A stretch of 59,529 nt of DNA from an uncultured Gammaproteobacteria bacterium (GCA_964391315.1 CAYMJR010000002.1:14730-74258), one strand, 5' to 3'. Positions 1 through 59,529 are shown, numbered from the stretch's first letter. The notes: generated by a model from the sequence alone, not told the origin. Numbers and translations: made by a program.

Positions 1-792
1 TATGTTCCAAACAGCTGGAAACTCTTCATTTTTAGTTTCCTTCCTTCGTATTGGGCATTTGTTATTGGTATTTATCGTCCCTTAGCACTCGCCACTATGT
101 TTGTTGCCAGTGCTACATTATTTGTTGCTTTTATCTGGAAAAAGCTTCCTGCAAAGATAAGTTTGTTATTTATACCATTTGCTTTACTCATTTTCTTAAA
201 TAGGTTTTATAAAGGAGAAAGATCTGAAGGGTATTTGCTCTACTTCTTACCATTTATTCTTATTGCGACATCTTATACTCTGTATCTCCTTTTTCAAACA
301 GGTCGTTTCGTATTTCTGAGAAGAATTCTTGTTGTGGTACTGTTTGCAGTTCTCCTTATTGGTAATTTTGACAGTATCAGACAAATTGATACCTACCAGG
401 GACCGGTTCCAGGTTTGGAAAAAATTATTGATACATTGGTCGTGACATATCCCAATCAAAAATTCACCGTGTATGATTATAAAGCAGGATACTCAGCCCA
501 AGATCAGGCAATCAGTGCATTGCTTTTTAAACGACATCTGATTTCTCCAAATGGCGTACCAATTGGATTTCTTTGCTATATTAAATGTCCTGTTTATAAA
601 CGTATTTCCTTTTATGGAGAATTATATCTTGCTGATTTAAGTTCTAACAAAGATATTGCAAAAAATCATGCGCTTTGGGTCAATGTTAATCCTGCAAATA
701 TGTATGATGATCTTATCGGATGGTCTAAAAAGCATGCTCTAACATCATCATTTTCTCTACAAGGGTATCTTACAGATAAGCTGCATTTTTGA
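1..792 (+). CDS. Polytopic membrane protein, 5' partial; probable C-terminus of an ArnT/PMT-like (GT-C) glycosyltransferase
   Basis: Frame is open from base 1 (YVPNSWKLFIFSFLPSYWAF...). Several hydrophobic helices precede a soluble tail. Lies just upstream of galE. Family call is inferred. Confidence 0.5.
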   Translation, partial: YVPNSWKLFIFSFLPSYWAFVIGIYRPLALATMFVASATLFVAFIWKKLPAKISLLFIPFALLIFLNRFYKGERSEGYLLYFLPFILIATSYTLYLLFQTGRFVFLRRILVVVLFAVLLIGNFDSIRQIDTYQGPVPGLEKIIDTLVVTYPNQKFTVYDYKAGYSAQDQAISALLFKRHLISPNGVPIGFLCYIKCPVYKRISFYGELYLADLSSNKDIAKNHALWVNVNPANMYDDLIGWSKKHALTSSFSLQGYLTDKLHF

Positions 793-798
793 TACAAT
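790..798 (+). promoter_or_regulatory. Extended -10 promoter (TGaTACAAT), leaderless galE transcript
   Basis: TACAAT at 793-798 lies 6 nt before the ATG at 805; no SD. Confidence 0.6.
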
Positions 799-804
799 AG
801 CAAT

Positions 805-1794
805 ATGAAAGTTCTTGTCACAGGTGGTGCTGGGTACATTGGGAGTTTTATGGTCAAGCGATTGCTTTCTGATGGGCATGAAGTAACTGTTGTTGATAGT
901 CTTGAAAGAGGTCATAAGGACGCAATAGACTCTCGGGCATCGCTTAAATTAGGAAATTTGGGTGATTCTGCATTTCTTTCTGATCTTTTTGGAAGTTCAT
1001 CATTTGATGCGATTATTCATTTTGCTGCATACATTTCAATGGGTGAGTCAATGCAAAGACCTTTCATGTATTTTGATAATAATACACACACAGCGGCAAA
1101 ATTTTTTGATGAGGCAATAAAACATAATATTAAGAAGATCATTTTTTCATCGACTGCAGGAGTGTATGGTAATCCAGTAAAAGTACCAATCCCTGAAGAT
1201 CACCCAAAAAATCCAGAAAATCCTTATGGAGAGAGTAAGCTCATGGTAGAAAAGATACTTTCCTGGTATCAAAAGATTCATGGTCTTAATTTTATCGTCC
1301 TTCGCTACTTTAATGCCTGTGGTGCAGCACTTGATGGTAGTATGGGTGAAGCACATGATCCTGAGACACATCTTATTCCCTGCGCGATGAAAGCCGCATT
1401 AACGAATTCAGCATTTACCCTTTATGGCAGTGATTATGCAACGCCTGATGGAACCTGTGTTCGTGATTATATTCATGTTCTTGATCTTGTTGATGCGCAT
1501 GTTAAAGCATTACATAAATTGCAAGACTCAACAGGAGGATTTTATTATAATGTCGGTACCGGAAAGGGATTCTCCAATAAAGAAGTTGTTGATGTCATTA
1601 AAAAAGTTTCTGGTGTAGATTTTGAGGTAACTATTGGTCAACGAAGACCTGGCGATGCCAACGAATTAGTTGCTGACGCATCGCGTATTATGAATGAACT
1701 GCAATTTAAGTCACAATATTCTGATTTGGAAACCATTGTCAGAAGCGCATGGCAATGGCACAAGAAAAACTTTGAGCAAAAGAAAGAAAGCTAA
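805..1794 (+). CDS. galE: UDP-glucose 4-epimerase
   Basis: GGAGYIGS Rossmann motif, HFAA, FSSTAGVYG, YGESK (YxxxK), LRYFNACGA, DGTCVRDYIHV, RRPGD. Confidence 0.95.
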   Translation: MKVLVTGGAGYIGSFMVKRLLSDGHEVTVVDSLERGHKDAIDSRASLKLGNLGDSAFLSDLFGSSSFDAIIHFAAYISMGESMQRPFMYFDNNTHTAAKFFDEAIKHNIKKIIFSSTAGVYGNPVKVPIPEDHPKNPENPYGESKLMVEKILSWYQKIHGLNFIVLRYFNACGAALDGSMGEAHDPETHLIPCAMKAALTNSAFTLYGSDYATPDGTCVRDYIHVLDLVDAHVKALHKLQDSTGGFYYNVGTGKGFSNKEVVDVIKKVSGVDFEVTIGQRRPGDANELVADASRIMNELQFKSQYSDLETIVRSAWQWHKKNFEQKKES

Positions 1795-1802
1795 TATTGA
1801 GA

Positions 1803-2855
1803 ATGAAAATAGCTATCGATATTTCTCCTTTACAGACGGGACATAAGGTACGTGGAGTCGGGTTTTACTTGAGTCACTTAAAAAATGCCTTGGTCACATA
1901 TTTCCCAGAACACGAATATATTTTTTTCGAAAACAAAGAGCAGATTAACCAAAAAATTGATCTTATTCATTACCCATATTTTGAACCATTTTTTATAACG
2001 TTGCCTTTTTTTGAACAATATAAAAAGGTAATTACCGTTCACGATTTAACGCCACTAGTTTTTCCTGATCATTTTCCAGCAGGGATAAGAGGCAATTTTG
2101 CTTGGCAAATCCAGCGATTTAATCTTAAACGTTCTGATGGAATTATTACCGATTCCGATTCTTCAACAAAAGATGTTTACAAGTATACTGGTGTCTCTAC
2201 AAAAAAAATTCATACAGTACATTTGGCAGCAGGAGAAGAATTTATACGACTCACGAATCATGAATCACGAATTAAGGATGTACGAAAAAAATATAGTTTA
2301 CCTGAGAAGTTTGTTTTGTATGTAGGGGATGTGACTTGGAATAAAAATCTTCCGCAGCTTGTTCAAGCAATGAAAGAACTAAAACTTCCGCTTGTTATGG
2401 TTGGAAAAAGCTTGGTTCAGACAGATTTTGACCGGACAAATCCATGGAATAAAGATTTGATCACAGTACAAAAAGAAACAGAAGGAGAGAGTAACTTTAT
2501 CAAACTTGGTTTTGTCCCAACTGACGATCTTGTTGCACTTTATAATGCAGCAACCGTTTTTGTTTTCCCTTCAGTTTATGAAGGTTTTGGTCTTCCTGTT
2601 CTTGAGGCTATGCAATCAGGCTGTCCGGTCGTCACTACCAAAGGCGGTTCTCTTGCAGAAGTAGCTGGAGATGCTGCGTATTTTGTTGATGGCTATGATA
2701 CGAAAAGTATCGAAAAAGGAATAGCGGGCGTTTTTGAATCTAAAAGACTGCAAGACTCACTAAGAGAAAAAGGATTTGCACAAGCGAAAAAATTCAGCTG
2801 GAAACAAACTGCAAAACAAACAATTGAAGCATACAAGAATTGTTTATCACAATAA
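1803..2855 (+). CDS. GT4 glycosyltransferase (MtfB-like)
   Basis: MKIAID start, TVHDL, FPSVYEGFGLPVLEAMQSG (EX7E), FSW. ATG 1803 preferred to TTG 1797. Confidence 0.9.
   Translation: MKIAIDISPLQTGHKVRGVGFYLSHLKNALVTYFPEHEYIFFENKEQINQKIDLIHYPYFEPFFITLPFFEQYKKVITVHDLTPLVFPDHFPAGIRGNFAWQIQRFNLKRSDGIITDSDSSTKDVYKYTGVSTKKIHTVHLAAGEEFIRLTNHESRIKDVRKKYSLPEKFVLYVGDVTWNKNLPQLVQAMKELKLPLVMVGKSLVQTDFDRTNPWNKDLITVQKETEGESNFIKLGFVPTDDLVALYNAATVFVFPSVYEGFGLPVLEAMQSGCPVVTTKGGSLAEVAGDAAYFVDGYDTKSIEKGIAGVFESKRLQDSLREKGFAQAKKFSWKQTAKQTIEAYKNCLSQ
2246..2280 (+). repeat. Degenerate 7-bp tandem repeat in GT4 linker
   Basis: acgactc acgaatc atgaatc acgaatt aaggatg. Confidence 0.75.
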
Positions 2856-2860
2856 ATAGC

Positions 2861-4132
2861 ATGAAAGAAAAAGCAAAAGAACTAATCAAACATCCTCTTA
2901 TTTATGGCAGTAGTATTGTCGTTATAGGAAATCTTTTCGCTAACTTTTTTAATTTTCTCTTCAATTTATTTATGAGCCGCAATCTTTCAATCTCCGATTA
3001 TGGAGTTATGGCAAGTATTGTTGCATTAATTGCTTTTCCGAGTTTGGCTGTTGGAGCTATTACACCAATGGTAATACATTTCGCAGGAAAATATTTCGCA
3101 ACCGGAGAATTAGCAATGATACGAGGTCTCTATTTAAAAATTAATAAGTGGCTATTTATTTTGGCAATTGTTATATGCCTTTTATTTCTTATTTTTATTC
3201 CTACAATTAATGCATTTTTCCATATTAATAATACCGGAATACTATTCCTTACCGATGTAATTATCTTTTTTATCATCATAAGCACACTCAATATGGCACT
3301 TGTTCAGGCTAAATTAGCATTTCTCTCGCAGGTATTTATCAACATTTCTGGTTCCGTTCTAAAAGTTGTTGCAGGAACGATTTTAGTATTCAGCGGATTT
3401 GCGCTTGGTGGAGCAGTCTTTGCATTTTTCCTTTCATTTCTTGTCTCATATATTGTCAGTTTTATCCCTCTCGGGTTTATTTTTGACAGAAAAACAAAGC
3501 CAGTACATGTAGACACAAAAGAACTTTTCGATTATGGAATTCCTTCTGCCCTAACGCTTATAGCAATAACCTCATTTATTTCCACTGATATTATTCTGGT
3601 CAAACATTTTTTCCCTCCAAATCAAGCAGGTATTTATGCGGGGATGTCTCTGGTCGGACGAGTTATATTTTATCTTTCAGCCCCAATTGGTAATGTGATG
3701 TTTCCGGTAATTGTTCAGAAATATAGTAAGAATGAAAATTTTACTAACACATTTAAATTTGCAATGTTGCTTGTTTTAATCCCGTCAATAGCTCTTACTA
3801 TCTTTTATTACCTTTTCCCAAACTTTACAATACTTTTCTTTCTCAAAAAGTCCGCATATCTTGAAGTAACTTCATTACTCTGGATTTTTGGTTCCTTTAT
3901 AACTCTTTATAGTCTTTTGACAATTATCACCAATTTTTTCTTATCAATTAAAAAGACAAAGGTTTATATCCCGATTAGTTTAGGAGCGATAGTGCAGATT
4001 GTATTAATTCTTTTTTTCCACCAGACATTTTTTCAAATAGTATCTATTTCTGTTGGTATTACCTTTTTACTTGTGTTGGGACTTTTGTTATACTACCCGT
4101 ATGCCACACAAAAAAACGAGCTTACACGCTAA
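2861..4132 (+). CDS. Oligosaccharide flippase (Wzx/MOP family)
   Basis: About 12 hydrophobic segments, LSISDYGVM, TDIILVKHFF...AGIYAG motifs. ATG at 2861. Confidence 0.85.
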   Translation: MKEKAKELIKHPLIYGSSIVVIGNLFANFFNFLFNLFMSRNLSISDYGVMASIVALIAFPSLAVGAITPMVIHFAGKYFATGELAMIRGLYLKINKWLFILAIVICLLFLIFIPTINAFFHINNTGILFLTDVIIFFIIISTLNMALVQAKLAFLSQVFINISGSVLKVVAGTILVFSGFALGGAVFAFFLSFLVSYIVSFIPLGFIFDRKTKPVHVDTKELFDYGIPSALTLIAITSFISTDIILVKHFFPPNQAGIYAGMSLVGRVIFYLSAPIGNVMFPVIVQKYSKNENFTNTFKFAMLLVLIPSIALTIFYYLFPNFTILFFLKKSAYLEVTSLLWIFGSFITLYSLLTIITNFFLSIKKTKVYIPISLGAIVQIVLILFFHQTFFQIVSISVGITFLLVLGLLLYYPYATQKNELTR

Positions 4133-4919
4133 GCTTTTTTCAATAATAGTTCCTGCTTATAAACAAGAAAAAACTATTGCAAAAGATCTGCATAGAATTA
4201 AACAGGTAATGGATCAATTGCGATATGATTATGAAATAATTGTTGTTGTTGATGGATTTCTTGATCGAACTTATGAACGTGCAAAAAAAGTAGAATCCTC
4301 AAAGATTAAAGTTTTTGGATACGAACATAATCACGGAAAAGGGAATGCAATCCGTTATGGCATGGCAAAGTCAAAAGGTGAGATAGTTGCATTTATTGAC
4401 GCAGGTATGGATTTACAGCCAAATGGGATATCAATGCTTCTTGAACATTATGAATGGTATAACGCGGACATTATTGTTGGATCAAAATTACATCCGGTCT
4501 CAAAAGTTAAGTATCCTTTAGAAAGAAGAATTCTTTCTTGGGGTTATCGTATGTTGACAGGAATTTTATTTGGTTTGCAGGTAAGAGATACACAGGTTGG
4601 TATGAAATTATTTAGAAAGAAAGTATTAGAAGATGTTTTACCTCGTTTGGTTGTCAAAAGATATGCATTTGATGTAGAAATTCTTGCAGTCTCTTACTAC
4701 CTCGGATATAAAAGAATTTATGAAGCACCAATCGAATTGGATTTTACGAATGTCACTTCATCAATAACAGTGAAAAATTTTTGGCAGATTGTTAGTCTGA
4801 TGTTGGTTGATACAGTAGCGATTTTTTACCGGCTCAAAATTTTGCGGTACTATGATAGTAGAAATAAAAGGAAATGGAGTTTTGAACCTGAACTTAATTT
4901 TCGAGTTAACCTACCATGA
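4101..4919 (+). CDS. GT2 glycosyltransferase, polyprenol-phosphate sugar synthase (DPM/DPG-synthase-like)
   Basis: IVPAYK, VVVDG, GKGNAIRYG, FIDAG, RDTQVGMK, AFDVEIL. ATG 4101 preferred. Confidence 0.85.
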   Translation: MPHKKTSLHAKLFSIIVPAYKQEKTIAKDLHRIKQVMDQLRYDYEIIVVVDGFLDRTYERAKKVESSKIKVFGYEHNHGKGNAIRYGMAKSKGEIVAFIDAGMDLQPNGISMLLEHYEWYNADIIVGSKLHPVSKVKYPLERRILSWGYRMLTGILFGLQVRDTQVGMKLFRKKVLEDVLPRLVVKRYAFDVEILAVSYYLGYKRIYEAPIELDFTNVTSSITVKNFWQIVSLMLVDTVAIFYRLKILRYYDSRNKRKWSFEPELNFRVNLP

Positions 4920-6013
4920 ACATTCTTATCCTCAACTGGCGAGATCCGAAAAATCCAAAATCCGGTGGAGCTGAACAAGTAACATTTGAACATGCCAAAA
5001 GATGGGTTGAAGCAGGGCATACTGTTACATGGTTTACCTCATATTTTCTCAATGCAAAAAAAGAAGAGACTATCGATGGTGTTTCTATAATTAGAAAAGG
5101 CGGAGCATATACTGTTTACCTACTTGCGCCATTTTACTATTTCTTTTGTCAAAAAAACTTTGATATCGTTATTGATGAGATTCACGGAATACCTTTTTTT
5201 ACACCTCTTTATGTAAGGAAGCCAAAAATTGCTTTCATTCACGAAGTAGCTGGAGAAATTTGGGATTACATGTATCCCTTTCCGATAAATGTGTTTGGAA
5301 AAATTTTTGAATCGTTTTATTTTCTTTTTTATAAGGATATTTTTTTTTGGACAGACGCCCCATCAACAATTACTGATTTGGAAAAGCATGGAATAAAAAA
5401 AGAGGAATGTATTGCAATTCCTTGCCCTCCTGGTAATAAATCACTTGATAAGTTGCCGCAAAAAGAAACATCTCCGACATATATTTTTGTGAGTAGATTG
5501 GTCAAAATGAAGGGAATAGAGAATATTTTGAAAACCTTCAAACTTATTGTTGCAGAGAAACCCCAAGCGAAATTGTGGATTGTTGGTGGTGGAGAAGCAA
5601 GTTATATGAAAACTTTGGAAACAAAGATAAAAAATTGTGGTATAGCAAAAAACGTCACTTTTTATGGATATGTATCAAATCAGAAAAAATTGGAATTAAT
5701 GAGAAGGGCACATATCCTTTTGCATGCATCTGTAAAAGAAGGATGGGGACTAGTTGTCCTGGAAGCTGCATCACAAGCAACACCTGCTGTTGTATACAAT
5801 GTACCCGGTCTTTGTGATGTCGTAAAGAATGGGAAAACGGGAACAGTCATAAAGCGAAATACTCCTGATGAGATGGCAAAAGAAGCAGTAAAACTTTTTG
5901 AAAACAAAAAGAGATATAGTGAATATCAAAAAAATGGATTAGCCTGGGCTTCTAGTTTACGGTGGGATACCGTAGCAAAGGACAGTTTACAGCTTTTAGA
6001 ACGTCATGTATAA
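4916..6013 (+). CDS. GT4 glycosyltransferase
   Basis: NWRDPKNPKSGGAE, VSRLVKMKG, KEGWGLVVLEA. Confidence 0.9.
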   Translation: MNILILNWRDPKNPKSGGAEQVTFEHAKRWVEAGHTVTWFTSYFLNAKKEETIDGVSIIRKGGAYTVYLLAPFYYFFCQKNFDIVIDEIHGIPFFTPLYVRKPKIAFIHEVAGEIWDYMYPFPINVFGKIFESFYFLFYKDIFFWTDAPSTITDLEKHGIKKEECIAIPCPPGNKSLDKLPQKETSPTYIFVSRLVKMKGIENILKTFKLIVAEKPQAKLWIVGGGEASYMKTLETKIKNCGIAKNVTFYGYVSNQKKLELMRRAHILLHASVKEGWGLVVLEAASQATPAVVYNVPGLCDVVKNGKTGTVIKRNTPDEMAKEAVKLFENKKRYSEYQKNGLAWASSLRWDTVAKDSLQLLERHV

Positions 6014-7142
6014 TAAATCTTCAGATAAGATGACTATACCTTTTGTTGATTTACAAGCACAGTATAAAGAGCTGGAAGCCTCGATTCAATCTGCAATTAA
6101 TAAAATACTTCAAGACACGAGTTTTATTCAAGGCAGCGATGTAAAACTGTTTGAAGAAGAATTTGCGGCATATATTGGTACAAAGTATTGTGTTGGTTTA
6201 AATTCCGGTACAGATGCATTAATTTTGGGAATAAAAGCTTTAGATTTAAAAAAAGGAGAAATAATTGTTCCTGCGCAAACATATTACTCAGGAGCCTTGG
6301 CTCCGCTAGTTAATGATTTCAAACCTGTATTTGTTGATGTTGATGAAAATGATTTTGGAATAAATTTAGAAGATCTCAAGAAAAAGATAAACAAAAAGAC
6401 AAGAGCAATAATTGTAACTCATCTGTATGGACAAGCAGATAAGATTGATGAAATAAAAAAAATTATCAATCAAACAAATAAAGAAGTTCTTATTATTGAA
6501 GATGCATGCCAATCACATGGTGCATATTTTAAGAAAGCGAAAGTAGGAACATTTGGTGTTTTTGCCGCATTTTCTTTTTATCCTGGTAAAAATCTTGGTG
6601 CTTTTGGAGATGCAGGTGCTCTAGTTACCAATGACAAAAAGATAGAAAAAAAATTAAAACTTTTGAGAGAGTATGGACAAGAGAAAAAATATTATCATAC
6701 AAGTATCGGTTATAATTCAAGATTGGATGCTCTACAGGCGGCAATTTTACGTGTGAAATTACCTTATTTAGATCAATGGAATAAAAAACGTCAAAAAATT
6801 GCAGCCTACTATACAAAACAACTTAATGCAAAGTTACCGTTTATTAAAACGCCGAATAATTTTGATGAAAGAAAGAGTGTTTATCACGTATATGTAGCCC
6901 GAGTACCAAAAAGAGATGCGTTACTTGCTTATCTCAGAGATAATAATGTTTTTGCCCAGATACATTATCCTGTTCCGTTACATTTACAGGAAGGCTTTAA
7001 TTTTCTCGGGTACAGAAGGGGAGATTTACCACTAATAGAAAAAATTTCTTCAGAAATTATCTCGCTACCAATATATCCACATATGACAGAAGAGAATGTT
7101 GATTTTGTTATCAAAAAGATAATTGCATTTTATAAAAAATAG
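6006..7142 (+). CDS. DegT/DnrJ/EryC1/StrS PLP-dependent sugar aminotransferase
   Basis: IPFVDL, NSGTDAL, EDACQSHGA, SFYPGKNLGAFGDAG with the Schiff-base Lys, GYNSRLD. Start may be 6030. Confidence 0.92.
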   Translation: MYNKSSDKMTIPFVDLQAQYKELEASIQSAINKILQDTSFIQGSDVKLFEEEFAAYIGTKYCVGLNSGTDALILGIKALDLKKGEIIVPAQTYYSGALAPLVNDFKPVFVDVDENDFGINLEDLKKKINKKTRAIIVTHLYGQADKIDEIKKIINQTNKEVLIIEDACQSHGAYFKKAKVGTFGVFAAFSFYPGKNLGAFGDAGALVTNDKKIEKKLKLLREYGQEKKYYHTSIGYNSRLDALQAAILRVKLPYLDQWNKKRQKIAAYYTKQLNAKLPFIKTPNNFDERKSVYHVYVARVPKRDALLAYLRDNNVFAQIHYPVPLHLQEGFNFLGYRRGDLPLIEKISSEIISLPIYPHMTEENVDFVIKKIIAFYKK

Positions 7143-7153
7143 CTTTTTTGTCC

Positions 7154-7183
7154 TTGACAATAAAAAGGATGAGCTGGTAATAT
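7154..7183 (+). promoter_or_regulatory. Sigma70-type promoter TTGACA-18-TAATAT (TG-extended)
   Basis: TTGACA 7154-7159 and TGgTAATAT 7175-7183; the ATG is 7 nt downstream. Confidence 0.65.
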
Positions 7184-7190
7184 AGCATAT

Positions 7191-7574
7191 ATGAAAATTG
7201 TCAGAAAACTTAAGCCGTTCCATACAGACGATAGAGGAGATATCTCTCATATTTTAAAAGATGAAACCCCAATAACAAGTGCATTACTTATTACTTCCAA
7301 AAAGGGAGCAATCAGAGCCAATCACTGGCATAAAAATGATACACATTATGTGTATTTGACAAAAGGGAAAATGGAATATACCTACCGTGATATAAAAGCA
7401 GCAAATAGTAGAAAAAGAACCATTATTGTAAATGCAGGAGAAGTTATTGAAACCCCTCCTATGACAGAACATGCTATGAAGTTCCTCGAGGATTCTGTTT
7501 TTATCGCATTTACGACTGAACCACGAGATCAAAAACATTACGAAACTGACACCACACGAATAAAGCTTATCTGA
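7191..7574 (+). CDS. Cupin-domain protein (sugar isomerase/epimerase-like)
   Basis: DDRG, GAIRANHWH...H, PPMTEHAM cupin motifs in a sugar-pathway operon. Confidence 0.75.
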   Translation: MKIVRKLKPFHTDDRGDISHILKDETPITSALLITSKKGAIRANHWHKNDTHYVYLTKGKMEYTYRDIKAANSRKRTIIVNAGEVIETPPMTEHAMKFLEDSVFIAFTTEPRDQKHYETDTTRIKLI

Positions 7575-7576
7575 GT

Positions 7577-8824
7577 ATGACAAATCAGCTTATCAAAAAA
7601 CTGCAACAATGCCGTGTATGTAGAAGCAGAAAATTAAAAAAAATCTTTAATTTCGGACCATCACCTCTTGCGAATGAATTTTTATCTAAAGAACAAATTG
7701 ATGGACCGGAATCTTTTTATCCTCTTGAAGTTTATTTTTGTGATACATGTACTTTTATTCAGCTCGGTCATGTAGTAGATCCTCAAGTATTATTTGGAAA
7801 TTATGTATATGTCTCATCAACATCACCAGTATTCGTCCAGCATTTTAAGGAATTCGCAGCAGATATAATAGCCCGCTTTTCTCTTGATAAAAAATCTCTT
7901 GTCATTGATATAGGAAGTAATGATGGAATTCTTTTAAAACCATACCACGATCAAAAGATTCCAGTCTTAGGGATAGAACCGGCAAAACATATTGCTCGTA
8001 TAGCACAAGACAGCGGGATTGAAACAATTTCGGAATTTTTCAGCGTTGATTTGGCAAAGAAAATTGTTAAGAAAAAAGGCAAAGCGGATGTTGTTACAGC
8101 AACGAATGTCTTTGCCCATATTGATGATTTAGATGAAGTCATAACAGGACTGCAGGAATTGCTAAAAGATGATGGTATTTTTATTATGGAAGCACCGTAT
8201 TTAATCGATTTTATTGAAAAGAAATATTTTGATTTAGTGTATCATGAGCATTTGTCATATTGGGCAGTTGCACCTCTCATAAAACTTTTTGAAAGGTTTG
8301 ATATGACTGTTTTTGATGTACAAAAGGTAAGTGCACATGGAGGAACAATAAGAGTATTTGTTAAGAAAATGAATGGTAAGCATAAAATTGAAAAAAGTGT
8401 AAAAGACTTCCTAAAACAAGAAAAAGAAAAGAAGCTCGATCGGATAGATACCTATATAACTTATGCAAATGAAATTTTAGAAAATAAAGTTGCATTAACA
8501 CAAATGCTTGTGAAATTAAAATTACAAGGAAAGAGAATAGTCGGATATGGCGCACCGGCAAAAGGTAATACATTACTCAACTATTTTAAAATAGGTACAG
8601 ACATTTTAGATTATGTTATTGATGACAGCCCAATGAAACAGGGATTATATACACCCGGTACACGAATTCAAGTCGTCCCTGCATCAATATTAAAAAAAGA
8701 TAATCCTGATTACGTTCTTATCTTGGCCTGGAATTTTGCAAAGCCTATTATGGAAAAGTATGCCTGGTATAAAGATAAAGGCGGCAAATTTATCGTTCCA
8801 GTTCCAAAACCTAAAATTATATAA
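7577..8824 (+). CDS. NDP-sugar C-methyltransferase (TylC3/TcaB9/NovU-type)
   Basis: N-terminal Zn pairs CRVC and CDTC, DIGSNDG, NVFAH, YHEHLSY, GYGAPAKG, LILAWN. Confidence 0.88.
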   Translation: MTNQLIKKLQQCRVCRSRKLKKIFNFGPSPLANEFLSKEQIDGPESFYPLEVYFCDTCTFIQLGHVVDPQVLFGNYVYVSSTSPVFVQHFKEFAADIIARFSLDKKSLVIDIGSNDGILLKPYHDQKIPVLGIEPAKHIARIAQDSGIETISEFFSVDLAKKIVKKKGKADVVTATNVFAHIDDLDEVITGLQELLKDDGIFIMEAPYLIDFIEKKYFDLVYHEHLSYWAVAPLIKLFERFDMTVFDVQKVSAHGGTIRVFVKKMNGKHKIEKSVKDFLKQEKEKKLDRIDTYITYANEILENKVALTQMLVKLKLQGKRIVGYGAPAKGNTLLNYFKIGTDILDYVIDDSPMKQGLYTPGTRIQVVPASILKKDNPDYVLILAWNFAKPIMEKYAWYKDKGGKFIVPVPKPKII

Positions 8825-8826
8825 TT

Positions 8827-9900
8827 ATGAATTATTCTACAATTCCTACAGATGATTTAAATGAAATTGCAAAAGCTCTCAAAAAATATGCTGCTAAATT
8901 AGAGGGCAAAACAATTCTTATTACAGGAGGTACAGGATTTTTGGGAAATTATATTGTCGCTTCGTTACTGCATATGAATAATACTATTTTAAAAACTCCT
9001 TGTAAGCTTATTGTTGTGGACAATTTTATTACCTCCTCAAAGGTAAGTGCAAAACAAGCAAAGGTAAAGAACGTGACATATCTTGAACATAATGTAATTA
9101 ATCCACTCACGACAGTAAAAGGAAAAATTGATTATATTATCCATGCAGCTGGGATTGCATCACCAATCTATTATAAAAAGTTTCCTCTTGAAGCGATTGA
9201 TGTTGCGATTGCTGGTACAAGAAATATGCTTGAATTGGCAAAAAAGAAAAAAGTGAAAAGCTTTTTATTCTTTAGTTCAAGTGAAATATACGGAAATCCT
9301 CCACCAGCTGAAGTGCCGACAAAAGAAACATATAATGGAAATGTATCCTGTATTGGTCCGCGATCATGTTATGACGAATCAAAAAGATTGGGTGAGACTA
9401 TTAGTATGACATACTTCTGGCTTTATAAAACTCCAATTAAAATCGTTCGGCCGTTTAACGTCTATGGTCCTGGTATGAGAGCAAATGATTTTCGAGTACT
9501 TCCTAGATTTATACTTAGCGCCTTACAAGGAAAAGTAATTCCGGTTCATAGCAACGGTACACAAACGAGAGCATTCTGCTATATTTCAGATGCTACTATT
9601 GGATTTTTGAGCGTCCTTTTGGGCGGGAAAGATGGTGAAGTGTATAATGTCGGGAATGATAAGACTGAAGTCTCAATGAATACGTTGAGTGAAGTTGTTA
9701 ATGAAGTATTTGATAACAAACTGAACATAAAAAATGTTTCTTATCCAAAAGATTATCCACAAGATGAACCGCAACGTCGTTGCCCCGATTTAACAAAAGT
9801 GAAAGAGACTCTTAAGTTTATTCCTTCTGTAGACTTAAAGGAGGGAGTCTTACGAACAATTACCTGGTGTAGAAAAAATTGGAATTGGAGGGAGAATTAG
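8827..9900 (+). CDS. NAD-dependent SDR, UDP-glucuronate decarboxylase-like
   Basis: TGGTGFLG, HAAGIASP, SSSEIYG, GPRSCYDESKR, QTRAFCY, PQRRCPD. Confidence 0.8.
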   Translation: MNYSTIPTDDLNEIAKALKKYAAKLEGKTILITGGTGFLGNYIVASLLHMNNTILKTPCKLIVVDNFITSSKVSAKQAKVKNVTYLEHNVINPLTTVKGKIDYIIHAAGIASPIYYKKFPLEAIDVAIAGTRNMLELAKKKKVKSFLFFSSSEIYGNPPPAEVPTKETYNGNVSCIGPRSCYDESKRLGETISMTYFWLYKTPIKIVRPFNVYGPGMRANDFRVLPRFILSALQGKVIPVHSNGTQTRAFCYISDATIGFLSVLLGGKDGEVYNVGNDKTEVSMNTLSEVVNEVFDNKLNIKNVSYPKDYPQDEPQRRCPDLTKVKETLKFIPSVDLKEGVLRTITWCRKNWNWREN

Positions 9901-10898
9901 TGAAGCAGAAAACTGTTTTATCCATCATTACTCCTACGTTAAATGCTGAAAAATATTTACCCTTTTTTTTTGACTCTCTCCTAAAACAGACATATCCACG
10001 AAATAAAATTGAATTTGTTGTTGCTGATGGCGGTTCGTCGGACAATACAATTAAAATTGCAAAAAAATATGGGGCAAAAGTAGTTAAAAATTCTTACGTT
10101 CAGGCACAACCTGGTGTTTTTGTAGGAATGCAACATGCTGCGAGTGATCTTCTGATGGTGTTATCCGGGGATAATATTTTTAAAGACAATAACGCAATAG
10201 AAAAAATTGTTAAGGTATTTTCCGATAAACAAATTTATGCAGCTTTTCCCAAACATGATAGTAGTACTGATGATTCGTTATATAGTAAATATTTTAATAC
10301 GTTTACTGATCCCTTTAACCACTTCGTTTATGGTGATGCTTCAAATGCCCGTACGTTCCATAAAGCATATAAAACGATCAAACATACCAAATTGTATGAT
10401 ATTTATGACTTTTCATCCAATCCTGTAAGGCCTATACTTGGATTAACACAAGGGTTTACGGTTCGATCAAGTTTCTTAAAGGATTGGAAAGATATTTATG
10501 ATGATTTTGCTCCAATTTACGACCTTATCAGAGCAAAAAGAAAAATAGCATATCTTTTCGATGTAAAACTTTATCATCATACAGTACAGGATATTGAACA
10601 TTTTTTTAGAAAACAGAGATGGGCAGCAAAAAATGCAATTGAAAAAAAAGGTTATGGGATTAGCATAAGGAAAAATTTGCTAACTGTGTCCCAAAGGATA
10701 AAAATGTATTTATTTCCATTTTATGCATATAGCATCATTATCCCGATAGGACGGGCATTTTATAATTTTATTTTGAGTAGAGAAAAGATGTGGCTGTTTC
10801 ATCCCATCATAACATGTGTATCGGCTACAGCCATTGCTTATGAATTTATTCGTCTTAAAGTTGGTTTCAGTAATGATGTATCAAGATTGCAGAAATAA
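9900..10898 (+). CDS. GT2 glycosyltransferase
   Basis: IITPTLN, QTYP, VADGGSSDNT, two C-terminal hydrophobic segments. GTG at 9900 overlaps the upstream TAG, with GGAGG 8 nt upstream. Confidence 0.85.
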   Translation: MKQKTVLSIITPTLNAEKYLPFFFDSLLKQTYPRNKIEFVVADGGSSDNTIKIAKKYGAKVVKNSYVQAQPGVFVGMQHAASDLLMVLSGDNIFKDNNAIEKIVKVFSDKQIYAAFPKHDSSTDDSLYSKYFNTFTDPFNHFVYGDASNARTFHKAYKTIKHTKLYDIYDFSSNPVRPILGLTQGFTVRSSFLKDWKDIYDDFAPIYDLIRAKRKIAYLFDVKLYHHTVQDIEHFFRKQRWAAKNAIEKKGYGISIRKNLLTVSQRIKMYLFPFYAYSIIIPIGRAFYNFILSREKMWLFHPIITCVSATAIAYEFIRLKVGFSNDVSRLQK

Positions 10899-10901
10899 TA
10901 T

Positions 10902-11369
10902 ATGAAAAAAACAAGTATCAATAATCAGAAACAAACGATAAGAGATGTCTACTTAGGCGAAAACGTGAAAATATTTGATTTTGTTAATCTTTATGAATGC
11001 GAGATCGGTGATGAGTCGATGATAGGAGCGTTTGTCGAAATTCAAAAAGGAGCAAAAATTGGTAAAAAATGCAGGATTCAATCGCATTCTTTTATCTGTG
11101 AAAAAGTAACGATAGAAGATGAAGTTTTTGTCGGTCATGGAGTAATATTTATTAATGATAAAAACCCAACGGTTGAAAAAACATTGAAAAAACTGTATAA
11201 CATGGAAAATGTCTTAATTAAAAAAGGCGCGACAATTGGGTCCGGAGCAATTATAATGGCAGGTGTTACTGTTGGATCCAATGCTTTTGTAGGAGCAGGA
11301 GCTGTAGTGACAAAAGATGTGCCTGCAAATACTACAGTAGTTGGAGTTCCGGCAAGAGAAATGCATTAA
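10902..11369 (+). CDS. Hexapeptide-repeat sugar N-acyltransferase (WbpD/WxcM-like)
   Basis: IGAFVEIQKGAKIG, VFVGHGVIFIND, VGAGAVVTKDVP...VGVPA. Confidence 0.85.
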   Translation: MKKTSINNQKQTIRDVYLGENVKIFDFVNLYECEIGDESMIGAFVEIQKGAKIGKKCRIQSHSFICEKVTIEDEVFVGHGVIFINDKNPTVEKTLKKLYNMENVLIKKGATIGSGAIIMAGVTVGSNAFVGAGAVVTKDVPANTTVVGVPAREMH

Positions 11370-11375
11370 GAATAT

Positions 11376-12557
11376 ATGATTAAATTAATTAAATCTACAT
11401 TCTATAAGGAAAAAGAGACAAAAAAACAACTTTCACAGTTTATCTTGGGTGCAGAACAGTTAAGTATTGGAGAACAGTGTCGAAAATTTGAGAAAAGATT
11501 TGCAAAATATCAGGGTAGACAACATTGTGTGTTTGTAAACAGTGGCAGCTCCGCAAATCTTGCGATCGTTCAGTCACTTCTTAACTTAGGCAAAATTAAA
11601 AAAGGAGATAATATCGGTTTTTCCGCAATTACATGGTCAACAAATGTTATGCCTCTCATTCAATTAGGTCTTACAGCTGTGCCAATTGATGTGGAGTTAG
11701 ATACATTGAACGTATCAAGTGAAAAATTGAAAAAAATTTTAAAGAAATATCCTTTAAAAATGCTTTTCCTTACGAATCTTCTCGGTTTCTGTGATGATAT
11801 TGATGAAATAAAAAGGATCTGTGATAAAAATAAAATTATTCTCATTGAAGATAATTGTGAGTCTCTTGGAACAGTTTATAAAGGGAAAAAGTTAGGTAAC
11901 TTTGGACTGGCAAGTACTTTTTCTTTTTATGTAGGTCATCATTTATCAACTATTGAGGGTGGTGCAGTATGTGTCGATAGTCACAATTTAGAGACTATGT
12001 TGCAGATGGTACGCGCACACGGTTGGGATAGAAATTTGACTGAACGAAAGCAGCTTAAAATACGACTAAAACATAATGTTAACTCGTCTTTTTATTCTCG
12101 TTATACATTTTATGATCTGGGCTACAATCTGAGAACGACTGAAATTAATGGATTCATAGGAAATACTCAATTACAATATGCAGATGAAATTGTAAAAAAA
12201 CGAAATGAAAATTTTCTTAAAATAGCTCCCGTAATTTATTCACAAACCGATAAATATTATCCTGTTCGATATGATCATATTGAATTTTTATCTAATTTTG
12301 CTGTTCCTATTATTTGTAAAACGAAAGAAATACGAGATAGTTTGGTTGAGAAATGTAAAAATGTGATTGAAATCCGTCCAATTGTAGGAGGAGATATGGT
12401 CAGTCAGCCATTCTTTCAAAAATATCTACCCGAATTTAAGAAAACATTTGATAACACAAACGCAAAACTTATTCACGAGCAAGGCCTTTATTTCGGCAAC
12501 AACCCAGATTTGACAGAAAAGGAAATAAAAACAATTATCAAAATCTTTACCGATTAG
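11376..12557 (+). CDS. DegT-family PLP enzyme, ColD-like GDP-4-keto-6-deoxymannose 3-dehydratase
   Basis: NSGSSANL, EDNCESLG, FSFYVGHHLSTIEGG (His at the usual Lys position), RAHGW, GYNLR. Confidence 0.75.
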   Translation: MIKLIKSTFYKEKETKKQLSQFILGAEQLSIGEQCRKFEKRFAKYQGRQHCVFVNSGSSANLAIVQSLLNLGKIKKGDNIGFSAITWSTNVMPLIQLGLTAVPIDVELDTLNVSSEKLKKILKKYPLKMLFLTNLLGFCDDIDEIKRICDKNKIILIEDNCESLGTVYKGKKLGNFGLASTFSFYVGHHLSTIEGGAVCVDSHNLETMLQMVRAHGWDRNLTERKQLKIRLKHNVNSSFYSRYTFYDLGYNLRTTEINGFIGNTQLQYADEIVKKRNENFLKIAPVIYSQTDKYYPVRYDHIEFLSNFAVPIICKTKEIRDSLVEKCKNVIEIRPIVGGDMVSQPFFQKYLPEFKKTFDNTNAKLIHEQGLYFGNNPDLTEKEIKTIIKIFTD

Positions 12558-12561
12558 AAAT

Positions 12562-13572
12562 ATGAATAAAAACGCAACAAAAAATACTAATCAAAAAGAG
12601 AATACATTCTGGAAAGGTAAGAAAGTCTTGGTCACAGGGGGAGCAGGATTTATCGGTAGTCATGTGGTGGAAAAACTTGTTGTTCGTGGTGCAAAAGTTA
12701 CTGTTTTGGACACATTGCAGAATGGATCAAAAGATAATTTACAATCTGTTGCAAAGGAGATAACTCTTATCAAAGGAGATTGCACAAATCCGGAAGATGC
12801 GTTGAAAGCTTGTACAGGCCAGGATATTGTGATGAATATTGCTGCTCGTGTGGGTGGCATTGAATATAATCGAACCCATCAAGCAACAATGCTTCGTGAT
12901 AATCTTTTGATTGGAACGGTTATGATAGAAGCAGCACGAAAGGCTAATGTCGAGCGTTTTTTGGATGTTTCCTCGGCCTGTGTTTATCCTCGGGAATGCT
13001 CGGTTCCAACTCCTGAATCGGAAGGATTTATGAGTGAGCCCGAGCCAACAAATGGAGGATATGGATGGGCAAAACGGATGTCTGAGAAATTAGCAGAATA
13101 TTACGCAGAGGAATTTGGAATGAAAGTTGGTATTGTTCGCCCCTATAATTGTTACGGTCCTCGTGACCATTTTGACCCGGCAGTATCTCATGTTATTCCT
13201 GCATTAATAAAACGAGTTTTCGACGGAGAAAATCCTGTGATAGTTTGGGGAGATGGTAATCAGACAAGGGCTTTTCTTTATGTTGATGATATGGCGGAAG
13301 GTATGATTACAGCCATTGAAAACTATCCCACTCCTGATCCTATCAATTTGGGTACTGATGATGAAATTTCAATAAAAGAATTAATTACAAAAATTATTGC
13401 AATAAGCGGTATAAAAACAAAAGTTGAATTTGATACAACTAAGCCGAATGGTAGTCCGCGACGAAACAGTGATAATAAAAAGGCAATCGAACAGACAGGT
13501 TTTGTTGCAAAAACATCATTGGATGATGGTCTGCGCAAAACAATTGACTGGTATCGCAATAACTTCCAATGA
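12562..13572 (+). CDS. GDP-sugar epimerase/reductase (Fcl/ColC/GME-like SDR)
   Basis: TGGAGFIGS, AARVGGI, SSACVYP, EPTNGGYGWAK, SHVIPALI, VWGDG, KPNG. Confidence 0.8.
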   Translation: MNKNATKNTNQKENTFWKGKKVLVTGGAGFIGSHVVEKLVVRGAKVTVLDTLQNGSKDNLQSVAKEITLIKGDCTNPEDALKACTGQDIVMNIAARVGGIEYNRTHQATMLRDNLLIGTVMIEAARKANVERFLDVSSACVYPRECSVPTPESEGFMSEPEPTNGGYGWAKRMSEKLAEYYAEEFGMKVGIVRPYNCYGPRDHFDPAVSHVIPALIKRVFDGENPVIVWGDGNQTRAFLYVDDMAEGMITAIENYPTPDPINLGTDDEISIKELITKIIAISGIKTKVEFDTTKPNGSPRRNSDNKKAIEQTGFVAKTSLDDGLRKTIDWYRNNFQ

Positions 13573-14720
13573 TAAATTTAAAGAACCTCAAAATTGCAAT
13601 TGTAACGCATGTTTACGCAACAGGACCTTCCTTCAGCCTTGAGGAATATCTTATCCCTCGTGTTAATACATTAATTCTCGTCGGACATCCTTTTGCGTAT
13701 ACGAAAGATACTCGTTCATTTTTAAGGGTTTATAAGAAAGGTAAATTAATTTCAGAGAAAAAGTTTATTGCCTGGAGAGGACCAGGAACAATATTTTATA
13801 TAAAAGATGTGTTGCTTACGTTTTGGTGGCTAATGGATGTTAAAAGTCTTGATTATTTTTTTGGTGTTGATAATCTTAATGCTTTTGTTGGAAATATTTT
13901 GAAATCGTTCGGAAAAGTAAAAAAAACCGTCTTTTATACTATTGACTATGTCCCAAATCGTTTTGAGAATAAACTATTAAACAATATCTATCACTTTTTA
14001 GACAGATTAGCTGTTAAAAAAAGTGATTGCGTCTGGAATCTTTCTTCAATCATGACGGCTGAAAGGGAAAAAAGAGGTGTAAGCACGGAATATCGATCAA
14101 AACAAATAGTTGTCCCTGTCGGGACAGAAAATGTACGCCAAGCTATTTCAAAGAAAACGAGAGAATATAATATTGCACACATGGGTCATATCATTAAAAA
14201 ACAAGGCGTACAATTGCTTATTGAAGCGATTCCATATATTGTAAAAAAGGTGCCCAAATTTCATTTAGATATTATTGGAGGAGGAGATTATGAAAATACT
14301 ATTAAAAAAATAGTGAAGAGGTTAAAAGTTTCCAAATATGTTACATTTCATGGATTTATCAAGGAACATTCTGATGTAGAAAAATTATTGGATGAATGCG
14401 AATTGGGGGTTGCTCCATATACGGATACACCAGATAATTATGTTCGATATACAGATCCAGGAAAAGTAAAAGCATATCTGGCAGCAGGCCTTCCTGTTAT
14501 TATTACAAAGGTTCCTGAAATATATAGATATATAGATAAATCTCAATGTGGTATAAGCGTTAATTATAAAAGTCAAGAACTAGCAGATGGTATTTCCTCC
14601 CTTCTTCTTGATAGACAAAAACTTATGTTATATCGAAAGAATGCAATTCTTGTCGCAAAAAGGTTTACTTGGGATAAAATTTTTCAAAAAGCATTTCAGC
14701 AAACAATTTCCCATAAATAA
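13569..14720 (+). CDS. GT4 glycosyltransferase
   Basis: GHIIKKQG, DPGKVKAYLAAGLPVI, FTW. Confidence 0.85.
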   Translation: MINLKNLKIAIVTHVYATGPSFSLEEYLIPRVNTLILVGHPFAYTKDTRSFLRVYKKGKLISEKKFIAWRGPGTIFYIKDVLLTFWWLMDVKSLDYFFGVDNLNAFVGNILKSFGKVKKTVFYTIDYVPNRFENKLLNNIYHFLDRLAVKKSDCVWNLSSIMTAEREKRGVSTEYRSKQIVVPVGTENVRQAISKKTREYNIAHMGHIIKKQGVQLLIEAIPYIVKKVPKFHLDIIGGGDYENTIKKIVKRLKVSKYVTFHGFIKEHSDVEKLLDECELGVAPYTDTPDNYVRYTDPGKVKAYLAAGLPVIITKVPEIYRYIDKSQCGISVNYKSQELADGISSLLLDRQKLMLYRKNAILVAKRFTWDKIFQKAFQQTISHK

Positions 14721-14725
14721 ATCAC

Positions 14726-15751
14726 ATGAATAAACTAATCTCTATAATCATAGTGAATTGGAATGGGGAAAAATGGTTATCAAAGTGCCTTTCCTCTTTA
14801 GCGCAACAAACCTATACACAGTTTGAAATAATTTTTGTTGATAATGGTTCTAAAGATAATTCAGTTGCCTATGTCAAGAAAAATTTCCCACATGTGAAAA
14901 TTATTCTTAATAAAAAGAATTTAGGTTTTGCAGGTGGAAATAATGTTGGATACAAACATGCAAAAGGGGAGTATATTTTATTATTAAATAATGATACGTG
15001 GGTTGAGAAAAATTTTCTAAAAAAAATTATAGGCGCTTTTGACAGAAATCCTCGATTAGGATCAGTACAGCCGAAAATTGTGCTGATGGATGATCCGAAA
15101 AAACTTGATGCTGTAGGGGCATATTGGACAGATTCTTCATTTCTTTATTACTATGGTTTTGGAAAAAATTCTCAAGAAAAAAAGTATAACAAAAAGATGC
15201 CATTTTTTTCCAATAAAGGTGCAGCGATGCTTTTTAAGAAAGAATTGGTAGACAAGATTGGTTTATTTGATGATGATTTTTGGTGTTATTATGAAGAGAC
15301 AGATTTTTGTCATAGAGTATGGCTGGCAGGGTATGAATGTTGGTATTATCCTGATGCCGTTGTACATCATGCAATGGGTGGTACATCACTCCGTTTTGAT
15401 AGTTCTTTCGTTCAATTCCATAACTTTAAAAATAAATTACTTAGTTTTTTGAAGAACTTTGAAGCAAAAAATCTTATTACGATAGTACCAATCTATATAT
15501 TATTAAATATTTTCATCAGTTTTATTTGGTTGTTTCAAGGAAAATACAAACATTTCTTAGCCCTGTACAGATCAATTGGATGGAATATCAGCCATGCGCA
15601 GGAAACTTCGCGCAAGAGAAAAATTGTTCAGTCATTGAGAACGAAATCAGATGATGATATTTTTAAAATGATTAAAGTAAATCCCCGATTGCCTTATTAT
15701 TTATATCTTTTTAAAGGTGAACTTGACAAATTTCCAGACAAAAATAAATAA
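14726..15751 (+). CDS. GT2 glycosyltransferase
   Basis: IIIVNWNG, VDNGSKD, NLGFAGGNN, LLNND, YYEETDFC. Confidence 0.92.
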   Translation: MNKLISIIIVNWNGEKWLSKCLSSLAQQTYTQFEIIFVDNGSKDNSVAYVKKNFPHVKIILNKKNLGFAGGNNVGYKHAKGEYILLLNNDTWVEKNFLKKIIGAFDRNPRLGSVQPKIVLMDDPKKLDAVGAYWTDSSFLYYYGFGKNSQEKKYNKKMPFFSNKGAAMLFKKELVDKIGLFDDDFWCYYEETDFCHRVWLAGYECWYYPDAVVHHAMGGTSLRFDSSFVQFHNFKNKLLSFLKNFEAKNLITIVPIYILLNIFISFIWLFQGKYKHFLALYRSIGWNISHAQETSRKRKIVQSLRTKSDDDIFKMIKVNPRLPYYLYLFKGELDKFPDKNK

Positions 15752-17945
15752 ATTGATTTCATACCGGATTATGCTTCTCTTTCTGGTATGTTTTGTGCTT
15801 TTTTTGATTCCCAATCTATTTTGGGGGAATTTATACCTGGTTGGTGGCGATGATACGAGACTATACTATCTCTTTCCTCATGAATTCTTCAATTTTTCCT
15901 TTAAGATGACATCTGATAATGCATTTGGATTCCTTGGAGGATATTATCCAAAAACGAGTTATACAACATTGTTTTTGTTGATCTCTCTTCTTAAAATGAT
16001 TCCCCATATTAATGTTCAATTTTTATTTTATGGATTAAATTTAAGTTTTGGTTTTTTATCATTTTATGCATTTCTAGGGCTGTGGCTTCCAAATAAAAGT
16101 TCATTTAATTTCTTTGCAAAGATTGTTTCAAGTTTATTTTATATTCTTTCGACGTATCTGCTTAATACATTTTATACAAATCAAATCCTCTCACTCTCTA
16201 TTGTCAGTGCGATGCCAGCAACATTATATTTCTTTTTTAAATCAGTACTAGAGAAAAAAATAGTATATACAGTACTGAGTGTATTAATTATTTCTTTTTT
16301 TACGGTTAAGCTGGAAAGTACTCCCTGGTCGTTTGCTTTACTAATTTGTCTTATCCCGCTTTTCTTTGTTGTTTTTTGGAATAACAAAAAACGTTTTATA
16401 ACACACGGAAGCGTTTTTATTATTTCATTCATATTGTTAAATATGTTTTGGCTCGCCCACTTGTTTTATCCATTGCTACCAGGCAATAAAGCAGATTCAA
16501 ATATCAATTTTTATTCATCTTCGAACGACTCAGCTCTCGCTTATATGATTAAGCAAGGAACCGGAATTTTTGGTGCAACCAACAGTCTTTTTAATGAACG
16601 GAATTCAGCACTTATTCTCCATGTAACACCATTAGTTTTATTAAAGGGAATCTTTATCATTGTTATTGTATTGGCAGGAATATTTTTACAGAAGACAACA
16701 AAAATTGAAAGAAAATATTACTTAGTGTCCCTTGGCTGCTTTCTTCTTGCAGTATTTCTATTTCAACCAAAAATGGGAGGGTGGGGCGATGATGTTTTCC
16801 TTTTTTTCAATGCCCATGTTCCGTTATTTTCGATGTTCCGGAATATGTATGATAAATTCAGTTTTGCATTAGCATTTATGTATGCTTTCGTATTTTATAT
16901 TTCACTTATCATCTTAGTAAAACAGATAAAGAGAAAGGAGCTCATTGCTCTCTTACTCGTAATACCTACAGTTTTAGTTATAGCTAACGCTTCTCAATTT
17001 CTTTTTCCAACATACCAGGATAATAAATTTTCATTCAGGATTTCAGGAGTCCTTAATGATGACTTTAGTAATCTCGTTGACACAATAAAAAATACTCACT
17101 CAACTTCACGGTACCTATGGTTACCATTTAACTATCCCAGTTACATCTATGTCGAGGATAAATATAATAAAAATCATTTCTACTATGGACTTTCTGTTTT
17201 ACCTATGCTTGCCGATACGTCGGATTACGCAGGATATTTAAGTTTTGGTTCTATTGTTGATCCAAACCTTGGAAAACAGATTGTAGATCTTATTGCACAG
17301 AGAAAATATGATGAAGTTGGACACTTGTTTCAAATACTTAATGTAAAGTACATTATTTATAATAAACAAGAAATACCCGATGAAGGGAAAGCTTTTTTGT
17401 ATTCTGCAAATATGCTTGAAATACAAGATAAAAATTTTCGAAATGCAATCCTGGGTGAAAAGATTAAAGATTTTGGTCAGCGATATTCACTCTATACTAT
17501 TAACAAGAAATACGATAACGAGAAAATATATCTTACACAAAAAGATAAAAAAACAACAATAAAGTTCAATAGAAGATCCGATATGGAATATGATGTATGG
17601 ATAGATAATCTTTCCACGAAAAATAAGCTTATATTACAGGATTTATACAACAAAAATTGGGATATTTTCCTAATTGGAGGAGATAAAGCTGTCATTTACA
17701 AAAATAAATCAGGGGTTCCGGCGAATAAGAATTTTGCAAATGCATGGGATATAAGTTCTCAGGAAATTAAAGATAAATTCAGCAAAACATTTTATTCAGA
17801 AAATAAAGATGGTTCTATAAATATTCATATCAAATTGTATTTTGATCAATTACGTATTGTTGCTCCTGCAGACATGATAAGTTTTATTAGTTATATTGGT
17901 TTGGTTGGGTATGTGTTAGTATTGTTTATAAAGCAAAAGATATGA
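15717..17945 (+). CDS. Large polytopic membrane protein, probable GT-C glycosyltransferase
   Basis: TM1 followed by GGDD acidic loop, more than 10 TM helices, MFRN-x-Y-x-K, soluble C-domain and terminal TM. Start uncertain (15717/15753/15771). Confidence 0.6.
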   Translation: MNLTNFQTKINKLISYRIMLLFLVCFVLFLIPNLFWGNLYLVGGDDTRLYYLFPHEFFNFSFKMTSDNAFGFLGGYYPKTSYTTLFLLISLLKMIPHINVQFLFYGLNLSFGFLSFYAFLGLWLPNKSSFNFFAKIVSSLFYILSTYLLNTFYTNQILSLSIVSAMPATLYFFFKSVLEKKIVYTVLSVLIISFFTVKLESTPWSFALLICLIPLFFVVFWNNKKRFITHGSVFIISFILLNMFWLAHLFYPLLPGNKADSNINFYSSSNDSALAYMIKQGTGIFGATNSLFNERNSALILHVTPLVLLKGIFIIVIVLAGIFLQKTTKIERKYYLVSLGCFLLAVFLFQPKMGGWGDDVFLFFNAHVPLFSMFRNMYDKFSFALAFMYAFVFYISLIILVKQIKRKELIALLLVIPTVLVIANASQFLFPTYQDNKFSFRISGVLNDDFSNLVDTIKNTHSTSRYLWLPFNYPSYIYVEDKYNKNHFYYGLSVLPMLADTSDYAGYLSFGSIVDPNLGKQIVDLIAQRKYDEVGHLFQILNVKYIIYNKQEIPDEGKAFLYSANMLEIQDKNFRNAILGEKIKDFGQRYSLYTINKKYDNEKIYLTQKDKKTTIKFNRRSDMEYDVWIDNLSTKNKLILQDLYNKNWDIFLIGGDKAVIYKNKSGVPANKNFANAWDISSQEIKDKFSKTFYSENKDGSINIHIKLYFDQLRIVAPADMISFISYIGLVGYVLVLFIKQKI

Positions 17946-18271
17946 TAAAATACTCAACAGTAATTGTTTTTTTAGCATTAGCTCTGTTAGATATTTTTGG
18001 CGTAGTAAGTATTACTGCATACGTTTCTAGCATAGCATCGGTGCTTATACTTATTTTTATAATTTCTTGTTTCATGCGAATAAATGGAGCAAGTTATTTT
18101 TTTTTGACATTATTTTTATTAAGTATCTCTATGGGCGCTCTTTATTTTAAAGATCAAGTGATAGCGGAAAAATCTGCAGTATGGAGTTATTTATTCATGG
18201 TAGAAGGATTGTCTGTTTCATTTTTTGACTATAACAGCAAGAGCTATACATTTTTTAAAAAAAAGAAATAG
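17942..18271 (+). CDS. Small membrane protein
   Basis: 109 aa, 3-4 TM, ATGA overlap with the upstream gene, AEKSAVW motif. Confidence 0.7.
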   Translation: MIKYSTVIVFLALALLDIFGVVSITAYVSSIASVLILIFIISCFMRINGASYFFLTLFLLSISMGALYFKDQVIAEKSAVWSYLFMVEGLSVSFFDYNSKSYTFFKKKK

Positions 18272-18282
18272 AAGTAATTTAA

Positions 18283-18978
18283 ATGAAGAACTATAAAGAT
18301 TTTTTTTCGAGACATGATGGTAGATATCTCTCTCATGAACGATTGGAAAAAATAGGGAAAATATATCTTTCATATAAAGAAAAGAAAAAGAAATCCCTCA
18401 AGCTTCTTGATATTGGATGCGGGTCTTTGACACAGCTTTATAAATATAAGAAATCTGATGACGTTTATCACTGTATTGATTATTATAAATCGATTGAAGG
18501 AAAATATGATAAATATTTCCAGATGGACTTGAACGAACAACGCATATATAAGAAGATTAAAGCAAAATACGATGTAATTTTCTGCAGTGAGGTTCTTGAA
18601 CATTTGTATAGCCCTGATGATCTTTTGGAAGAAATTAAGCAGTTAATGCATAAAGACAGTATCTTAATTCTTTCAACACCCAACTTAGCATATTATATTA
18701 ATAGAATACTGCTCTTTTTTGGAATCTCTCCGTTATTTTTAGAAAATTCTTCTGAGACGAAATTGGGAAGAAAGTTTAAAAAATTTGGACAAGGTAATCC
18801 TATCGAGGGTCATATTAAAGTTTTTACTTATGGAGCTCTTTTAGATTTGTTTAAAGCAAAGAAATTAAAAGTTACAAAAATTATATCTGTTCCTGTATGG
18901 TATTTACCCTTTGATAGAGTAGTATGCAAATTTTTCCCCTCACTCTCCCCAGATAATATTTATATTCTAAAAAAATAA
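18283..18978 (+). CDS. Class I SAM-dependent methyltransferase
   Basis: LLDIGCG, YDVIFCSEVLEHL, ILSTPN. Confidence 0.88.
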   Translation: MKNYKDFFSRHDGRYLSHERLEKIGKIYLSYKEKKKKSLKLLDIGCGSLTQLYKYKKSDDVYHCIDYYKSIEGKYDKYFQMDLNEQRIYKKIKAKYDVIFCSEVLEHLYSPDDLLEEIKQLMHKDSILILSTPNLAYYINRILLFFGISPLFLENSSETKLGRKFKKFGQGNPIEGHIKVFTYGALLDLFKAKKLKVTKIISVPVWYLPFDRVVCKFFPSLSPDNIYILKK

Positions 18979-19008
18979 TACAGAGTTTGTTTATGGTAAA
19001 TAAAATAT

Positions 19009-20220
19009 ATGAAAAAAATTAAAGAATTGAATATTGCTATTGTACTACCCACAATTATTACCAAAAATGGTACTGCAAAACAGGCGCTTGAATTGGCTAA
19101 AATTTTGAAAAAAAGAGGCCATGATGTGAGCTTTTACACCTATGCATATTTCCCAAAAAGTGCTTTTGAAGAATTTAAAGGATTTACGGTTACACATTGT
19201 GTAGACGTAGAAAAATCTTTCATTTTTCGATTTGTTAAAAATGTCAGTTTACTGGAAAGATATTTTCTTTACATTGCTTTACTTCAAATAAAAAAATTTG
19301 CTTCTTTATTTAGCTATAAACAGATAGATATTATTAACCCGCATGACTGGTTTGGTATTTGGGTTACACATGGTATTAACTCACAGGCACAAATTGTTGC
19401 TAATATCAATGATATTCCTGAACGTATTCACGGATCTTTTTTAGAAAAGATCAAGCTTAAATACGACCGAAAATTTGCAAAGAAGTTAGCGAGTGTGATT
19501 GTTCTTGATAATATGAATCGCAAAAAGGCAATTGCTTGGCTAAACATAGAATCGAATAAAGTAATGGTAGTAAGAAGTGGTATTAATGTTGAGAAATATA
19601 AAACGTTTAATAAATTCATAGATCTGAGAAAAAACTTTGCTATTCCTAAAAAAAGTTTTTTACTAGTTTGTGCAAATTTACTAGCAACAAATAGGAGATA
19701 TGAAGATATTCTAGCAGCAATGGCAAAGCTGAAAAAAACCTCTCCAGAAATTCATTTATTTATTTTATCTAAATTAGATTTTAATGTGGAGTATGCCATC
19801 TACTTAAAGCAAATAATAATTCAACATAATCTTAATCTACGCGTACACTTTATTGATAAATTTTTTTCAGATGAAGAGAGAATGGCATATATTAAAAGCT
19901 GCGACTTACTTATTTTTCCTAATAGTCCGCAAACATGGGGATTAACAGCTTTAGAGGCCATGGCACTAGGAGTTCCGGTGATTGTATCTAACGGATCAGG
20001 CGTGAGTGAGGTTTTAACAAATTCTGAAAATGCTTATATTTATGAACAACGAAATGTAAACGCACTTGCTAAGCAAATACTGACATGCATTCAGCAGGTC
20101 CATAATCTGGAAAAAGTTGCATCTGTAGGAAGAAAATTTGTATTAGAAAATTATTCGTGGAATAACTTTGGAAATAATATAGAAAAGATTATGCTTCAGG
20201 CTATAAATAAGCACGAGTAA
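19009..20220 (+). CDS. GT4 glycosyltransferase
   Basis: RGHDV, SGIN, QTWGLTALEAMALGVPVI, YSW. Confidence 0.88.
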   Translation: MKKIKELNIAIVLPTIITKNGTAKQALELAKILKKRGHDVSFYTYAYFPKSAFEEFKGFTVTHCVDVEKSFIFRFVKNVSLLERYFLYIALLQIKKFASLFSYKQIDIINPHDWFGIWVTHGINSQAQIVANINDIPERIHGSFLEKIKLKYDRKFAKKLASVIVLDNMNRKKAIAWLNIESNKVMVVRSGINVEKYKTFNKFIDLRKNFAIPKKSFLLVCANLLATNRRYEDILAAMAKLKKTSPEIHLFILSKLDFNVEYAIYLKQIIIQHNLNLRVHFIDKFFSDEERMAYIKSCDLLIFPNSPQTWGLTALEAMALGVPVIVSNGSGVSEVLTNSENAYIYEQRNVNALAKQILTCIQQVHNLEKVASVGRKFVLENYSWNNFGNNIEKIMLQAINKHE

Positions 20221-22503
20221 TTATTTCTTCTTCAAAATCCACTTTTTGCTTATAAAAAGAATTGAAATCAAAACGGATAGAATGCTGATAAAGACAGTTA
20301 TTGGAAAATATGACTGTGGAGTAAAATAGAGGACTATTGATATATCAATACTTCCATCGTTATTTATAGAATAGAATTTTTTATTTACATTTTGCATTAT
20401 TTGTTTAGGATCAATCGTCCATCTGTTTGCATAATTGTAAATAGTATCATGGTTAATGAAAGGAATTCGAGTTTTTCCATCTTCTGTATATAATGTCCAA
20501 TCAGAATTGTAAGTATCCAAAAAAACTAGTTGGGATTTTTTCTTCAAATTTTTGATATGAATAATATATCTATAGCTAGAGTCTTTTGTAAATGAAACGT
20601 TTGTAGAAGAGAAGTTGCTATCAGCAGTTTTGTCAGCGAGAAATATTTTCTTGCTGTTATATGTCGGGTTTATCTTATATAATTGATATCTTCCGTTAAA
20701 ATCGGCAACTTTTTCTCCTAAGATAATTTTTTTAAATTCTTTTCCCCTTTGCTGATTATAGAGAGTATCATTTATATGTCTAGCAAAAAGAAAACTTTGC
20801 TGGAGATCTCCGGAAATATCTTCGTTCCAGACGATATAATTAATATTTAATTGTTGGAGAAGACGTCCAATTGCATCATAATCACGGTTATTTAAATAAT
20901 CATTGTATTGTTGTGAATAACTACTGGGTAGCCCTGAAAGTCCTGAAAGGTCTTGTCGGTGAGAGAGGAATAATACTGGAGATGGTCCAATATAATAATG
21001 ATTTGGCAATTTTGCATCTCTTATGAAGATATAAGAAACAGCGCTTATAGGAAGCCAAATTACTCTTGATGTATCGTTTTGTTCCTTTAGTGTCGATGTA
21101 AGTGAATAAAACTCAGGATTGAAGCCAGAAATTGTGCTATACGTATTTTTAGTTGTCCAAACAGTATTATTGAAGTATTCGTTGAAGATAAAGGGTTTGG
21201 TGTTTAAAATGACAGCACTTGTCAGAACGATAAGGAGAATAATTTTGGTTTTTTTATTTGTTAAGTTGTCAAAAAGTATCTTTAAACTTATCCCAAATAG
21301 CAAAGCATATATAAAGGGAAATGCCGGTGCAATTTTCCCATACGAATTTCTAAACATTGCAAATCCTGGAATGTGGCTATTCATCCAGAAGAAAATATTT
21401 TGACCTATACTGTCGCCTATTTTTACTGTATAAAAATAAAGAATAATAATCCAACCCAAAAACGCCGCTATATAAAGATGTCTTTGGATTATATTTGTCT
21501 TTTTAATTTTAAAGCTGACAAGGATAATGATTGCAGTAAAGATCATATTAATGAAGATAAATTTTTCATGCCAACTGGAAAAAATTTTATAGTTTTCCCA
21601 CTTATATGAAATTTGAATATCTTTGTGTACAAGATTTGCAAGAGGATAGATAAAATTGTTCTCTTTTGTTACTGATTTTATTGTGTTTTCTGCTGTTATT
21701 ATTGAAGAGGTTGAAGAAACATCACTTATTATATTTGTATTCGCATTTGGAGTATGAGGCAAAAGAGGATAGATAAAATAAGAAAGCCAATAAAAATTGT
21801 AGAGAATGATTAGCGATACAAAAGTAATTAAAAATAATATAAATCTTTTTTTATTTTGAAGAAAAATAATAAAACTAAGAGGTAATATGGCAAGGAGCCC
21901 TAAAGCAAACCAAGGAGTTGAGAGTATTAGAATGCTAAACACAGATAAAAAAATAGCATCCAAAATAATATAGATAATATTGTTAGAGAGCAGTCCTTTA
22001 AAAAATAAATATAATATTAATGGAAATCCGGTAACGAAATAGAGCACAAAAAGACTCGACCATAAGTCATAGTAAGAAAAGAGAGAAAATATATAGAGAA
22101 AGCTCGATAAAATTTTAATAAAAAAATTGTAGCTATTGGTATTTGCAATCCATAGGTCGAGAAAAAGATAGAAGAATAAAAATCCGAATGCAAGATTTGA
22201 ACCATATAAAATAGTCTGTGTATTAAGAAAAGGAAGAATTATTTTTGTAAGGTATATAAGAAAAAAGAAAGGTGCTTGATATGATTGCACAGCATACCCA
22301 CCTAAAATTGACAATCCATTGTCTGAGATAAGATTAAAGGCATAATTGTGTATCATTTCTTGAGGAAATAGATAGTAGAGCATGGTATCATCTCCACCAA
22401 CGTTATATAAATGATTAAACCAGAAGAAATTTGGTATAAGAAAGAGAGCTGTACAAATGAGAAAGAGTATTAATTTGGGATGTAATTTTTTAACCATGTA
22501 CAT
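20221..22503 (-). CDS. Large polytopic membrane protein, probable GT-C; paralog of 15717..17945
   Basis: GGDDTMLYYLFPQE, MFRNSYGK, SRVIWLP, DGSIDISIVLYF match the + strand paralog. Confidence 0.65.
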   Translation of the reverse strand: MYMVKKLHPKLILFLICTALFLIPNFFWFNHLYNVGGDDTMLYYLFPQEMIHNYAFNLISDNGLSILGGYAVQSYQAPFFFLIYLTKIILPFLNTQTILYGSNLAFGFLFFYLFLDLWIANTNSYNFFIKILSSFLYIFSLFSYYDLWSSLFVLYFVTGFPLILYLFFKGLLSNNIIYIILDAIFLSVFSILILSTPWFALGLLAILPLSFIIFLQNKKRFILFLITFVSLIILYNFYWLSYFIYPLLPHTPNANTNIISDVSSTSSIITAENTIKSVTKENNFIYPLANLVHKDIQISYKWENYKIFSSWHEKFIFINMIFTAIIILVSFKIKKTNIIQRHLYIAAFLGWIIILYFYTVKIGDSIGQNIFFWMNSHIPGFAMFRNSYGKIAPAFPFIYALLFGISLKILFDNLTNKKTKIILLIVLTSAVILNTKPFIFNEYFNNTVWTTKNTYSTISGFNPEFYSLTSTLKEQNDTSRVIWLPISAVSYIFIRDAKLPNHYYIGPSPVLFLSHRQDLSGLSGLPSSYSQQYNDYLNNRDYDAIGRLLQQLNINYIVWNEDISGDLQQSFLFARHINDTLYNQQRGKEFKKIILGEKVADFNGRYQLYKINPTYNSKKIFLADKTADSNFSSTNVSFTKDSSYRYIIHIKNLKKKSQLVFLDTYNSDWTLYTEDGKTRIPFINHDTIYNYANRWTIDPKQIMQNVNKKFYSINNDGSIDISIVLYFTPQSYFPITVFISILSVLISILFISKKWILKKK

Positions 22504-22584
22504 TCTCCCATTGCAGAATTATAATATATCTGCAGTATTTTGAGTAATTTTGCGCTATATCTGCTAATTATACAATAATTTCCT

Positions 22585-23562
22585 GTGTTTATGCATACCA
22601 AAAGTTTTAAACATTTATTCATTCTTTTTTTTCTTTTTTGTTTTTGGATTGTATCATCGGCGCTAACTTATTTAGAGACATCTAACGGTCATACTGCATT
22701 AACATATAATCACTATAATGAAATATCTATATCTCCAGTTACTAAAAAAATGTTCGCAGGTGAGAAAATTAAAGGAGAATTTACTGCAACTGAGAATTAT
22801 CTCGGAACAATAGTTCTACCTGTACAGGCGAATGATCCAAACGAAAATACATATACAGCTAGCATTATTTTTCGAATAAAAGAGAAAGGGGCGCAATCTT
22901 GGTATCATGTAAACAATTATAGTAAACCTCCTTTTGTCGGAGATAAATATTTTCCCTTCGGTTTTCCTGTTATTAATGATTCAAAAAATAAAACATATGA
23001 TTTCGAAATAGAGTTAGTGAGGAAAACGTTTAAAGGATATTTAAACATAAAAAATATTCAGCCAAAACTAATCAGTAAATATAATTTCCCCAAACATGCA
23101 ATTTTTGCAAATGGTAAAACATTTATTGAGTATTGTTTGAAAAATATACAGTATTCAACTAACGACCCTCGAATGATGTTTGAATTAGTACTATATTCGT
23201 TTATATATGCTATTCCCCTAATACTCTATGTCATAGCAACAACCTTCACGGGATTTAGAGCTATTTTTACTGTCTTATTCTTAGGAATTAACATTGAAAT
23301 TTTCTTATTACGTGCTCCTCATGATTTTGTCTATTTAGTTTTGTTGTTGTCATGGATTACCGTTCTATTAGTTGGAAAAAAAGATTATCAAATAACTTTT
23401 ATCTTTGCTCTTATATTTTTGTTTTTGGGAGCAATTCTCCTGCCTTTTTATTACCAATTTGCTGCTAATGCAATGCAATGGGTATTTTTATTGTTAACCA
23501 TAGGAATACTCCATTTATTTTATATTTATTTTCAAGAGATGCTAAAAGCAAAGAGTAACTAA
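22585..23562 (+). CDS. Membrane protein with extracytoplasmic beta-rich domain
   Basis: N-terminal TM, about 165 aa soluble region, about 5 C-terminal TM. Start 22585 (GTG) or 22591. Confidence 0.7.
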   Translation: MFMHTKSFKHLFILFFLFCFWIVSSALTYLETSNGHTALTYNHYNEISISPVTKKMFAGEKIKGEFTATENYLGTIVLPVQANDPNENTYTASIIFRIKEKGAQSWYHVNNYSKPPFVGDKYFPFGFPVINDSKNKTYDFEIELVRKTFKGYLNIKNIQPKLISKYNFPKHAIFANGKTFIEYCLKNIQYSTNDPRMMFELVLYSFIYAIPLILYVIATTFTGFRAIFTVLFLGINIEIFLLRAPHDFVYLVLLLSWITVLLVGKKDYQITFIFALIFLFLGAILLPFYYQFAANAMQWVFLLLTIGILHLFYIYFQEMLKAKSN

Positions 23563-23572
23563 TAACATCACA

Positions 23573-25621
23573 ATGAGTAAAGTATCTAAGCTTGTTTTAT
23601 TTTTTTTCCTTCTTTTATTATTTCTGATTTTTAGAAATTGGTTTACGTATTCTTCATTATCAGCAGGAGATTGGGATTATCAATCAGTAGAAAAAATCAA
23701 AGAATTATCCCTAACTCCTTTTGTTTGGGATTATAACCTGCAGAATGGATTTGGAGGAAACAATGCGCATATTTTGGGATTAAGTTATTACTATGATATT
23801 TCTACTCTTTTCTTATCAAAATATCTTCACTTTCCATGGTTTTTAATTGAAAGGATTGCGTGGTTTTGGTTATTTCTTGGTCTTACTATTGCAGCATCTT
23901 CATATCTGTCGTGGCAACTTTTTAGACAATCGCGTTATATACTGATTTCTATTTTTATTTATCTTTGTAATACGTACATATTGCTTCTTGTCAGTGGAGG
24001 ACAGATGGGTGTTGTCTTAGCATATGCAATTGCACCTTTTGTTCTTGGGATATTTATGAAGACAGTTGATGAAATAAGTTTGTCAACAAAGATGTTGTCT
24101 TCACAGCTAAAATTTTCAATTGTTGCAGGACTGGCCCTAGCATTGCAGATTCTTTTTGATATACGGATTGTTTATCTAACTTTAATTGCAATTGGATTAT
24201 ATGTCGTTTTTAACATACGACACAAAAATATCCTAAATTATATACTGAGATTGCTTATTTTGGTTATTTTTATTCCATCGTTTATTGCATTATTCCTTCA
24301 TGCTTTTTGGTTGTTGCCCCTTATTTTTATTAGGGTTAATCCTCTTGATCAATTAGGTGCTGCTTACAATTCTTCTGAAGCGGTAAAGTTTTTTAGTTTT
24401 GCGACGTTTGAGAATTCATTGTCACTTCTTCATCCGAACTGGCCGGAAAATATATTTGGAAAAGTATCTTTCATGAGACCGGAGTTTTTATTACTTCCAA
24501 TAGTAGCGTTTAGTAGTTTATTGTTTGTTAGCAATAATAAATTACGCAGAAATATTTTATTTTTTGCATTTTTGGGTTTGGTAAGTTCTTTTTTTGCAAA
24601 AGGTGCGAATGATCCTTTTGGACAGATATATCTGTGGATGTTTAATCATGTACCTGGATTTATCATGTTTAGAGATCCAACAAAATGGTATCTTTTAACA
24701 GCATTATCATACAGCATTTTAATCCCTTTTAGTATCTTTTCTATTTATGACTTGCTTAAAACAAAACATATTTTTTCAACAAAAATTAAAATTTTCAGCG
24801 CACCAAAGATATTTATCTTTTTAACTTTTTGTTTATTACTGTTGCTAATAAAGCCTGTGTTAATTGGTCAAGTTGGAGGTACATTTAATCCAATAATTAT
24901 TCCTCAGGAATACATAAAACTTGAGAAGTTTTTGGCTGAAGATCAAAGCTATTCTCGAACATTATGGATTCCGGTACCGCAGCGGTTTGGTTACTATTCC
25001 AGTATTCATCCGAGGGTGTCTGCTCAAAATTTTTTCCAAGAACAAAAAATAGATACGCTGCTTAAAGATATTACAAACAAGAAAACGGAAATCAATCTTC
25101 GGGAAGCATCAATAAAATATATTCTTGTTCCCTACGATTCTCAAAAAGAGATATATATAGAGGATAGGAAATATAATGAGAAAAAACACAATAAAATTAT
25201 TAATACATTGGATAAAGTTATATGGCTTAAAAGAATTAACGGATTCGGAAAAATAGCTGTTTATGAAATAAAACAACCAGAAGATCATTTTTGGAGTTCA
25301 AATAGTTCAGCAAAGATTAGTTACCATATTATTAATCCTACTGAATATTTGGTTACTATTATCAATGCAAGAGAAGGAGATCGGTTAATTTTTACTGAGA
25401 GTTATGACAAACAATGGAAAGCAACAATAGTAGATGCTGATCATCATGAGTTACAAAACAATAAATATGGTAGATATAATAGTTTTATCATGCAGGGGAA
25501 TGGGACATATAGCGTAAAAGTTAGTTATTTACCACAACAATTGGTTTATAAAGGAATAGTTATTTCTTCTCTATCTTTGATTACAATTTTAATTGTACTT
25601 TTTATGTTCAAGTTATTATGA
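23573..25621 (+). CDS. Large polytopic membrane protein, probable GT-C glycosyltransferase
   Basis: SAGDW after TM1, HAFWLLP, NHVPGFIMFRDPTKW, SRTLWIP, FTESYDKQW (YfhO-like tail). Confidence 0.6.
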   Translation: MSKVSKLVLFFFLLLLFLIFRNWFTYSSLSAGDWDYQSVEKIKELSLTPFVWDYNLQNGFGGNNAHILGLSYYYDISTLFLSKYLHFPWFLIERIAWFWLFLGLTIAASSYLSWQLFRQSRYILISIFIYLCNTYILLLVSGGQMGVVLAYAIAPFVLGIFMKTVDEISLSTKMLSSQLKFSIVAGLALALQILFDIRIVYLTLIAIGLYVVFNIRHKNILNYILRLLILVIFIPSFIALFLHAFWLLPLIFIRVNPLDQLGAAYNSSEAVKFFSFATFENSLSLLHPNWPENIFGKVSFMRPEFLLLPIVAFSSLLFVSNNKLRRNILFFAFLGLVSSFFAKGANDPFGQIYLWMFNHVPGFIMFRDPTKWYLLTALSYSILIPFSIFSIYDLLKTKHIFSTKIKIFSAPKIFIFLTFCLLLLLIKPVLIGQVGGTFNPIIIPQEYIKLEKFLAEDQSYSRTLWIPVPQRFGYYSSIHPRVSAQNFFQEQKIDTLLKDITNKKTEINLREASIKYILVPYDSQKEIYIEDRKYNEKKHNKIINTLDKVIWLKRINGFGKIAVYEIKQPEDHFWSSNSSAKISYHIINPTEYLVTIINAREGDRLIFTESYDKQWKATIVDADHHELQNNKYGRYNSFIMQGNGTYSVKVSYLPQQLVYKGIVISSLSLITILIVLFMFKLL

Positions 25622-25845
25622 AACCTCAAGATATTATATTTATCATAATACTATTGATCCTCCTCTGGAGGAGAAATTCTCACTGGGTTGTTGTGGCAGG
25701 ATTAATTTGTTTGATAGTTTCAATCCCGCTTTTTTCCTTTTGGGTATTCTTCACTGCTGAAAGACTCGTTTGGTATGCGGCAGGTTTTTTCTTCCTTGCT
25801 ATTTGTTTATTGGTCTTTAAGAATCTCAATGATGATATACACTAA
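25618..25845 (+). CDS. Small membrane protein
   Basis: 75 aa, 3 TM, 4-bp overlap with the upstream gene, AERLVW motif. Confidence 0.7.
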   Translation: MKPQDIIFIIILLILLWRRNSHWVVVAGLICLIVSIPLFSFWVFFTAERLVWYAAGFFFLAICLLVFKNLNDDIH

Positions 25846-25851
25846 AAATAC

Positions 25852-28137
25852 ATGAGATTTCTTTCCATAATTTTTTCGTTGTTATTTTTTCTTCTTTTTT
25901 TAAGTTCTCCTGTTAATGCACAGGAAAAAGAGTCTCATCCCGTTATCACTATTATTAATCCTATCCGCGGAAATGAATTAGGACTGGAAAAAACAGATTT
26001 ACTCTCTAGTTTACAGGCGCAATGGAAAGTTACATCAGAAGCGGGCCTCTCTGCTACATGGCTTTGGCAATATTCTGCATTGGAGAACGAGCAACTTGTG
26101 GATTTTGCGAAGAAGGATATGAAAGGTCAGGAATTTGGTATTTTTCTTGAAATTGATAGAAATTTAGCTCAAAAATCGGGAGTCCAGTATAGAGGTCAGG
26201 GTCCGTGGTATTTTTCTGATGGGTTATTTCTTGTGTCATATGATATTGGTGAAAGAAGAAAACTAATTGACGGATTATTTTCTTCGTTTAAAAAGAAGTT
26301 TGGATATTATCCAAAAACAGTCGGAGCTTGGTGGATAGGCGCGGATTCCCTTACGTACATGCAACAAAAATATGGAATCGTTGCTGCGGTAAAGGCAACG
26401 GACCAAGCTGATATGGATGTATATTCGATTTTAGGAACACCGTGGAATATTCCTTATATTGCTTCTCAACAAAACGAGGGGATACCGGCGAGTAACGATA
26501 ATAGTTCACATGTTGTAATACTTCAGTGGGCACCACGAGATCCAATCGACGGATATAAGGATGCCAGGTATAGTATGCAGGATTTTACTCTTGTGGGCTA
26601 TGATTTTTCTTACGTTGATTATCTTTTCTCTCTTTTTTTGAATAAACCTCTGGATAATCTTGTAATTGGTTTAGAAAATGGCAGCAACTTAGCAGGTTAT
26701 GAGAAGGGATATAGTCAATATCTTCAGAAGGCAGCGACGCTTAAAAAGTCAGGTAAGATAGATATTCTTACAGCAAGCGATTATGCTGAAAGTTTTCTCG
26801 CTCAAAAATCAACATTCTCTGAGAATCACTATTTTTTAACAAAGGGCTTTAAATCTGATAATGAGTCATTTTGGTACAATTCAGAAAATTTCAGAGCTGC
26901 TATACATAAAGTCGGAAACACTATTTATCTTGTTGACCTCAGGGATTATTCCCAAAAAAATAAAGAAGACTTTTCTTTGTTACCCAATTCTCAGGGCTAT
27001 TTGAGGATTTCTACCCCTTCATATATTGATTCGATTCGCATGCCTGATGAGAAATTATTTATTGCTAGTAATGCCGGAAGATTGAATGTTAACAAACAGG
27101 GAGATACTGTTACACTTTTAAGCGGCACAAAAAAAATAGCCTCTTTTACTGATTTATCAGTAACACTATTTCTGGATAATAACACGAAACAGACATTCAC
27201 TTTTCACAAAAAACCACTCTTTATTAATGTATTTGCTATTTTATTGGGCATCTTTTTCCTCTATTTCATCTTTATATTTTTACAAACAAAAAATTTAAAA
27301 AGATCCATATTACAGTTGTATCTTCTCTTAATCCCATTATTTATTGCTTATTCATTTTTAAGTAGTGGAATAATGGAGAATATGCCTATACTATTTGATA
27401 GAAAACAGCTTTGGCTTCTTTCGGTTTTCCCAGCACTTTCATCGCTTTCACTCACATATACATTGCTTATCTATCAGACGTTGCCTTTGATAACGCTTCT
27501 TATCATTCATTATATATGTGTAATGAGGAGTACAGGGAAATGGCAGAGAGGATTGTTCTACGGTTTCTTTGTTGGATTACTTATGTTTTATATGCATGTT
27601 CCATATTTTCCTCTGAATAAATCTACCTATCTTGCGATTGCGTTAAGTTTCTTAGTCATAACTGTGTTATTTATTGTTGCTAGCATTCTTATATTTAAAC
27701 GATCGCGATCTAAGAAAGTATTGTTTTTATCTCTGATAAGTATTCCGATCGTTCTTGCAGTACTTACTTATACGGTTTATGTTTCCCGCAGTAGAATTAT
27801 TTTGACACCTTTTGAAGTGAATGCGTTACAGGTTATTAAAGAAAAAAAGAAGGATGTAATTTTCATTTCGCAAACAAATTACAATATTAAACCAATTTAT
27901 AAAGCAGTAAAACCTCTTTTGTATGAAGATTATCGATACGGTGCGCGACTGACGGGTACGAAATGGACAATAGTAGAGAAGACGGAGGGCGGCGTAGTGG
28001 ATTTATCTCGTTATGATGACAAATTTATTGTGCTTCCGCGATATTTGGGCGCTGATTTTTCAGAAAAGGAAATAGAAAAAAATAATATTAAAAAAATATT
28101 TGATAACGGACAGATAGCAATATTTATAAAGCAGTAG
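25852..28137 (+). CDS. Signal-peptide protein with a putative glycoside hydrolase/deacetylase barrel and multi-TM C-terminus
   Basis: Signal peptide ending VNA-Q; ATWLW, EFGIFLE, FKKKFGYYPKTVGAW; about 7 TM after residue ~455. Confidence 0.5.
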   Translation: MRFLSIIFSLLFFLLFLSSPVNAQEKESHPVITIINPIRGNELGLEKTDLLSSLQAQWKVTSEAGLSATWLWQYSALENEQLVDFAKKDMKGQEFGIFLEIDRNLAQKSGVQYRGQGPWYFSDGLFLVSYDIGERRKLIDGLFSSFKKKFGYYPKTVGAWWIGADSLTYMQQKYGIVAAVKATDQADMDVYSILGTPWNIPYIASQQNEGIPASNDNSSHVVILQWAPRDPIDGYKDARYSMQDFTLVGYDFSYVDYLFSLFLNKPLDNLVIGLENGSNLAGYEKGYSQYLQKAATLKKSGKIDILTASDYAESFLAQKSTFSENHYFLTKGFKSDNESFWYNSENFRAAIHKVGNTIYLVDLRDYSQKNKEDFSLLPNSQGYLRISTPSYIDSIRMPDEKLFIASNAGRLNVNKQGDTVTLLSGTKKIASFTDLSVTLFLDNNTKQTFTFHKKPLFINVFAILLGIFFLYFIFIFLQTKNLKRSILQLYLLLIPLFIAYSFLSSGIMENMPILFDRKQLWLLSVFPALSSLSLTYTLLIYQTLPLITLLIIHYICVMRSTGKWQRGLFYGFFVGLLMFYMHVPYFPLNKSTYLAIALSFLVITVLFIVASILIFKRSRSKKVLFLSLISIPIVLAVLTYTVYVSRSRIILTPFEVNALQVIKEKKKDVIFISQTNYNIKPIYKAVKPLLYEDYRYGARLTGTKWTIVEKTEGGVVDLSRYDDKFIVLPRYLGADFSEKEIEKNNIKKIFDNGQIAIFIKQ

Positions 28138-28162
28138 TTATGTTGGGTTGTATAAGTAAACG

Positions 28163-28171
28163 TGGTACAAT
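28163..28171 (+). promoter_or_regulatory. Extended -10 (TGgTACAAT), leaderless
   Basis: 6 nt before ATG 28178. Confidence 0.65.
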
Positions 28172-28177
28172 AGACTC

Positions 28178-29131
28178 ATGATCAGCTTTGTTATTCCTCT
28201 TTTTAATGAAGAGGAGAGCCTTGAAGCGTTTTATCAAGAGTTGTTGCCTGTTCTTCCCAGTCTTGATCCAAAATACGAAATTATTTTTGTAGATGACGGC
28301 TCCAAAGATAATTCACTTTCTATTTTGAAATCATTTGCAGACAAAGACAAACATGTCCGTATTTTTTCTTTCCGGCGAAATCTTGGTAAGGCAGAAGCAC
28401 TTACCTTTGGTTTTTCTAAAGCAGAAGGAGAGTATATTGTCACTTTGGATGCGGATCTCCAGGATCAACCAAGTGAGATTAAAAAATTGCTTGATAAAGC
28501 CAAAGAAGGTATTGATCTTGTCTCTGGATGGAGAAAAAACAGACAGGATACTAAAAACACTGTACTTTCATCAAAGATATTTAATTCATTTGTAGGGATA
28601 TTTTTGGGATTGAAATTACATGATTATAATTGTGGGTTGAAAGTCTACACAAGCGAAGCAGCAAAAAGTCTGTATCTTTATGGAGGCATGCATCGATTTA
28701 TTCCACTTCTTGTATATCAACAGGGATTTACTGTTACCGAAATGGCAGTCAAACATCAGGAACGGAAATTCGGTCAATCAAAATATGCGCAAGGAGCTTT
28801 AAAAATTTTACAGAATCTTCCTGATATATTTACTATGCTTTTTCTCGCAAAATTTGGCAAACGGCCCCTTCATTTTTTTGGTGTCGTCGGAGGAATTGTA
28901 TTTTTGATTGGTTTGATTATCTTTCTTTACTTATTTGGTCTTCGTTTGGAAGGTCAAGTCATTGGACGAAGACCTCTTTTCTTCACCAGTATTTTATTGA
29001 TCAGCAGCGGTTTGCAGGTTCTTTTTACCGGTTTTTTGGCAGATCTTATGATCAATATTGCTCATGCTCCTAAGCTTTTGGATGAGGGCAATCTTAATTT
29101 TCCTCTTAAATATTCCACAGATAAGGAATAG
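28178..29131 (+). CDS. GT2 undecaprenyl-phosphate glycosyltransferase (ArnC/GtrB-like)
   Basis: PLFNEE, VDDGSKD, RRNLGKAEAL, LDADLQD, HRFIP, two C-terminal TM. Confidence 0.9.
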   Translation: MISFVIPLFNEEESLEAFYQELLPVLPSLDPKYEIIFVDDGSKDNSLSILKSFADKDKHVRIFSFRRNLGKAEALTFGFSKAEGEYIVTLDADLQDQPSEIKKLLDKAKEGIDLVSGWRKNRQDTKNTVLSSKIFNSFVGIFLGLKLHDYNCGLKVYTSEAAKSLYLYGGMHRFIPLLVYQQGFTVTEMAVKHQERKFGQSKYAQGALKILQNLPDIFTMLFLAKFGKRPLHFFGVVGGIVFLIGLIIFLYLFGLRLEGQVIGRRPLFFTSILLISSGLQVLFTGFLADLMINIAHAPKLLDEGNLNFPLKYSTDKE

Positions 29132-29182
29132 CTCTCAATATCCTATCTTGTTTCCCGCAAGTGATATATAATTGAAGAGACT

Positions 29183-29716
29183 ATGAAGATTGGTATAGAT
29201 ATTTCTCAATTGGCTTACGCAAATACGGGAGTGGCGAATTATCTAGAAAACCTTTTGGATAGCTTATTAGATTTAGATAGTGAGAATGAGTATATCCTAT
29301 TTTTTTCATCTTTAAGACGAAGAATCAAGAATCACGAATTAAGAATCAAGGGACGAAAAAATGTTACGATTAAGGAATTTAAATTTCCGCCTACGATTTT
29401 AGATTTGCTTTGGAATAAAATGCATGTTATGCCAATTGAGAATTTTATTGGAGATGTTGATGTATTTATTTCTTCTGATTGGACAGAACCTCCGACGAAA
29501 AAAGCTAAAAAGGCGACCATTCTGTATGATTTGATCGTGTATAAATCACCTGAAGAAACAGCGGCCAAAATAATTGAGACGCAAAAACGTAAACTCTACT
29601 GGACAAAGAAGGAATGTGATGTTATTCTTTGCATTTCCGAGTCAACCAAACGGGACGCGGTTGAGATTTTAGGCATAGACGAAAAACGGTTGAAAGTAGC
29701 ATATCCAGGTTTGTAA
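29183..29716 (+). CDS. Stand-alone N-terminal domain of a GT4 glycosyltransferase
   Basis: MKIGID...TGVANY, TILYDL, CISESTKRD, ending VAYPGL-stop at the interdomain linker; no EX7E domain. Confidence 0.75.
   Translation: MKIGIDISQLAYANTGVANYLENLLDSLLDLDSENEYILFFSSLRRRIKNHELRIKGRKNVTIKEFKFPPTILDLLWNKMHVMPIENFIGDVDVFISSDWTEPPTKKAKKATILYDLIVYKSPEETAAKIIETQKRKLYWTKKECDVILCISESTKRDAVEILGIDEKRLKVAYPGL
29320..29350 (+). repeat. 7-bp tandem repeat in the GT4 half gene
   Basis: aagaatc aagaatc acgaatt aagaatc aag. Confidence 0.8.
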
Positions 29717-29720
29717 ATAT

Positions 29721-30860
29721 ATGATTATAGGAATTGATGGTAATGAGGCAAATGTAGAAAAACGTGTAGGTATCAGTGAATACGCGTTTCAATTGTTGTC
29801 ACAATTTTCAAGCTTAAAGTTTAAAAACCCAAACGCAAAGTTTATTGTGTATTTGAAAGACGAGCCACGGGATGAGTTGCCGCCTGAGTCTACAAATTGG
29901 AAATATCGGGTTGTGAAACCTGGGAAGTTGTGGACACAATGGCGCTTGCCTTTAGATTTATTTCTCCACAATCCGCGACCCGATGTTTTTTTCAGCCCTA
30001 CCCATTATGCACCACGGTTTTCTCCTGTCCCGAGCGTCGTCTCTGTAATGGATTTATCATATTTGTATTTTCCGGAAATGTTTAACAAATCAGATTTGCT
30101 GCAGCTTCGTAATTGGACAGCGTACTCGGTGAAGAAAGCCAACAAAGTTTTCACCATTAGTAACTCAAGCAAGAATGATATAATGAAGGAGTACAAGATC
30201 AGTTCTGATCGAGTTGTGGTTACTCATTTGGGTATCAAGGAGTCTGTTACCCTGACACCACATATATATAGTATGAATGAATTGAAAGGAAAATATGGTT
30301 TATCAGGCAATTTTATCCTCTTTGTTGGCACTCTTCAGCCTCGAAAAAATATCAAAAGACTAATTGAAGCCTTCGAAAAAGTCGTCAAGTCGAAAGCCGA
30401 AAGCCATAAGGATTTGCAGTTGATTATTGTTGGAAGAAGAGGATGGTTGTTTGAGGAAATACTTGAAACACCAAAAGAGCTTGGAATCGAAGAGCGCGTA
30501 AAGTTTCTTGAAAACGTTGAAGATGATGAATTACCGCTCTTTTATAAAAATGCGCTTTGTTTTGTCCTGCCAAGTCTTTACGAGGGGTTTGGATTACCTG
30601 TTCTTGAGGCAATGAAGCAGGGCTGTCCTGTTATAACGAGTAATATCTCGAGTCTTCCTGAAGCCGGAGGAGATGCAGCTCTCTATGTGGATCCAGAGGA
30701 TATTAACGATATTGCCAAAAAAATTACAGAATTAGTAAGTAGTGAGAAACTCCGAAAGGAACTGATTGAAAAGGGCAAAGTACAAGTAAAGAAGTTTAGT
30801 TGGGAAAAAACAGCGAAGGAGACATTGGAAGTGTTACAACAAGTTGCAAATAAAGGTTAA
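29721..30860 (+). CDS. GT4 glycosyltransferase (MtfB-like)
   Basis: MIIGIDG, VGTLQPRKN, PSLYEGFGLPVLEAM, FSW. Confidence 0.92.
   Translation: MIIGIDGNEANVEKRVGISEYAFQLLSQFSSLKFKNPNAKFIVYLKDEPRDELPPESTNWKYRVVKPGKLWTQWRLPLDLFLHNPRPDVFFSPTHYAPRFSPVPSVVSVMDLSYLYFPEMFNKSDLLQLRNWTAYSVKKANKVFTISNSSKNDIMKEYKISSDRVVVTHLGIKESVTLTPHIYSMNELKGKYGLSGNFILFVGTLQPRKNIKRLIEAFEKVVKSKAESHKDLQLIIVGRRGWLFEEILETPKELGIEERVKFLENVEDDELPLFYKNALCFVLPSLYEGFGLPVLEAMKQGCPVITSNISSLPEAGGDAALYVDPEDINDIAKKITELVSSEKLRKELIEKGKVQVKKFSWEKTAKETLEVLQQVANKG
30387..30410 (+). repeat. 7-bp tandem repeat in GT4 loop
   Basis: aagtcga aagccga aagccat aag. Confidence 0.6.
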
Positions 30861-30867
30861 TAAATTT

Positions 30868-31434
30868 ATGACTGATTCGTTGATGACAAAAGTACTTAGA
30901 AGAATAACAACAATTCTTCGAGAATTCGAAGTTTTTATCCTGCATATCATTGGTTATTTTCCTTCACACCTCGTAAGAAAGTTTTTTTATATTATGACGG
31001 GAATTGATATGGGCTCAGGGTCGGCTATTCATATGGGTGCCCGATTCTACAATCCGAAAAATATTTCCATAGGAAAAGATACCATTATTGGTGAACAGGC
31101 AGTTCTTGATGGAAGAGCAAAAATTACAATAGGTGATCATGTTGATTTTGCAACTGGAGTCATGGTTTACAATAGTCAGCATGATTTGGAAAGTGCTGAT
31201 TTTCATGCGACGAGTGAGCCAGTGGTGATTGATGATTATGTTTTTATCGGTCCACGAGCGATTATCCTGCCAGGTGTAACAATTGGCAAAGGGGCCGTTG
31301 TTGCCGCTGGAGCTGTCGTTACGAAAGATGTTGCACCGTTTGAAATTGTTGGTGGAGTGCCGGCGAAGGTAATTGGGGAGAGGAAAAATAAAGATTTACA
31401 TTATAAATTAGGTCGCGCTGCTTGGTTTAGATAG
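30868..31434 (+). CDS. Hexapeptide-repeat O-acyltransferase (WcaF/maltose acetyltransferase-like)
   Basis: VVIDDYVFIGPRAIILPGVTIGKGAVVAAGAVVTKDV...VGGVPAK. ATG 30868. Confidence 0.88.
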   Translation: MTDSLMTKVLRRITTILREFEVFILHIIGYFPSHLVRKFFYIMTGIDMGSGSAIHMGARFYNPKNISIGKDTIIGEQAVLDGRAKITIGDHVDFATGVMVYNSQHDLESADFHATSEPVVIDDYVFIGPRAIILPGVTIGKGAVVAAGAVVTKDVAPFEIVGGVPAKVIGERKNKDLHYKLGRAAWFR

Positions 31435-31470
31435 AACACAGTTCCTGTTTTAGTTGCATGTATTCATATT

Positions 31471-32349
31471 ATGCTTTTATCAATTATCACCTTGAATTAC
31501 AAAAAACCCGCTTTAACACTTGCTTGTGTCGCATCTCTCCATGAACAGTTTGGAAAAGAGTTTGAAAAGAATGAAATGGAGCTGATTATTGTTGATAATG
31601 ATTCGCGGGACAGTTCTGTTGAGAAGCTTCGTGAGTCAGTTAGAAAAAACTTATATAAAAGTACTCATATTATTGCAAATAAAGAAAATGGAGGATTTGG
31701 TAAAGGTAATAATGTAGGAGTAGAGACAGCAAAGGGAAAATATTTACTCTTTTTAAATAATGACACGGTGGTTAAAGATAAAGGAATACTTGATATGGCA
31801 TCCTACTTGGAAGACCATGAACATGTTGCGATATTGGGCGGGCAGCTTCGCAATGTAGATAATACGCCTCAGCCTTCAATTGGAAAATTCTATACCCTTT
31901 ATAATGCGTTTTTGCTCTTGCTAGGAATGCAGAAATTTGGTTTACTTGATAAGAGTCCTGTAGAGATTGCGGAAGTTGATTGGGTTAAAGGTGGATTATT
32001 GATGATTCGGGCTGAGATATTTCGAAAGCTTTCAGGTTTTGATGAAAATATTTTCATGTATACTGAAGACATGGAATTATGTTACCGGGCGACAAAGGCG
32101 GGATATAAAGTAATGTTTTATCCAAAGGTCACCGTCGTTCACGAAGAGCATGGAAGTGGAAATAGGTCGTTTGCGATCATCAATATCTATAAAGGACTTC
32201 GTTATTTCTATAAAAAACATAAAAGTTTAGCTGAATTTCAGCTATTATCCATAATGTTATATATGAAGGCGTGGATTGCTATAGGAATTGGCACACTTAC
32301 AGGAAATTCAAATTTAGTGAAGACTTATAGAGAGGCAATCAAATTATAA
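31471..32349 (+). CDS. GT2 glycosyltransferase (WbbL-like)
   Basis: VDNDS, NGGFGKGNN, FLNND, VDWVKGG, GFDENIFMYTEDMELC. Confidence 0.9.
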   Translation: MLLSIITLNYKKPALTLACVASLHEQFGKEFEKNEMELIIVDNDSRDSSVEKLRESVRKNLYKSTHIIANKENGGFGKGNNVGVETAKGKYLLFLNNDTVVKDKGILDMASYLEDHEHVAILGGQLRNVDNTPQPSIGKFYTLYNAFLLLLGMQKFGLLDKSPVEIAEVDWVKGGLLMIRAEIFRKLSGFDENIFMYTEDMELCYRATKAGYKVMFYPKVTVVHEEHGSGNRSFAIINIYKGLRYFYKKHKSLAEFQLLSIMLYMKAWIAIGIGTLTGNSNLVKTYREAIKL

Positions 32350-32351
32350 TT

Positions 32352-35300
32352 ATGAAAAAAATTCTACAATGGTTATCAGAGAATATTCTTTTTCTTAGTA
32401 CGCTATTTTTGCTTGTTTTTATTCCACTTTATCCCAAATTACCTCTTATTAATGTTGTACATACGTGGGTATATATTCGTGCAGAAGATTTTTTTGTTGT
32501 TGCTGTTTCTCTTATTTGGGCCGTACTGCTTTTCCGGAAAAAAATAACCTTAAAAACGCCATTAACAATGCCAATTTTACTTTTTTGGCTTGCAGGCGCG
32601 CTGGCAACCATTCATGGGATTCTGATTATTTTTCCTGATATCGCAAATGTTTTCCCAAATGTTGCTTTCTTAAGCTTTTTGCGAAGGATCGAATATATCT
32701 TTCTCTTTTTTGTTGCCTATTCTGCTGTAAAAGACAAAAAGGGAGTTATTCCCTATATAGTTGCAATAATAACAATTACTCTTTTTGGTGTTTTTTTCTA
32801 CGGTGTCGGCGAAAAATATTTCTCTTTTCCTGCATATCTAACAATGAATGAACAATATGCAAAAGGTATTCCGATCATCTTATCGCCATTATCTCGTGTA
32901 CCGTCAACATTTGCAGGACATTATGATTTAGCAGCATATCTCGTTTTAGTTTTACCGCTCTTGGCAAGTCTGCTTTTTGGTATTCGAAATCTTTTTACCA
33001 GAGCAGCAATTCTTTTTACGTTTGTTTGTGGTTTAGTATTACTTTTTTGGACAGTATCACGTGTCTCATTTGCAGTGCTTTTTGTATCAATTCTTGTTGT
33101 GCTGGTCCTGCAGAAGAAAAAATGGATACTTGTTTCGCTGCCTGTTATCGGGGTAATCATTGCTTTTTTGCTTCTAACCCTTTCTCCTCGTATTTTAAAT
33201 CGGTTTGGTAATACGGTTAAACCAATTGATGTTTTGGTAAATGCTCAAACAGGTGAAGCTCTTGGTAATGTTCAAACAATTACAAAAGATGATATTCATG
33301 GTAAAGTAGTTATGAAGACTAATTTTATCAGCAAAGAAAGTCTTGATTCTATTAATAAGCCGGAATTTCAGGCCAGTAGATCTGCAGTACCTTTGGAGCT
33401 TGTCCCATTGCCTGGAGTATTACTTGTACCACCAAATGCATCAACGGGTGAAAATCTTCCACAAGGGACAGGATATCAAGATTTATTGCTTTCACCGATC
33501 GTGCAGCAAACAAATCAGTTTTTCTACATTCAAAAGCAAGATCAAGCCACCCATTCTTCAGAAATACAAATGCTCGTTGGACAATTTCTTATCAAGCGAG
33601 CAAATGCCTATGATCTTTCTCTGACGACAAGATATCAAGGTGAATGGCCAAATGCGATTGCAGCATTTAAAAGAAATATATTATTTGGAAGCGGTTACGG
33701 ATCGATTAGTCTTGCAATTGATAACAGTTATCTTCGTATGCTTGGTGAAGTTGGATCACTTGGATTTTTGACATTTTTCCTGATTTTCATTATTGCCGGA
33801 ATGTATATTAAAAAAGTACTACCACAAGTTGAATCACCACTGGTCCGAAGTTTTGTTATCGGTTTTGTTGCGGGCGGTATTGGTATTATTCTTAACGCAA
33901 CGCTCATTGATGTGTTTGAGGCATCAAAAGATGCATATTATTTATGGATGCTCATGGGAATAACAATTGGTGTGCTTCATGCTTATCAAACACAACGGTT
34001 TGATTTCTATCAGACATTAAAGAAAATTGCAGTATCACCTGTCGCAATAATTATTTATCTTGGTCTTGTAAGTCTTGTTACTTTCGTACCAATGTTGGGC
34101 AACTTCTTTGTTGGAGATGACTTTACTTGGTTCCGATGGGCTGCAACCGCACATAATAATTTCGCTCAACTTGTTCAATATTTCACTCAGGCAGATGGAT
34201 TTTTCTACCGGCCGGGGACAAAAATATATTTCCAAGCGATGTACAGTCTTTTCTGGCTAAATCCTCTTGCGTATCATGTTGTTTCCCTTGCAGCACATGT
34301 CATCGTCGGATCATTGGTGTTCCTTACAGTCAGAAAAATCTTCCGCAATTATGGTCTTGCCGTTCTTTCAGCATTCTTGTTTGTCTTTTTAAGCGGTTAT
34401 ACAGAAGCAGTTTTCTGGATATCATCTGTCGGCCATGTATTTAGTGCGATGTTTATTTTGGTCAGTATCTATCTCTTCCTGTTCTGGCTTGAAAAACGTA
34501 ACGTCATCATTTATGTGCTTTCCCTTATTTCAATACTCTTTGCACTCTCATTCCATGAACTTGCTGTCATTGCGCCACTTCTTCTCATGCTTGTTGCGTT
34601 TACTGTTACCAATTGGTCCTTTAAAGAATTTAAAACATACAAAAAATATTATGTATCACTTTTCTCGCCACTTGTCCTGTACACTATTTTCCGTGTGATA
34701 TCAGGAAGTCACTGGACAGGAGGAGATTATAGTTACAGCATTATTAATCTTCCTTTCAATATTATTGGTAATACAATCGGTTATTCTCTTCTGTCATTTT
34801 TTGGTCCGATATCATTATCGTTCTATGAAAAGTTACGAAGCGTTGCCAATACTCATATTCCATTAACAATTGTTGCAACACTTATTTTGATCGCAGCATG
34901 TTACGGACTTTATCGAGTGCTCCGTTCATATTTAAAAAAGATCGCATGGGAGGATAGAAACGTGCTTATATTTGGTGCAGCCTTTGCATTTATTGCCATG
35001 ATTCCATTCTTGGATTTTGGCAATATAACCTCTCGTTATACCTATTTGCCCTCTCTAGGTTTTGTTGTTCTTGCCGCGTTTGGAATTAACAAACTCTATA
35101 ACTATCTATTGATTAATGGCCGTGATATTGCCCTTGGTATTGTTGCAACAATACTGAGTACTTTCTTACTTTTTAATATTATGCAGGTGCAACAAATGAG
35201 TGGTGACTGGCATGATGCAGGCCTCAAGGCAAGCAATTTCTTAACATCATTCCAAGGAATTTATTTAGACTATTGGTCGAAAGAACCTATGACATTTAAT

Positions 35301-35522
35301 CTTGTTAATGTTCCAATTCGTAACGGTCAAGCATGGGTATTTCCTGTTGGTATTAATGATGCATTGTGGATTATCACCAAGAATCCTCAAGTTACTATCA
35401 ATGAGTGGTCATCTACAGATCAGGCTCTTAGCATGATCAAAAATCCAGTAAATGAGAAAGTCTTCCTCTTTGATAGCTTAGGAAATATTACAGAGCAGAG
35501 GATAATAAGAAGACATCAATAA
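32352..35522 (+). CDS. Fusion of an O-antigen-ligase-like domain and a GT-C (TMTC/PMT-like) domain
   Basis: N-half: RVPSTF, WTVSR, LFGSGYG, DNSYLRMLGEVG. C-half: FFVGDDF, FYRP, EAVFWIS, FHELA, RYTYLPS. Confidence 0.7.
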   Translation: MKKILQWLSENILFLSTLFLLVFIPLYPKLPLINVVHTWVYIRAEDFFVVAVSLIWAVLLFRKKITLKTPLTMPILLFWLAGALATIHGILIIFPDIANVFPNVAFLSFLRRIEYIFLFFVAYSAVKDKKGVIPYIVAIITITLFGVFFYGVGEKYFSFPAYLTMNEQYAKGIPIILSPLSRVPSTFAGHYDLAAYLVLVLPLLASLLFGIRNLFTRAAILFTFVCGLVLLFWTVSRVSFAVLFVSILVVLVLQKKKWILVSLPVIGVIIAFLLLTLSPRILNRFGNTVKPIDVLVNAQTGEALGNVQTITKDDIHGKVVMKTNFISKESLDSINKPEFQASRSAVPLELVPLPGVLLVPPNASTGENLPQGTGYQDLLLSPIVQQTNQFFYIQKQDQATHSSEIQMLVGQFLIKRANAYDLSLTTRYQGEWPNAIAAFKRNILFGSGYGSISLAIDNSYLRMLGEVGSLGFLTFFLIFIIAGMYIKKVLPQVESPLVRSFVIGFVAGGIGIILNATLIDVFEASKDAYYLWMLMGITIGVLHAYQTQRFDFYQTLKKIAVSPVAIIIYLGLVSLVTFVPMLGNFFVGDDFTWFRWAATAHNNFAQLVQYFTQADGFFYRPGTKIYFQAMYSLFWLNPLAYHVVSLAAHVIVGSLVFLTVRKIFRNYGLAVLSAFLFVFLSGYTEAVFWISSVGHVFSAMFILVSIYLFLFWLEKRNVIIYVLSLISILFALSFHELAVIAPLLLMLVAFTVTNWSFKEFKTYKKYYVSLFSPLVLYTIFRVISGSHWTGGDYSYSIINLPFNIIGNTIGYSLLSFFGPISLSFYEKLRSVANTHIPLTIVATLILIAACYGLYRVLRSYLKKIAWEDRNVLIFGAAFAFIAMIPFLDFGNITSRYTYLPSLGFVVLAAFGINKLYNYLLINGRDIALGIVATILSTFLLFNIMQVQQMSGDWHDAGLKASNFLTSFQGIYLDYWSKEPMTFNLVNVPIRNGQAWVFPVGINDALWIITKNPQVTINEWSSTDQALSMIKNPVNEKVFLFDSLGNITEQRIIRRHQ

Positions 35523-35540
35523 AGACCACATAATCAGATC

Positions 35541-36989
35541 ATGAATAAAACGAAAACTTTATTACTCCTAATTCTTCTGGTAGGATTTGTATTCCGATTC
35601 TATCGTTTCGATAATCCTGTTGCTGATTGGCATAGTTGGCGTCAAGCAGATACTTCTTCTGTTTCACGAAATTTTGCCCAAGACGGATTTGATTTCTTGC
35701 ATCCACGGATGGATAATATTTCAAATGTTCAGTCAGGACTTGAAAACCCACAGGGATATTTTTTTGTAGAGTTTCCGATTTATAACGCTGCACAAGCTGG
35801 ACTTTTTAAATTGTTCGGCCTGCTGACACTAGAAGAGTGGGGAAGACTCGTTACGATTATCTCATCGACAGTTGCAGCTTTTTTTCTCTATCTTATTGTT
35901 AGTCGTCATAGCAATAAAACAATAGGTCTTCTTACTGCAGCTTTTTATACATTTATTCCTTTTGATATTTATTACGGTAGAGTGATTCTCACTGACCCAT
36001 CAATGGTAATGGCTACACTTGGCGCAATTTATTTTTTTGATCTCTGGACTGAGCAAACCGCAAAAAGTAAAAACAAAAAAGGAAAAGAATATTTTTATTA
36101 TGTTTTAGCATTGATCTTTACTGCAGGCACATTGTTGCTTAAGGCACAAGCGTTATTTTTTGTTCTGCCAATTATTTATTTAGCGTTTAAACGTTTTGGT
36201 TGGAAAACATTTTTACAATGGCAGTTATGGCTTTTTGCAATTCTTGCAGTTGCACCTCTTGGGGCATGGAGGATCTGGATGGCTCAATATCCTGAGGGAA
36301 TTCCGGCAAATGCGTGGCTTTTTAATGGTAATGGGATTAGGTTTCATCCGGCGTTCTTCCGTTGGATTTTTTATGAACGGTTGACGAAATTATTTTTAGG
36401 TTATTTTGGGATTGGTATTTTCGCGTTTGGTTTATTTGCACTAGGAAAAATAAAAGAGTGGATGTTTTTTGTGACATTTCTTTTCAGCTCTCTTTTGTAT
36501 GTCTGTATCCTTGCAACGGGAAATGTACAACATGATTATTATCAAATTCCGGTGATGCCGACGATTGCTATTATCTGTGCAATTGGGAGTTATTATTTAT
36601 ATCAACTGAAAAAGCCTATTGGGAAAATTGTTCTTGTTGTTTTGCTTTTAGGCGGGTTTTACTTTAGTTGGCTGCAAGTAAGAGATTTTTTCAATATTAA
36701 TAATCCTTCAATTATTATTGCAGGGAAAGCAGTCGATCAATTGGCGCCAAAAAACGCGAAGGTAATTGCAATTTATGATGGAGATAGCTCATTCCTTTAT
36801 CAGACAAAAAGAAAAGGATGGGCGAGTTTTGAAAAGCCACTTCCTGACATGGTGAAGATGGGAGCAAGTTATTTGGTTCTTGTAAATCCGACACCCCAAG
36901 ATCATGCGTTTGCAAAAGATTATAAAATTGTTGCAGCAACGAAAGAATATATTTTATATGATCTGGGATATAAAAAGAAAAACCACTAA
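35541..36989 (+). CDS. ArnT/PMT-like GT-C glycosyltransferase
   Basis: DWHSWRQADT, EFPIYN, YYGRVILTDP, LLLK, HDYYQIP; about 12 TM. Confidence 0.8.
   Translation: MNKTKTLLLLILLVGFVFRFYRFDNPVADWHSWRQADTSSVSRNFAQDGFDFLHPRMDNISNVQSGLENPQGYFFVEFPIYNAAQAGLFKLFGLLTLEEWGRLVTIISSTVAAFFLYLIVSRHSNKTIGLLTAAFYTFIPFDIYYGRVILTDPSMVMATLGAIYFFDLWTEQTAKSKNKKGKEYFYYVLALIFTAGTLLLKAQALFFVLPIIYLAFKRFGWKTFLQWQLWLFAILAVAPLGAWRIWMAQYPEGIPANAWLFNGNGIRFHPAFFRWIFYERLTKLFLGYFGIGIFAFGLFALGKIKEWMFFVTFLFSSLLYVCILATGNVQHDYYQIPVMPTIAIICAIGSYYLYQLKKPIGKIVLVVLLLGGFYFSWLQVRDFFNINNPSIIIAGKAVDQLAPKNAKVIAIYDGDSSFLYQTKRKGWASFEKPLPDMVKMGASYLVLVNPTPQDHAFAKDYKIVAATKEYILYDLGYKKKNH
36053..36080 (+). repeat. Degenerate 7-bp repeat in loop of ArnT-like gene
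   Basis: gcaaacc gcaaaaa gtaaaaa caaaaaa; A-rich, so weaker. Confidence 0.4.
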
Positions 36990-37000
36990 CTATCTAACTC

Positions 37001-38014
37001 ATGGGATTTTTACGACTATTTTTTGCACTTAGCGTCGTTATACATCACAGCAGTCCAACTTTTTTTGGATTTAATTTTTTTGATTCTTCAATTGCAGTCA
37101 CTGGATTTTTTGTGATTTCGGGATTTTATATGGCTTTAATATTGCAAGAAAAATATGTGCAGAAACATTCTTATAACTTATTTATTTCCAATCGACTTCT
37201 TCGAATTTATCCTACGTACTGGTTGATTCTTTTACTCACAATTATTATCAATATTATTTTAAGTGTTCAGGGGTCGGCGCATTTTTTATACGCCAACATA
37301 GTTGATTTTATTCGAGACGCGACAATTCTTGTCCGCACTGATTATTTTGAACTTGATCCAAATAAATTCCAGGTATTAACTATTGGCCCCGCATGGACAT
37401 TGGTACTTGAATTACTTTTCTATCTTATGGCGCCGTTTATTGTAAAGAGTATGAAAAAAATAATTTTTTTTATGATTATCAGTATTAGTGCACGATATCT
37501 TCTTTACCATTTTGCGGTATTACATAATATCCAACCATCAGTTCGCTTTTTCCCTGTAGAACTGGTTTTCTTTCTCCTTGGTGCATTATCGTACAAGATA
37601 TATGACAAAGTTAAAAATCATAATTGGAATACCATTTTTCTTTATTCTCTCGCTGGGTTATTTATTTTATTTACTTTTTTATATAACTATTTACCCTTTG
37701 ATCACACAATTGGAAGATGGAGTAATATGAAAGAAAATATTTATATCGCAATACTCTTTTTAGCGATTCCTTTTTGTTTTCTGATCAGTAAAAAAAGTAA
37801 ATTTGATAAAGCGTTTGGTGATTTATCATATCCTGTTTACATATCTCATACACTAGTTATCTTCGGGGTGTCGACATACATCCATACCATACATACCGAT
37901 TTATCTGCTTTGCTTATTATTATGATTACCCTTTGGCTATCATATATTATTGTTAAACTTTTTGAGCATCCGATTGATATGTGGAGACAAAGACGAATAG
38001 ATAAGATACAATAA
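37001..38014 (+). CDS. Acyltransferase-3 (OafA-like) membrane O-acyltransferase
   Basis: LRLFFALSVVIHH, FFVISGF, RLLRIYP, AWTLVLELLFY, GDLSYPVYISH, FEHP. Confidence 0.92.
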   Translation: MGFLRLFFALSVVIHHSSPTFFGFNFFDSSIAVTGFFVISGFYMALILQEKYVQKHSYNLFISNRLLRIYPTYWLILLLTIIINIILSVQGSAHFLYANIVDFIRDATILVRTDYFELDPNKFQVLTIGPAWTLVLELLFYLMAPFIVKSMKKIIFFMIISISARYLLYHFAVLHNIQPSVRFFPVELVFFLLGALSYKIYDKVKNHNWNTIFLYSLAGLFILFTFLYNYLPFDHTIGRWSNMKENIYIAILFLAIPFCFLISKKSKFDKAFGDLSYPVYISHTLVIFGVSTYIHTIHTDLSALLIIMITLWLSYIIVKLFEHPIDMWRQRRIDKIQ

Positions 38015-38020
38015 TAGCAA

Positions 38021-39214
38021 ATGAACATTTTGATGGTATCATCATATCTTCCTTACCCACTTCATTCTGGCGGACAAGTACGTTTGTACAACTTAATTAA
38101 AGAATTATCAGACAAACATGAGATAACCCTTGTCTGCGAGAAACGACCCAGCCAAACACAGGAAGATGTCAAAACATTGGAAAAGTTTTGTAAAAGAGTC
38201 GTGACAGTTGATCGCCGCAAGCAATGGACTATGGAAAATATTGCGAAATCAGGTATTTCAACACACTCATTTTTGGTAACCGGTCATACACTTCCTCAGA
38301 TGCAGGAAAAGATTACGCAACTGTTACACGAAGAAACATTTGATGTAATTCACGTAGAGACATTTTATGTGATGCAGAATGTTCCCGCGACTTCTCTTCC
38401 AGTTGTATTAGTTGAGCATAATATTGAATATCAGGTTTATCAGCGTTTTATGAATCGCGTTCCAATCGTTTTAAAGCCATTGTTGAAGATTGATATTGCA
38501 AAAATTAGAAAAGAAGAGGAGAATTTTTGGAAACAATCAAGCAAAGTTGTTGCTGTTTCAGAAGAGGATAGAAATGTTATTGAGAAAAATGGTTTAAAGG
38601 CTGACCTTGTTCCTAATGGGGTAAATATCGAACAGTTTTCGTTTAAAGCAGCACGAAATAATAATGTGAAGAGAATACTTTTTATCGGGGATTTTAAGTG
38701 GATTCAGAATCGGGATTCAGTTGAGTTTATTATTAAAGAAATTTGGCCCATTTTGGCAAATAGCAAATGGCAAATGACAAATGGAAGATTAAAGCTTTGG
38801 ATTGTGGCGAGAAGTATTCCGGAAGCAGTTAGGCGTTTGACAAATGACCCGAATGTATTATTTGATGAAGAAAGTTCAGCAAAACAAGCCAATGAAATTT
38901 TTCAGGAGGCAGATGTTTTGTTGGCACCAATTCGCGTTGGCGGCGGGACGAGTTACAAGATTTTGGAATCCATGAGTTGTGGTACACCTGTTGTGGCTAT
39001 GCAGATGTCTGCATCTGCAATTCATGCAGTAGATGGAAAAGATATTATGGTTGGTAAAGTTGCACAAGAACTCGCGGATAAGACAATTACACTTTTAGAT
39101 AATGAAAAAGTGTACAAGACGATTGCTACTAATGGGCGCAAGCTAATTGAAGAGCATTACAGCTGGAAAATGATTGCAGAAGAGTTAAGCCGTATCTATA
39201 ATCTGCTTGCTTGA
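38021..39214 (+). CDS. GT4 glycosyltransferase
   Basis: PYPLHSGG, VEHNIE, VPNGV, APIRVGGGTSYKILESM, YSW. Confidence 0.9.
   Translation: MNILMVSSYLPYPLHSGGQVRLYNLIKELSDKHEITLVCEKRPSQTQEDVKTLEKFCKRVVTVDRRKQWTMENIAKSGISTHSFLVTGHTLPQMQEKITQLLHEETFDVIHVETFYVMQNVPATSLPVVLVEHNIEYQVYQRFMNRVPIVLKPLLKIDIAKIRKEEENFWKQSSKVVAVSEEDRNVIEKNGLKADLVPNGVNIEQFSFKAARNNNVKRILFIGDFKWIQNRDSVEFIIKEIWPILANSKWQMTNGRLKLWIVARSIPEAVRRLTNDPNVLFDEESSAKQANEIFQEADVLLAPIRVGGGTSYKILESMSCGTPVVAMQMSASAIHAVDGKDIMVGKVAQELADKTITLLDNEKVYKTIATNGRKLIEEHYSWKMIAEELSRIYNLLA
38755..38789 (+). repeat. 7-bp tandem repeat in GT4 loop
   Basis: ggcaaat agcaaat ggcaaat gacaaat ggaagat. Confidence 0.8.
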
Positions 39215-39792
39215 GGGACAATCAGTGGTAATATCATTGGCTTCTTTGCTATTACATCAATGCTAACACGAGTTGGCAATCGACTCATTACCGCAGGATG
39301 TTGTTTATAGTCTCTCGTACTTTTAAGAAGAGTAGTTGTTTGGAGGGTTGGTTTTGGCTCTCCATTAAAAATTGTAGATGATGGATTCGTTGTATATGCA
39401 TATGATTTTTCAATTGCTAAGTAATCAAGCAATGTCCCAATTTTTCCAGTAACTCCATCAATTCCTAGATCAGTTGTATATTTTGTAACGAGAGATTCTT
39501 GTGCTTCAGGAGTCCCAGTTACAGGAGCTTTAAGAGTATCAACGGCTCGATAGGCGACATCTCCTGACAAACTTGATTCCTGATTAAGCATATCAGGGTA
39601 GAATACACCTCCCCAGTGAATAGATAATATATGCGGAGGATGCCAAATAGCATAAAGATTTTGTGGAGTGAGTGTTACAATCTGAAAGCCAGCTTCTTTT
39701 AAAGCCTTACTTTGTTCGACACTAAACCTTGGATCTTCTACTTTTGATGGAAGGTCTTCAACTTTTTGAACATTTCTATATGCTTCAGTCAT
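39196..39792 (-). CDS. Hypothetical soluble protein
   Basis: 198 aa ORF filling the gap between two GT4 genes, with its own consensus promoter. Confidence 0.75.
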   Translation of the reverse strand: MTEAYRNVQKVEDLPSKVEDPRFSVEQSKALKEAGFQIVTLTPQNLYAIWHPPHILSIHWGGVFYPDMLNQESSLSGDVAYRAVDTLKAPVTGTPEAQESLVTKYTTDLGIDGVTGKIGTLLDYLAIEKSYAYTTNPSSTIFNGEPKPTLQTTTLLKSTRDYKQHPAVMSRLPTRVSIDVIAKKPMILPLIVPQASRL

Positions 39793-39798
39793 TGTGAG

Positions 39799-39827
39799 AT
39801 TCTAAAGAATTTGGTGGTATAAGTCAA
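39799..39827 (-). promoter_or_regulatory. Sigma70 promoter TTGACT-17-TAGAAT, leaderless
   Basis: Minus strand TTGACT 39827-39822, TAGAAT 39804-39799, 6 nt to ATG 39792. Confidence 0.7.
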
Positions 39828-39837
39828 ACGTTTGAGC

Positions 39838-39843
39838 TATACT
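39838..39843 (+). promoter_or_regulatory. -10 element TATACT, leaderless
   Basis: 6 nt before ATG 39850. Confidence 0.55.
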
Positions 39844-39849
39844 TAACTC

Positions 39850-40965
39850 ATGAAAATAGGAATTGATGCCAGATTGTGGAATGAAACAGGAGTGGGACGC
39901 TATATCCGGAATTTGGTTTGGGAATTAGAGAAATTGGATAAAAAGAATACCTATGTTTTATTTGTAAAAAAAGGATTTAAGAGTGAAAATTTGGGAATTA
40001 AAAATGATAGGTGGAGAATTGTTGAAACAGATGTACATTGGCATTCGGTGAAAGAACAACTCGCATTTCCTCAGGTTTTGTATAAAGAAAGTTTAGATCT
40101 CATGCACTTTACCTATTTTTCTCTTCCTGTTTTTTATAACCGTCCTTTTGTTGTAACGATTCATGATCTTATTATTAATCATTTCCCGACTGGCAAAGCA
40201 TCGACCCTGCCATATCCGCTATATCATCTCAAGCGAATAGGTTATAACTTTGTTATTGAATATGCAGTAAAAAACAGCAATAAGATTATTGTTCCTCTTA
40301 ATTCTGTTAAGGATGATGTTCTACAGACATTTAACATTGCAGAAAATAAAATTGCAGTGACCTACGAAGGAAGTTCCAATCTCAAATCGCAAAACGCAAA
40401 TCGAATGTTTGAAAATTATTTTCTTTATGTAGGGAATGCCTACCCGCATAAAAATTTGGAGCGGTTGATTGAAGCGTTTGATATGTTTACCAAACCGACA
40501 AAAGATGAAGTGAAGCTTGTATTGGTCGGAAAGGATGATTATTTTTATAAAAGAATCCGCGCAAAAATGGAGCAAAACAAAATAGAAAATGTCGTTTTGA
40601 AACACAATATTAGTGATGAAGAGCTATTCGCTCTTTATTCATATGCAAAGGCATTTGTTTCACCCTCGCTTATGGAAGGGTTTGGTTTGCCACCGCTTGA
40701 AGCAATGAGTGCGTCATGTCCTGTTTTATTGGCAGATATTCCATCGTTTAGAGAAGTTTGTCAGGATGCGGCAGTTTACTTTGATCCAACAAAAATTCAC
40801 TCACTACAAGAACAGTTGCAAGTAATGTATACTATGGATCACAAGAGGAGAGAAGAGCATATCAGAAAAGGTTTGGAGCGAGTAAAACAGTTTTCTTGGA
40901 AACGAATGGCAGACCAAACATTGAGTGTCTATGAAAGTTGCATTAGTCTACGACAGAGTAAATAA
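39850..40965 (+). CDS. GT4 glycosyltransferase (MtfB-like)
   Basis: MKIGIDAR, GVGRY, TIHDL, VGNAYPHKN, PSLMEGFGLPPLEAM. Confidence 0.92.
   Translation: MKIGIDARLWNETGVGRYIRNLVWELEKLDKKNTYVLFVKKGFKSENLGIKNDRWRIVETDVHWHSVKEQLAFPQVLYKESLDLMHFTYFSLPVFYNRPFVVTIHDLIINHFPTGKASTLPYPLYHLKRIGYNFVIEYAVKNSNKIIVPLNSVKDDVLQTFNIAENKIAVTYEGSSNLKSQNANRMFENYFLYVGNAYPHKNLERLIEAFDMFTKPTKDEVKLVLVGKDDYFYKRIRAKMEQNKIENVVLKHNISDEELFALYSYAKAFVSPSLMEGFGLPPLEAMSASCPVLLADIPSFREVCQDAAVYFDPTKIHSLQEQLQVMYTMDHKRREEHIRKGLERVKQFSWKRMADQTLSVYESCISLRQSK
40375..40402 (+). repeat. 7-bp tandem repeat in GT4 linker
   Basis: tccaatc tcaaatc gcaaaac gcaaatc. Confidence 0.65.
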
Positions 40966-42004
40966 ATGGGGCGGCGCAGAACGTGTGCTTTTAGCACTTC
41001 ATAAATTATTTCCCAACGCACCATTATTTACTTCTGTTTACAATAAAAATAATGCTCCGTGGGCAGATGTCTTTGAAGTAAGATCATCTTTTTTACAGAA
41101 AATTCCCTTTGCAAAATCTCGGCATGAGTTGTTTCCAAATTTTATGCCGCACGCGTTTGAGAATTTTTCTTTTGACGACTATGATTTAGTCGTTTCTGTT
41201 ACCAGTGAAGCAGCAAAAGGCATTATCACCAAACCTTCGACCAAACATATTTGTTATTGTTTGACGCCAACACGCTATCTGTGGAGCGGGTATGACACTT
41301 ATTTTTCGAATAAAACACTGAAGAATTTGGCTCGTCCTATGGTTTCATCACTTCGAAGATGGGATAAAATTGCAGCAAATAGACCAGATGTAATGATTGC
41401 TATCTCAAAAGAAGTCCAAGAACGAATTAAAAATTATTATGGACGGGAATCAGTAATCATCTATCCACCGCTTAGTTTAGAACAAAAAGGAAAAAAGCAA
41501 AATGTACATACAAAACCTTTTTTTCTCGTTGTGTCGCGGTTTGTTCCATACAAACGAATTGATCTTGCAATTGATGCATTAACTGAGTTAGGTTTGCCAC
41601 TAAAAATTGTTGGAACAGGTAGCCTTGAAAAAAAACTTAAAGCAAAGGCTGGAAAAAATGTCGAATTTCTTGGAAACTTGACTGATGAGCAATTAGTTGA
41701 TTATTATAGAGAATGTGAGGCGCTCATTTTCCCTGGAGTTGAGGATTTCGGGTTAGTAATGGCGGAAGCGCAAAAATTCGGAAAACCAGTTATCGCATTT
41801 GCAGCCGGTGGAGCATTGGATATAGTCGTTGATGGCAAGACAGGCTATTTTTTTAAAGACCAGACAAAAGAATCACTTATGGAAGCACTGAACAAATTTG
41901 GAAGTTATAGCTTTGATTCGAAAGCTATTGTAAAATATGCAGAGAGATTTAGCTTTGATAATTTTAAAAAGCAATTTAATGCTGTTGTTAATAAACTATT
42001 TTAA
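40931..42004 (+). CDS. GT4 glycosyltransferase (WbaZ-like mannosyltransferase)
   Basis: GGAERVL, YCLTPTRYLW, SRFVPYKRIDLA, EDFGLVMAEAQ. ATG 40931. Confidence 0.9.
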   Translation: MKVALVYDRVNKWGGAERVLLALHKLFPNAPLFTSVYNKNNAPWADVFEVRSSFLQKIPFAKSRHELFPNFMPHAFENFSFDDYDLVVSVTSEAAKGIITKPSTKHICYCLTPTRYLWSGYDTYFSNKTLKNLARPMVSSLRRWDKIAANRPDVMIAISKEVQERIKNYYGRESVIIYPPLSLEQKGKKQNVHTKPFFLVVSRFVPYKRIDLAIDALTELGLPLKIVGTGSLEKKLKAKAGKNVEFLGNLTDEQLVDYYRECEALIFPGVEDFGLVMAEAQKFGKPVIAFAAGGALDIVVDGKTGYFFKDQTKESLMEALNKFGSYSFDSKAIVKYAERFSFDNFKKQFNAVVNKLF

Positions 42005-42028
42005 TATTATAATAGAACATATCTATTT

Positions 42029-43111
42029 ATGAAGATTGTTGTTTTTGCAGGAGGAGTTGGAAGTAGGCTATGGCCGCTCTCCAGAAAAAATACTCCAAAA
42101 CAATTTGAAAAGATTCTTGGTGATAAATCCACATTACAACTTGCAGTTGACAGACTGCAGCCTGATTTCTCATGGGAAGATATTTTTGTAGCTACAGGAG
42201 CAGCATACGCAGAAACTGTTCGTGAGCAATTACCGTTACTTCCTCAAGATCATGTGATTGGTGAGCCAACGATGCGTGACGTAGGACCAGCTGTTGCGCT
42301 TATGACTGGAATCCTCACCAAAATTTCACCAAGTGAACCAATGGCAATTCTTTGGAGTGATCATTTAGTAAAAAAAGAAGAGCATTTTAGAAAAATTCTT
42401 CAGACTGCAGGAGAAGTAGTAAAAGGAGATACAGATAGAATTATTTTCGTTGCTCAAAAGCCTCGCTTTGCGAGCGAAAATCTTGGGTGGATTGATCACG
42501 GAGAGCACATTTTTGATAAAGAAGATATTGCCTTTTATTCATTTAAAGGGATGAAATATCAACCAGATCATGAAACAGCAAAGGAATATTTTGCAAGCGG
42601 TCATCATGCATGGAATCTTGGCTATTTTGTAACAACTCCTACTTTTCTCTGGAAGCAATTTGAGAAACTTGCACCACAGGTATATAACGCATTACAACCT
42701 GTGGTTGATGCGTGGGGAACAGATGAATTTACAAAACGACTTGATGAGATATATCCAACAATTGAAAAAATTCATTTTGATAATGTGATTTTGGAGAAAT
42801 TGGCATCGGAAGACGCATATGTTGTTTCAGAAAATATTGAATGGAGCGATATTGGTGCCTGGGAAGCTTTAAAAGAAGCACTTGAGCAGCATGAAAATGA
42901 TAATGTGATCAAGGGGAATGCCCTTCTTGAAGATTCACAAGATTCTTTGGTGTTTAATTTTACTAAACAACTCGTTGTTGGTATCGACCTTGATGATATG
43001 GTCATTGTAAATACTAATGATGTTATTCTTGTTTGTCCAAAAACTTCTGTCCCGAAAATTAAAAAGCTCGTACAAAGCCTGCAGGGAACTTCCAACGAGC
43101 ATTTAGTCTAA
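42029..43111 (+). CDS. manC: Mannose-1-phosphate guanylyltransferase
   Basis: AGGVGSRLWPLSRKNTPKQF, EP, SDH, WSDIGAW, C-terminal beta-helix tail. Confidence 0.88.
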   Translation: MKIVVFAGGVGSRLWPLSRKNTPKQFEKILGDKSTLQLAVDRLQPDFSWEDIFVATGAAYAETVREQLPLLPQDHVIGEPTMRDVGPAVALMTGILTKISPSEPMAILWSDHLVKKEEHFRKILQTAGEVVKGDTDRIIFVAQKPRFASENLGWIDHGEHIFDKEDIAFYSFKGMKYQPDHETAKEYFASGHHAWNLGYFVTTPTFLWKQFEKLAPQVYNALQPVVDAWGTDEFTKRLDEIYPTIEKIHFDNVILEKLASEDAYVVSENIEWSDIGAWEALKEALEQHENDNVIKGNALLEDSQDSLVFNFTKQLVVGIDLDDMVIVNTNDVILVCPKTSVPKIKKLVQSLQGTSNEHLV

Positions 43112-43112
43112 A

Positions 43113-43775
43113 ATGTCTTATACGGAAATTAAAAAAAGCTGGGTATATGAAATATCAAAGAGAACGATCGATATTGTTCTCTCTATTTTCCTTATTCTTC
43201 TTTTTTCTCCTATTTTAATTTTTGTTGCGCTTGCAATTAAACTCGATTCACAAGGTCCAATTTTGGCTGATACTCCTGCACGTGTTGGAAAAGGCGGTAA
43301 ACGATTTAAAATGTACAAATTTAGATCTATGGTACAAAATGCACACTTACTGCTTCGTGAAGATCCTCGTTATGCCCAGCTATATAGTACTTATAAAAAA
43401 AGCAGTTATAAATTACGGCATGATCCAAGAACGACAATGGTTGGGAAATTTATTCGGAAATATTCGCTCGATGAATTGCCTCAATTTGTGAATGTATTAA
43501 AAGGAGAAATGAGTATTGTTGGTCCAAGAGCCTATTATCCAGATGAACTTGAAGACCAGCAAAATAAATATCCAAATACCAGAAATTCGGTGAAAATCGT
43601 GCTCAGTGTTAAGCCTGGAATTACCGGATTCTGGCAAGTCACCGGCAGAAGTGAAATTAACTTTGATAAAAGAATTGAAATGGATGCTGCATACGTACGG
43701 AAACGATCCGTGTTATATGATATATTCATTATTCTTAAATCTCCCTGGGCGATGCTTTCTGGAAAAGGAGTTTAA
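43113..43775 (+). CDS. Priming phosphoglycosyl transferase (WbaP/WcaJ catalytic-domain family)
   Basis: KRTIDI, KFRSM, DPR, SLDELPQFVNVLKGEMSIVGPR, KPGITGFWQVTGRS. Confidence 0.93.
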   Translation: MSYTEIKKSWVYEISKRTIDIVLSIFLILLFSPILIFVALAIKLDSQGPILADTPARVGKGGKRFKMYKFRSMVQNAHLLLREDPRYAQLYSTYKKSSYKLRHDPRTTMVGKFIRKYSLDELPQFVNVLKGEMSIVGPRAYYPDELEDQQNKYPNTRNSVKIVLSVKPGITGFWQVTGRSEINFDKRIEMDAAYVRKRSVLYDIFIILKSPWAMLSGKGV

Positions 43776-43794
43776 CATTTTTATGTTTGTCAAG

Positions 43795-43824
43795 TTGACA
43801 AATGATGAGAAAGTCCAGTAAGAT
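43795..43824 (+). promoter_or_regulatory. Sigma70 promoter TTGACA-18-TAAGAT
   Basis: In the intergenic gap, 12 nt before ATG 43837. Confidence 0.55.
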
Positions 43825-43836
43825 AAAAGGTGCACG

Positions 43837-45840
43837 ATGGATGGTTTTGATAAGATTGAATTTAGTAATAAGAAGGAAAAATCTACACCTGTTGCACGCA
43901 CTAAAACAGGAAATGCGAATGTAAGAGCAAGCCTAATGGATCAGAAGAATAGTGCGACAAGTATGTCAAATCGTAAAAAAACAAAAGGACTACACTTCAG
44001 ATGGAAATGGTCACGAAAAAGTGGAATTGCCCTTCTTATCGTTGCTATTATATTAGTCCTCTCAGGTATTCCTGCCTACGCTACTTATAAATCAGGACTT
44101 GATACCTACAGACATGCTAAACTTCTTTCAGCAGCGCTCAAGCAACAGGATATTAATGTTGCATCTGATGAAATTGCTAAGACAAAAGCAAGTCTGATCA
44201 CGACACAAAAGGATTTCCGTTATTTAATTCCTTATAAATTCGTTCCTCTTATTGGTTGGTATTACAGTGATGCAGAGCATTTGATGCAGGCTGCAAATTA
44301 TGGTCTTGATACCGCCGCTACGACAGTTGATGCAATTAAACCATATGCTGATATCCTCGGTTTGAAGGGTGCAGGTAGTTTCACTGGAGGGCCAGCATCA
44401 AATCGTCTCCAGACTGCTGTCATGGCTGCAAGTAAAGTAACACCACAGATTGATAAAATTGGAGCCTCACTTGTCCTTGTTCAAAAAGAAATGGATCAGG
44501 TAGATCCCAATCATTACCCGACATTTATTTTTGGTAAGAAAATTAATGCTACTTTGACTGGTCTTAAACAAGGTGTTGATGATGCTGCAACAGGTATTAC
44601 TGAAGCAGGACCACTGGTTAAAGCATTACCAGCTCTTCTTGGTGAATCAGAAGACAAGAGATATTTGCTTCTTTTCCAGAATGATAAAGAGCTTCGTCCG
44701 ACTGGTGGATTTATTACTGGCTACGCTATCTTTAGAATTTCAAAAGGAATTATTAGTGTTGAACGTTCTGATGATATTTATCCTTTGGATGATGGAATTG
44801 CAAATAAACCAGCTGCGCCATTGCCTTTACAACAGTATCTGAAGGTATACACATTAAATTTACGAGACAGTAATATCTCTCCAGATTTTCTTGAATCAAT
44901 GAAGACATTTAATTCTCTCTATGATCGTGCTCCAGGACGAGAAGATGTTGACGGTATTGTCGCACTGGATACGGATGTGCTTGTAAAGACAATTAAGATT
45001 CTTGATGATCAGGTTGAAGCAGGTGGCATGACCTTTACCACCAAGAATGATCCACGTTGTGATTGTCCTCAGGTTATTTATGCACTTGAAGACAATATCT
45101 CTCGTCCGGTCAATTATGTCAAAACAGCAAGGAAAAGTGTTATTGGAGCATTGTTGAGTAATATTATGACGAAAGCGCTTTCATCATCTCCAAAAGTATA
45201 TTGGGGACCACTTTTCCAGACATTTATCGCTGAGACAAATCAAAAGCACATCCTTTTTGATCTCTATGATAAAGATGCACAGTCAGGAATAGAGGCACTC
45301 AATGCTGCGGGACAGATCAAAGATTATAACGGTGATTACTTGCATATTAATGAAGCCAATTTGTCAGGCGCAAAAGTCAATATTTTTATGCAGGAGACTG
45401 TTGACAGTAATTATGAAAATAAAGATGGTGGTATTGTAAAGACTGTCACGATTAATTACAAAAATCCATTCCCTGCATCTGACTGTAATTTGGAGCGGGG
45501 AGGATTGTGTTTGAACGCAGAATATCGTGACTGGATCCGTATTTATGTGCCAAAGGGCAGTACGCTTATTGATAGCCAAGGAGCACTCTCGAAGCTAAAA
45601 ACATCAGAAGATCTTGGTAAGACAGTATTTGAAGGATTGATGACTGTTCGTCCACAAGGTGTTGCTAAATTGACGCTTTCATATAAGTTACCATCTAATC
45701 TTTCAAATATGTCACCATTGCCACTTCTTATTCAAAAGCAACCGGGCACGCCAGAATTTACCTATAACATTTTGACCAACGGTAACACTCGAGAAAGCTT
45801 TCCATTAACAACAGACGTTGAGACAAAGGTTAAGAGATAA
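43837..45840 (+). CDS. DUF4012-domain membrane-anchored protein
   Basis: Single TM, helical stalk, YLLLFQNDKELRPTGGF, RDSNISPDF, RIYVPKGS, QKQPG. Confidence 0.85.
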   Translation: MDGFDKIEFSNKKEKSTPVARTKTGNANVRASLMDQKNSATSMSNRKKTKGLHFRWKWSRKSGIALLIVAIILVLSGIPAYATYKSGLDTYRHAKLLSAALKQQDINVASDEIAKTKASLITTQKDFRYLIPYKFVPLIGWYYSDAEHLMQAANYGLDTAATTVDAIKPYADILGLKGAGSFTGGPASNRLQTAVMAASKVTPQIDKIGASLVLVQKEMDQVDPNHYPTFIFGKKINATLTGLKQGVDDAATGITEAGPLVKALPALLGESEDKRYLLLFQNDKELRPTGGFITGYAIFRISKGIISVERSDDIYPLDDGIANKPAAPLPLQQYLKVYTLNLRDSNISPDFLESMKTFNSLYDRAPGREDVDGIVALDTDVLVKTIKILDDQVEAGGMTFTTKNDPRCDCPQVIYALEDNISRPVNYVKTARKSVIGALLSNIMTKALSSSPKVYWGPLFQTFIAETNQKHILFDLYDKDAQSGIEALNAAGQIKDYNGDYLHINEANLSGAKVNIFMQETVDSNYENKDGGIVKTVTINYKNPFPASDCNLERGGLCLNAEYRDWIRIYVPKGSTLIDSQGALSKLKTSEDLGKTVFEGLMTVRPQGVAKLTLSYKLPSNLSNMSPLPLLIQKQPGTPEFTYNILTNGNTRESFPLTTDVETKVKR

Positions 45841-45848
45841 TCTGCTCC

Positions 45849-46391
45849 ATGAGGAATTTTAAGACAGAGGGAATTGTTATTAGAAGGCGTAATTTCAAAG
45901 ACGCTGACCGTATTTTGACTATTTTGACTGCAGAGCATGGTAAGATAGCAGTCCGTGCAAGTGGTATCAGAAGAATTCCAAGCAGACGCTCAGCTCATGT
46001 AGAACTACTTAATCATTGTGTATTAACACTTTATACTGGTCATGCGTTTCCTGTTTTGACAGAAGCGCAGACAATTGACTCTTTTACACCAATTAAGGAA
46101 GATCTGCAAAAAATTGGTCTTGCCTATCATTTGTGCGAACTCGTCGATGGTCTTTGTCCTGAGAATCAGGAGAACAGACAGGTTTTCAATTTAGTGAAAG
46201 CGACACTGGCACGACTTTCTTTTGAAGAAAATGCTTCATCCATAATACAGAATTTTCAAACAGAACTGTTAAGTTTATTAGGTTATTGGAATAAGCAAGA
46301 ATTTCTTGCAAAAGACATCGACATGGATCATTTTGTTGAAAGTATCCTCGAGCGAAAGCTTAAGAGCAAAGCCATCTTTACCAAGCTCTAA
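45849..46391 (+). CDS. recO: DNA repair protein RecO (short form)
   Basis: TEGIVIRRRNFKDADRILTILTAEHGKI...GIRR; no Zn-finger segment. Confidence 0.92.
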   Translation: MRNFKTEGIVIRRRNFKDADRILTILTAEHGKIAVRASGIRRIPSRRSAHVELLNHCVLTLYTGHAFPVLTEAQTIDSFTPIKEDLQKIGLAYHLCELVDGLCPENQENRQVFNLVKATLARLSFEENASSIIQNFQTELLSLLGYWNKQEFLAKDIDMDHFVESILERKLKSKAIFTKL

Positions 46392-46421
46392 CAATCTTCT
46401 TTCTAATCTTTTATAACTTTT

Positions 46422-46430
46422 TGCTAAAGT
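46422..46430 (+). promoter_or_regulatory. Extended -10 (TGcTAAAGT), leaderless
   Basis: 6 nt before ATG 46437. Confidence 0.55.
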
Positions 46431-46436
46431 ATTTTC

Positions 46437-46745
46437 ATGGGCCGCGGTCTAGAACGTGAAATTCCTGGAATAGGTGGACAAAGAGCTAAAGTTGATGCCC
46501 CATCACAAGTGCGTGTTGAATTAGAATTACCTGACTATTTGAGAAATGCACTTGAAAACGCGGGAGCAGCTACAGGAACACAGGTATTTCCAAGTAATCC
46601 GTTTGGAGAGTCTGTTACTGTTTTAGGATCTACCGATGGAGTATCACGAACAATAAAGGCTTCGTATCCAGAAAAAGATCCATGCATTCTTCCTTCCCAG
46701 ACCACAGAATTAGGAGGACCCACAAGTCGTCGCGCTCTCCCCTAA
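46437..46745 (+). CDS. Hypothetical protein
   Basis: 102 aa ORF with a leaderless-type promoter. Confidence 0.65.
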   Translation: MGRGLEREIPGIGGQRAKVDAPSQVRVELELPDYLRNALENAGAATGTQVFPSNPFGESVTVLGSTDGVSRTIKASYPEKDPCILPSQTTELGGPTSRRALP

Positions 46746-46793
46746 ATTTTAAAGAAAGCTCTAGTATTTTCTTACAACATCCTCATATTGCTA

Positions 46794-46802
46794 TGCTACT
46801 CT
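46794..46802 (+). promoter_or_regulatory. Extended -10 (TGcTACTCT), leaderless
   Basis: 6 nt before ATG 46809. Confidence 0.5.
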
Positions 46803-46808
46803 CTTTTT

Positions 46809-47024
46809 ATGCGTAATCTAGAGCATTCCTTCAGTGTAAGAATTTCTCCGGGAATGGTACCAGTTTTAGAGAGAGTTTCTACTGTGTTTTCACGCGTGCG
46901 TGTTAATCGAATTAAAGAAAGAGAGCAAAGTGGAACTAATGAAACAGTTGTATTTCGATTTCATGGACCAAGAGATGATGTATCTTTATTGAGAGGTTTA
47001 TTATTTCAACCTCAGCAGCGTTAG
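46809..47024 (+). CDS. Hypothetical protein
   Basis: 71 aa from ATG 46809, the start supported by promoter spacing. Confidence 0.6.
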   Translation: MRNLEHSFSVRISPGMVPVLERVSTVFSRVRVNRIKEREQSGTNETVVFRFHGPRDDVSLLRGLLFQPQQR

Positions 47025-47078
47025 TAGCATTTAAACTACTATTGTTTAACGTATGATAAAATGCTCTTAGATAGATTT

Positions 47079-47435
47079 ATGGACACAAAGGAGATAAAAC
47101 GTAGTTTATTGAGCGCACAGAGTCTTGGAACACTTGCAACAACTCGCTCTGAGAAACCACGAATGAGCCTTGTACATGAAGATTTTTTACCTGATACGAT
47201 GGATCTAGCAGTACATAGAAGAGTTGGTAATCGTTTAGATGGAGACGGAATTAAAGTGATTGAACAAGATGGTGGTATTTTAATACAAGGTACAGAGGAA
47301 AACGGTACAATACGTTTTTGGAAAGAATACGCAAAAGAAAAGGGAAGAGGTCCAATAAGAAGAGCTATTGCAGAAAAAGTTTGGGCAGTAAGAAAGATAA
47401 TACAGCGAAGGCAACTATCGAAACTCCAGGCATAA
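47079..47435 (+). CDS. Hypothetical protein
   Basis: TGaTAAAAT at 47054-47062 overlaps ATG 47061, favouring ATG 47079. Confidence 0.65.
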   Translation: MDTKEIKRSLLSAQSLGTLATTRSEKPRMSLVHEDFLPDTMDLAVHRRVGNRLDGDGIKVIEQDGGILIQGTEENGTIRFWKEYAKEKGRGPIRRAIAEKVWAVRKIIQRRQLSKLQA

Positions 47436-47457
47436 TCAACATTTATTGATTTAAGCG

Positions 47458-47466
47458 TGTTATAAT
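47458..47466 (+). promoter_or_regulatory. Extended -10 (TGtTATAAT), leaderless glyQS
   Basis: 6 nt before ATG 47473. Confidence 0.7.
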
Positions 47467-47472
47467 ATCTTC

Positions 47473-48948
47473 ATGGTTGAGAATTCATTAATGGACAAGA
47501 TTGTTGCGCTTGCGAAACGACGCGGATTTATCTACCCCGGATCAGAAATTTATGGTGGTTTAGCAAACACCTACGATTATGGGCCTCTTGGCACAGAACT
47601 TCTTCGCAATATTAAAGAATTGTGGTGGAAATATTTTGTCCAGACTCGATCAGATATGGTCGGTCTTGATGCAAGTATTATTTCTCATGCACGAGTCTGG
47701 CAGGCATCAGGGCACGTCGCAGGATTTGCTGATGCGATGATTGATTGCAAGAACTGCAAAGCCCGCATGCGTGCAGATCATCTTTTGGAAAATTACCTTG
47801 AATCAATGAGTCAGGAAGAAAAAACTCAATTGCTTCACGGACATGTCGATGACCAGGAGTTGGTTGCAGCACTCAATACTGGCAAAGTTGAAGGATTTTC
47901 TACTGATGCGCTCAATCATTTGATTAATCTTCTCGATGTTCACTGTCCTAATTGCACCAAAAAGGATTGGACGCCTGTCCGCAAATTTAATCAGTTGTTT
48001 CCTGTACAACTTGGCATTGTTGAAGGAGAAGGCGGCATGGGATACCTTCGGGGCGAGACTGCACAAGGGATTTTTATCAATTTCAAAAATGTTGTTGATT
48101 CGACGCGCGTCAGACTACCTTTTGGTATCGGACAAATCGGAAAAGCATTCCGCAATGAAATAACACCGGGAAATTCTGTGTTCCGCACAATCGAATTCGA
48201 AGCAGGGGAAATCGAATATTTCTTTGATCCGCAGGCAAGCAATTGGGAAGAGCTTTTTGAAAAGTGGAAGAATAGTATGTGGGATTTTGCAACCAAAGTG
48301 CTTGGTATCCGGGAAGACAAACTCCGATGGAGAACACACACTGATCAGGAGCGGTCATTCTATAGTACACGAACTGAAGATTTGGAGTACGAATTTCCTT
48401 TTGGTTTTAAAGAATTGTGGGGGATTGCATACCGCACTGATTATGATCTGACAAAACACATGAATCTTTCCAAAAAGGATTTAACAATTACTGATCCAAT
48501 GACAGGACGAAAGATTGTGCCTCATGTTATCGAGCCGGCGGTTGGTATTAACCGTTTATTACTCATGACATTGATTGATTCATATACAGAACAGGCAACA
48601 TCAGCAGGTGGAGAAGAGGGCAAACGCGTTGTTTTGAACCTTAGTCCAAGACTCGCGCCATACAAAATCGCAGTATTTCCACTTCTTGCCAACAAAGAGA
48701 ATCTCGTCGAGAAAGCACGTGGAATTTATGACGAATTAAAACAGCATTTTATGGTTACTTTTGACTCCCGTGGTAATATTGGGAAAAGATATTTGTATCA
48801 AGACGAGATCGGTACGCCGTGGTGTGTAACAGTTGATTTTGATAGTCTGGAAGACGAAGCAGTAACTGTCCGCGATCGCATGACAACTCAACAAGAGCGA
48901 GTCAAGATTTCCGATTTAGTAACATATTTTTCCACAAAACTTTCGTAA
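47473..48948 (+). CDS. glyQS: Glycine--tRNA ligase, alpha2 type
   Basis: KRRGF, EIYGG...DYGPLG, ASGH, LRGETAQGIF, GKAFRNEI, PHVIEPAVG, GNIGKRY..QDEIGTP. Confidence 0.97.
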   Translation: MVENSLMDKIVALAKRRGFIYPGSEIYGGLANTYDYGPLGTELLRNIKELWWKYFVQTRSDMVGLDASIISHARVWQASGHVAGFADAMIDCKNCKARMRADHLLENYLESMSQEEKTQLLHGHVDDQELVAALNTGKVEGFSTDALNHLINLLDVHCPNCTKKDWTPVRKFNQLFPVQLGIVEGEGGMGYLRGETAQGIFINFKNVVDSTRVRLPFGIGQIGKAFRNEITPGNSVFRTIEFEAGEIEYFFDPQASNWEELFEKWKNSMWDFATKVLGIREDKLRWRTHTDQERSFYSTRTEDLEYEFPFGFKELWGIAYRTDYDLTKHMNLSKKDLTITDPMTGRKIVPHVIEPAVGINRLLLMTLIDSYTEQATSAGGEEGKRVVLNLSPRLAPYKIAVFPLLANKENLVEKARGIYDELKQHFMVTFDSRGNIGKRYLYQDEIGTPWCVTVDFDSLEDEAVTVRDRMTTQQERVKISDLVTYFSTKLS

Positions 48949-48950
48949 TT

Positions 48951-49388
48951 ATGATTTATATTGCAGGTGATAAACATGGATATAAAGCAATAAAAATTGT
49001 CGAAGAATACTTACAAAAGCACAATATTCCATTTCAAAACCTCGGTATCACTCGAGAAGAAGAAGATATAAAACTGCAGGATATGATTCCTCCTTTGAAA
49101 GATAAGGTCCTTGAACATGAAGGAAACAGAGGAATACTTTCTTGCGGAACAGGAATTGGAGTTGAGGTTGGAGTAAATAAATTCAGTGGTATTAGAGCCG
49201 CATTGGCAACAAACGAAACAATTGCAGAATGGTCCCGTGTGTATGATAACTGTAATGTGCTTTGTTTGGTTGGATGGAATTGTGATAAAGACGTTGTAGA
49301 AAAGATATTGGATGCGTGGTTTGCCGCAGAATACGACGGCAGTGAAAAGAGGTTAAAGGTGTTTGAAGAATTTAATAAATGGCACTAG
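48951..49388 (+). CDS. rpiB: RpiB/LacA/LacB sugar-phosphate isomerase
   Basis: IAGDKHG, GILSCGTGIG, NKFSGIRAA, NCNVLCL. Confidence 0.85.
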   Translation: MIYIAGDKHGYKAIKIVEEYLQKHNIPFQNLGITREEEDIKLQDMIPPLKDKVLEHEGNRGILSCGTGIGVEVGVNKFSGIRAALATNETIAEWSRVYDNCNVLCLVGWNCDKDVVEKILDAWFAAEYDGSEKRLKVFEEFNKWH

Positions 49389-50908
49389 ATCTCCATTGGG
49401 CCGTCGTGTTTGGGTCCTTGAGGATGTGGATCCTTCAGAAAAAATGCCGAGATACCACCAATCACAACGATTAGAGCTGCCCATTGAAAGACACTTCCGT
49501 AGGCAACGATATTTGCTTTTGAAATCATCAGCGCAGGAATTGTTTGTAACACCGACGGATTGGTGGTATTGATGATAGAGAATTTCTCAATAGCGAGTAG
49601 TTTACTGGTGATACTATTTGAAAGAAGTGTTGCGAAAATGGCGATACCAAATGCACCTGATAAGTTTCTTGCCAAAGCCAAAATGGATGACGCGACACCG
49701 ACTTCATTGAGAGGGACAGTTCCTGTCGCGGCTTGAGTAATTGGTGCAAAACCAACTCCAATCCCCATCGCAAAAAGCCAAAGACGCCAGGCAATATCCC
49801 AAAATGTCCATTTGATATCTATTCCGATAAATGTATACATGATAAATGCTGCCCAAAACATCCCAATTGAGACAAAAATTCGCATAGGAACTTTGAAAAT
49901 CAATCTGTTTCCTATTTGCACACCCATCATAATCCCAACTGCCATCGGAATAAACAAATAGCCTGAAGTGGTCACGCTGTAGCCCAGATATGTCTGAGCA
50001 AAAATTGGCAAAAGAAAGATGCCTCCAAGCATCCCCATGAAAGAAATAAATGACGTGATATTGGCTGCGGCGAACGTCGGATTTTTGAAAAATTTGAGAT
50101 CGACGACAGGTTCTTTTTCGTGATTTTCAACAATAAGGAAAATAATTAGCGATACTACTGAAATAAAGTAACTAATGATACTATTGGTACTTGTCCAGCC
50201 CCAATCTTGTCCTTTATCGAGTACAAGAACCATAGTCCCAAGACTAATAGCCAGTAAGAATGAACCAATCCAGTCAAAATGGGCAATGCCTTTTGCATTG
50301 GTAACGTGTTCTTTGATATATTTCCATGCCATAAAAATTCCAAGCCCCCCAAGTGGAACATTGATAAAAAAGACTGATCGCCAACCAAAAATATCAGTCA
50401 ACGGTCCACCAAGAAGAGGACCGAAAACAATTGCCAACGCAAAAACGCCAGACCAAATACCCATGGCTTGTGCACGTTGCTTACGGTCGGTAAATTCATA
50501 CGCGATAATTGAGAGAGCAATGGGATAGTCAATTGATACGGTAATTGCTTGAATAACACGGGCAATAAGCATCGATGAGAGATTGAATGAAAGTCCTGCT
50601 ATTATTGATGAAATCGTAAACCCAACAATGCCCCAGATGTAGAGCGGTTTTCTTCCAACAAGATCACCCATTTTCCCAAAAACAGGTACAAAAACAGCAT
50701 TGGCAATAATATATGCTGTTGAAATCCAACTCGCCTGTGATACTGTAATGCCAAAGTCGGAGATGATTTTTGGAAGCGCCAAATTAACAATCGTTCCATC
50801 AAGTCGTCCAAGAAAGGTACCAATCATTAAAGTCATAATGATAAACCATTGTTCTTGTGAAAAACCCTTTTTTTCTGGTTGTGTTTGTTGTGTTATATTT
50901 TCTGTCAT
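49385..50908 (-). CDS. DHA2 (EmrB/QacA) MFS efflux transporter
   Basis: LDGTIVNLALP, GKMGDLVGRK, GPLLGG, WRSVFFINVPLG; about 14 TM. Confidence 0.93.
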   Translation of the reverse strand: MTENITQQTQPEKKGFSQEQWFIIMTLMIGTFLGRLDGTIVNLALPKIISDFGITVSQASWISTAYIIANAVFVPVFGKMGDLVGRKPLYIWGIVGFTISSIIAGLSFNLSSMLIARVIQAITVSIDYPIALSIIAYEFTDRKQRAQAMGIWSGVFALAIVFGPLLGGPLTDIFGWRSVFFINVPLGGLGIFMAWKYIKEHVTNAKGIAHFDWIGSFLLAISLGTMVLVLDKGQDWGWTSTNSIISYFISVVSLIIFLIVENHEKEPVVDLKFFKNPTFAAANITSFISFMGMLGGIFLLPIFAQTYLGYSVTTSGYLFIPMAVGIMMGVQIGNRLIFKVPMRIFVSIGMFWAAFIMYTFIGIDIKWTFWDIAWRLWLFAMGIGVGFAPITQAATGTVPLNEVGVASSILALARNLSGAFGIAIFATLLSNSITSKLLAIEKFSIINTTNPSVLQTIPALMISKANIVAYGSVFQWAALIVVIGGISAFFLKDPHPQGPKHDGPMEI

Positions 50909-50931
50909 GATAGGAGGTATGACGAGAAGTT

Positions 50932-51570
50932 TTATTTCGTTTTTGTAAACACAGTCAACTTCGCAGACATACCGTTTTTGATTTCAGGATATTTTGCTGT
51001 ATCAAATCGTGCATAGACAACAAACTGTTGTGTTGGGCGATCAGATGAAATAGAGAATGATAACTGTGTTGTTTTGGCACTCGGTGAAATTTCATCAACA
51101 TAGCCCCAATATGTTTTTCCAGGGAATGCATCAACAGTGAATGAAACTGTTTGTCCGACATGAACATTCTCAAGACCTTTATTTTCGTCAATTGTTCCTG
51201 CAACACGAAGATCAATTGGTCGTATCATTTGCATCAATTGTGTTGTTGGTCCGACACTTGAACCCACTTGATTAGTTGAGAGGATAACCTGTCCATCGGT
51301 ATCACTTCTGATTGTCTCGTTGCCGACAACTGCCAAGATATCACCTTTTTTAACATATTGTCCCTCAGTTACATCAATTTCTTTTATTTTGCCACCAGAT
51401 GTTGGAGAGATAGTAATGACAGGCGCAGAAATGAGCGAGTTGTCAATAAAGACCCGGTTCAATGTCTTCGCAAGAAAGATGATGCCAAAGATGACAATCA
51501 ATACTGCGGCAACAATACCTGCTTTTTTCAAAAATGCTTTATCTTTTAATTTTGATATTTTTTGTTTCAT
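50932..51570 (-). CDS. Short HlyD/EmrA-family membrane fusion protein
   Basis: N-terminal TM, EGQYVKKGDIL, VGQTVSFTVDAFP, GMSA; hairpin essentially absent. Confidence 0.85.
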   Translation of the reverse strand: MKQKISKLKDKAFLKKAGIVAAVLIVIFGIIFLAKTLNRVFIDNSLISAPVITISPTSGGKIKEIDVTEGQYVKKGDILAVVGNETIRSDTDGQVILSTNQVGSSVGPTTQLMQMIRPIDLRVAGTIDENKGLENVHVGQTVSFTVDAFPGKTYWGYVDEISPSAKTTQLSFSISSDRPTQQFVVYARFDTAKYPEIKNGMSAKLTVFTKTK

Positions 51571-52658
51571 AAGATTATATATTTTTTATTCGTTAATGCT
51601 TTTGGATCAGTAATAATTTTGTCACCTTCAGAAAGACCACCGGTAATTTCAATAGCAGAGCCATGCACCCGGCCAGTTGTAACTTCTCGTAATACTGCCT
51701 GTCCATTACTATCAACCCAAACATATTTTCCTGCAAGCACGGTCCACATCGGAACAAGTGTTACACTCGAATCAGTGTTGCTTGCGATTAAGACGGTTCC
51801 AGCTTGGTCAAGTTTTGCATTTTTTAAGCCTGTACTTTCTACATCTACTTGATAAACTGATTGTCCGCTGGCAAGCGTTACTTTTGCAGGGTAAATTTTA
51901 CTGACGGTTCCCTGAATTGATTTCTTTGAACCATCAACAGAGATTGTTGCATCTGCACCAACAGAAATATAATCAATATCATTTTCTGCGACGTTTGCAC
52001 GAAATACTGCAGTTGTTGGATCGGCAACGGTAAATGATGTTACCGGTGTGACATTTACTCCCGCAACCGTCACATCTTCATGAGTGACGATACCATTCAA
52101 AGGAGAGGTGATTGTTGCAAGTTGAATTGCATAGTTTGCTAAATCAACATTAAGCTGTGCTGAATCATTTGCAAGTTTTGCGTTATCGACAAAATGTTTA
52201 ACAGTATCAGTAACAACTTGTGCTTCTGTTGTGTTGTTATAACTTTGAATGGTTGATTTATCGAGTGCTGCGCGTTGTTGTCCTTCGACAATATTTGCTT
52301 GATTATTCTCATTGGTTTGGTCAGTGTTGTTTTGACTTATTTGATATGTATCTGCTGCAAGTTGTAATTGCTTTTGCAACGCATAGGTATCAAGTTCTGC
52401 AATTGCTTGACCTTGATAGACATGGTCTCCTTCTTTAACAGGAAGATAGGCAAGTTTGCCGCCTGTTTGGAAATGGAGTGTTGCCTGATTTTCTGCTGTG
52501 ACAGCACCATCTGCTGAGATTGTCGATGCTACTTTTTTGACTGTTACTTCTTTTGAAGCTTCAATCTGGTTGCCAGAGAAGAGAGATGCAATATACCAAC
52601 CTCCAACTCCAAGAAGAATAACAACTACTAATGCAATAATAATTTGTTTAATTTTCAT
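51567..52658 (-). CDS. Efflux membrane fusion (adaptor) protein
   Basis: N-terminal TM, VKEGDHVYQGQ, coiled coil, ITSPLNG, EITGGLSEGD. Confidence 0.88.
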   Translation of the reverse strand: MKIKQIIIALVVVILLGVGGWYIASLFSGNQIEASKEVTVKKVASTISADGAVTAENQATLHFQTGGKLAYLPVKEGDHVYQGQAIAELDTYALQKQLQLAADTYQISQNNTDQTNENNQANIVEGQQRAALDKSTIQSYNNTTEAQVVTDTVKHFVDNAKLANDSAQLNVDLANYAIQLATITSPLNGIVTHEDVTVAGVNVTPVTSFTVADPTTAVFRANVAENDIDYISVGADATISVDGSKKSIQGTVSKIYPAKVTLASGQSVYQVDVESTGLKNAKLDQAGTVLIASNTDSSVTLVPMWTVLAGKYVWVDSNGQAVLREVTTGRVHGSAIEITGGLSEGDKIITDPKALTNKKYIIL

Positions 52659-53085
52659 TTTGTTTCTCCAATTTTTCTGTAAGAGTCGTTACTATACGAA
52701 GCAATGTTGCTTGATCTTCTCCTGAAACAAAAGAGAGCAATTCCTCAATTTTCTTCGTCCTTTCAATCATAGCATTTTTTAGAAGAGTTTGTCCTTGTTG
52801 GGTCAAATTAATTCTGACAACTCGTCTGTCGATAGGATCAGTTTGTCTTTCGACAAGTTTGAGTTCAGATAATTTATTCAGTAGGCTAGTTGCTGAGGGA
52901 AGTTCTATACGGAAATTTTCTGCGATTTTGCTCATCGTGACATTTGGATTTTTTTTAAGAAAAATAAGTGCTTGAAGTTGCACAACAGTCAATTGCGCAA
53001 TATTTCCGGTGTAGCACATGTTTTCTTTTATAAGGCGAGATAATTTAAATGTCGCTTCAACAAGTTTGTTAGTTGTTGTTGTCAT
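52648..53085 (-). CDS. MarR-family transcriptional regulator
   Basis: LTVVQLQAL, SATSLLNKL, VERQTDPIDRRVVRINLTQQG. Confidence 0.93.
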   Translation of the reverse strand: MTTTTNKLVEATFKLSRLIKENMCYTGNIAQLTVVQLQALIFLKKNPNVTMSKIAENFRIELPSATSLLNKLSELKLVERQTDPIDRRVVRINLTQQGQTLLKNAMIERTKKIEELLSFVSGEDQATLLRIVTTLTEKLEKQNEN

Positions 53086-53120
53086 ACTTAGTCTGTCTAA
53101 TAGTTAGACAATCTAAGTAT
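53084..53120. promoter_or_regulatory. Palindromic operator, probable MarR site (two TTAG-N5-CTAA boxes)
   Basis: atacttag-tc-tgtctaa-tag-ttagaca-at-ctaagtat, between the marR -10 and start codon. Confidence 0.75.
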
Positions 53121-53144
53121 ATCGTATTGCACAGGCTATGTCAA
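53116..53144 (-). promoter_or_regulatory. Sigma70 promoter of the marR operon, TTGACA-17-TATACT
   Basis: Minus strand TTGACA 53144-53139, TATACT 53121-53116. Confidence 0.75.
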
Positions 53145-53161
53145 CAGTGAGTTTGATGACT

Positions 53162-53170
53162 TGGTATACT
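53162..53170 (+). promoter_or_regulatory. Extended -10 (TGgTATACT), leaderless
   Basis: 6 nt before ATG 53177. Confidence 0.65.
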
Positions 53171-53176
53171 TTGAGT

Positions 53177-54076
53177 ATGAAGATCATTTCATTAGTTCCA
53201 GCTGCAACAGAGATGGTGTGTTTGCTTGGATTGAAAAGATCACTTATTGGCATATCGGATGACAATGATTATCCTTCGTCTGTTTTGTCATTGCCCAAAA
53301 TTACCACAACAACAATTAATGGCAACTTATCAAGTTTGGAAATCGATAAGAAAGTGAGAACTGCCAAACACCGCGGCTCAAGTGTTTTTCATATTAATCG
53401 AGGGTTACTTGCACAATTTGCGCCTGATCTTATTTTGACTCAAGAGCTTTGCCCTGTCTGTGCACCAGCTTATACCGATATTGAAAAGGCAGCTCGAAAA
53501 GTTTTACAAAATACCAAAATTATTTCTTTAGATCCACATAGTATTTCGGATATTTTGGATAACATACAAGAGGTTGCAAAGGCCACAAATGCTTCTGCTA
53601 TACAGGCTATTAATGACTTAAAACATCGTTTATTTCGTATTAAAAAAAAGCTTGTTGATGTGAGAAAAACGTCTGTGCTTATTATTGAATGGCTTGATCC
53701 ATTGATGATCGCAGGGCATTGGGTGCCGGAAATGGTTGAGAAAGCAGGAGGCCGGATGCTTATTGCAAAGAAAAAAGAAAAGTCCAAAGGGATTTTGTGG
53801 GAAGACGTTTTAGAACTCGATCCAGATACTATTATTATAGCGCCATGTGGGTTTTCGATTGCGAGGACACTGGAAGAAATTGAGTTTATTACAAAACAAA
53901 AAGGTTTTATGCAGCTTAAGTCATACAAAAACAAACAAATTTTTTTGGTTGATGGTAATGCATATTTGACGAGACCTGGACCGCGAGTTATTGATGGTGT
54001 TGAAATTCTCGCGCAAATTTTTCATCCAGATATTTTTCCCCGTTCCTATCCAAGTACCTCCTGGAGGCATTTATAA
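53177..54076 (+). CDS. BtuF-like (cobalamin/siderophore) binding protein without signal peptide
   Basis: MKIISLVPAATEMV, PDLILTQ, EWLDP..AGHWVPEM, PGPRVIDG. Confidence 0.8.
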   Translation: MKIISLVPAATEMVCLLGLKRSLIGISDDNDYPSSVLSLPKITTTTINGNLSSLEIDKKVRTAKHRGSSVFHINRGLLAQFAPDLILTQELCPVCAPAYTDIEKAARKVLQNTKIISLDPHSISDILDNIQEVAKATNASAIQAINDLKHRLFRIKKKLVDVRKTSVLIIEWLDPLMIAGHWVPEMVEKAGGRMLIAKKKEKSKGILWEDVLELDPDTIIIAPCGFSIARTLEEIEFITKQKGFMQLKSYKNKQIFLVDGNAYLTRPGPRVIDGVEILAQIFHPDIFPRSYPSTSWRHL

Positions 54077-54098
54077 TTTCAGCTATTTTTCAGCAACC

Positions 54099-54107
54099 TG
54101 CTATAAT
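54099..54107 (+). promoter_or_regulatory. Extended -10 (TGcTATAAT)
   Basis: 8 nt before ATG 54116. Confidence 0.6.
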
Positions 54108-54115
54108 CTGCAAGT

Positions 54116-54787
54116 ATGAAGTTGCTTGTTGTCGAAGACGAACACAAGATTGCCAATTCCATCAAGCAAGGCCTCGAACAGGAAAATTTTGTCGTAGATA
54201 TTGCGTATGATGGAACGACTGGATACGATTTGGCGGTAAGTGAAGAATACGATCTGTTAATTCTTGACAGACTTTTGCCAGGGATGGAAGGTGTCGAAAT
54301 TGTCAAAAAGATCCGTGAACACAGTATTCACACACCAATTTTATTGCTCACAGCAAAAGGACATGTTGATGACCGCGTCGAGGGGCTTGATGCCGGAGCT
54401 GATGATTATCTCACCAAGCCGTTTGCGTTTACTGAACTTTTGGCCCGTGTCCGTGCACTCACTCGCAGACCCAAAAATAAAATTATCTCAACACTGTCTA
54501 TTGATGATCTTATCCTTGATACAGCGACTTATGAAGTCAGAAGAAACGGGAAGCCAATTCTTCTTTCAAATAAAGAATTTTCACTGTTGGAATTTTTAAT
54601 GCGTCATCCAAGGCAAATAGTAAAGAAAGAACAAATTATCAAGCAGGTGTGGGATTATGATGCGGATGTTTTGCCAAATTCTGTTGAGGTATATATTAAG
54701 CATTTACGTGATAAGATAGACAAACATTTCACCAAAAAATTGATCCATACCATTCGAGGTTTTGGTTACCAATTGGGAGAAAAATAA
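54116..54787 (+). CDS. OmpR-family response regulator
   Basis: VVEDE, LILD, LTAK, GADDYLTKPF, winged helix TIRGFGY. Confidence 0.95.
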   Translation: MKLLVVEDEHKIANSIKQGLEQENFVVDIAYDGTTGYDLAVSEEYDLLILDRLLPGMEGVEIVKKIREHSIHTPILLLTAKGHVDDRVEGLDAGADDYLTKPFAFTELLARVRALTRRPKNKIISTLSIDDLILDTATYEVRRNGKPILLSNKEFSLLEFLMRHPRQIVKKEQIIKQVWDYDADVLPNSVEVYIKHLRDKIDKHFTKKLIHTIRGFGYQLGEK

Positions 54788-55840
54788 ATGTTTCAAAGTG
54801 CACGGTTCAAATTAACAGCATGGTATCTTGTCATTATTATGACAATTAGTCTATTGTTTAGTTTTGCAATTTATACGAGTATTACCGCTGAATATCACCG
54901 CTTTGAAAAAATGCAGGTGCGGGTGCAGGAAGAATTGCAGGAAGGCAATATTTTGCCATTTCCTCCGCCGGGACATTTCATCAGAGTAGCACGACCTGAT
55001 CCCGCATTCATTCAGAGTGCAAGAGATCGTTTGCTGATAACTTTGGTACTTATCAATCTTGGTATCTTGGGATTTTCCGGAGCAGCTGGGTATTTTCTTG
55101 CAGGGCGGACACTCAAACCAATTCAAAAAATGGTTGATGAACAAAAACGGTTTGTCACCGATGCATCACATGAGCTTCGTACACCACTCACCTCTCTTCG
55201 TTCCGAAATAGAAGTGGGACTCCGCAATAAAAATCTACATATGAATGATGCCAAAAGATTGCTTGAAAGTAATCTTGAAGAAGTCATTAATTTACAAACA
55301 CTTTCTGATAATCTCTTGGAGTTAGCGCAAAATGGAAAGTTTGTTGATCCGAAAAATTTTGAAAAAGTATCATTGAAAATAGCTGTAAAAAATGCCATTA
55401 AGCGCGTCGAACCGCTCGCAAAAAGTAAAGAAATTACCATTGTGGACAAGATTGGAAAGCACATAATCTATGGAATTCCAGACCGCATCGTTGAACTTTT
55501 TGTCATTCTTCTTGATAACGCTATTAAATATAGTAGTAATAATAAAGAAGTGACGATTGCTTCACAGGCAAATGATAAACAGGTTGCTGTTGAAGTGCGC
55601 GATCAAGGAATCGGTATTGCTGAGGCGGATCTTGTTCATATTTTCGAGCGGTTTTACCGGGTTTCCAAATCACGGACAAAAACGACTGCTTCAGGTTATG
55701 GTTTGGGTCTCTCAATTGCCAAGAAGATTGTTGCAGCGCATAATGGTATAATAGTTGTAGAAAGCAAATTGGGAAAAGGTAGTATTTTTAAGCTTGTTTT
55801 CAGATCAACGGCTCAGAATAAGAATAATGAAATTATTTAG
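54788..55840 (+). CDS. Sensor histidine kinase
   Basis: 2 TM, DASHELRTPL H-box, LLDNAIKY, DQGIGI, FERFYR, GYGLGL. Confidence 0.95.
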   Translation: MFQSARFKLTAWYLVIIMTISLLFSFAIYTSITAEYHRFEKMQVRVQEELQEGNILPFPPPGHFIRVARPDPAFIQSARDRLLITLVLINLGILGFSGAAGYFLAGRTLKPIQKMVDEQKRFVTDASHELRTPLTSLRSEIEVGLRNKNLHMNDAKRLLESNLEEVINLQTLSDNLLELAQNGKFVDPKNFEKVSLKIAVKNAIKRVEPLAKSKEITIVDKIGKHIIYGIPDRIVELFVILLDNAIKYSSNNKEVTIASQANDKQVAVEVRDQGIGIAEADLVHIFERFYRVSKSRTKTTASGYGLGLSIAKKIVAAHNGIIVVESKLGKGSIFKLVFRSTAQNKNNEII

Positions 55841-57164
55841 CGCATTAGTATCAAAGATATTTGCGTTTATTGGATGGTTTTTCAGACTTTCTTTACTCAA
55901 GAAAGGGATTTTTATTGCCATAGTTCTTTTTATTGGATGGCTTGTCTTTTTCAAATTTGCTCCCCAAAATAATGCTGCTTCACAATATCAGACTGCAACT
56001 GTTGAACGGGGGACACTTATTACCAGTGTTACTTCTTCGGGAACTGTTTCATCAGGAAGCCGTGCATCAATTACTACACAAGCAAGCGGGGTTGTTTCGG
56101 AAGTCTATGTTAAAAATGGTGATTATGTCAATCAAGGCGATAAGATTGCAACGTTGTCACTTGACCCGACATCGGAGCAAAAACAAGAAGCAGCATACGC
56201 GAGCTACTTATCTGCACAAAACAATCTTAACGATGCACAAGCAAAAATAAATTCTTTGCAATCAGCATTATTTAAAGCGAATCAAACGTTTATTAATGAT
56301 AAAGGCATTGCTAATCCAACAGATCAAAACAAAGCTGATCCAAAATATATTGAAGAGAATGCAGATTGGTTGCAGGCAGAGGCAGACTATAAGAATCAGC
56401 AGAGCGTTATTGCTCAAGCACAAGCAGCATTATCTTCAGCATCGCTTTCTTATGCCCAGACATCGTCAACCGTTACTGCTCCAATTGCTGGATATATCTC
56501 AAACTTAAGTATCACCCCCGGTTTTCCAATTGTGAATACCTCATCAGGTAGTAATAATTCAAACCCGACGGCAACAACACTTGGAAATATAACTCTTAAA
56601 GATGTCAAACAAACAGCAACGGTTAACTTAACAGAAATTGATGTAACCAATGTCAAAGTCGGACAGCGGGTAACCATGACGCTTGATGCATTCCCGAAGA
56701 AAACATTTACAGGAAAGGTAAGTGCGATTGATACCAATGGGGTTGTATCATCTGGTGTGACAACGTATCCGACAACAATTACCTTTGACAGTGCTCCTGA
56801 CAACATGTATCCAAATATGGCTGTTAATGCGACGATTATTTTGAATATTAAAGACAATGTTTTGTTAGTTCCAACCAGTGCAGTCCATACACAAAACGGA
56901 TCATCAACAGTACAAGTGTTGAAAAACGGACAGCCGCAGGATGTTGACGTCGAGGTCGGAGACTCATCTGATACTCAAACAGAAATCACCTCAGGTCTTA
57001 ATGAAGGAGATACGGTTGTTGTTGGAACAGTTGCAAAACAAACCGGTGGTACTCAAAGTTCATCACCTTTTGGCGGGACAGGATTTGGTGGTGGCAATCG
57101 GGGATTTGGCGGCGGTGGCGGAGGAGGAGCACAACGTGCAGTCTTTATCCAACGGGGCGGTTAA
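55827..57164 (+). CDS. MacA/YknX-like membrane fusion protein
   Basis: TM, VKNGDYVNQGD, coiled coil, TAPIAG, PNMAVNA, EITSGLNEGD, Gly-rich tail. ATG 55827. Confidence 0.88.
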   Translation: MKLFSALVSKIFAFIGWFFRLSLLKKGIFIAIVLFIGWLVFFKFAPQNNAASQYQTATVERGTLITSVTSSGTVSSGSRASITTQASGVVSEVYVKNGDYVNQGDKIATLSLDPTSEQKQEAAYASYLSAQNNLNDAQAKINSLQSALFKANQTFINDKGIANPTDQNKADPKYIEENADWLQAEADYKNQQSVIAQAQAALSSASLSYAQTSSTVTAPIAGYISNLSITPGFPIVNTSSGSNNSNPTATTLGNITLKDVKQTATVNLTEIDVTNVKVGQRVTMTLDAFPKKTFTGKVSAIDTNGVVSSGVTTYPTTITFDSAPDNMYPNMAVNATIILNIKDNVLLVPTSAVHTQNGSSTVQVLKNGQPQDVDVEVGDSSDTQTEITSGLNEGDTVVVGTVAKQTGGTQSSSPFGGTGFGGGNRGFGGGGGGGAQRAVFIQRGG

Positions 57165-57176
57165 CATTCTCTATGT

Positions 57177-57878
57177 ATGATTCATGTTTCAAAGATAAAA
57201 AAGGTATACCACATAGGAGACATTGAGACAGTTGCACTCAATGAAGTTTCTTTTACTATCAAAAAAGGTGAATTTGTTGCAATCATGGGACCTTCAGGAA
57301 GTGGTAAATCAACACTTATGCATATTCTTGGAGCACTGGATACGCCAACATCCGGTTCATATATCTTGGACGGCGAAGAGGTAGCAAAATTAACAGATGA
57401 CCAATTGGCTGATATCCGCAATCGCAAAATTGGTTTTATCTTTCAGGCGTTCAATCTCTTGCCTAGAACATCGGCATTAAAAAATGTCATGCTTCCTATG
57501 CGGTATGCTGGAATTCCACTTGCAGAACGTGAAGAACGTGCTAAAAAATTTTTGACAATGGTTGGTCTTGGAGAACGTATGAATCACAGTTCCAATCAGC
57601 TTTCAGGAGGACAACAGCAGCGTGTTGCTATTGCCCGTGGTATTGCGATGAATCCGGCAATTTTGCTTGCCGATGAGCCAACAGGAAATATCGCGTCCAA
57701 TCAAGCGAATGAAATTATGGGAATCTTCCAGGAAGTTAATGATCAGGGACATACGATTGTGATGATTACTCACGAACCAGATATCGCAGAGCATGCGAAA
57801 CGGATTATTACAATACGGGATGGCAGTATTGTTTCAGATACCGTGAATAAGAAACAGAAAATTGCTAAGAAGATTTGA
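57177..57878 (+). CDS. ABC ATP-binding protein (MacB/LolD type)
   Basis: [31 protein letters not shown]. Confidence 0.95.
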
Positions 57879-57890
57879 GATTTATTTATT

Positions 57891-59111
57891 ATGGATAAAG
57901 AAACTCTTGTAGAAAGTTTAGGGACACTATTTATTAATAAGTTGCGTACAGGACTTGCAATGCTTGGCATAGTGATCGGTATCGGTAGTGTTATTACGTT
58001 GGTTTCTCTGGGACAAGCAACATCGCAACAGGTGCAAAATCAAATTCAATCTCTTGGTGCCAATTTATTAACGGTTATTCCTGGTTCACAAAATAGCGGT
58101 GCAGTTCGTGGTGCAGCAGGGGGCGGCACGACTTTAACTATTGATGACGCGAAAGCAATTTCGACTGACCCATCAATCACGACTGTTTCTAATGTCTCAC
58201 CTGAAGTAAATTCCCGGGCGCAAGTTACAGCGGGACGAAATAATGCCAATGTGCAGGTGATCGGCGCAACGCCAACCTATCTTGAGGTACATAAAGTGAC
58301 AATGGCAGAAGGGTCATTTATAACCGATCGAGAGAATAATGGTATTGCAAAAGTTGCAGTTATTGGTCCACAGGTCGAGACGAATTTATTCTCTGATGGA
58401 TCTGATCCTGTAGGACAAACTATCCGTCTGAAGGGCCAGTCATTGACAATTATCGGTGTAACCGTATCAAAAGGAGGAACAGGATTTTTTAATCAGGACA
58501 ATGTAATTTTTGTTCCTCTTCAAACAGCACAAAAAGAACTTTTTGGACAGGATTATCTTTCTTCTATTGCACTTGAGGCAAAGAGTTCTGATGTGATGAC
58601 AAATGCACAAAATCAGGTAGGGTATTTATTGTTGGCTCGACATAAATTGTCTGATCCATCTCAAGCAGATTTCACCATTTTTTCTCAAGCAGATATCTTA
58701 AGCGCTGCATCCTCAACAACAGGGACATTTACGACCCTTCTTGCCGGTATTGCGGCAATTTCTCTGTTGGTTGGAGGTATCGGTATTATGAATATCATGC
58801 TTGTGACAGTGACTGAAAGAATCCGTGAAATTGGTCTTCGTAAAGCACTCGGGGCTCGTAAAAAAACAATTATCACCCAATTTCTTATTGAAGCAGTAAT
58901 TCTGACTTTTATTGGGGGAATTATTGGCATTATTTTTGGAACCCTCGCGTCGTTTGTTATTTCGCAATTGACTCATTCACTTTTTATCGTCTCTGCAGAA
59001 TCGATTATTTTGGCAATTGGTGTGTCTGGAGGAATCGGTATTTTGTTTGGTTGGTATCCTGCTAAGCGCGCTGCTGATTTACAACCGATTGAAGCGTTAC
59101 GTTATGAATAA
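57891..59111 (+). CDS. ABC permease (MacB/FtsX type)
   Basis: LGIVIGIGSV, GGIGIMNIMLVTVTERIREIGLRKALGA, PIEALRYE. Confidence 0.95.
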   Translation: MDKETLVESLGTLFINKLRTGLAMLGIVIGIGSVITLVSLGQATSQQVQNQIQSLGANLLTVIPGSQNSGAVRGAAGGGTTLTIDDAKAISTDPSITTVSNVSPEVNSRAQVTAGRNNANVQVIGATPTYLEVHKVTMAEGSFITDRENNGIAKVAVIGPQVETNLFSDGSDPVGQTIRLKGQSLTIIGVTVSKGGTGFFNQDNVIFVPLQTAQKELFGQDYLSSIALEAKSSDVMTNAQNQVGYLLLARHKLSDPSQADFTIFSQADILSAASSTTGTFTTLLAGIAAISLLVGGIGIMNIMLVTVTERIREIGLRKALGARKKTIITQFLIEAVILTFIGGIIGIIFGTLASFVISQLTHSLFIVSAESIILAIGVSGGIGILFGWYPAKRAADLQPIEALRYE

Positions 59112-59115
59112 CAGA

Positions 59116-59150
59116 GCAAGTAGCATGAATCAAGTAGTAAGTATAAAGAA
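59116..59150 (+). repeat. Intergenic degenerate 7-bp tandem repeat
   Basis: gcaagta gcatgaa tcaagta gtaagta taaagaa. Confidence 0.55.
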
Positions 59151-59191
59151 GAAAATTTATACATAATACTTTTTTGGAGGGAGGTGAAAAT

Positions 59192-59529
59192 ATGAACAAT
59201 AAACAAATCATTATTACTCTCGTTGTTGCAATTATCGTTGGTGCAGCTGCATTTTTTGGTGGTATGCAATACCAAAAATCTCAAAGAAACGTATTTTTTA
59301 CCACAAATGGTGGAGAAGGGGGACGTTTTGGCGGTGCACGATTTGGTCAAGGTGGACGAGGTGGTTTTACACCGGTCATAGGTCAAATTACCGAATCAGA
59401 TGACAAGACAATGACTGTTAAAATGCAGGATGGAAGCAGTAAAATTGTTGTTCTTTCAGGTACATCGTCAATCAATAAGTCTTCAGCTGGTACAAAATCA
59501 GATCTGAAAGCAGGAGAAACAGTTGCTGT
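59192..59529 (+). CDS. Membrane-anchored Gly-rich protein with DUF5666-like OB domain, 3' partial
   Basis: Absent from the ORF track. GGAGGTGA SD at 59180-59187; MNNKQIIITLVVAIIVGAAAFFGGMQYQK, Gly-rich linker, GQITESDDKTMTVKMQDGSSKIV...DLKAGETV. Confidence 0.8.
   Translation, partial: MNNKQIIITLVVAIIVGAAAFFGGMQYQKSQRNVFFTTNGGEGGRFGGARFGQGGRGGFTPVIGQITESDDKTMTVKMQDGSSKIVVLSGTSSINKSSAGTKSDLKAGETVA

Follow-up and report, generated by a model that had tools for sequence, protein, structure and literature searches.

The five heptamer arrays that lie inside glycosyltransferase genes of the window (the whole 59,529-nt stretch of DNA analysed) probably belong to a family of short heptanucleotide arrays (3–5 units) that is spread over the genome and over much of the phylum and is produced by copying in 7-nt steps together with selection. 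Since genes of every kind, and many related ultra-small bacteria, contain such arrays, the repeats look like a lineage-wide quirk of DNA copying, filtered by selection, and not like a dedicated switch for surface sugars.

TRF recovers all five of the in-gene period-7 arrays that an earlier note on this DNA had described, all of them on the + strand and, by Pfam, in ORFs for GT4 glycosyltransferases or a GT4 fragment. Two occupy interdomain linkers according to the Pfam limits, as that note had held: 3.9 units of ACGAATC at 2246–2272 (85% matches; period-7 self-match 0.75), whose in-frame translation is RLTNHESRI, in the GT4 gene 1797–2855 (domain limits 51–142 and 168–326), and 3.7 units of AATCGCA at 40378–40403 (84% matches; self-matching at period 7), read as NLKSQNAN in the GT4 gene 39850–40965 (limits 14–174 and 179–337). 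The array of 4.4 AAGAATC units at 29320–29350 (83% matches; again self-matching at period 7) encodes RRIKNHELRIK in the N-domain of a truncated GT4 ORF, 29183–29716, which comprises the N half only, compared with full-length GT4 homologues of 337–391 aa. At 38754–38784, 4.4 units of TGGCAAA (83% matches, with the same period-7 self-match) encode ANSKWQMTNG in the GT4 gene 38021–39214, where the first helix of the C-domain connects to its second strand; in the AF2 model of this protein (H228–246, H249–254, E257–262; mean pLDDT 92.2), the array is predicted to encode the end of H228–246 and the short turn before E257–262. The weakest of the five (TRF score 31), a short array of 2.7 AAGCCGA units at 30387–30405 (91% matches; self-match 0.82), encodes KSKAESH in the Pfam C-domain of the GT4 gene 29721–30860 and is flanked in the sequence by a helix (..LIEAFEKV) and a strand (LQLIIVG); judged by these motifs, it probably lies at the helix-to-strand connection that matches that of the array at 38754. 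In the main intervals proposed earlier the best self-match is at period 7, with identities of 0.75–0.83 that are matched at just 0.005–0.05% of equal-length window positions, and the peptides quoted for them (RLTNHESRIK, NSKWQMTNG and SNLKSQNAN) agree with the translation. Three weaker sites on the + strand do not stand alone, and TRF gives no row for any of them: 36053–36080, in the PMT_2 gene 35541–36989, is A-rich and of low complexity with no clear heptamers (self-match 0.31–0.55 across periods, 0.76 at period 7), 29801–29842 is marginal (period-7 signal 0.54, top 0.4% of window positions), and 39971–40019 is at background level (0.45, top 2%).

Chance is excluded as the source of the period-7 arrays. 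Genome-wide, 29 are found at a TRF score of at least 40, against 0.2 in 10 dinucleotide-preserving shuffles, and the counts for other periods at this score are 1 (period 5), 8 (period 6), 7 (period 8) and 13 (period 9). The excess also stands in the scan against codon-shuffled controls that had been called for: 23 period-7 arrays lie inside ORFs, compared with 0.0 in codon-shuffled and 1.0 in synonymously shuffled sequence. Because synonymous shuffling keeps the proteins and removes the arrays, the repeats arise at the DNA level, as claimed; periods 12 and 15 inside ORFs are mostly accounted for by protein sequence. At a score of at least 36, 35 of 44 arrays lie in ORFs, and non-ORF DNA is enriched about 2.6-fold (9 of the 44 arrays vs 7.7% of the genome). 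These 44 arrays are scattered over many contigs, with AAAGTTC, AAAAGTC, AAATCTC, AAATGGC, AATCACG and AAGAATC as unit families, and comparison of their flanks found none common to them. MutS and MutL are intact in the source genome, and loss of mismatch repair is therefore not the cause.

A GT-specific or surface-glycan phase-variation device, as had been suggested, is not supported, since for 30 of the 35 in-ORF arrays the host is not a GT4 gene, and several are in genes that are essential. The non-GT4 hosts include MurG, LeuRS, IleRS, ArgRS, TopA, RecJ, RecR, DNA ligase, GDH and RsmH, with perfect arrays in murG and leuS, and here the arrays mostly fall between Pfam domains, in interdomain linkers. 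Their confinement to linkers and loops bears out the proposal that they are tolerated solely in such places. GT4 genes hold the remaining 5 of 35, vs 0.9 expected (p = 0.002, a post hoc test).

The unit repertoire is small, with a CAAA/TCAA core that is always on the sense strand. Of 34 sense units, 15 contain TCAA, where 2.4 would be expected, and none of the 34 antisense units does; 21 of the 34 antisense units contain a stop, vs 34% of random stop-free heptamers. AAAGTTC and AAAAGTC account for five arrays each, vs 0.03 and 0.07 expected; the NHESRI and GKWQM peptide unit families recur from site to site and from lineage to lineage, and intergenic arrays and hairpins use units that are also found in genes.

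Homologues re-use the same loops. The array segment of the glycosyltransferase at 1797 aligns gap-free with 120 homologues and measures 27–28 aa in 103 of them, and the segment at 29320 has the modal length of 27–28 aa, seen in 68 of 121 sequences. Both align without gaps, therefore neither contains an insertion, though they are the least conserved stretch in the homologue alignments. The check for indels that the earlier note had called for thus finds none at 2246 and 29320, and it shows a length step in the family of the 38021 gene, where the loop is bimodal (of 120 homologues, 33 have 20–21 aa and 35 have 27 aa) and the long-loop homologues bear 7-aa-periodic peptides. The heptamer unit repeats at 7 nt and the peptide at 7 aa, after three units, and the suggested rule that three units (21 nt, 7 aa) stay in frame is supported at this one site. 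Heptamer-type peptides are present in the families of both the 38021 and the 1797 genes. The linker of the 39850 gene varies in length among 19 relatives, and TRF finds arrays of other units in 3 of the 19, as it does in the MurG linker (3 of 19 relatives); orthologues that carry other units at the same loops belong to other genera.

From these data we infer that the arrays would arise by out-of-register copying of DNA in 7-nt steps, through replication slippage or misaligned repair, after which neighbouring units would be homogenised, and that selection would act as a filter. An array would persist in a gene only where: (i) the net gain or loss is divisible by 3, whether +21 nt (7 aa) or zero through length-neutral overwriting; (ii) the unit is stop-free in all three sense-strand frames; and (iii) the array falls in a surface linker or loop. 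The complement of TCAA, TTGA, contains TGA, which would fix TCAA on the coding strand, and GT4 genes would hold more arrays because their linkers are permissive and the genes themselves probably dispensable. The translated arrays would then be arbitrary linker peptides rich in K, S, Q and N. Counting against slippage, the units are far from random and form recurring families, neither of which is predicted by simple slippage from a local seed, and arrays in essential genes have no viable +7 intermediate. Length-neutral replacement at 2246 and 29320 would require conversion-like or compensated events, and the step size of 7 is left unexplained by copying and selection.

Repeats in coding sequence have parallels elsewhere. 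Rickettsia palindromic elements, in-frame insertions formed by palindromes of about 100–150 bp, are also tolerated in ORFs, whereas the unit here is a 7-nt tandem. The in-ORF tandem repeats of Borgs likewise show that repeat DNA is tolerated in ORFs and adds or rewrites protein surface segments; as described in the available part of PMC9879509, they create disordered protein regions and their unit lengths are all divisible by three, a property of aaTRs that the 7-nt unit, with three frames read in turn, does not share. In most prokaryotes, long SSRs most often have a heptanucleotide unit, and polymerase slippage over about 7 nt has been proposed as the cause (Mrazek 2007, as summarised in PMC4679880), and the units found in coding regions are multiples of three (Mrazek, Guo & Shah 2007, as summarised in PMC4679880 and PMC4692102). 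Like these LSSRs, as they are summarised there, the present arrays over-represent 7-nt units relative to other lengths, occur genome-wide and comprise several unit sequences; an excess over chance and many unrelated loci, which characterize this prokaryotic class, are both found. Unlike them, most of the present arrays are read through in frame in genes, essential ones included, the units have a CAAA/TCAA core in common, and the host lineage is CPR.

The comparison with STRR-type repeats made in the earlier note is apt. The STRRs of heterocystous cyanobacteria and the Xanthomonas/Nostoc repeats are also dispersed short heptamer arrays of unknown function, with about four units preferred and some inverted pairs able to form hairpins (PMC4692102, available part). 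As far as that text goes (Rehm 2015), these repeats (GGGNATC, GGGGA(C/T)T) are G-rich and quadruplex-forming, enriched in intergenic DNA and depleted from coding regions, whereas ours are A-rich and lie for the most part in ORFs. The TAACTGA direct repeats of marine Beggiatoaceae, cyanobacteria and some Bacteroidetes (MacGregor 2015, PMC4679880) resemble ours in having 2–6 tandem heptamers, many loci, a patchy spread and a stop-codon-constrained orientation; in the available text they have a single unit and lie for the most part between genes, immediately before start codons, unlike the several unit families here, which are mostly in frame within genes. The mainly intergenic placement of STRR, Xanthomonas/Nostoc and TAACTGA repeats is therefore not found for the present arrays, 35 of 44 of which are in ORFs. 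A literature search found no paper on heptanucleotide repeats in CPR, which agrees with the claim that they had not been described in CPR glycan loci, but the general bacterial heptanucleotide excess has been published, as the available parts of PMC4679880 and PMC4692102 make clear.

The spread of the arrays over the phylum agrees with a lineage-wide family, and their co-distribution with a PF05635 gene hints at an element-linked generator. The CAAA-core pattern, (CAAA N3)x3 CAAA, is present in 121 of 301 phylum genomes scanned, vs 26 for a period-8 control pattern, and a PF05635 gene (23S_rRNA_IVP, four-helix-bundle) in 170 of the 301, at up to 15 or more copies. Both occur in 100 genomes, arrays only in 21, the gene only in 70 and neither in 110 (odds ratio 7.5, Fisher p = 2e-14, Spearman 0.62), an association that is uncorrected for phylogeny and to which the cassette arms themselves contribute by raising array counts; the reverse-transcriptase control, RVT_1, has an odds ratio of 1.06. 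It is possible, although unlikely, that a PF05635-linked family of heptamer-repeat elements, with the gene lying between inverted arrays, has left the in-gene arrays as solo arms or by-products. In that case an element-encoded or element-dependent activity would seed a limited unit repertoire genome-wide, coding loops included. The restricted, recurring units would suit such copying from existing arrays. A period-7 or period-8 array lies just downstream of the gene in all of the best six PF05635 loci, with a complementary array upstream as well in three of the six, and in two genomes, G081 and G244, inspection by eye shows complementary repeat arms on either side of all seven cassettes. The arrays are of the same heptamer type as those in genes, and in the source genome (G000, 86% complete) three intergenic heptamer hairpins have arms with a CAAA core, and a single decayed PF05635 remnant is enclosed by inverted repeats (29.7 bits, below the Pfam cut-off, with 3 stops); this remnant, on contig C1, is the sole profile match in the genome, with none in the window. 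Unlike the cassettes, the window arrays are single, partnerless and in coding sequence: no inverted partner was found within 500 nt of any in-ORF array of the source genome, and the 3 of 52 arrays (score at least 34) that have one are all intergenic. In addition, the source genome combines perfect, apparently young arrays with a broken PF05635 gene; the gene is present in 62 of 66 array-rich genomes but was not found in four, including G172 (99% completeness); and in G081 every cassette has its own unit, which differs from the dominant solo unit. A literature search found no paper linking PF05635 to heptamer arrays.

SSR phase variation is known from the contingency loci of Haemophilus, Neisseria and others. 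That the arrays work in this way, with one 7-nt unit gained or lost frameshifting a glycosyltransferase and so varying the surface glycan, is very unlikely. As in such loci, the unit is not divisible by 3, one unit would shift the frame and surface-glycan genes are among the hosts; the post hoc GT4 enrichment points the same way, as do the GT loci of relatives, which contain 22 arrays (score at least 36) in 76 kb, some of them perfect with 4–5 units, vs 3 in 78 kb around murG. The G014 orthologue of the 39850 gene is frameshifted exactly within its array-bearing linker, but any −1 or +2 change would account for this shift, which might also be an error of assembly. Contingency loci have a long uninterrupted tract and are restricted to surface or contingency genes, whereas the window arrays are short (2.7–4.4 units), imperfect (83–91% matches), interrupted and mid-gene, and arrays occur equally in housekeeping genes, with perfect ones in murG and leuS. 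Bridging contigs from 4 runs in 3 studies, which drop rare variants, contain no indels at 29320, 30387, 38754 or 40378. The phase-variation reading offered earlier is on these grounds, and given that most arrays lie outside GT4 genes, unsupported. Finally, protein-level selection for flexible polar linkers is extremely improbable as the source of the periodicity: the encoded stretches are K/N/S/Q-rich and in linkers, but shuffling that keeps the peptides leaves 1.0 arrays vs 23, W, M, F, I and L are also among the residues encoded (ANGKWQM and KVQSSKF, for example), and the units recur in intergenic arrays and hairpins.

Copying in 7-nt steps with selection thus remains our preferred account of the arrays. 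A bolder proposal, which we regard as quite unlikely, is that a phylum-wide PF05635-associated repeat-writing system seeds CAAA-core arrays in genomes all over the CPR and, where these fall in permissive loops, rewrites linkers by 7 residues or length-neutrally, with glycosyltransferases preferred. If this were true, PF05635-associated repeat writing would be a DNA-level engine of loop diversification, and dispensable glycan genes would, as a side effect, pass transiently through frameshifted (OFF) states.

The source genome (G000; 1.49 Mb in 50 contigs, 37.7% GC, with the window on contig C2) contains 44 period-7 arrays at a TRF score of at least 36, 29 at a score of at least 40 and 15 at a score of at least 46, compared with 1.4, 0.2 and 0.0, respectively, in ten dinucleotide-preserving shuffles made in 1-kb blocks. 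Arrays of periods 5, 6, 8 and 9 number 1, 8, 7 and 13 at a score of at least 40. This excess of period 7 over shuffles and over periods 5, 6, 8 and 9 is what defines the prokaryotic heptanucleotide class. The comparison with codon-shuffled controls proposed in the earlier note was carried out, with eight replicates per shuffle, on the 1,444 ORFs that a crude longest-ORF caller gave, and the excess holds: 23 in-ORF arrays at a score of at least 40, versus 0.0 after codon shuffling within genes and 1.0 after a synonymous shuffle that leaves the protein sequences unchanged. Since the latter retains only 1.0 of the 23, selection at the protein level was rejected as the cause. For periods 12 and 15 inside ORFs, synonymous shuffling preserves most of the arrays (50 observed versus 42.5, and 25 versus 23.2), which therefore represent protein repeats; for period 14, the numbers are 22 versus 7.5. 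Period 7, with its double period 14, is a property of the DNA.

In the window, TRF detects period-7 arrays at 2246-2272, 29320-29350, 30387-30405, 38754-38784 and 40378-40403, with 2.7-4.4 copies and 83-91% matches. In each of the five main intervals claimed by the earlier note, the best self-match is likewise at period 7 (0.75-0.83, a value reached by 0.005-0.05% of equal-length window positions), which confirms these sites. The three weaker sites do not stand alone: 36053-36080 is A-rich low-complexity sequence, the signal at 29801-29842 is marginal, and that at 39971-40019 does not rise above background. The hosts of the five arrays are all GT4 glycosyltransferases, named here by the window start of their genes (1797, 29183, 29721, 38021 and 39850). 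Enrichment specific to the window was rejected, as it holds 4 of the 44 arrays with a score of at least 36 where 1.8 are expected (p = 0.10).

One of the hosts, ORF 29183-29716, is 177 aa long and corresponds to no more than the N-terminal half of a GT4 enzyme; it stops at the interdomain linker, and the next full-length GT4 gene begins 4 nt downstream. Contigs from the public sequencing run X4 have loose ends around this ORF, at 29131, 29720 and 29752, which suggests strain variants with the segment replaced or missing. In another run, X1, one contig matches the window at the TGGCAAA array only (38749-38782), and both its flanks run into unlike sequence; a near-identical array is therefore present elsewhere in the X1 sample, in G000 or in another organism. 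G000 itself has arrays similar to the TGGCAAA array at C18:6497 and C20:12535. Two-copy repeats of period 14 at 28071-28098 and 37138-37165 (TRF) may be double-unit forms of the heptamer arrays.

Across the genome, 35 of the 44 arrays at a score of at least 36 lie inside ORFs; nine lie outside, although non-ORF DNA makes up 7.7% of the genome (p = 0.006, with crude ORF calls). The hosts include MurG, LeuRS, IleRS (two arrays), ArgRS, topoisomerase I, RecJ (three arrays), RecR, an ATP-dependent DNA ligase, glutamate dehydrogenase (GDH), RsmH, a FemAB-family protein, pilin-like proteins, 6-phosphogluconate dehydrogenase and a pseudouridine synthase, and are not confined to glycosyltransferases. 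Perfect arrays lie at G000:C2:91820-91853 (murG), C3:97868-97901 (leuS) and C3:8766-8791 (a GT4 gene). The 25 GT4 genes, which account for 2.6% of ORF length, carry 5 of the 35 in-ORF arrays versus 0.9 expected (p = 0.002, post hoc), and GT2 genes carry one versus 0.9 expected. Judged by Pfam limits, the array lies between domains in most of the listed hosts, for instance between 4-146 and 188-359 in MurG, 34-161 and 187-429 in GDH, and 13-605 and 657-754 in LeuRS. In the GT-B fold, four of the five window arrays are confined to two positions: (i) the interdomain linker just ahead of the first strand of the C-domain (arrays 2246 and 40378, and also the MurG array), and (ii) the C-domain connection from the first helix to the second strand (arrays 30387 and 38754). 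In the model of GT 38021-39214 (mean pLDDT 92.2), residues 245-255 form the end of helix 228-246 and a short turn ahead of strand 257-262.

Alignment with homologues, which carry names such as Roizmanbacteria, Gottesmanbacteria, Shapirobacteria and 'Patescibacteria group', shows that the arrays differ by site in whether they look like insertions. The loop of GT 38021-39214 has 20-21 residues in 33 of 120 homologues (at most 69% identical) and 27 residues in 35, a bimodality that fits gains of three units (21 nt); its long forms contain 7-residue-periodic peptides, such as SKIKNQKSKI, SNFKFQISNF and NHESRIM. The array segment of GT 1797-2855 is the least conserved stretch of that protein and aligns without gaps, at 27-28 aa in 103 of 120 homologues, many of which have heptamer-type peptides at the site (RITNHESRI/V, NGKWQM/NGKWRM, KIEDLRLK). 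The segment in the truncated GT 29183-29716 is of modal length, 27-28 aa, as found in 68 of 121 sequences. The linker of GT 39850-40965 varies in length among 19 relatives and is shortest in G000; arrays of other units occupy it in 3 of the 19 (TRF), and a fourth is periodic by eye. In MurG, the linker contains a heptamer array in 3 of 19 relatives from other genera (TRF), in one case made of AAAGTTC, as in G000. Peptide families are common to different sites. These site comparisons indicate that the same permissive sites have been re-occupied repeatedly, with array units differing between lineages. Some orthologues of GT 39850 in relatives have arrays at both the linker and the C-domain helix-strand loop.

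In 76 kb around the GT 39850 orthologue of 19 relatives (L055-L073), 22 period-7 arrays score at least 36, 20 of them in ORFs, versus three in 78 kb around murG; the corresponding p = 7e-5 is overstated, because the relatives are not independent samples. Heptamer arrays are much more densely packed in the relatives' glycan loci than in G000, and several of those in the relatives are perfect over 4-5 units. Our phylum survey covered CAAA-core arrays, using the pattern (CAAA N3)x3 CAAA, which in G000 gives 10 matches at period 7, none at 5, 6, 8 and 10, and one at 9. Period-7 matches occur in 121 of 301 phylum genomes, patchily by family, and total 1,458, with a maximum of 114 per genome. At period 8, 26 of 301 genomes contain the pattern, with few matches outside a few octamer-array lineages; those of G077, G126 and G094 have octamer arrays of the CAAATAAT type in place of heptamers.

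The units form a small set. On the sense strand, AAAGTTC and AAAAGTC are each found in five arrays, and AAATCTC and AAATGGC each in three, where random stop-free sense heptamers give an expectation of 0.03-0.07. Of 34 units read on the sense strand, 19 contain CAAA (3.6 expected) and 15 contain TCAA (2.4 expected); read on the antisense strand, none of the 34 contains TCAA. Mixed arrays keep the CAAA core fixed and vary the remaining three bases. Because 7 and 3 have no common factor, every triplet of the unit, taken as a circle, is translated, and the orientation of the arrays follows from the TGA in the complement of TCAA. The antisense unit includes a stop in 21 of 34 arrays, versus 34% of random stop-free heptamers. 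Since the flanks of 52 arrays grouped by unit have no common motif by eye, an origin from a mobile element with defined ends was rejected.

Arrays also track a gene family, PF05635 (23S_rRNA_IVP, a four-helix bundle), which is present in 170 of 301 phylum genomes, the highest copy numbers being 15 or more, and in 1 of 14 well-known control genomes. Gene and CAAA-heptamer pattern occur together in 100 genomes, the arrays only in 21, the gene only in 70 and neither in 110 (odds ratio 7.5, Fisher p 2e-14, with kinship ignored and cassette arms included in the array counts); one of the 301, G184, which is flagged as unpublished, has 0 pattern matches and 1 PF05635 match. The counts correlate (Spearman 0.62), and PF05635 is present in 62 of the 66 genomes with five or more arrays. 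A DGR-type reverse-transcriptase link was rejected, since presence of RVT_1 (102 of 301 genomes) is unrelated to arrays (odds ratio 1.06). Each of the six top PF05635 loci has an array of period 7 or 8 immediately downstream of the gene, and three of the six have the complementary array upstream of it. In two complete genomes, 7/7 cassettes are situated between complementary repeat arms (by eye), each with its own unit. G000 has one decayed PF05635 copy at C1 around 186645-186803 (L053 1388-1718). This copy scores 29.7 bits, which is under the cut-off of the family, contains three stop codons and is flanked by inverted repeats of 28 nt with 79% complementarity. G000 also has three intergenic hairpins with complementary heptamer arrays as arms: C25:3836-4001 (folding z-score -2.2), with CAAA-core arms like the in-gene arrays, C25:8759-8857 (-6.3) and C9:6551-6644 (-6.0). 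None of the in-ORF arrays of G000 has an inverted partner.

We know of no accepted cause of the bacterial 7-nt repeat excess. Most probably, the arrays arise by copying out of register in steps of 7 nt and then pass a filter which, inside genes, would act on reading frame, stop codons and position in a loop. For heptanucleotide repeats, the published proposal is that the polymerase slips over about 7 nt (PMC4679880). Three observations strain pure slippage: the units are restricted and recurring, replacement is length-neutral at two sites, and the presence of arrays tracks PF05635. We therefore keep open a generator of arrays linked to an element.

Phase variation of glycan genes, as suggested by the earlier note, fares less well than either copying in 7-nt steps or such a generator. 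Arrays 29320, 30387, 38754 and 40378 are bridged without gaps by contigs of four runs from three studies, some possibly the source of the genome, and no insertions or deletions are listed at these arrays in the run contigs (Logan), which would not show rare variants; coverage in run X9 extends to 11 of 30 bins only. In G014, the genome of a relative, the orthologue of GT 39850 is frameshifted exactly in the array-bearing linker (L074 596-745, G014:C10). Heptamer units lie there on both sides of a 16-nt perfect palindrome. The frameshift fits the loss of one unit, but no better than any -1 or +2 change or a misassembly; if it is real, the gene is broken or split. Given this ambiguity, the short and interrupted window arrays, the same kind of array in essential genes and the lack of indels in the contigs, a programmed switch is unlikely, and the arrays of the glycan locus provide no evidence for one. 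Occasional OFF variants in dispensable GT genes are possible. Mismatch-repair loss as the cause of the arrays was rejected, as open frames for MutS (888 aa) and MutL (577 aa) are present.

Bacterial heptanucleotide tandem repeats are a known class, which includes STRR, the GGGNATC repeats of Xanthomonas and Nostoc and the TAACTGA repeats of Beggiatoa; their excess in bacteria was already documented in 2007, according to one account (PMC4679880). The assertion that no description existed thus stands for the CPR case, as full-text searches combining heptamer or heptanucleotide repeats with CPR names returned nothing relevant, but not for the class itself. A literature search for intervening-sequence four-helix-bundle genes linked to tandem repeats likewise found nothing. 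As described in the passages devoted to them, STRR and GGGNATC repeats (PMC4692102) and TAACTGA repeats (PMC4679880) are mainly intergenic, whereas 35 of the 44 G000 arrays are inside ORFs; the in-ORF repeats of Borgs are described with unit lengths divisible by three (PMC9879509), in contrast to the 7 nt found here.

CPR genomes thus present a rich and unusually clean case of the 7-nt repeat excess, marked by read-through in essential genes, re-use of loops across genera, a small set of units and the tracking of PF05635, a small gene family of unknown function which the arrays follow across 301 genomes, as they do not follow reverse transcriptases. For annotation, K/S/Q/N-rich inserts with 7-aa periodicity in CPR proteins are best taken as repeat-derived linker filler rather than functional motifs.
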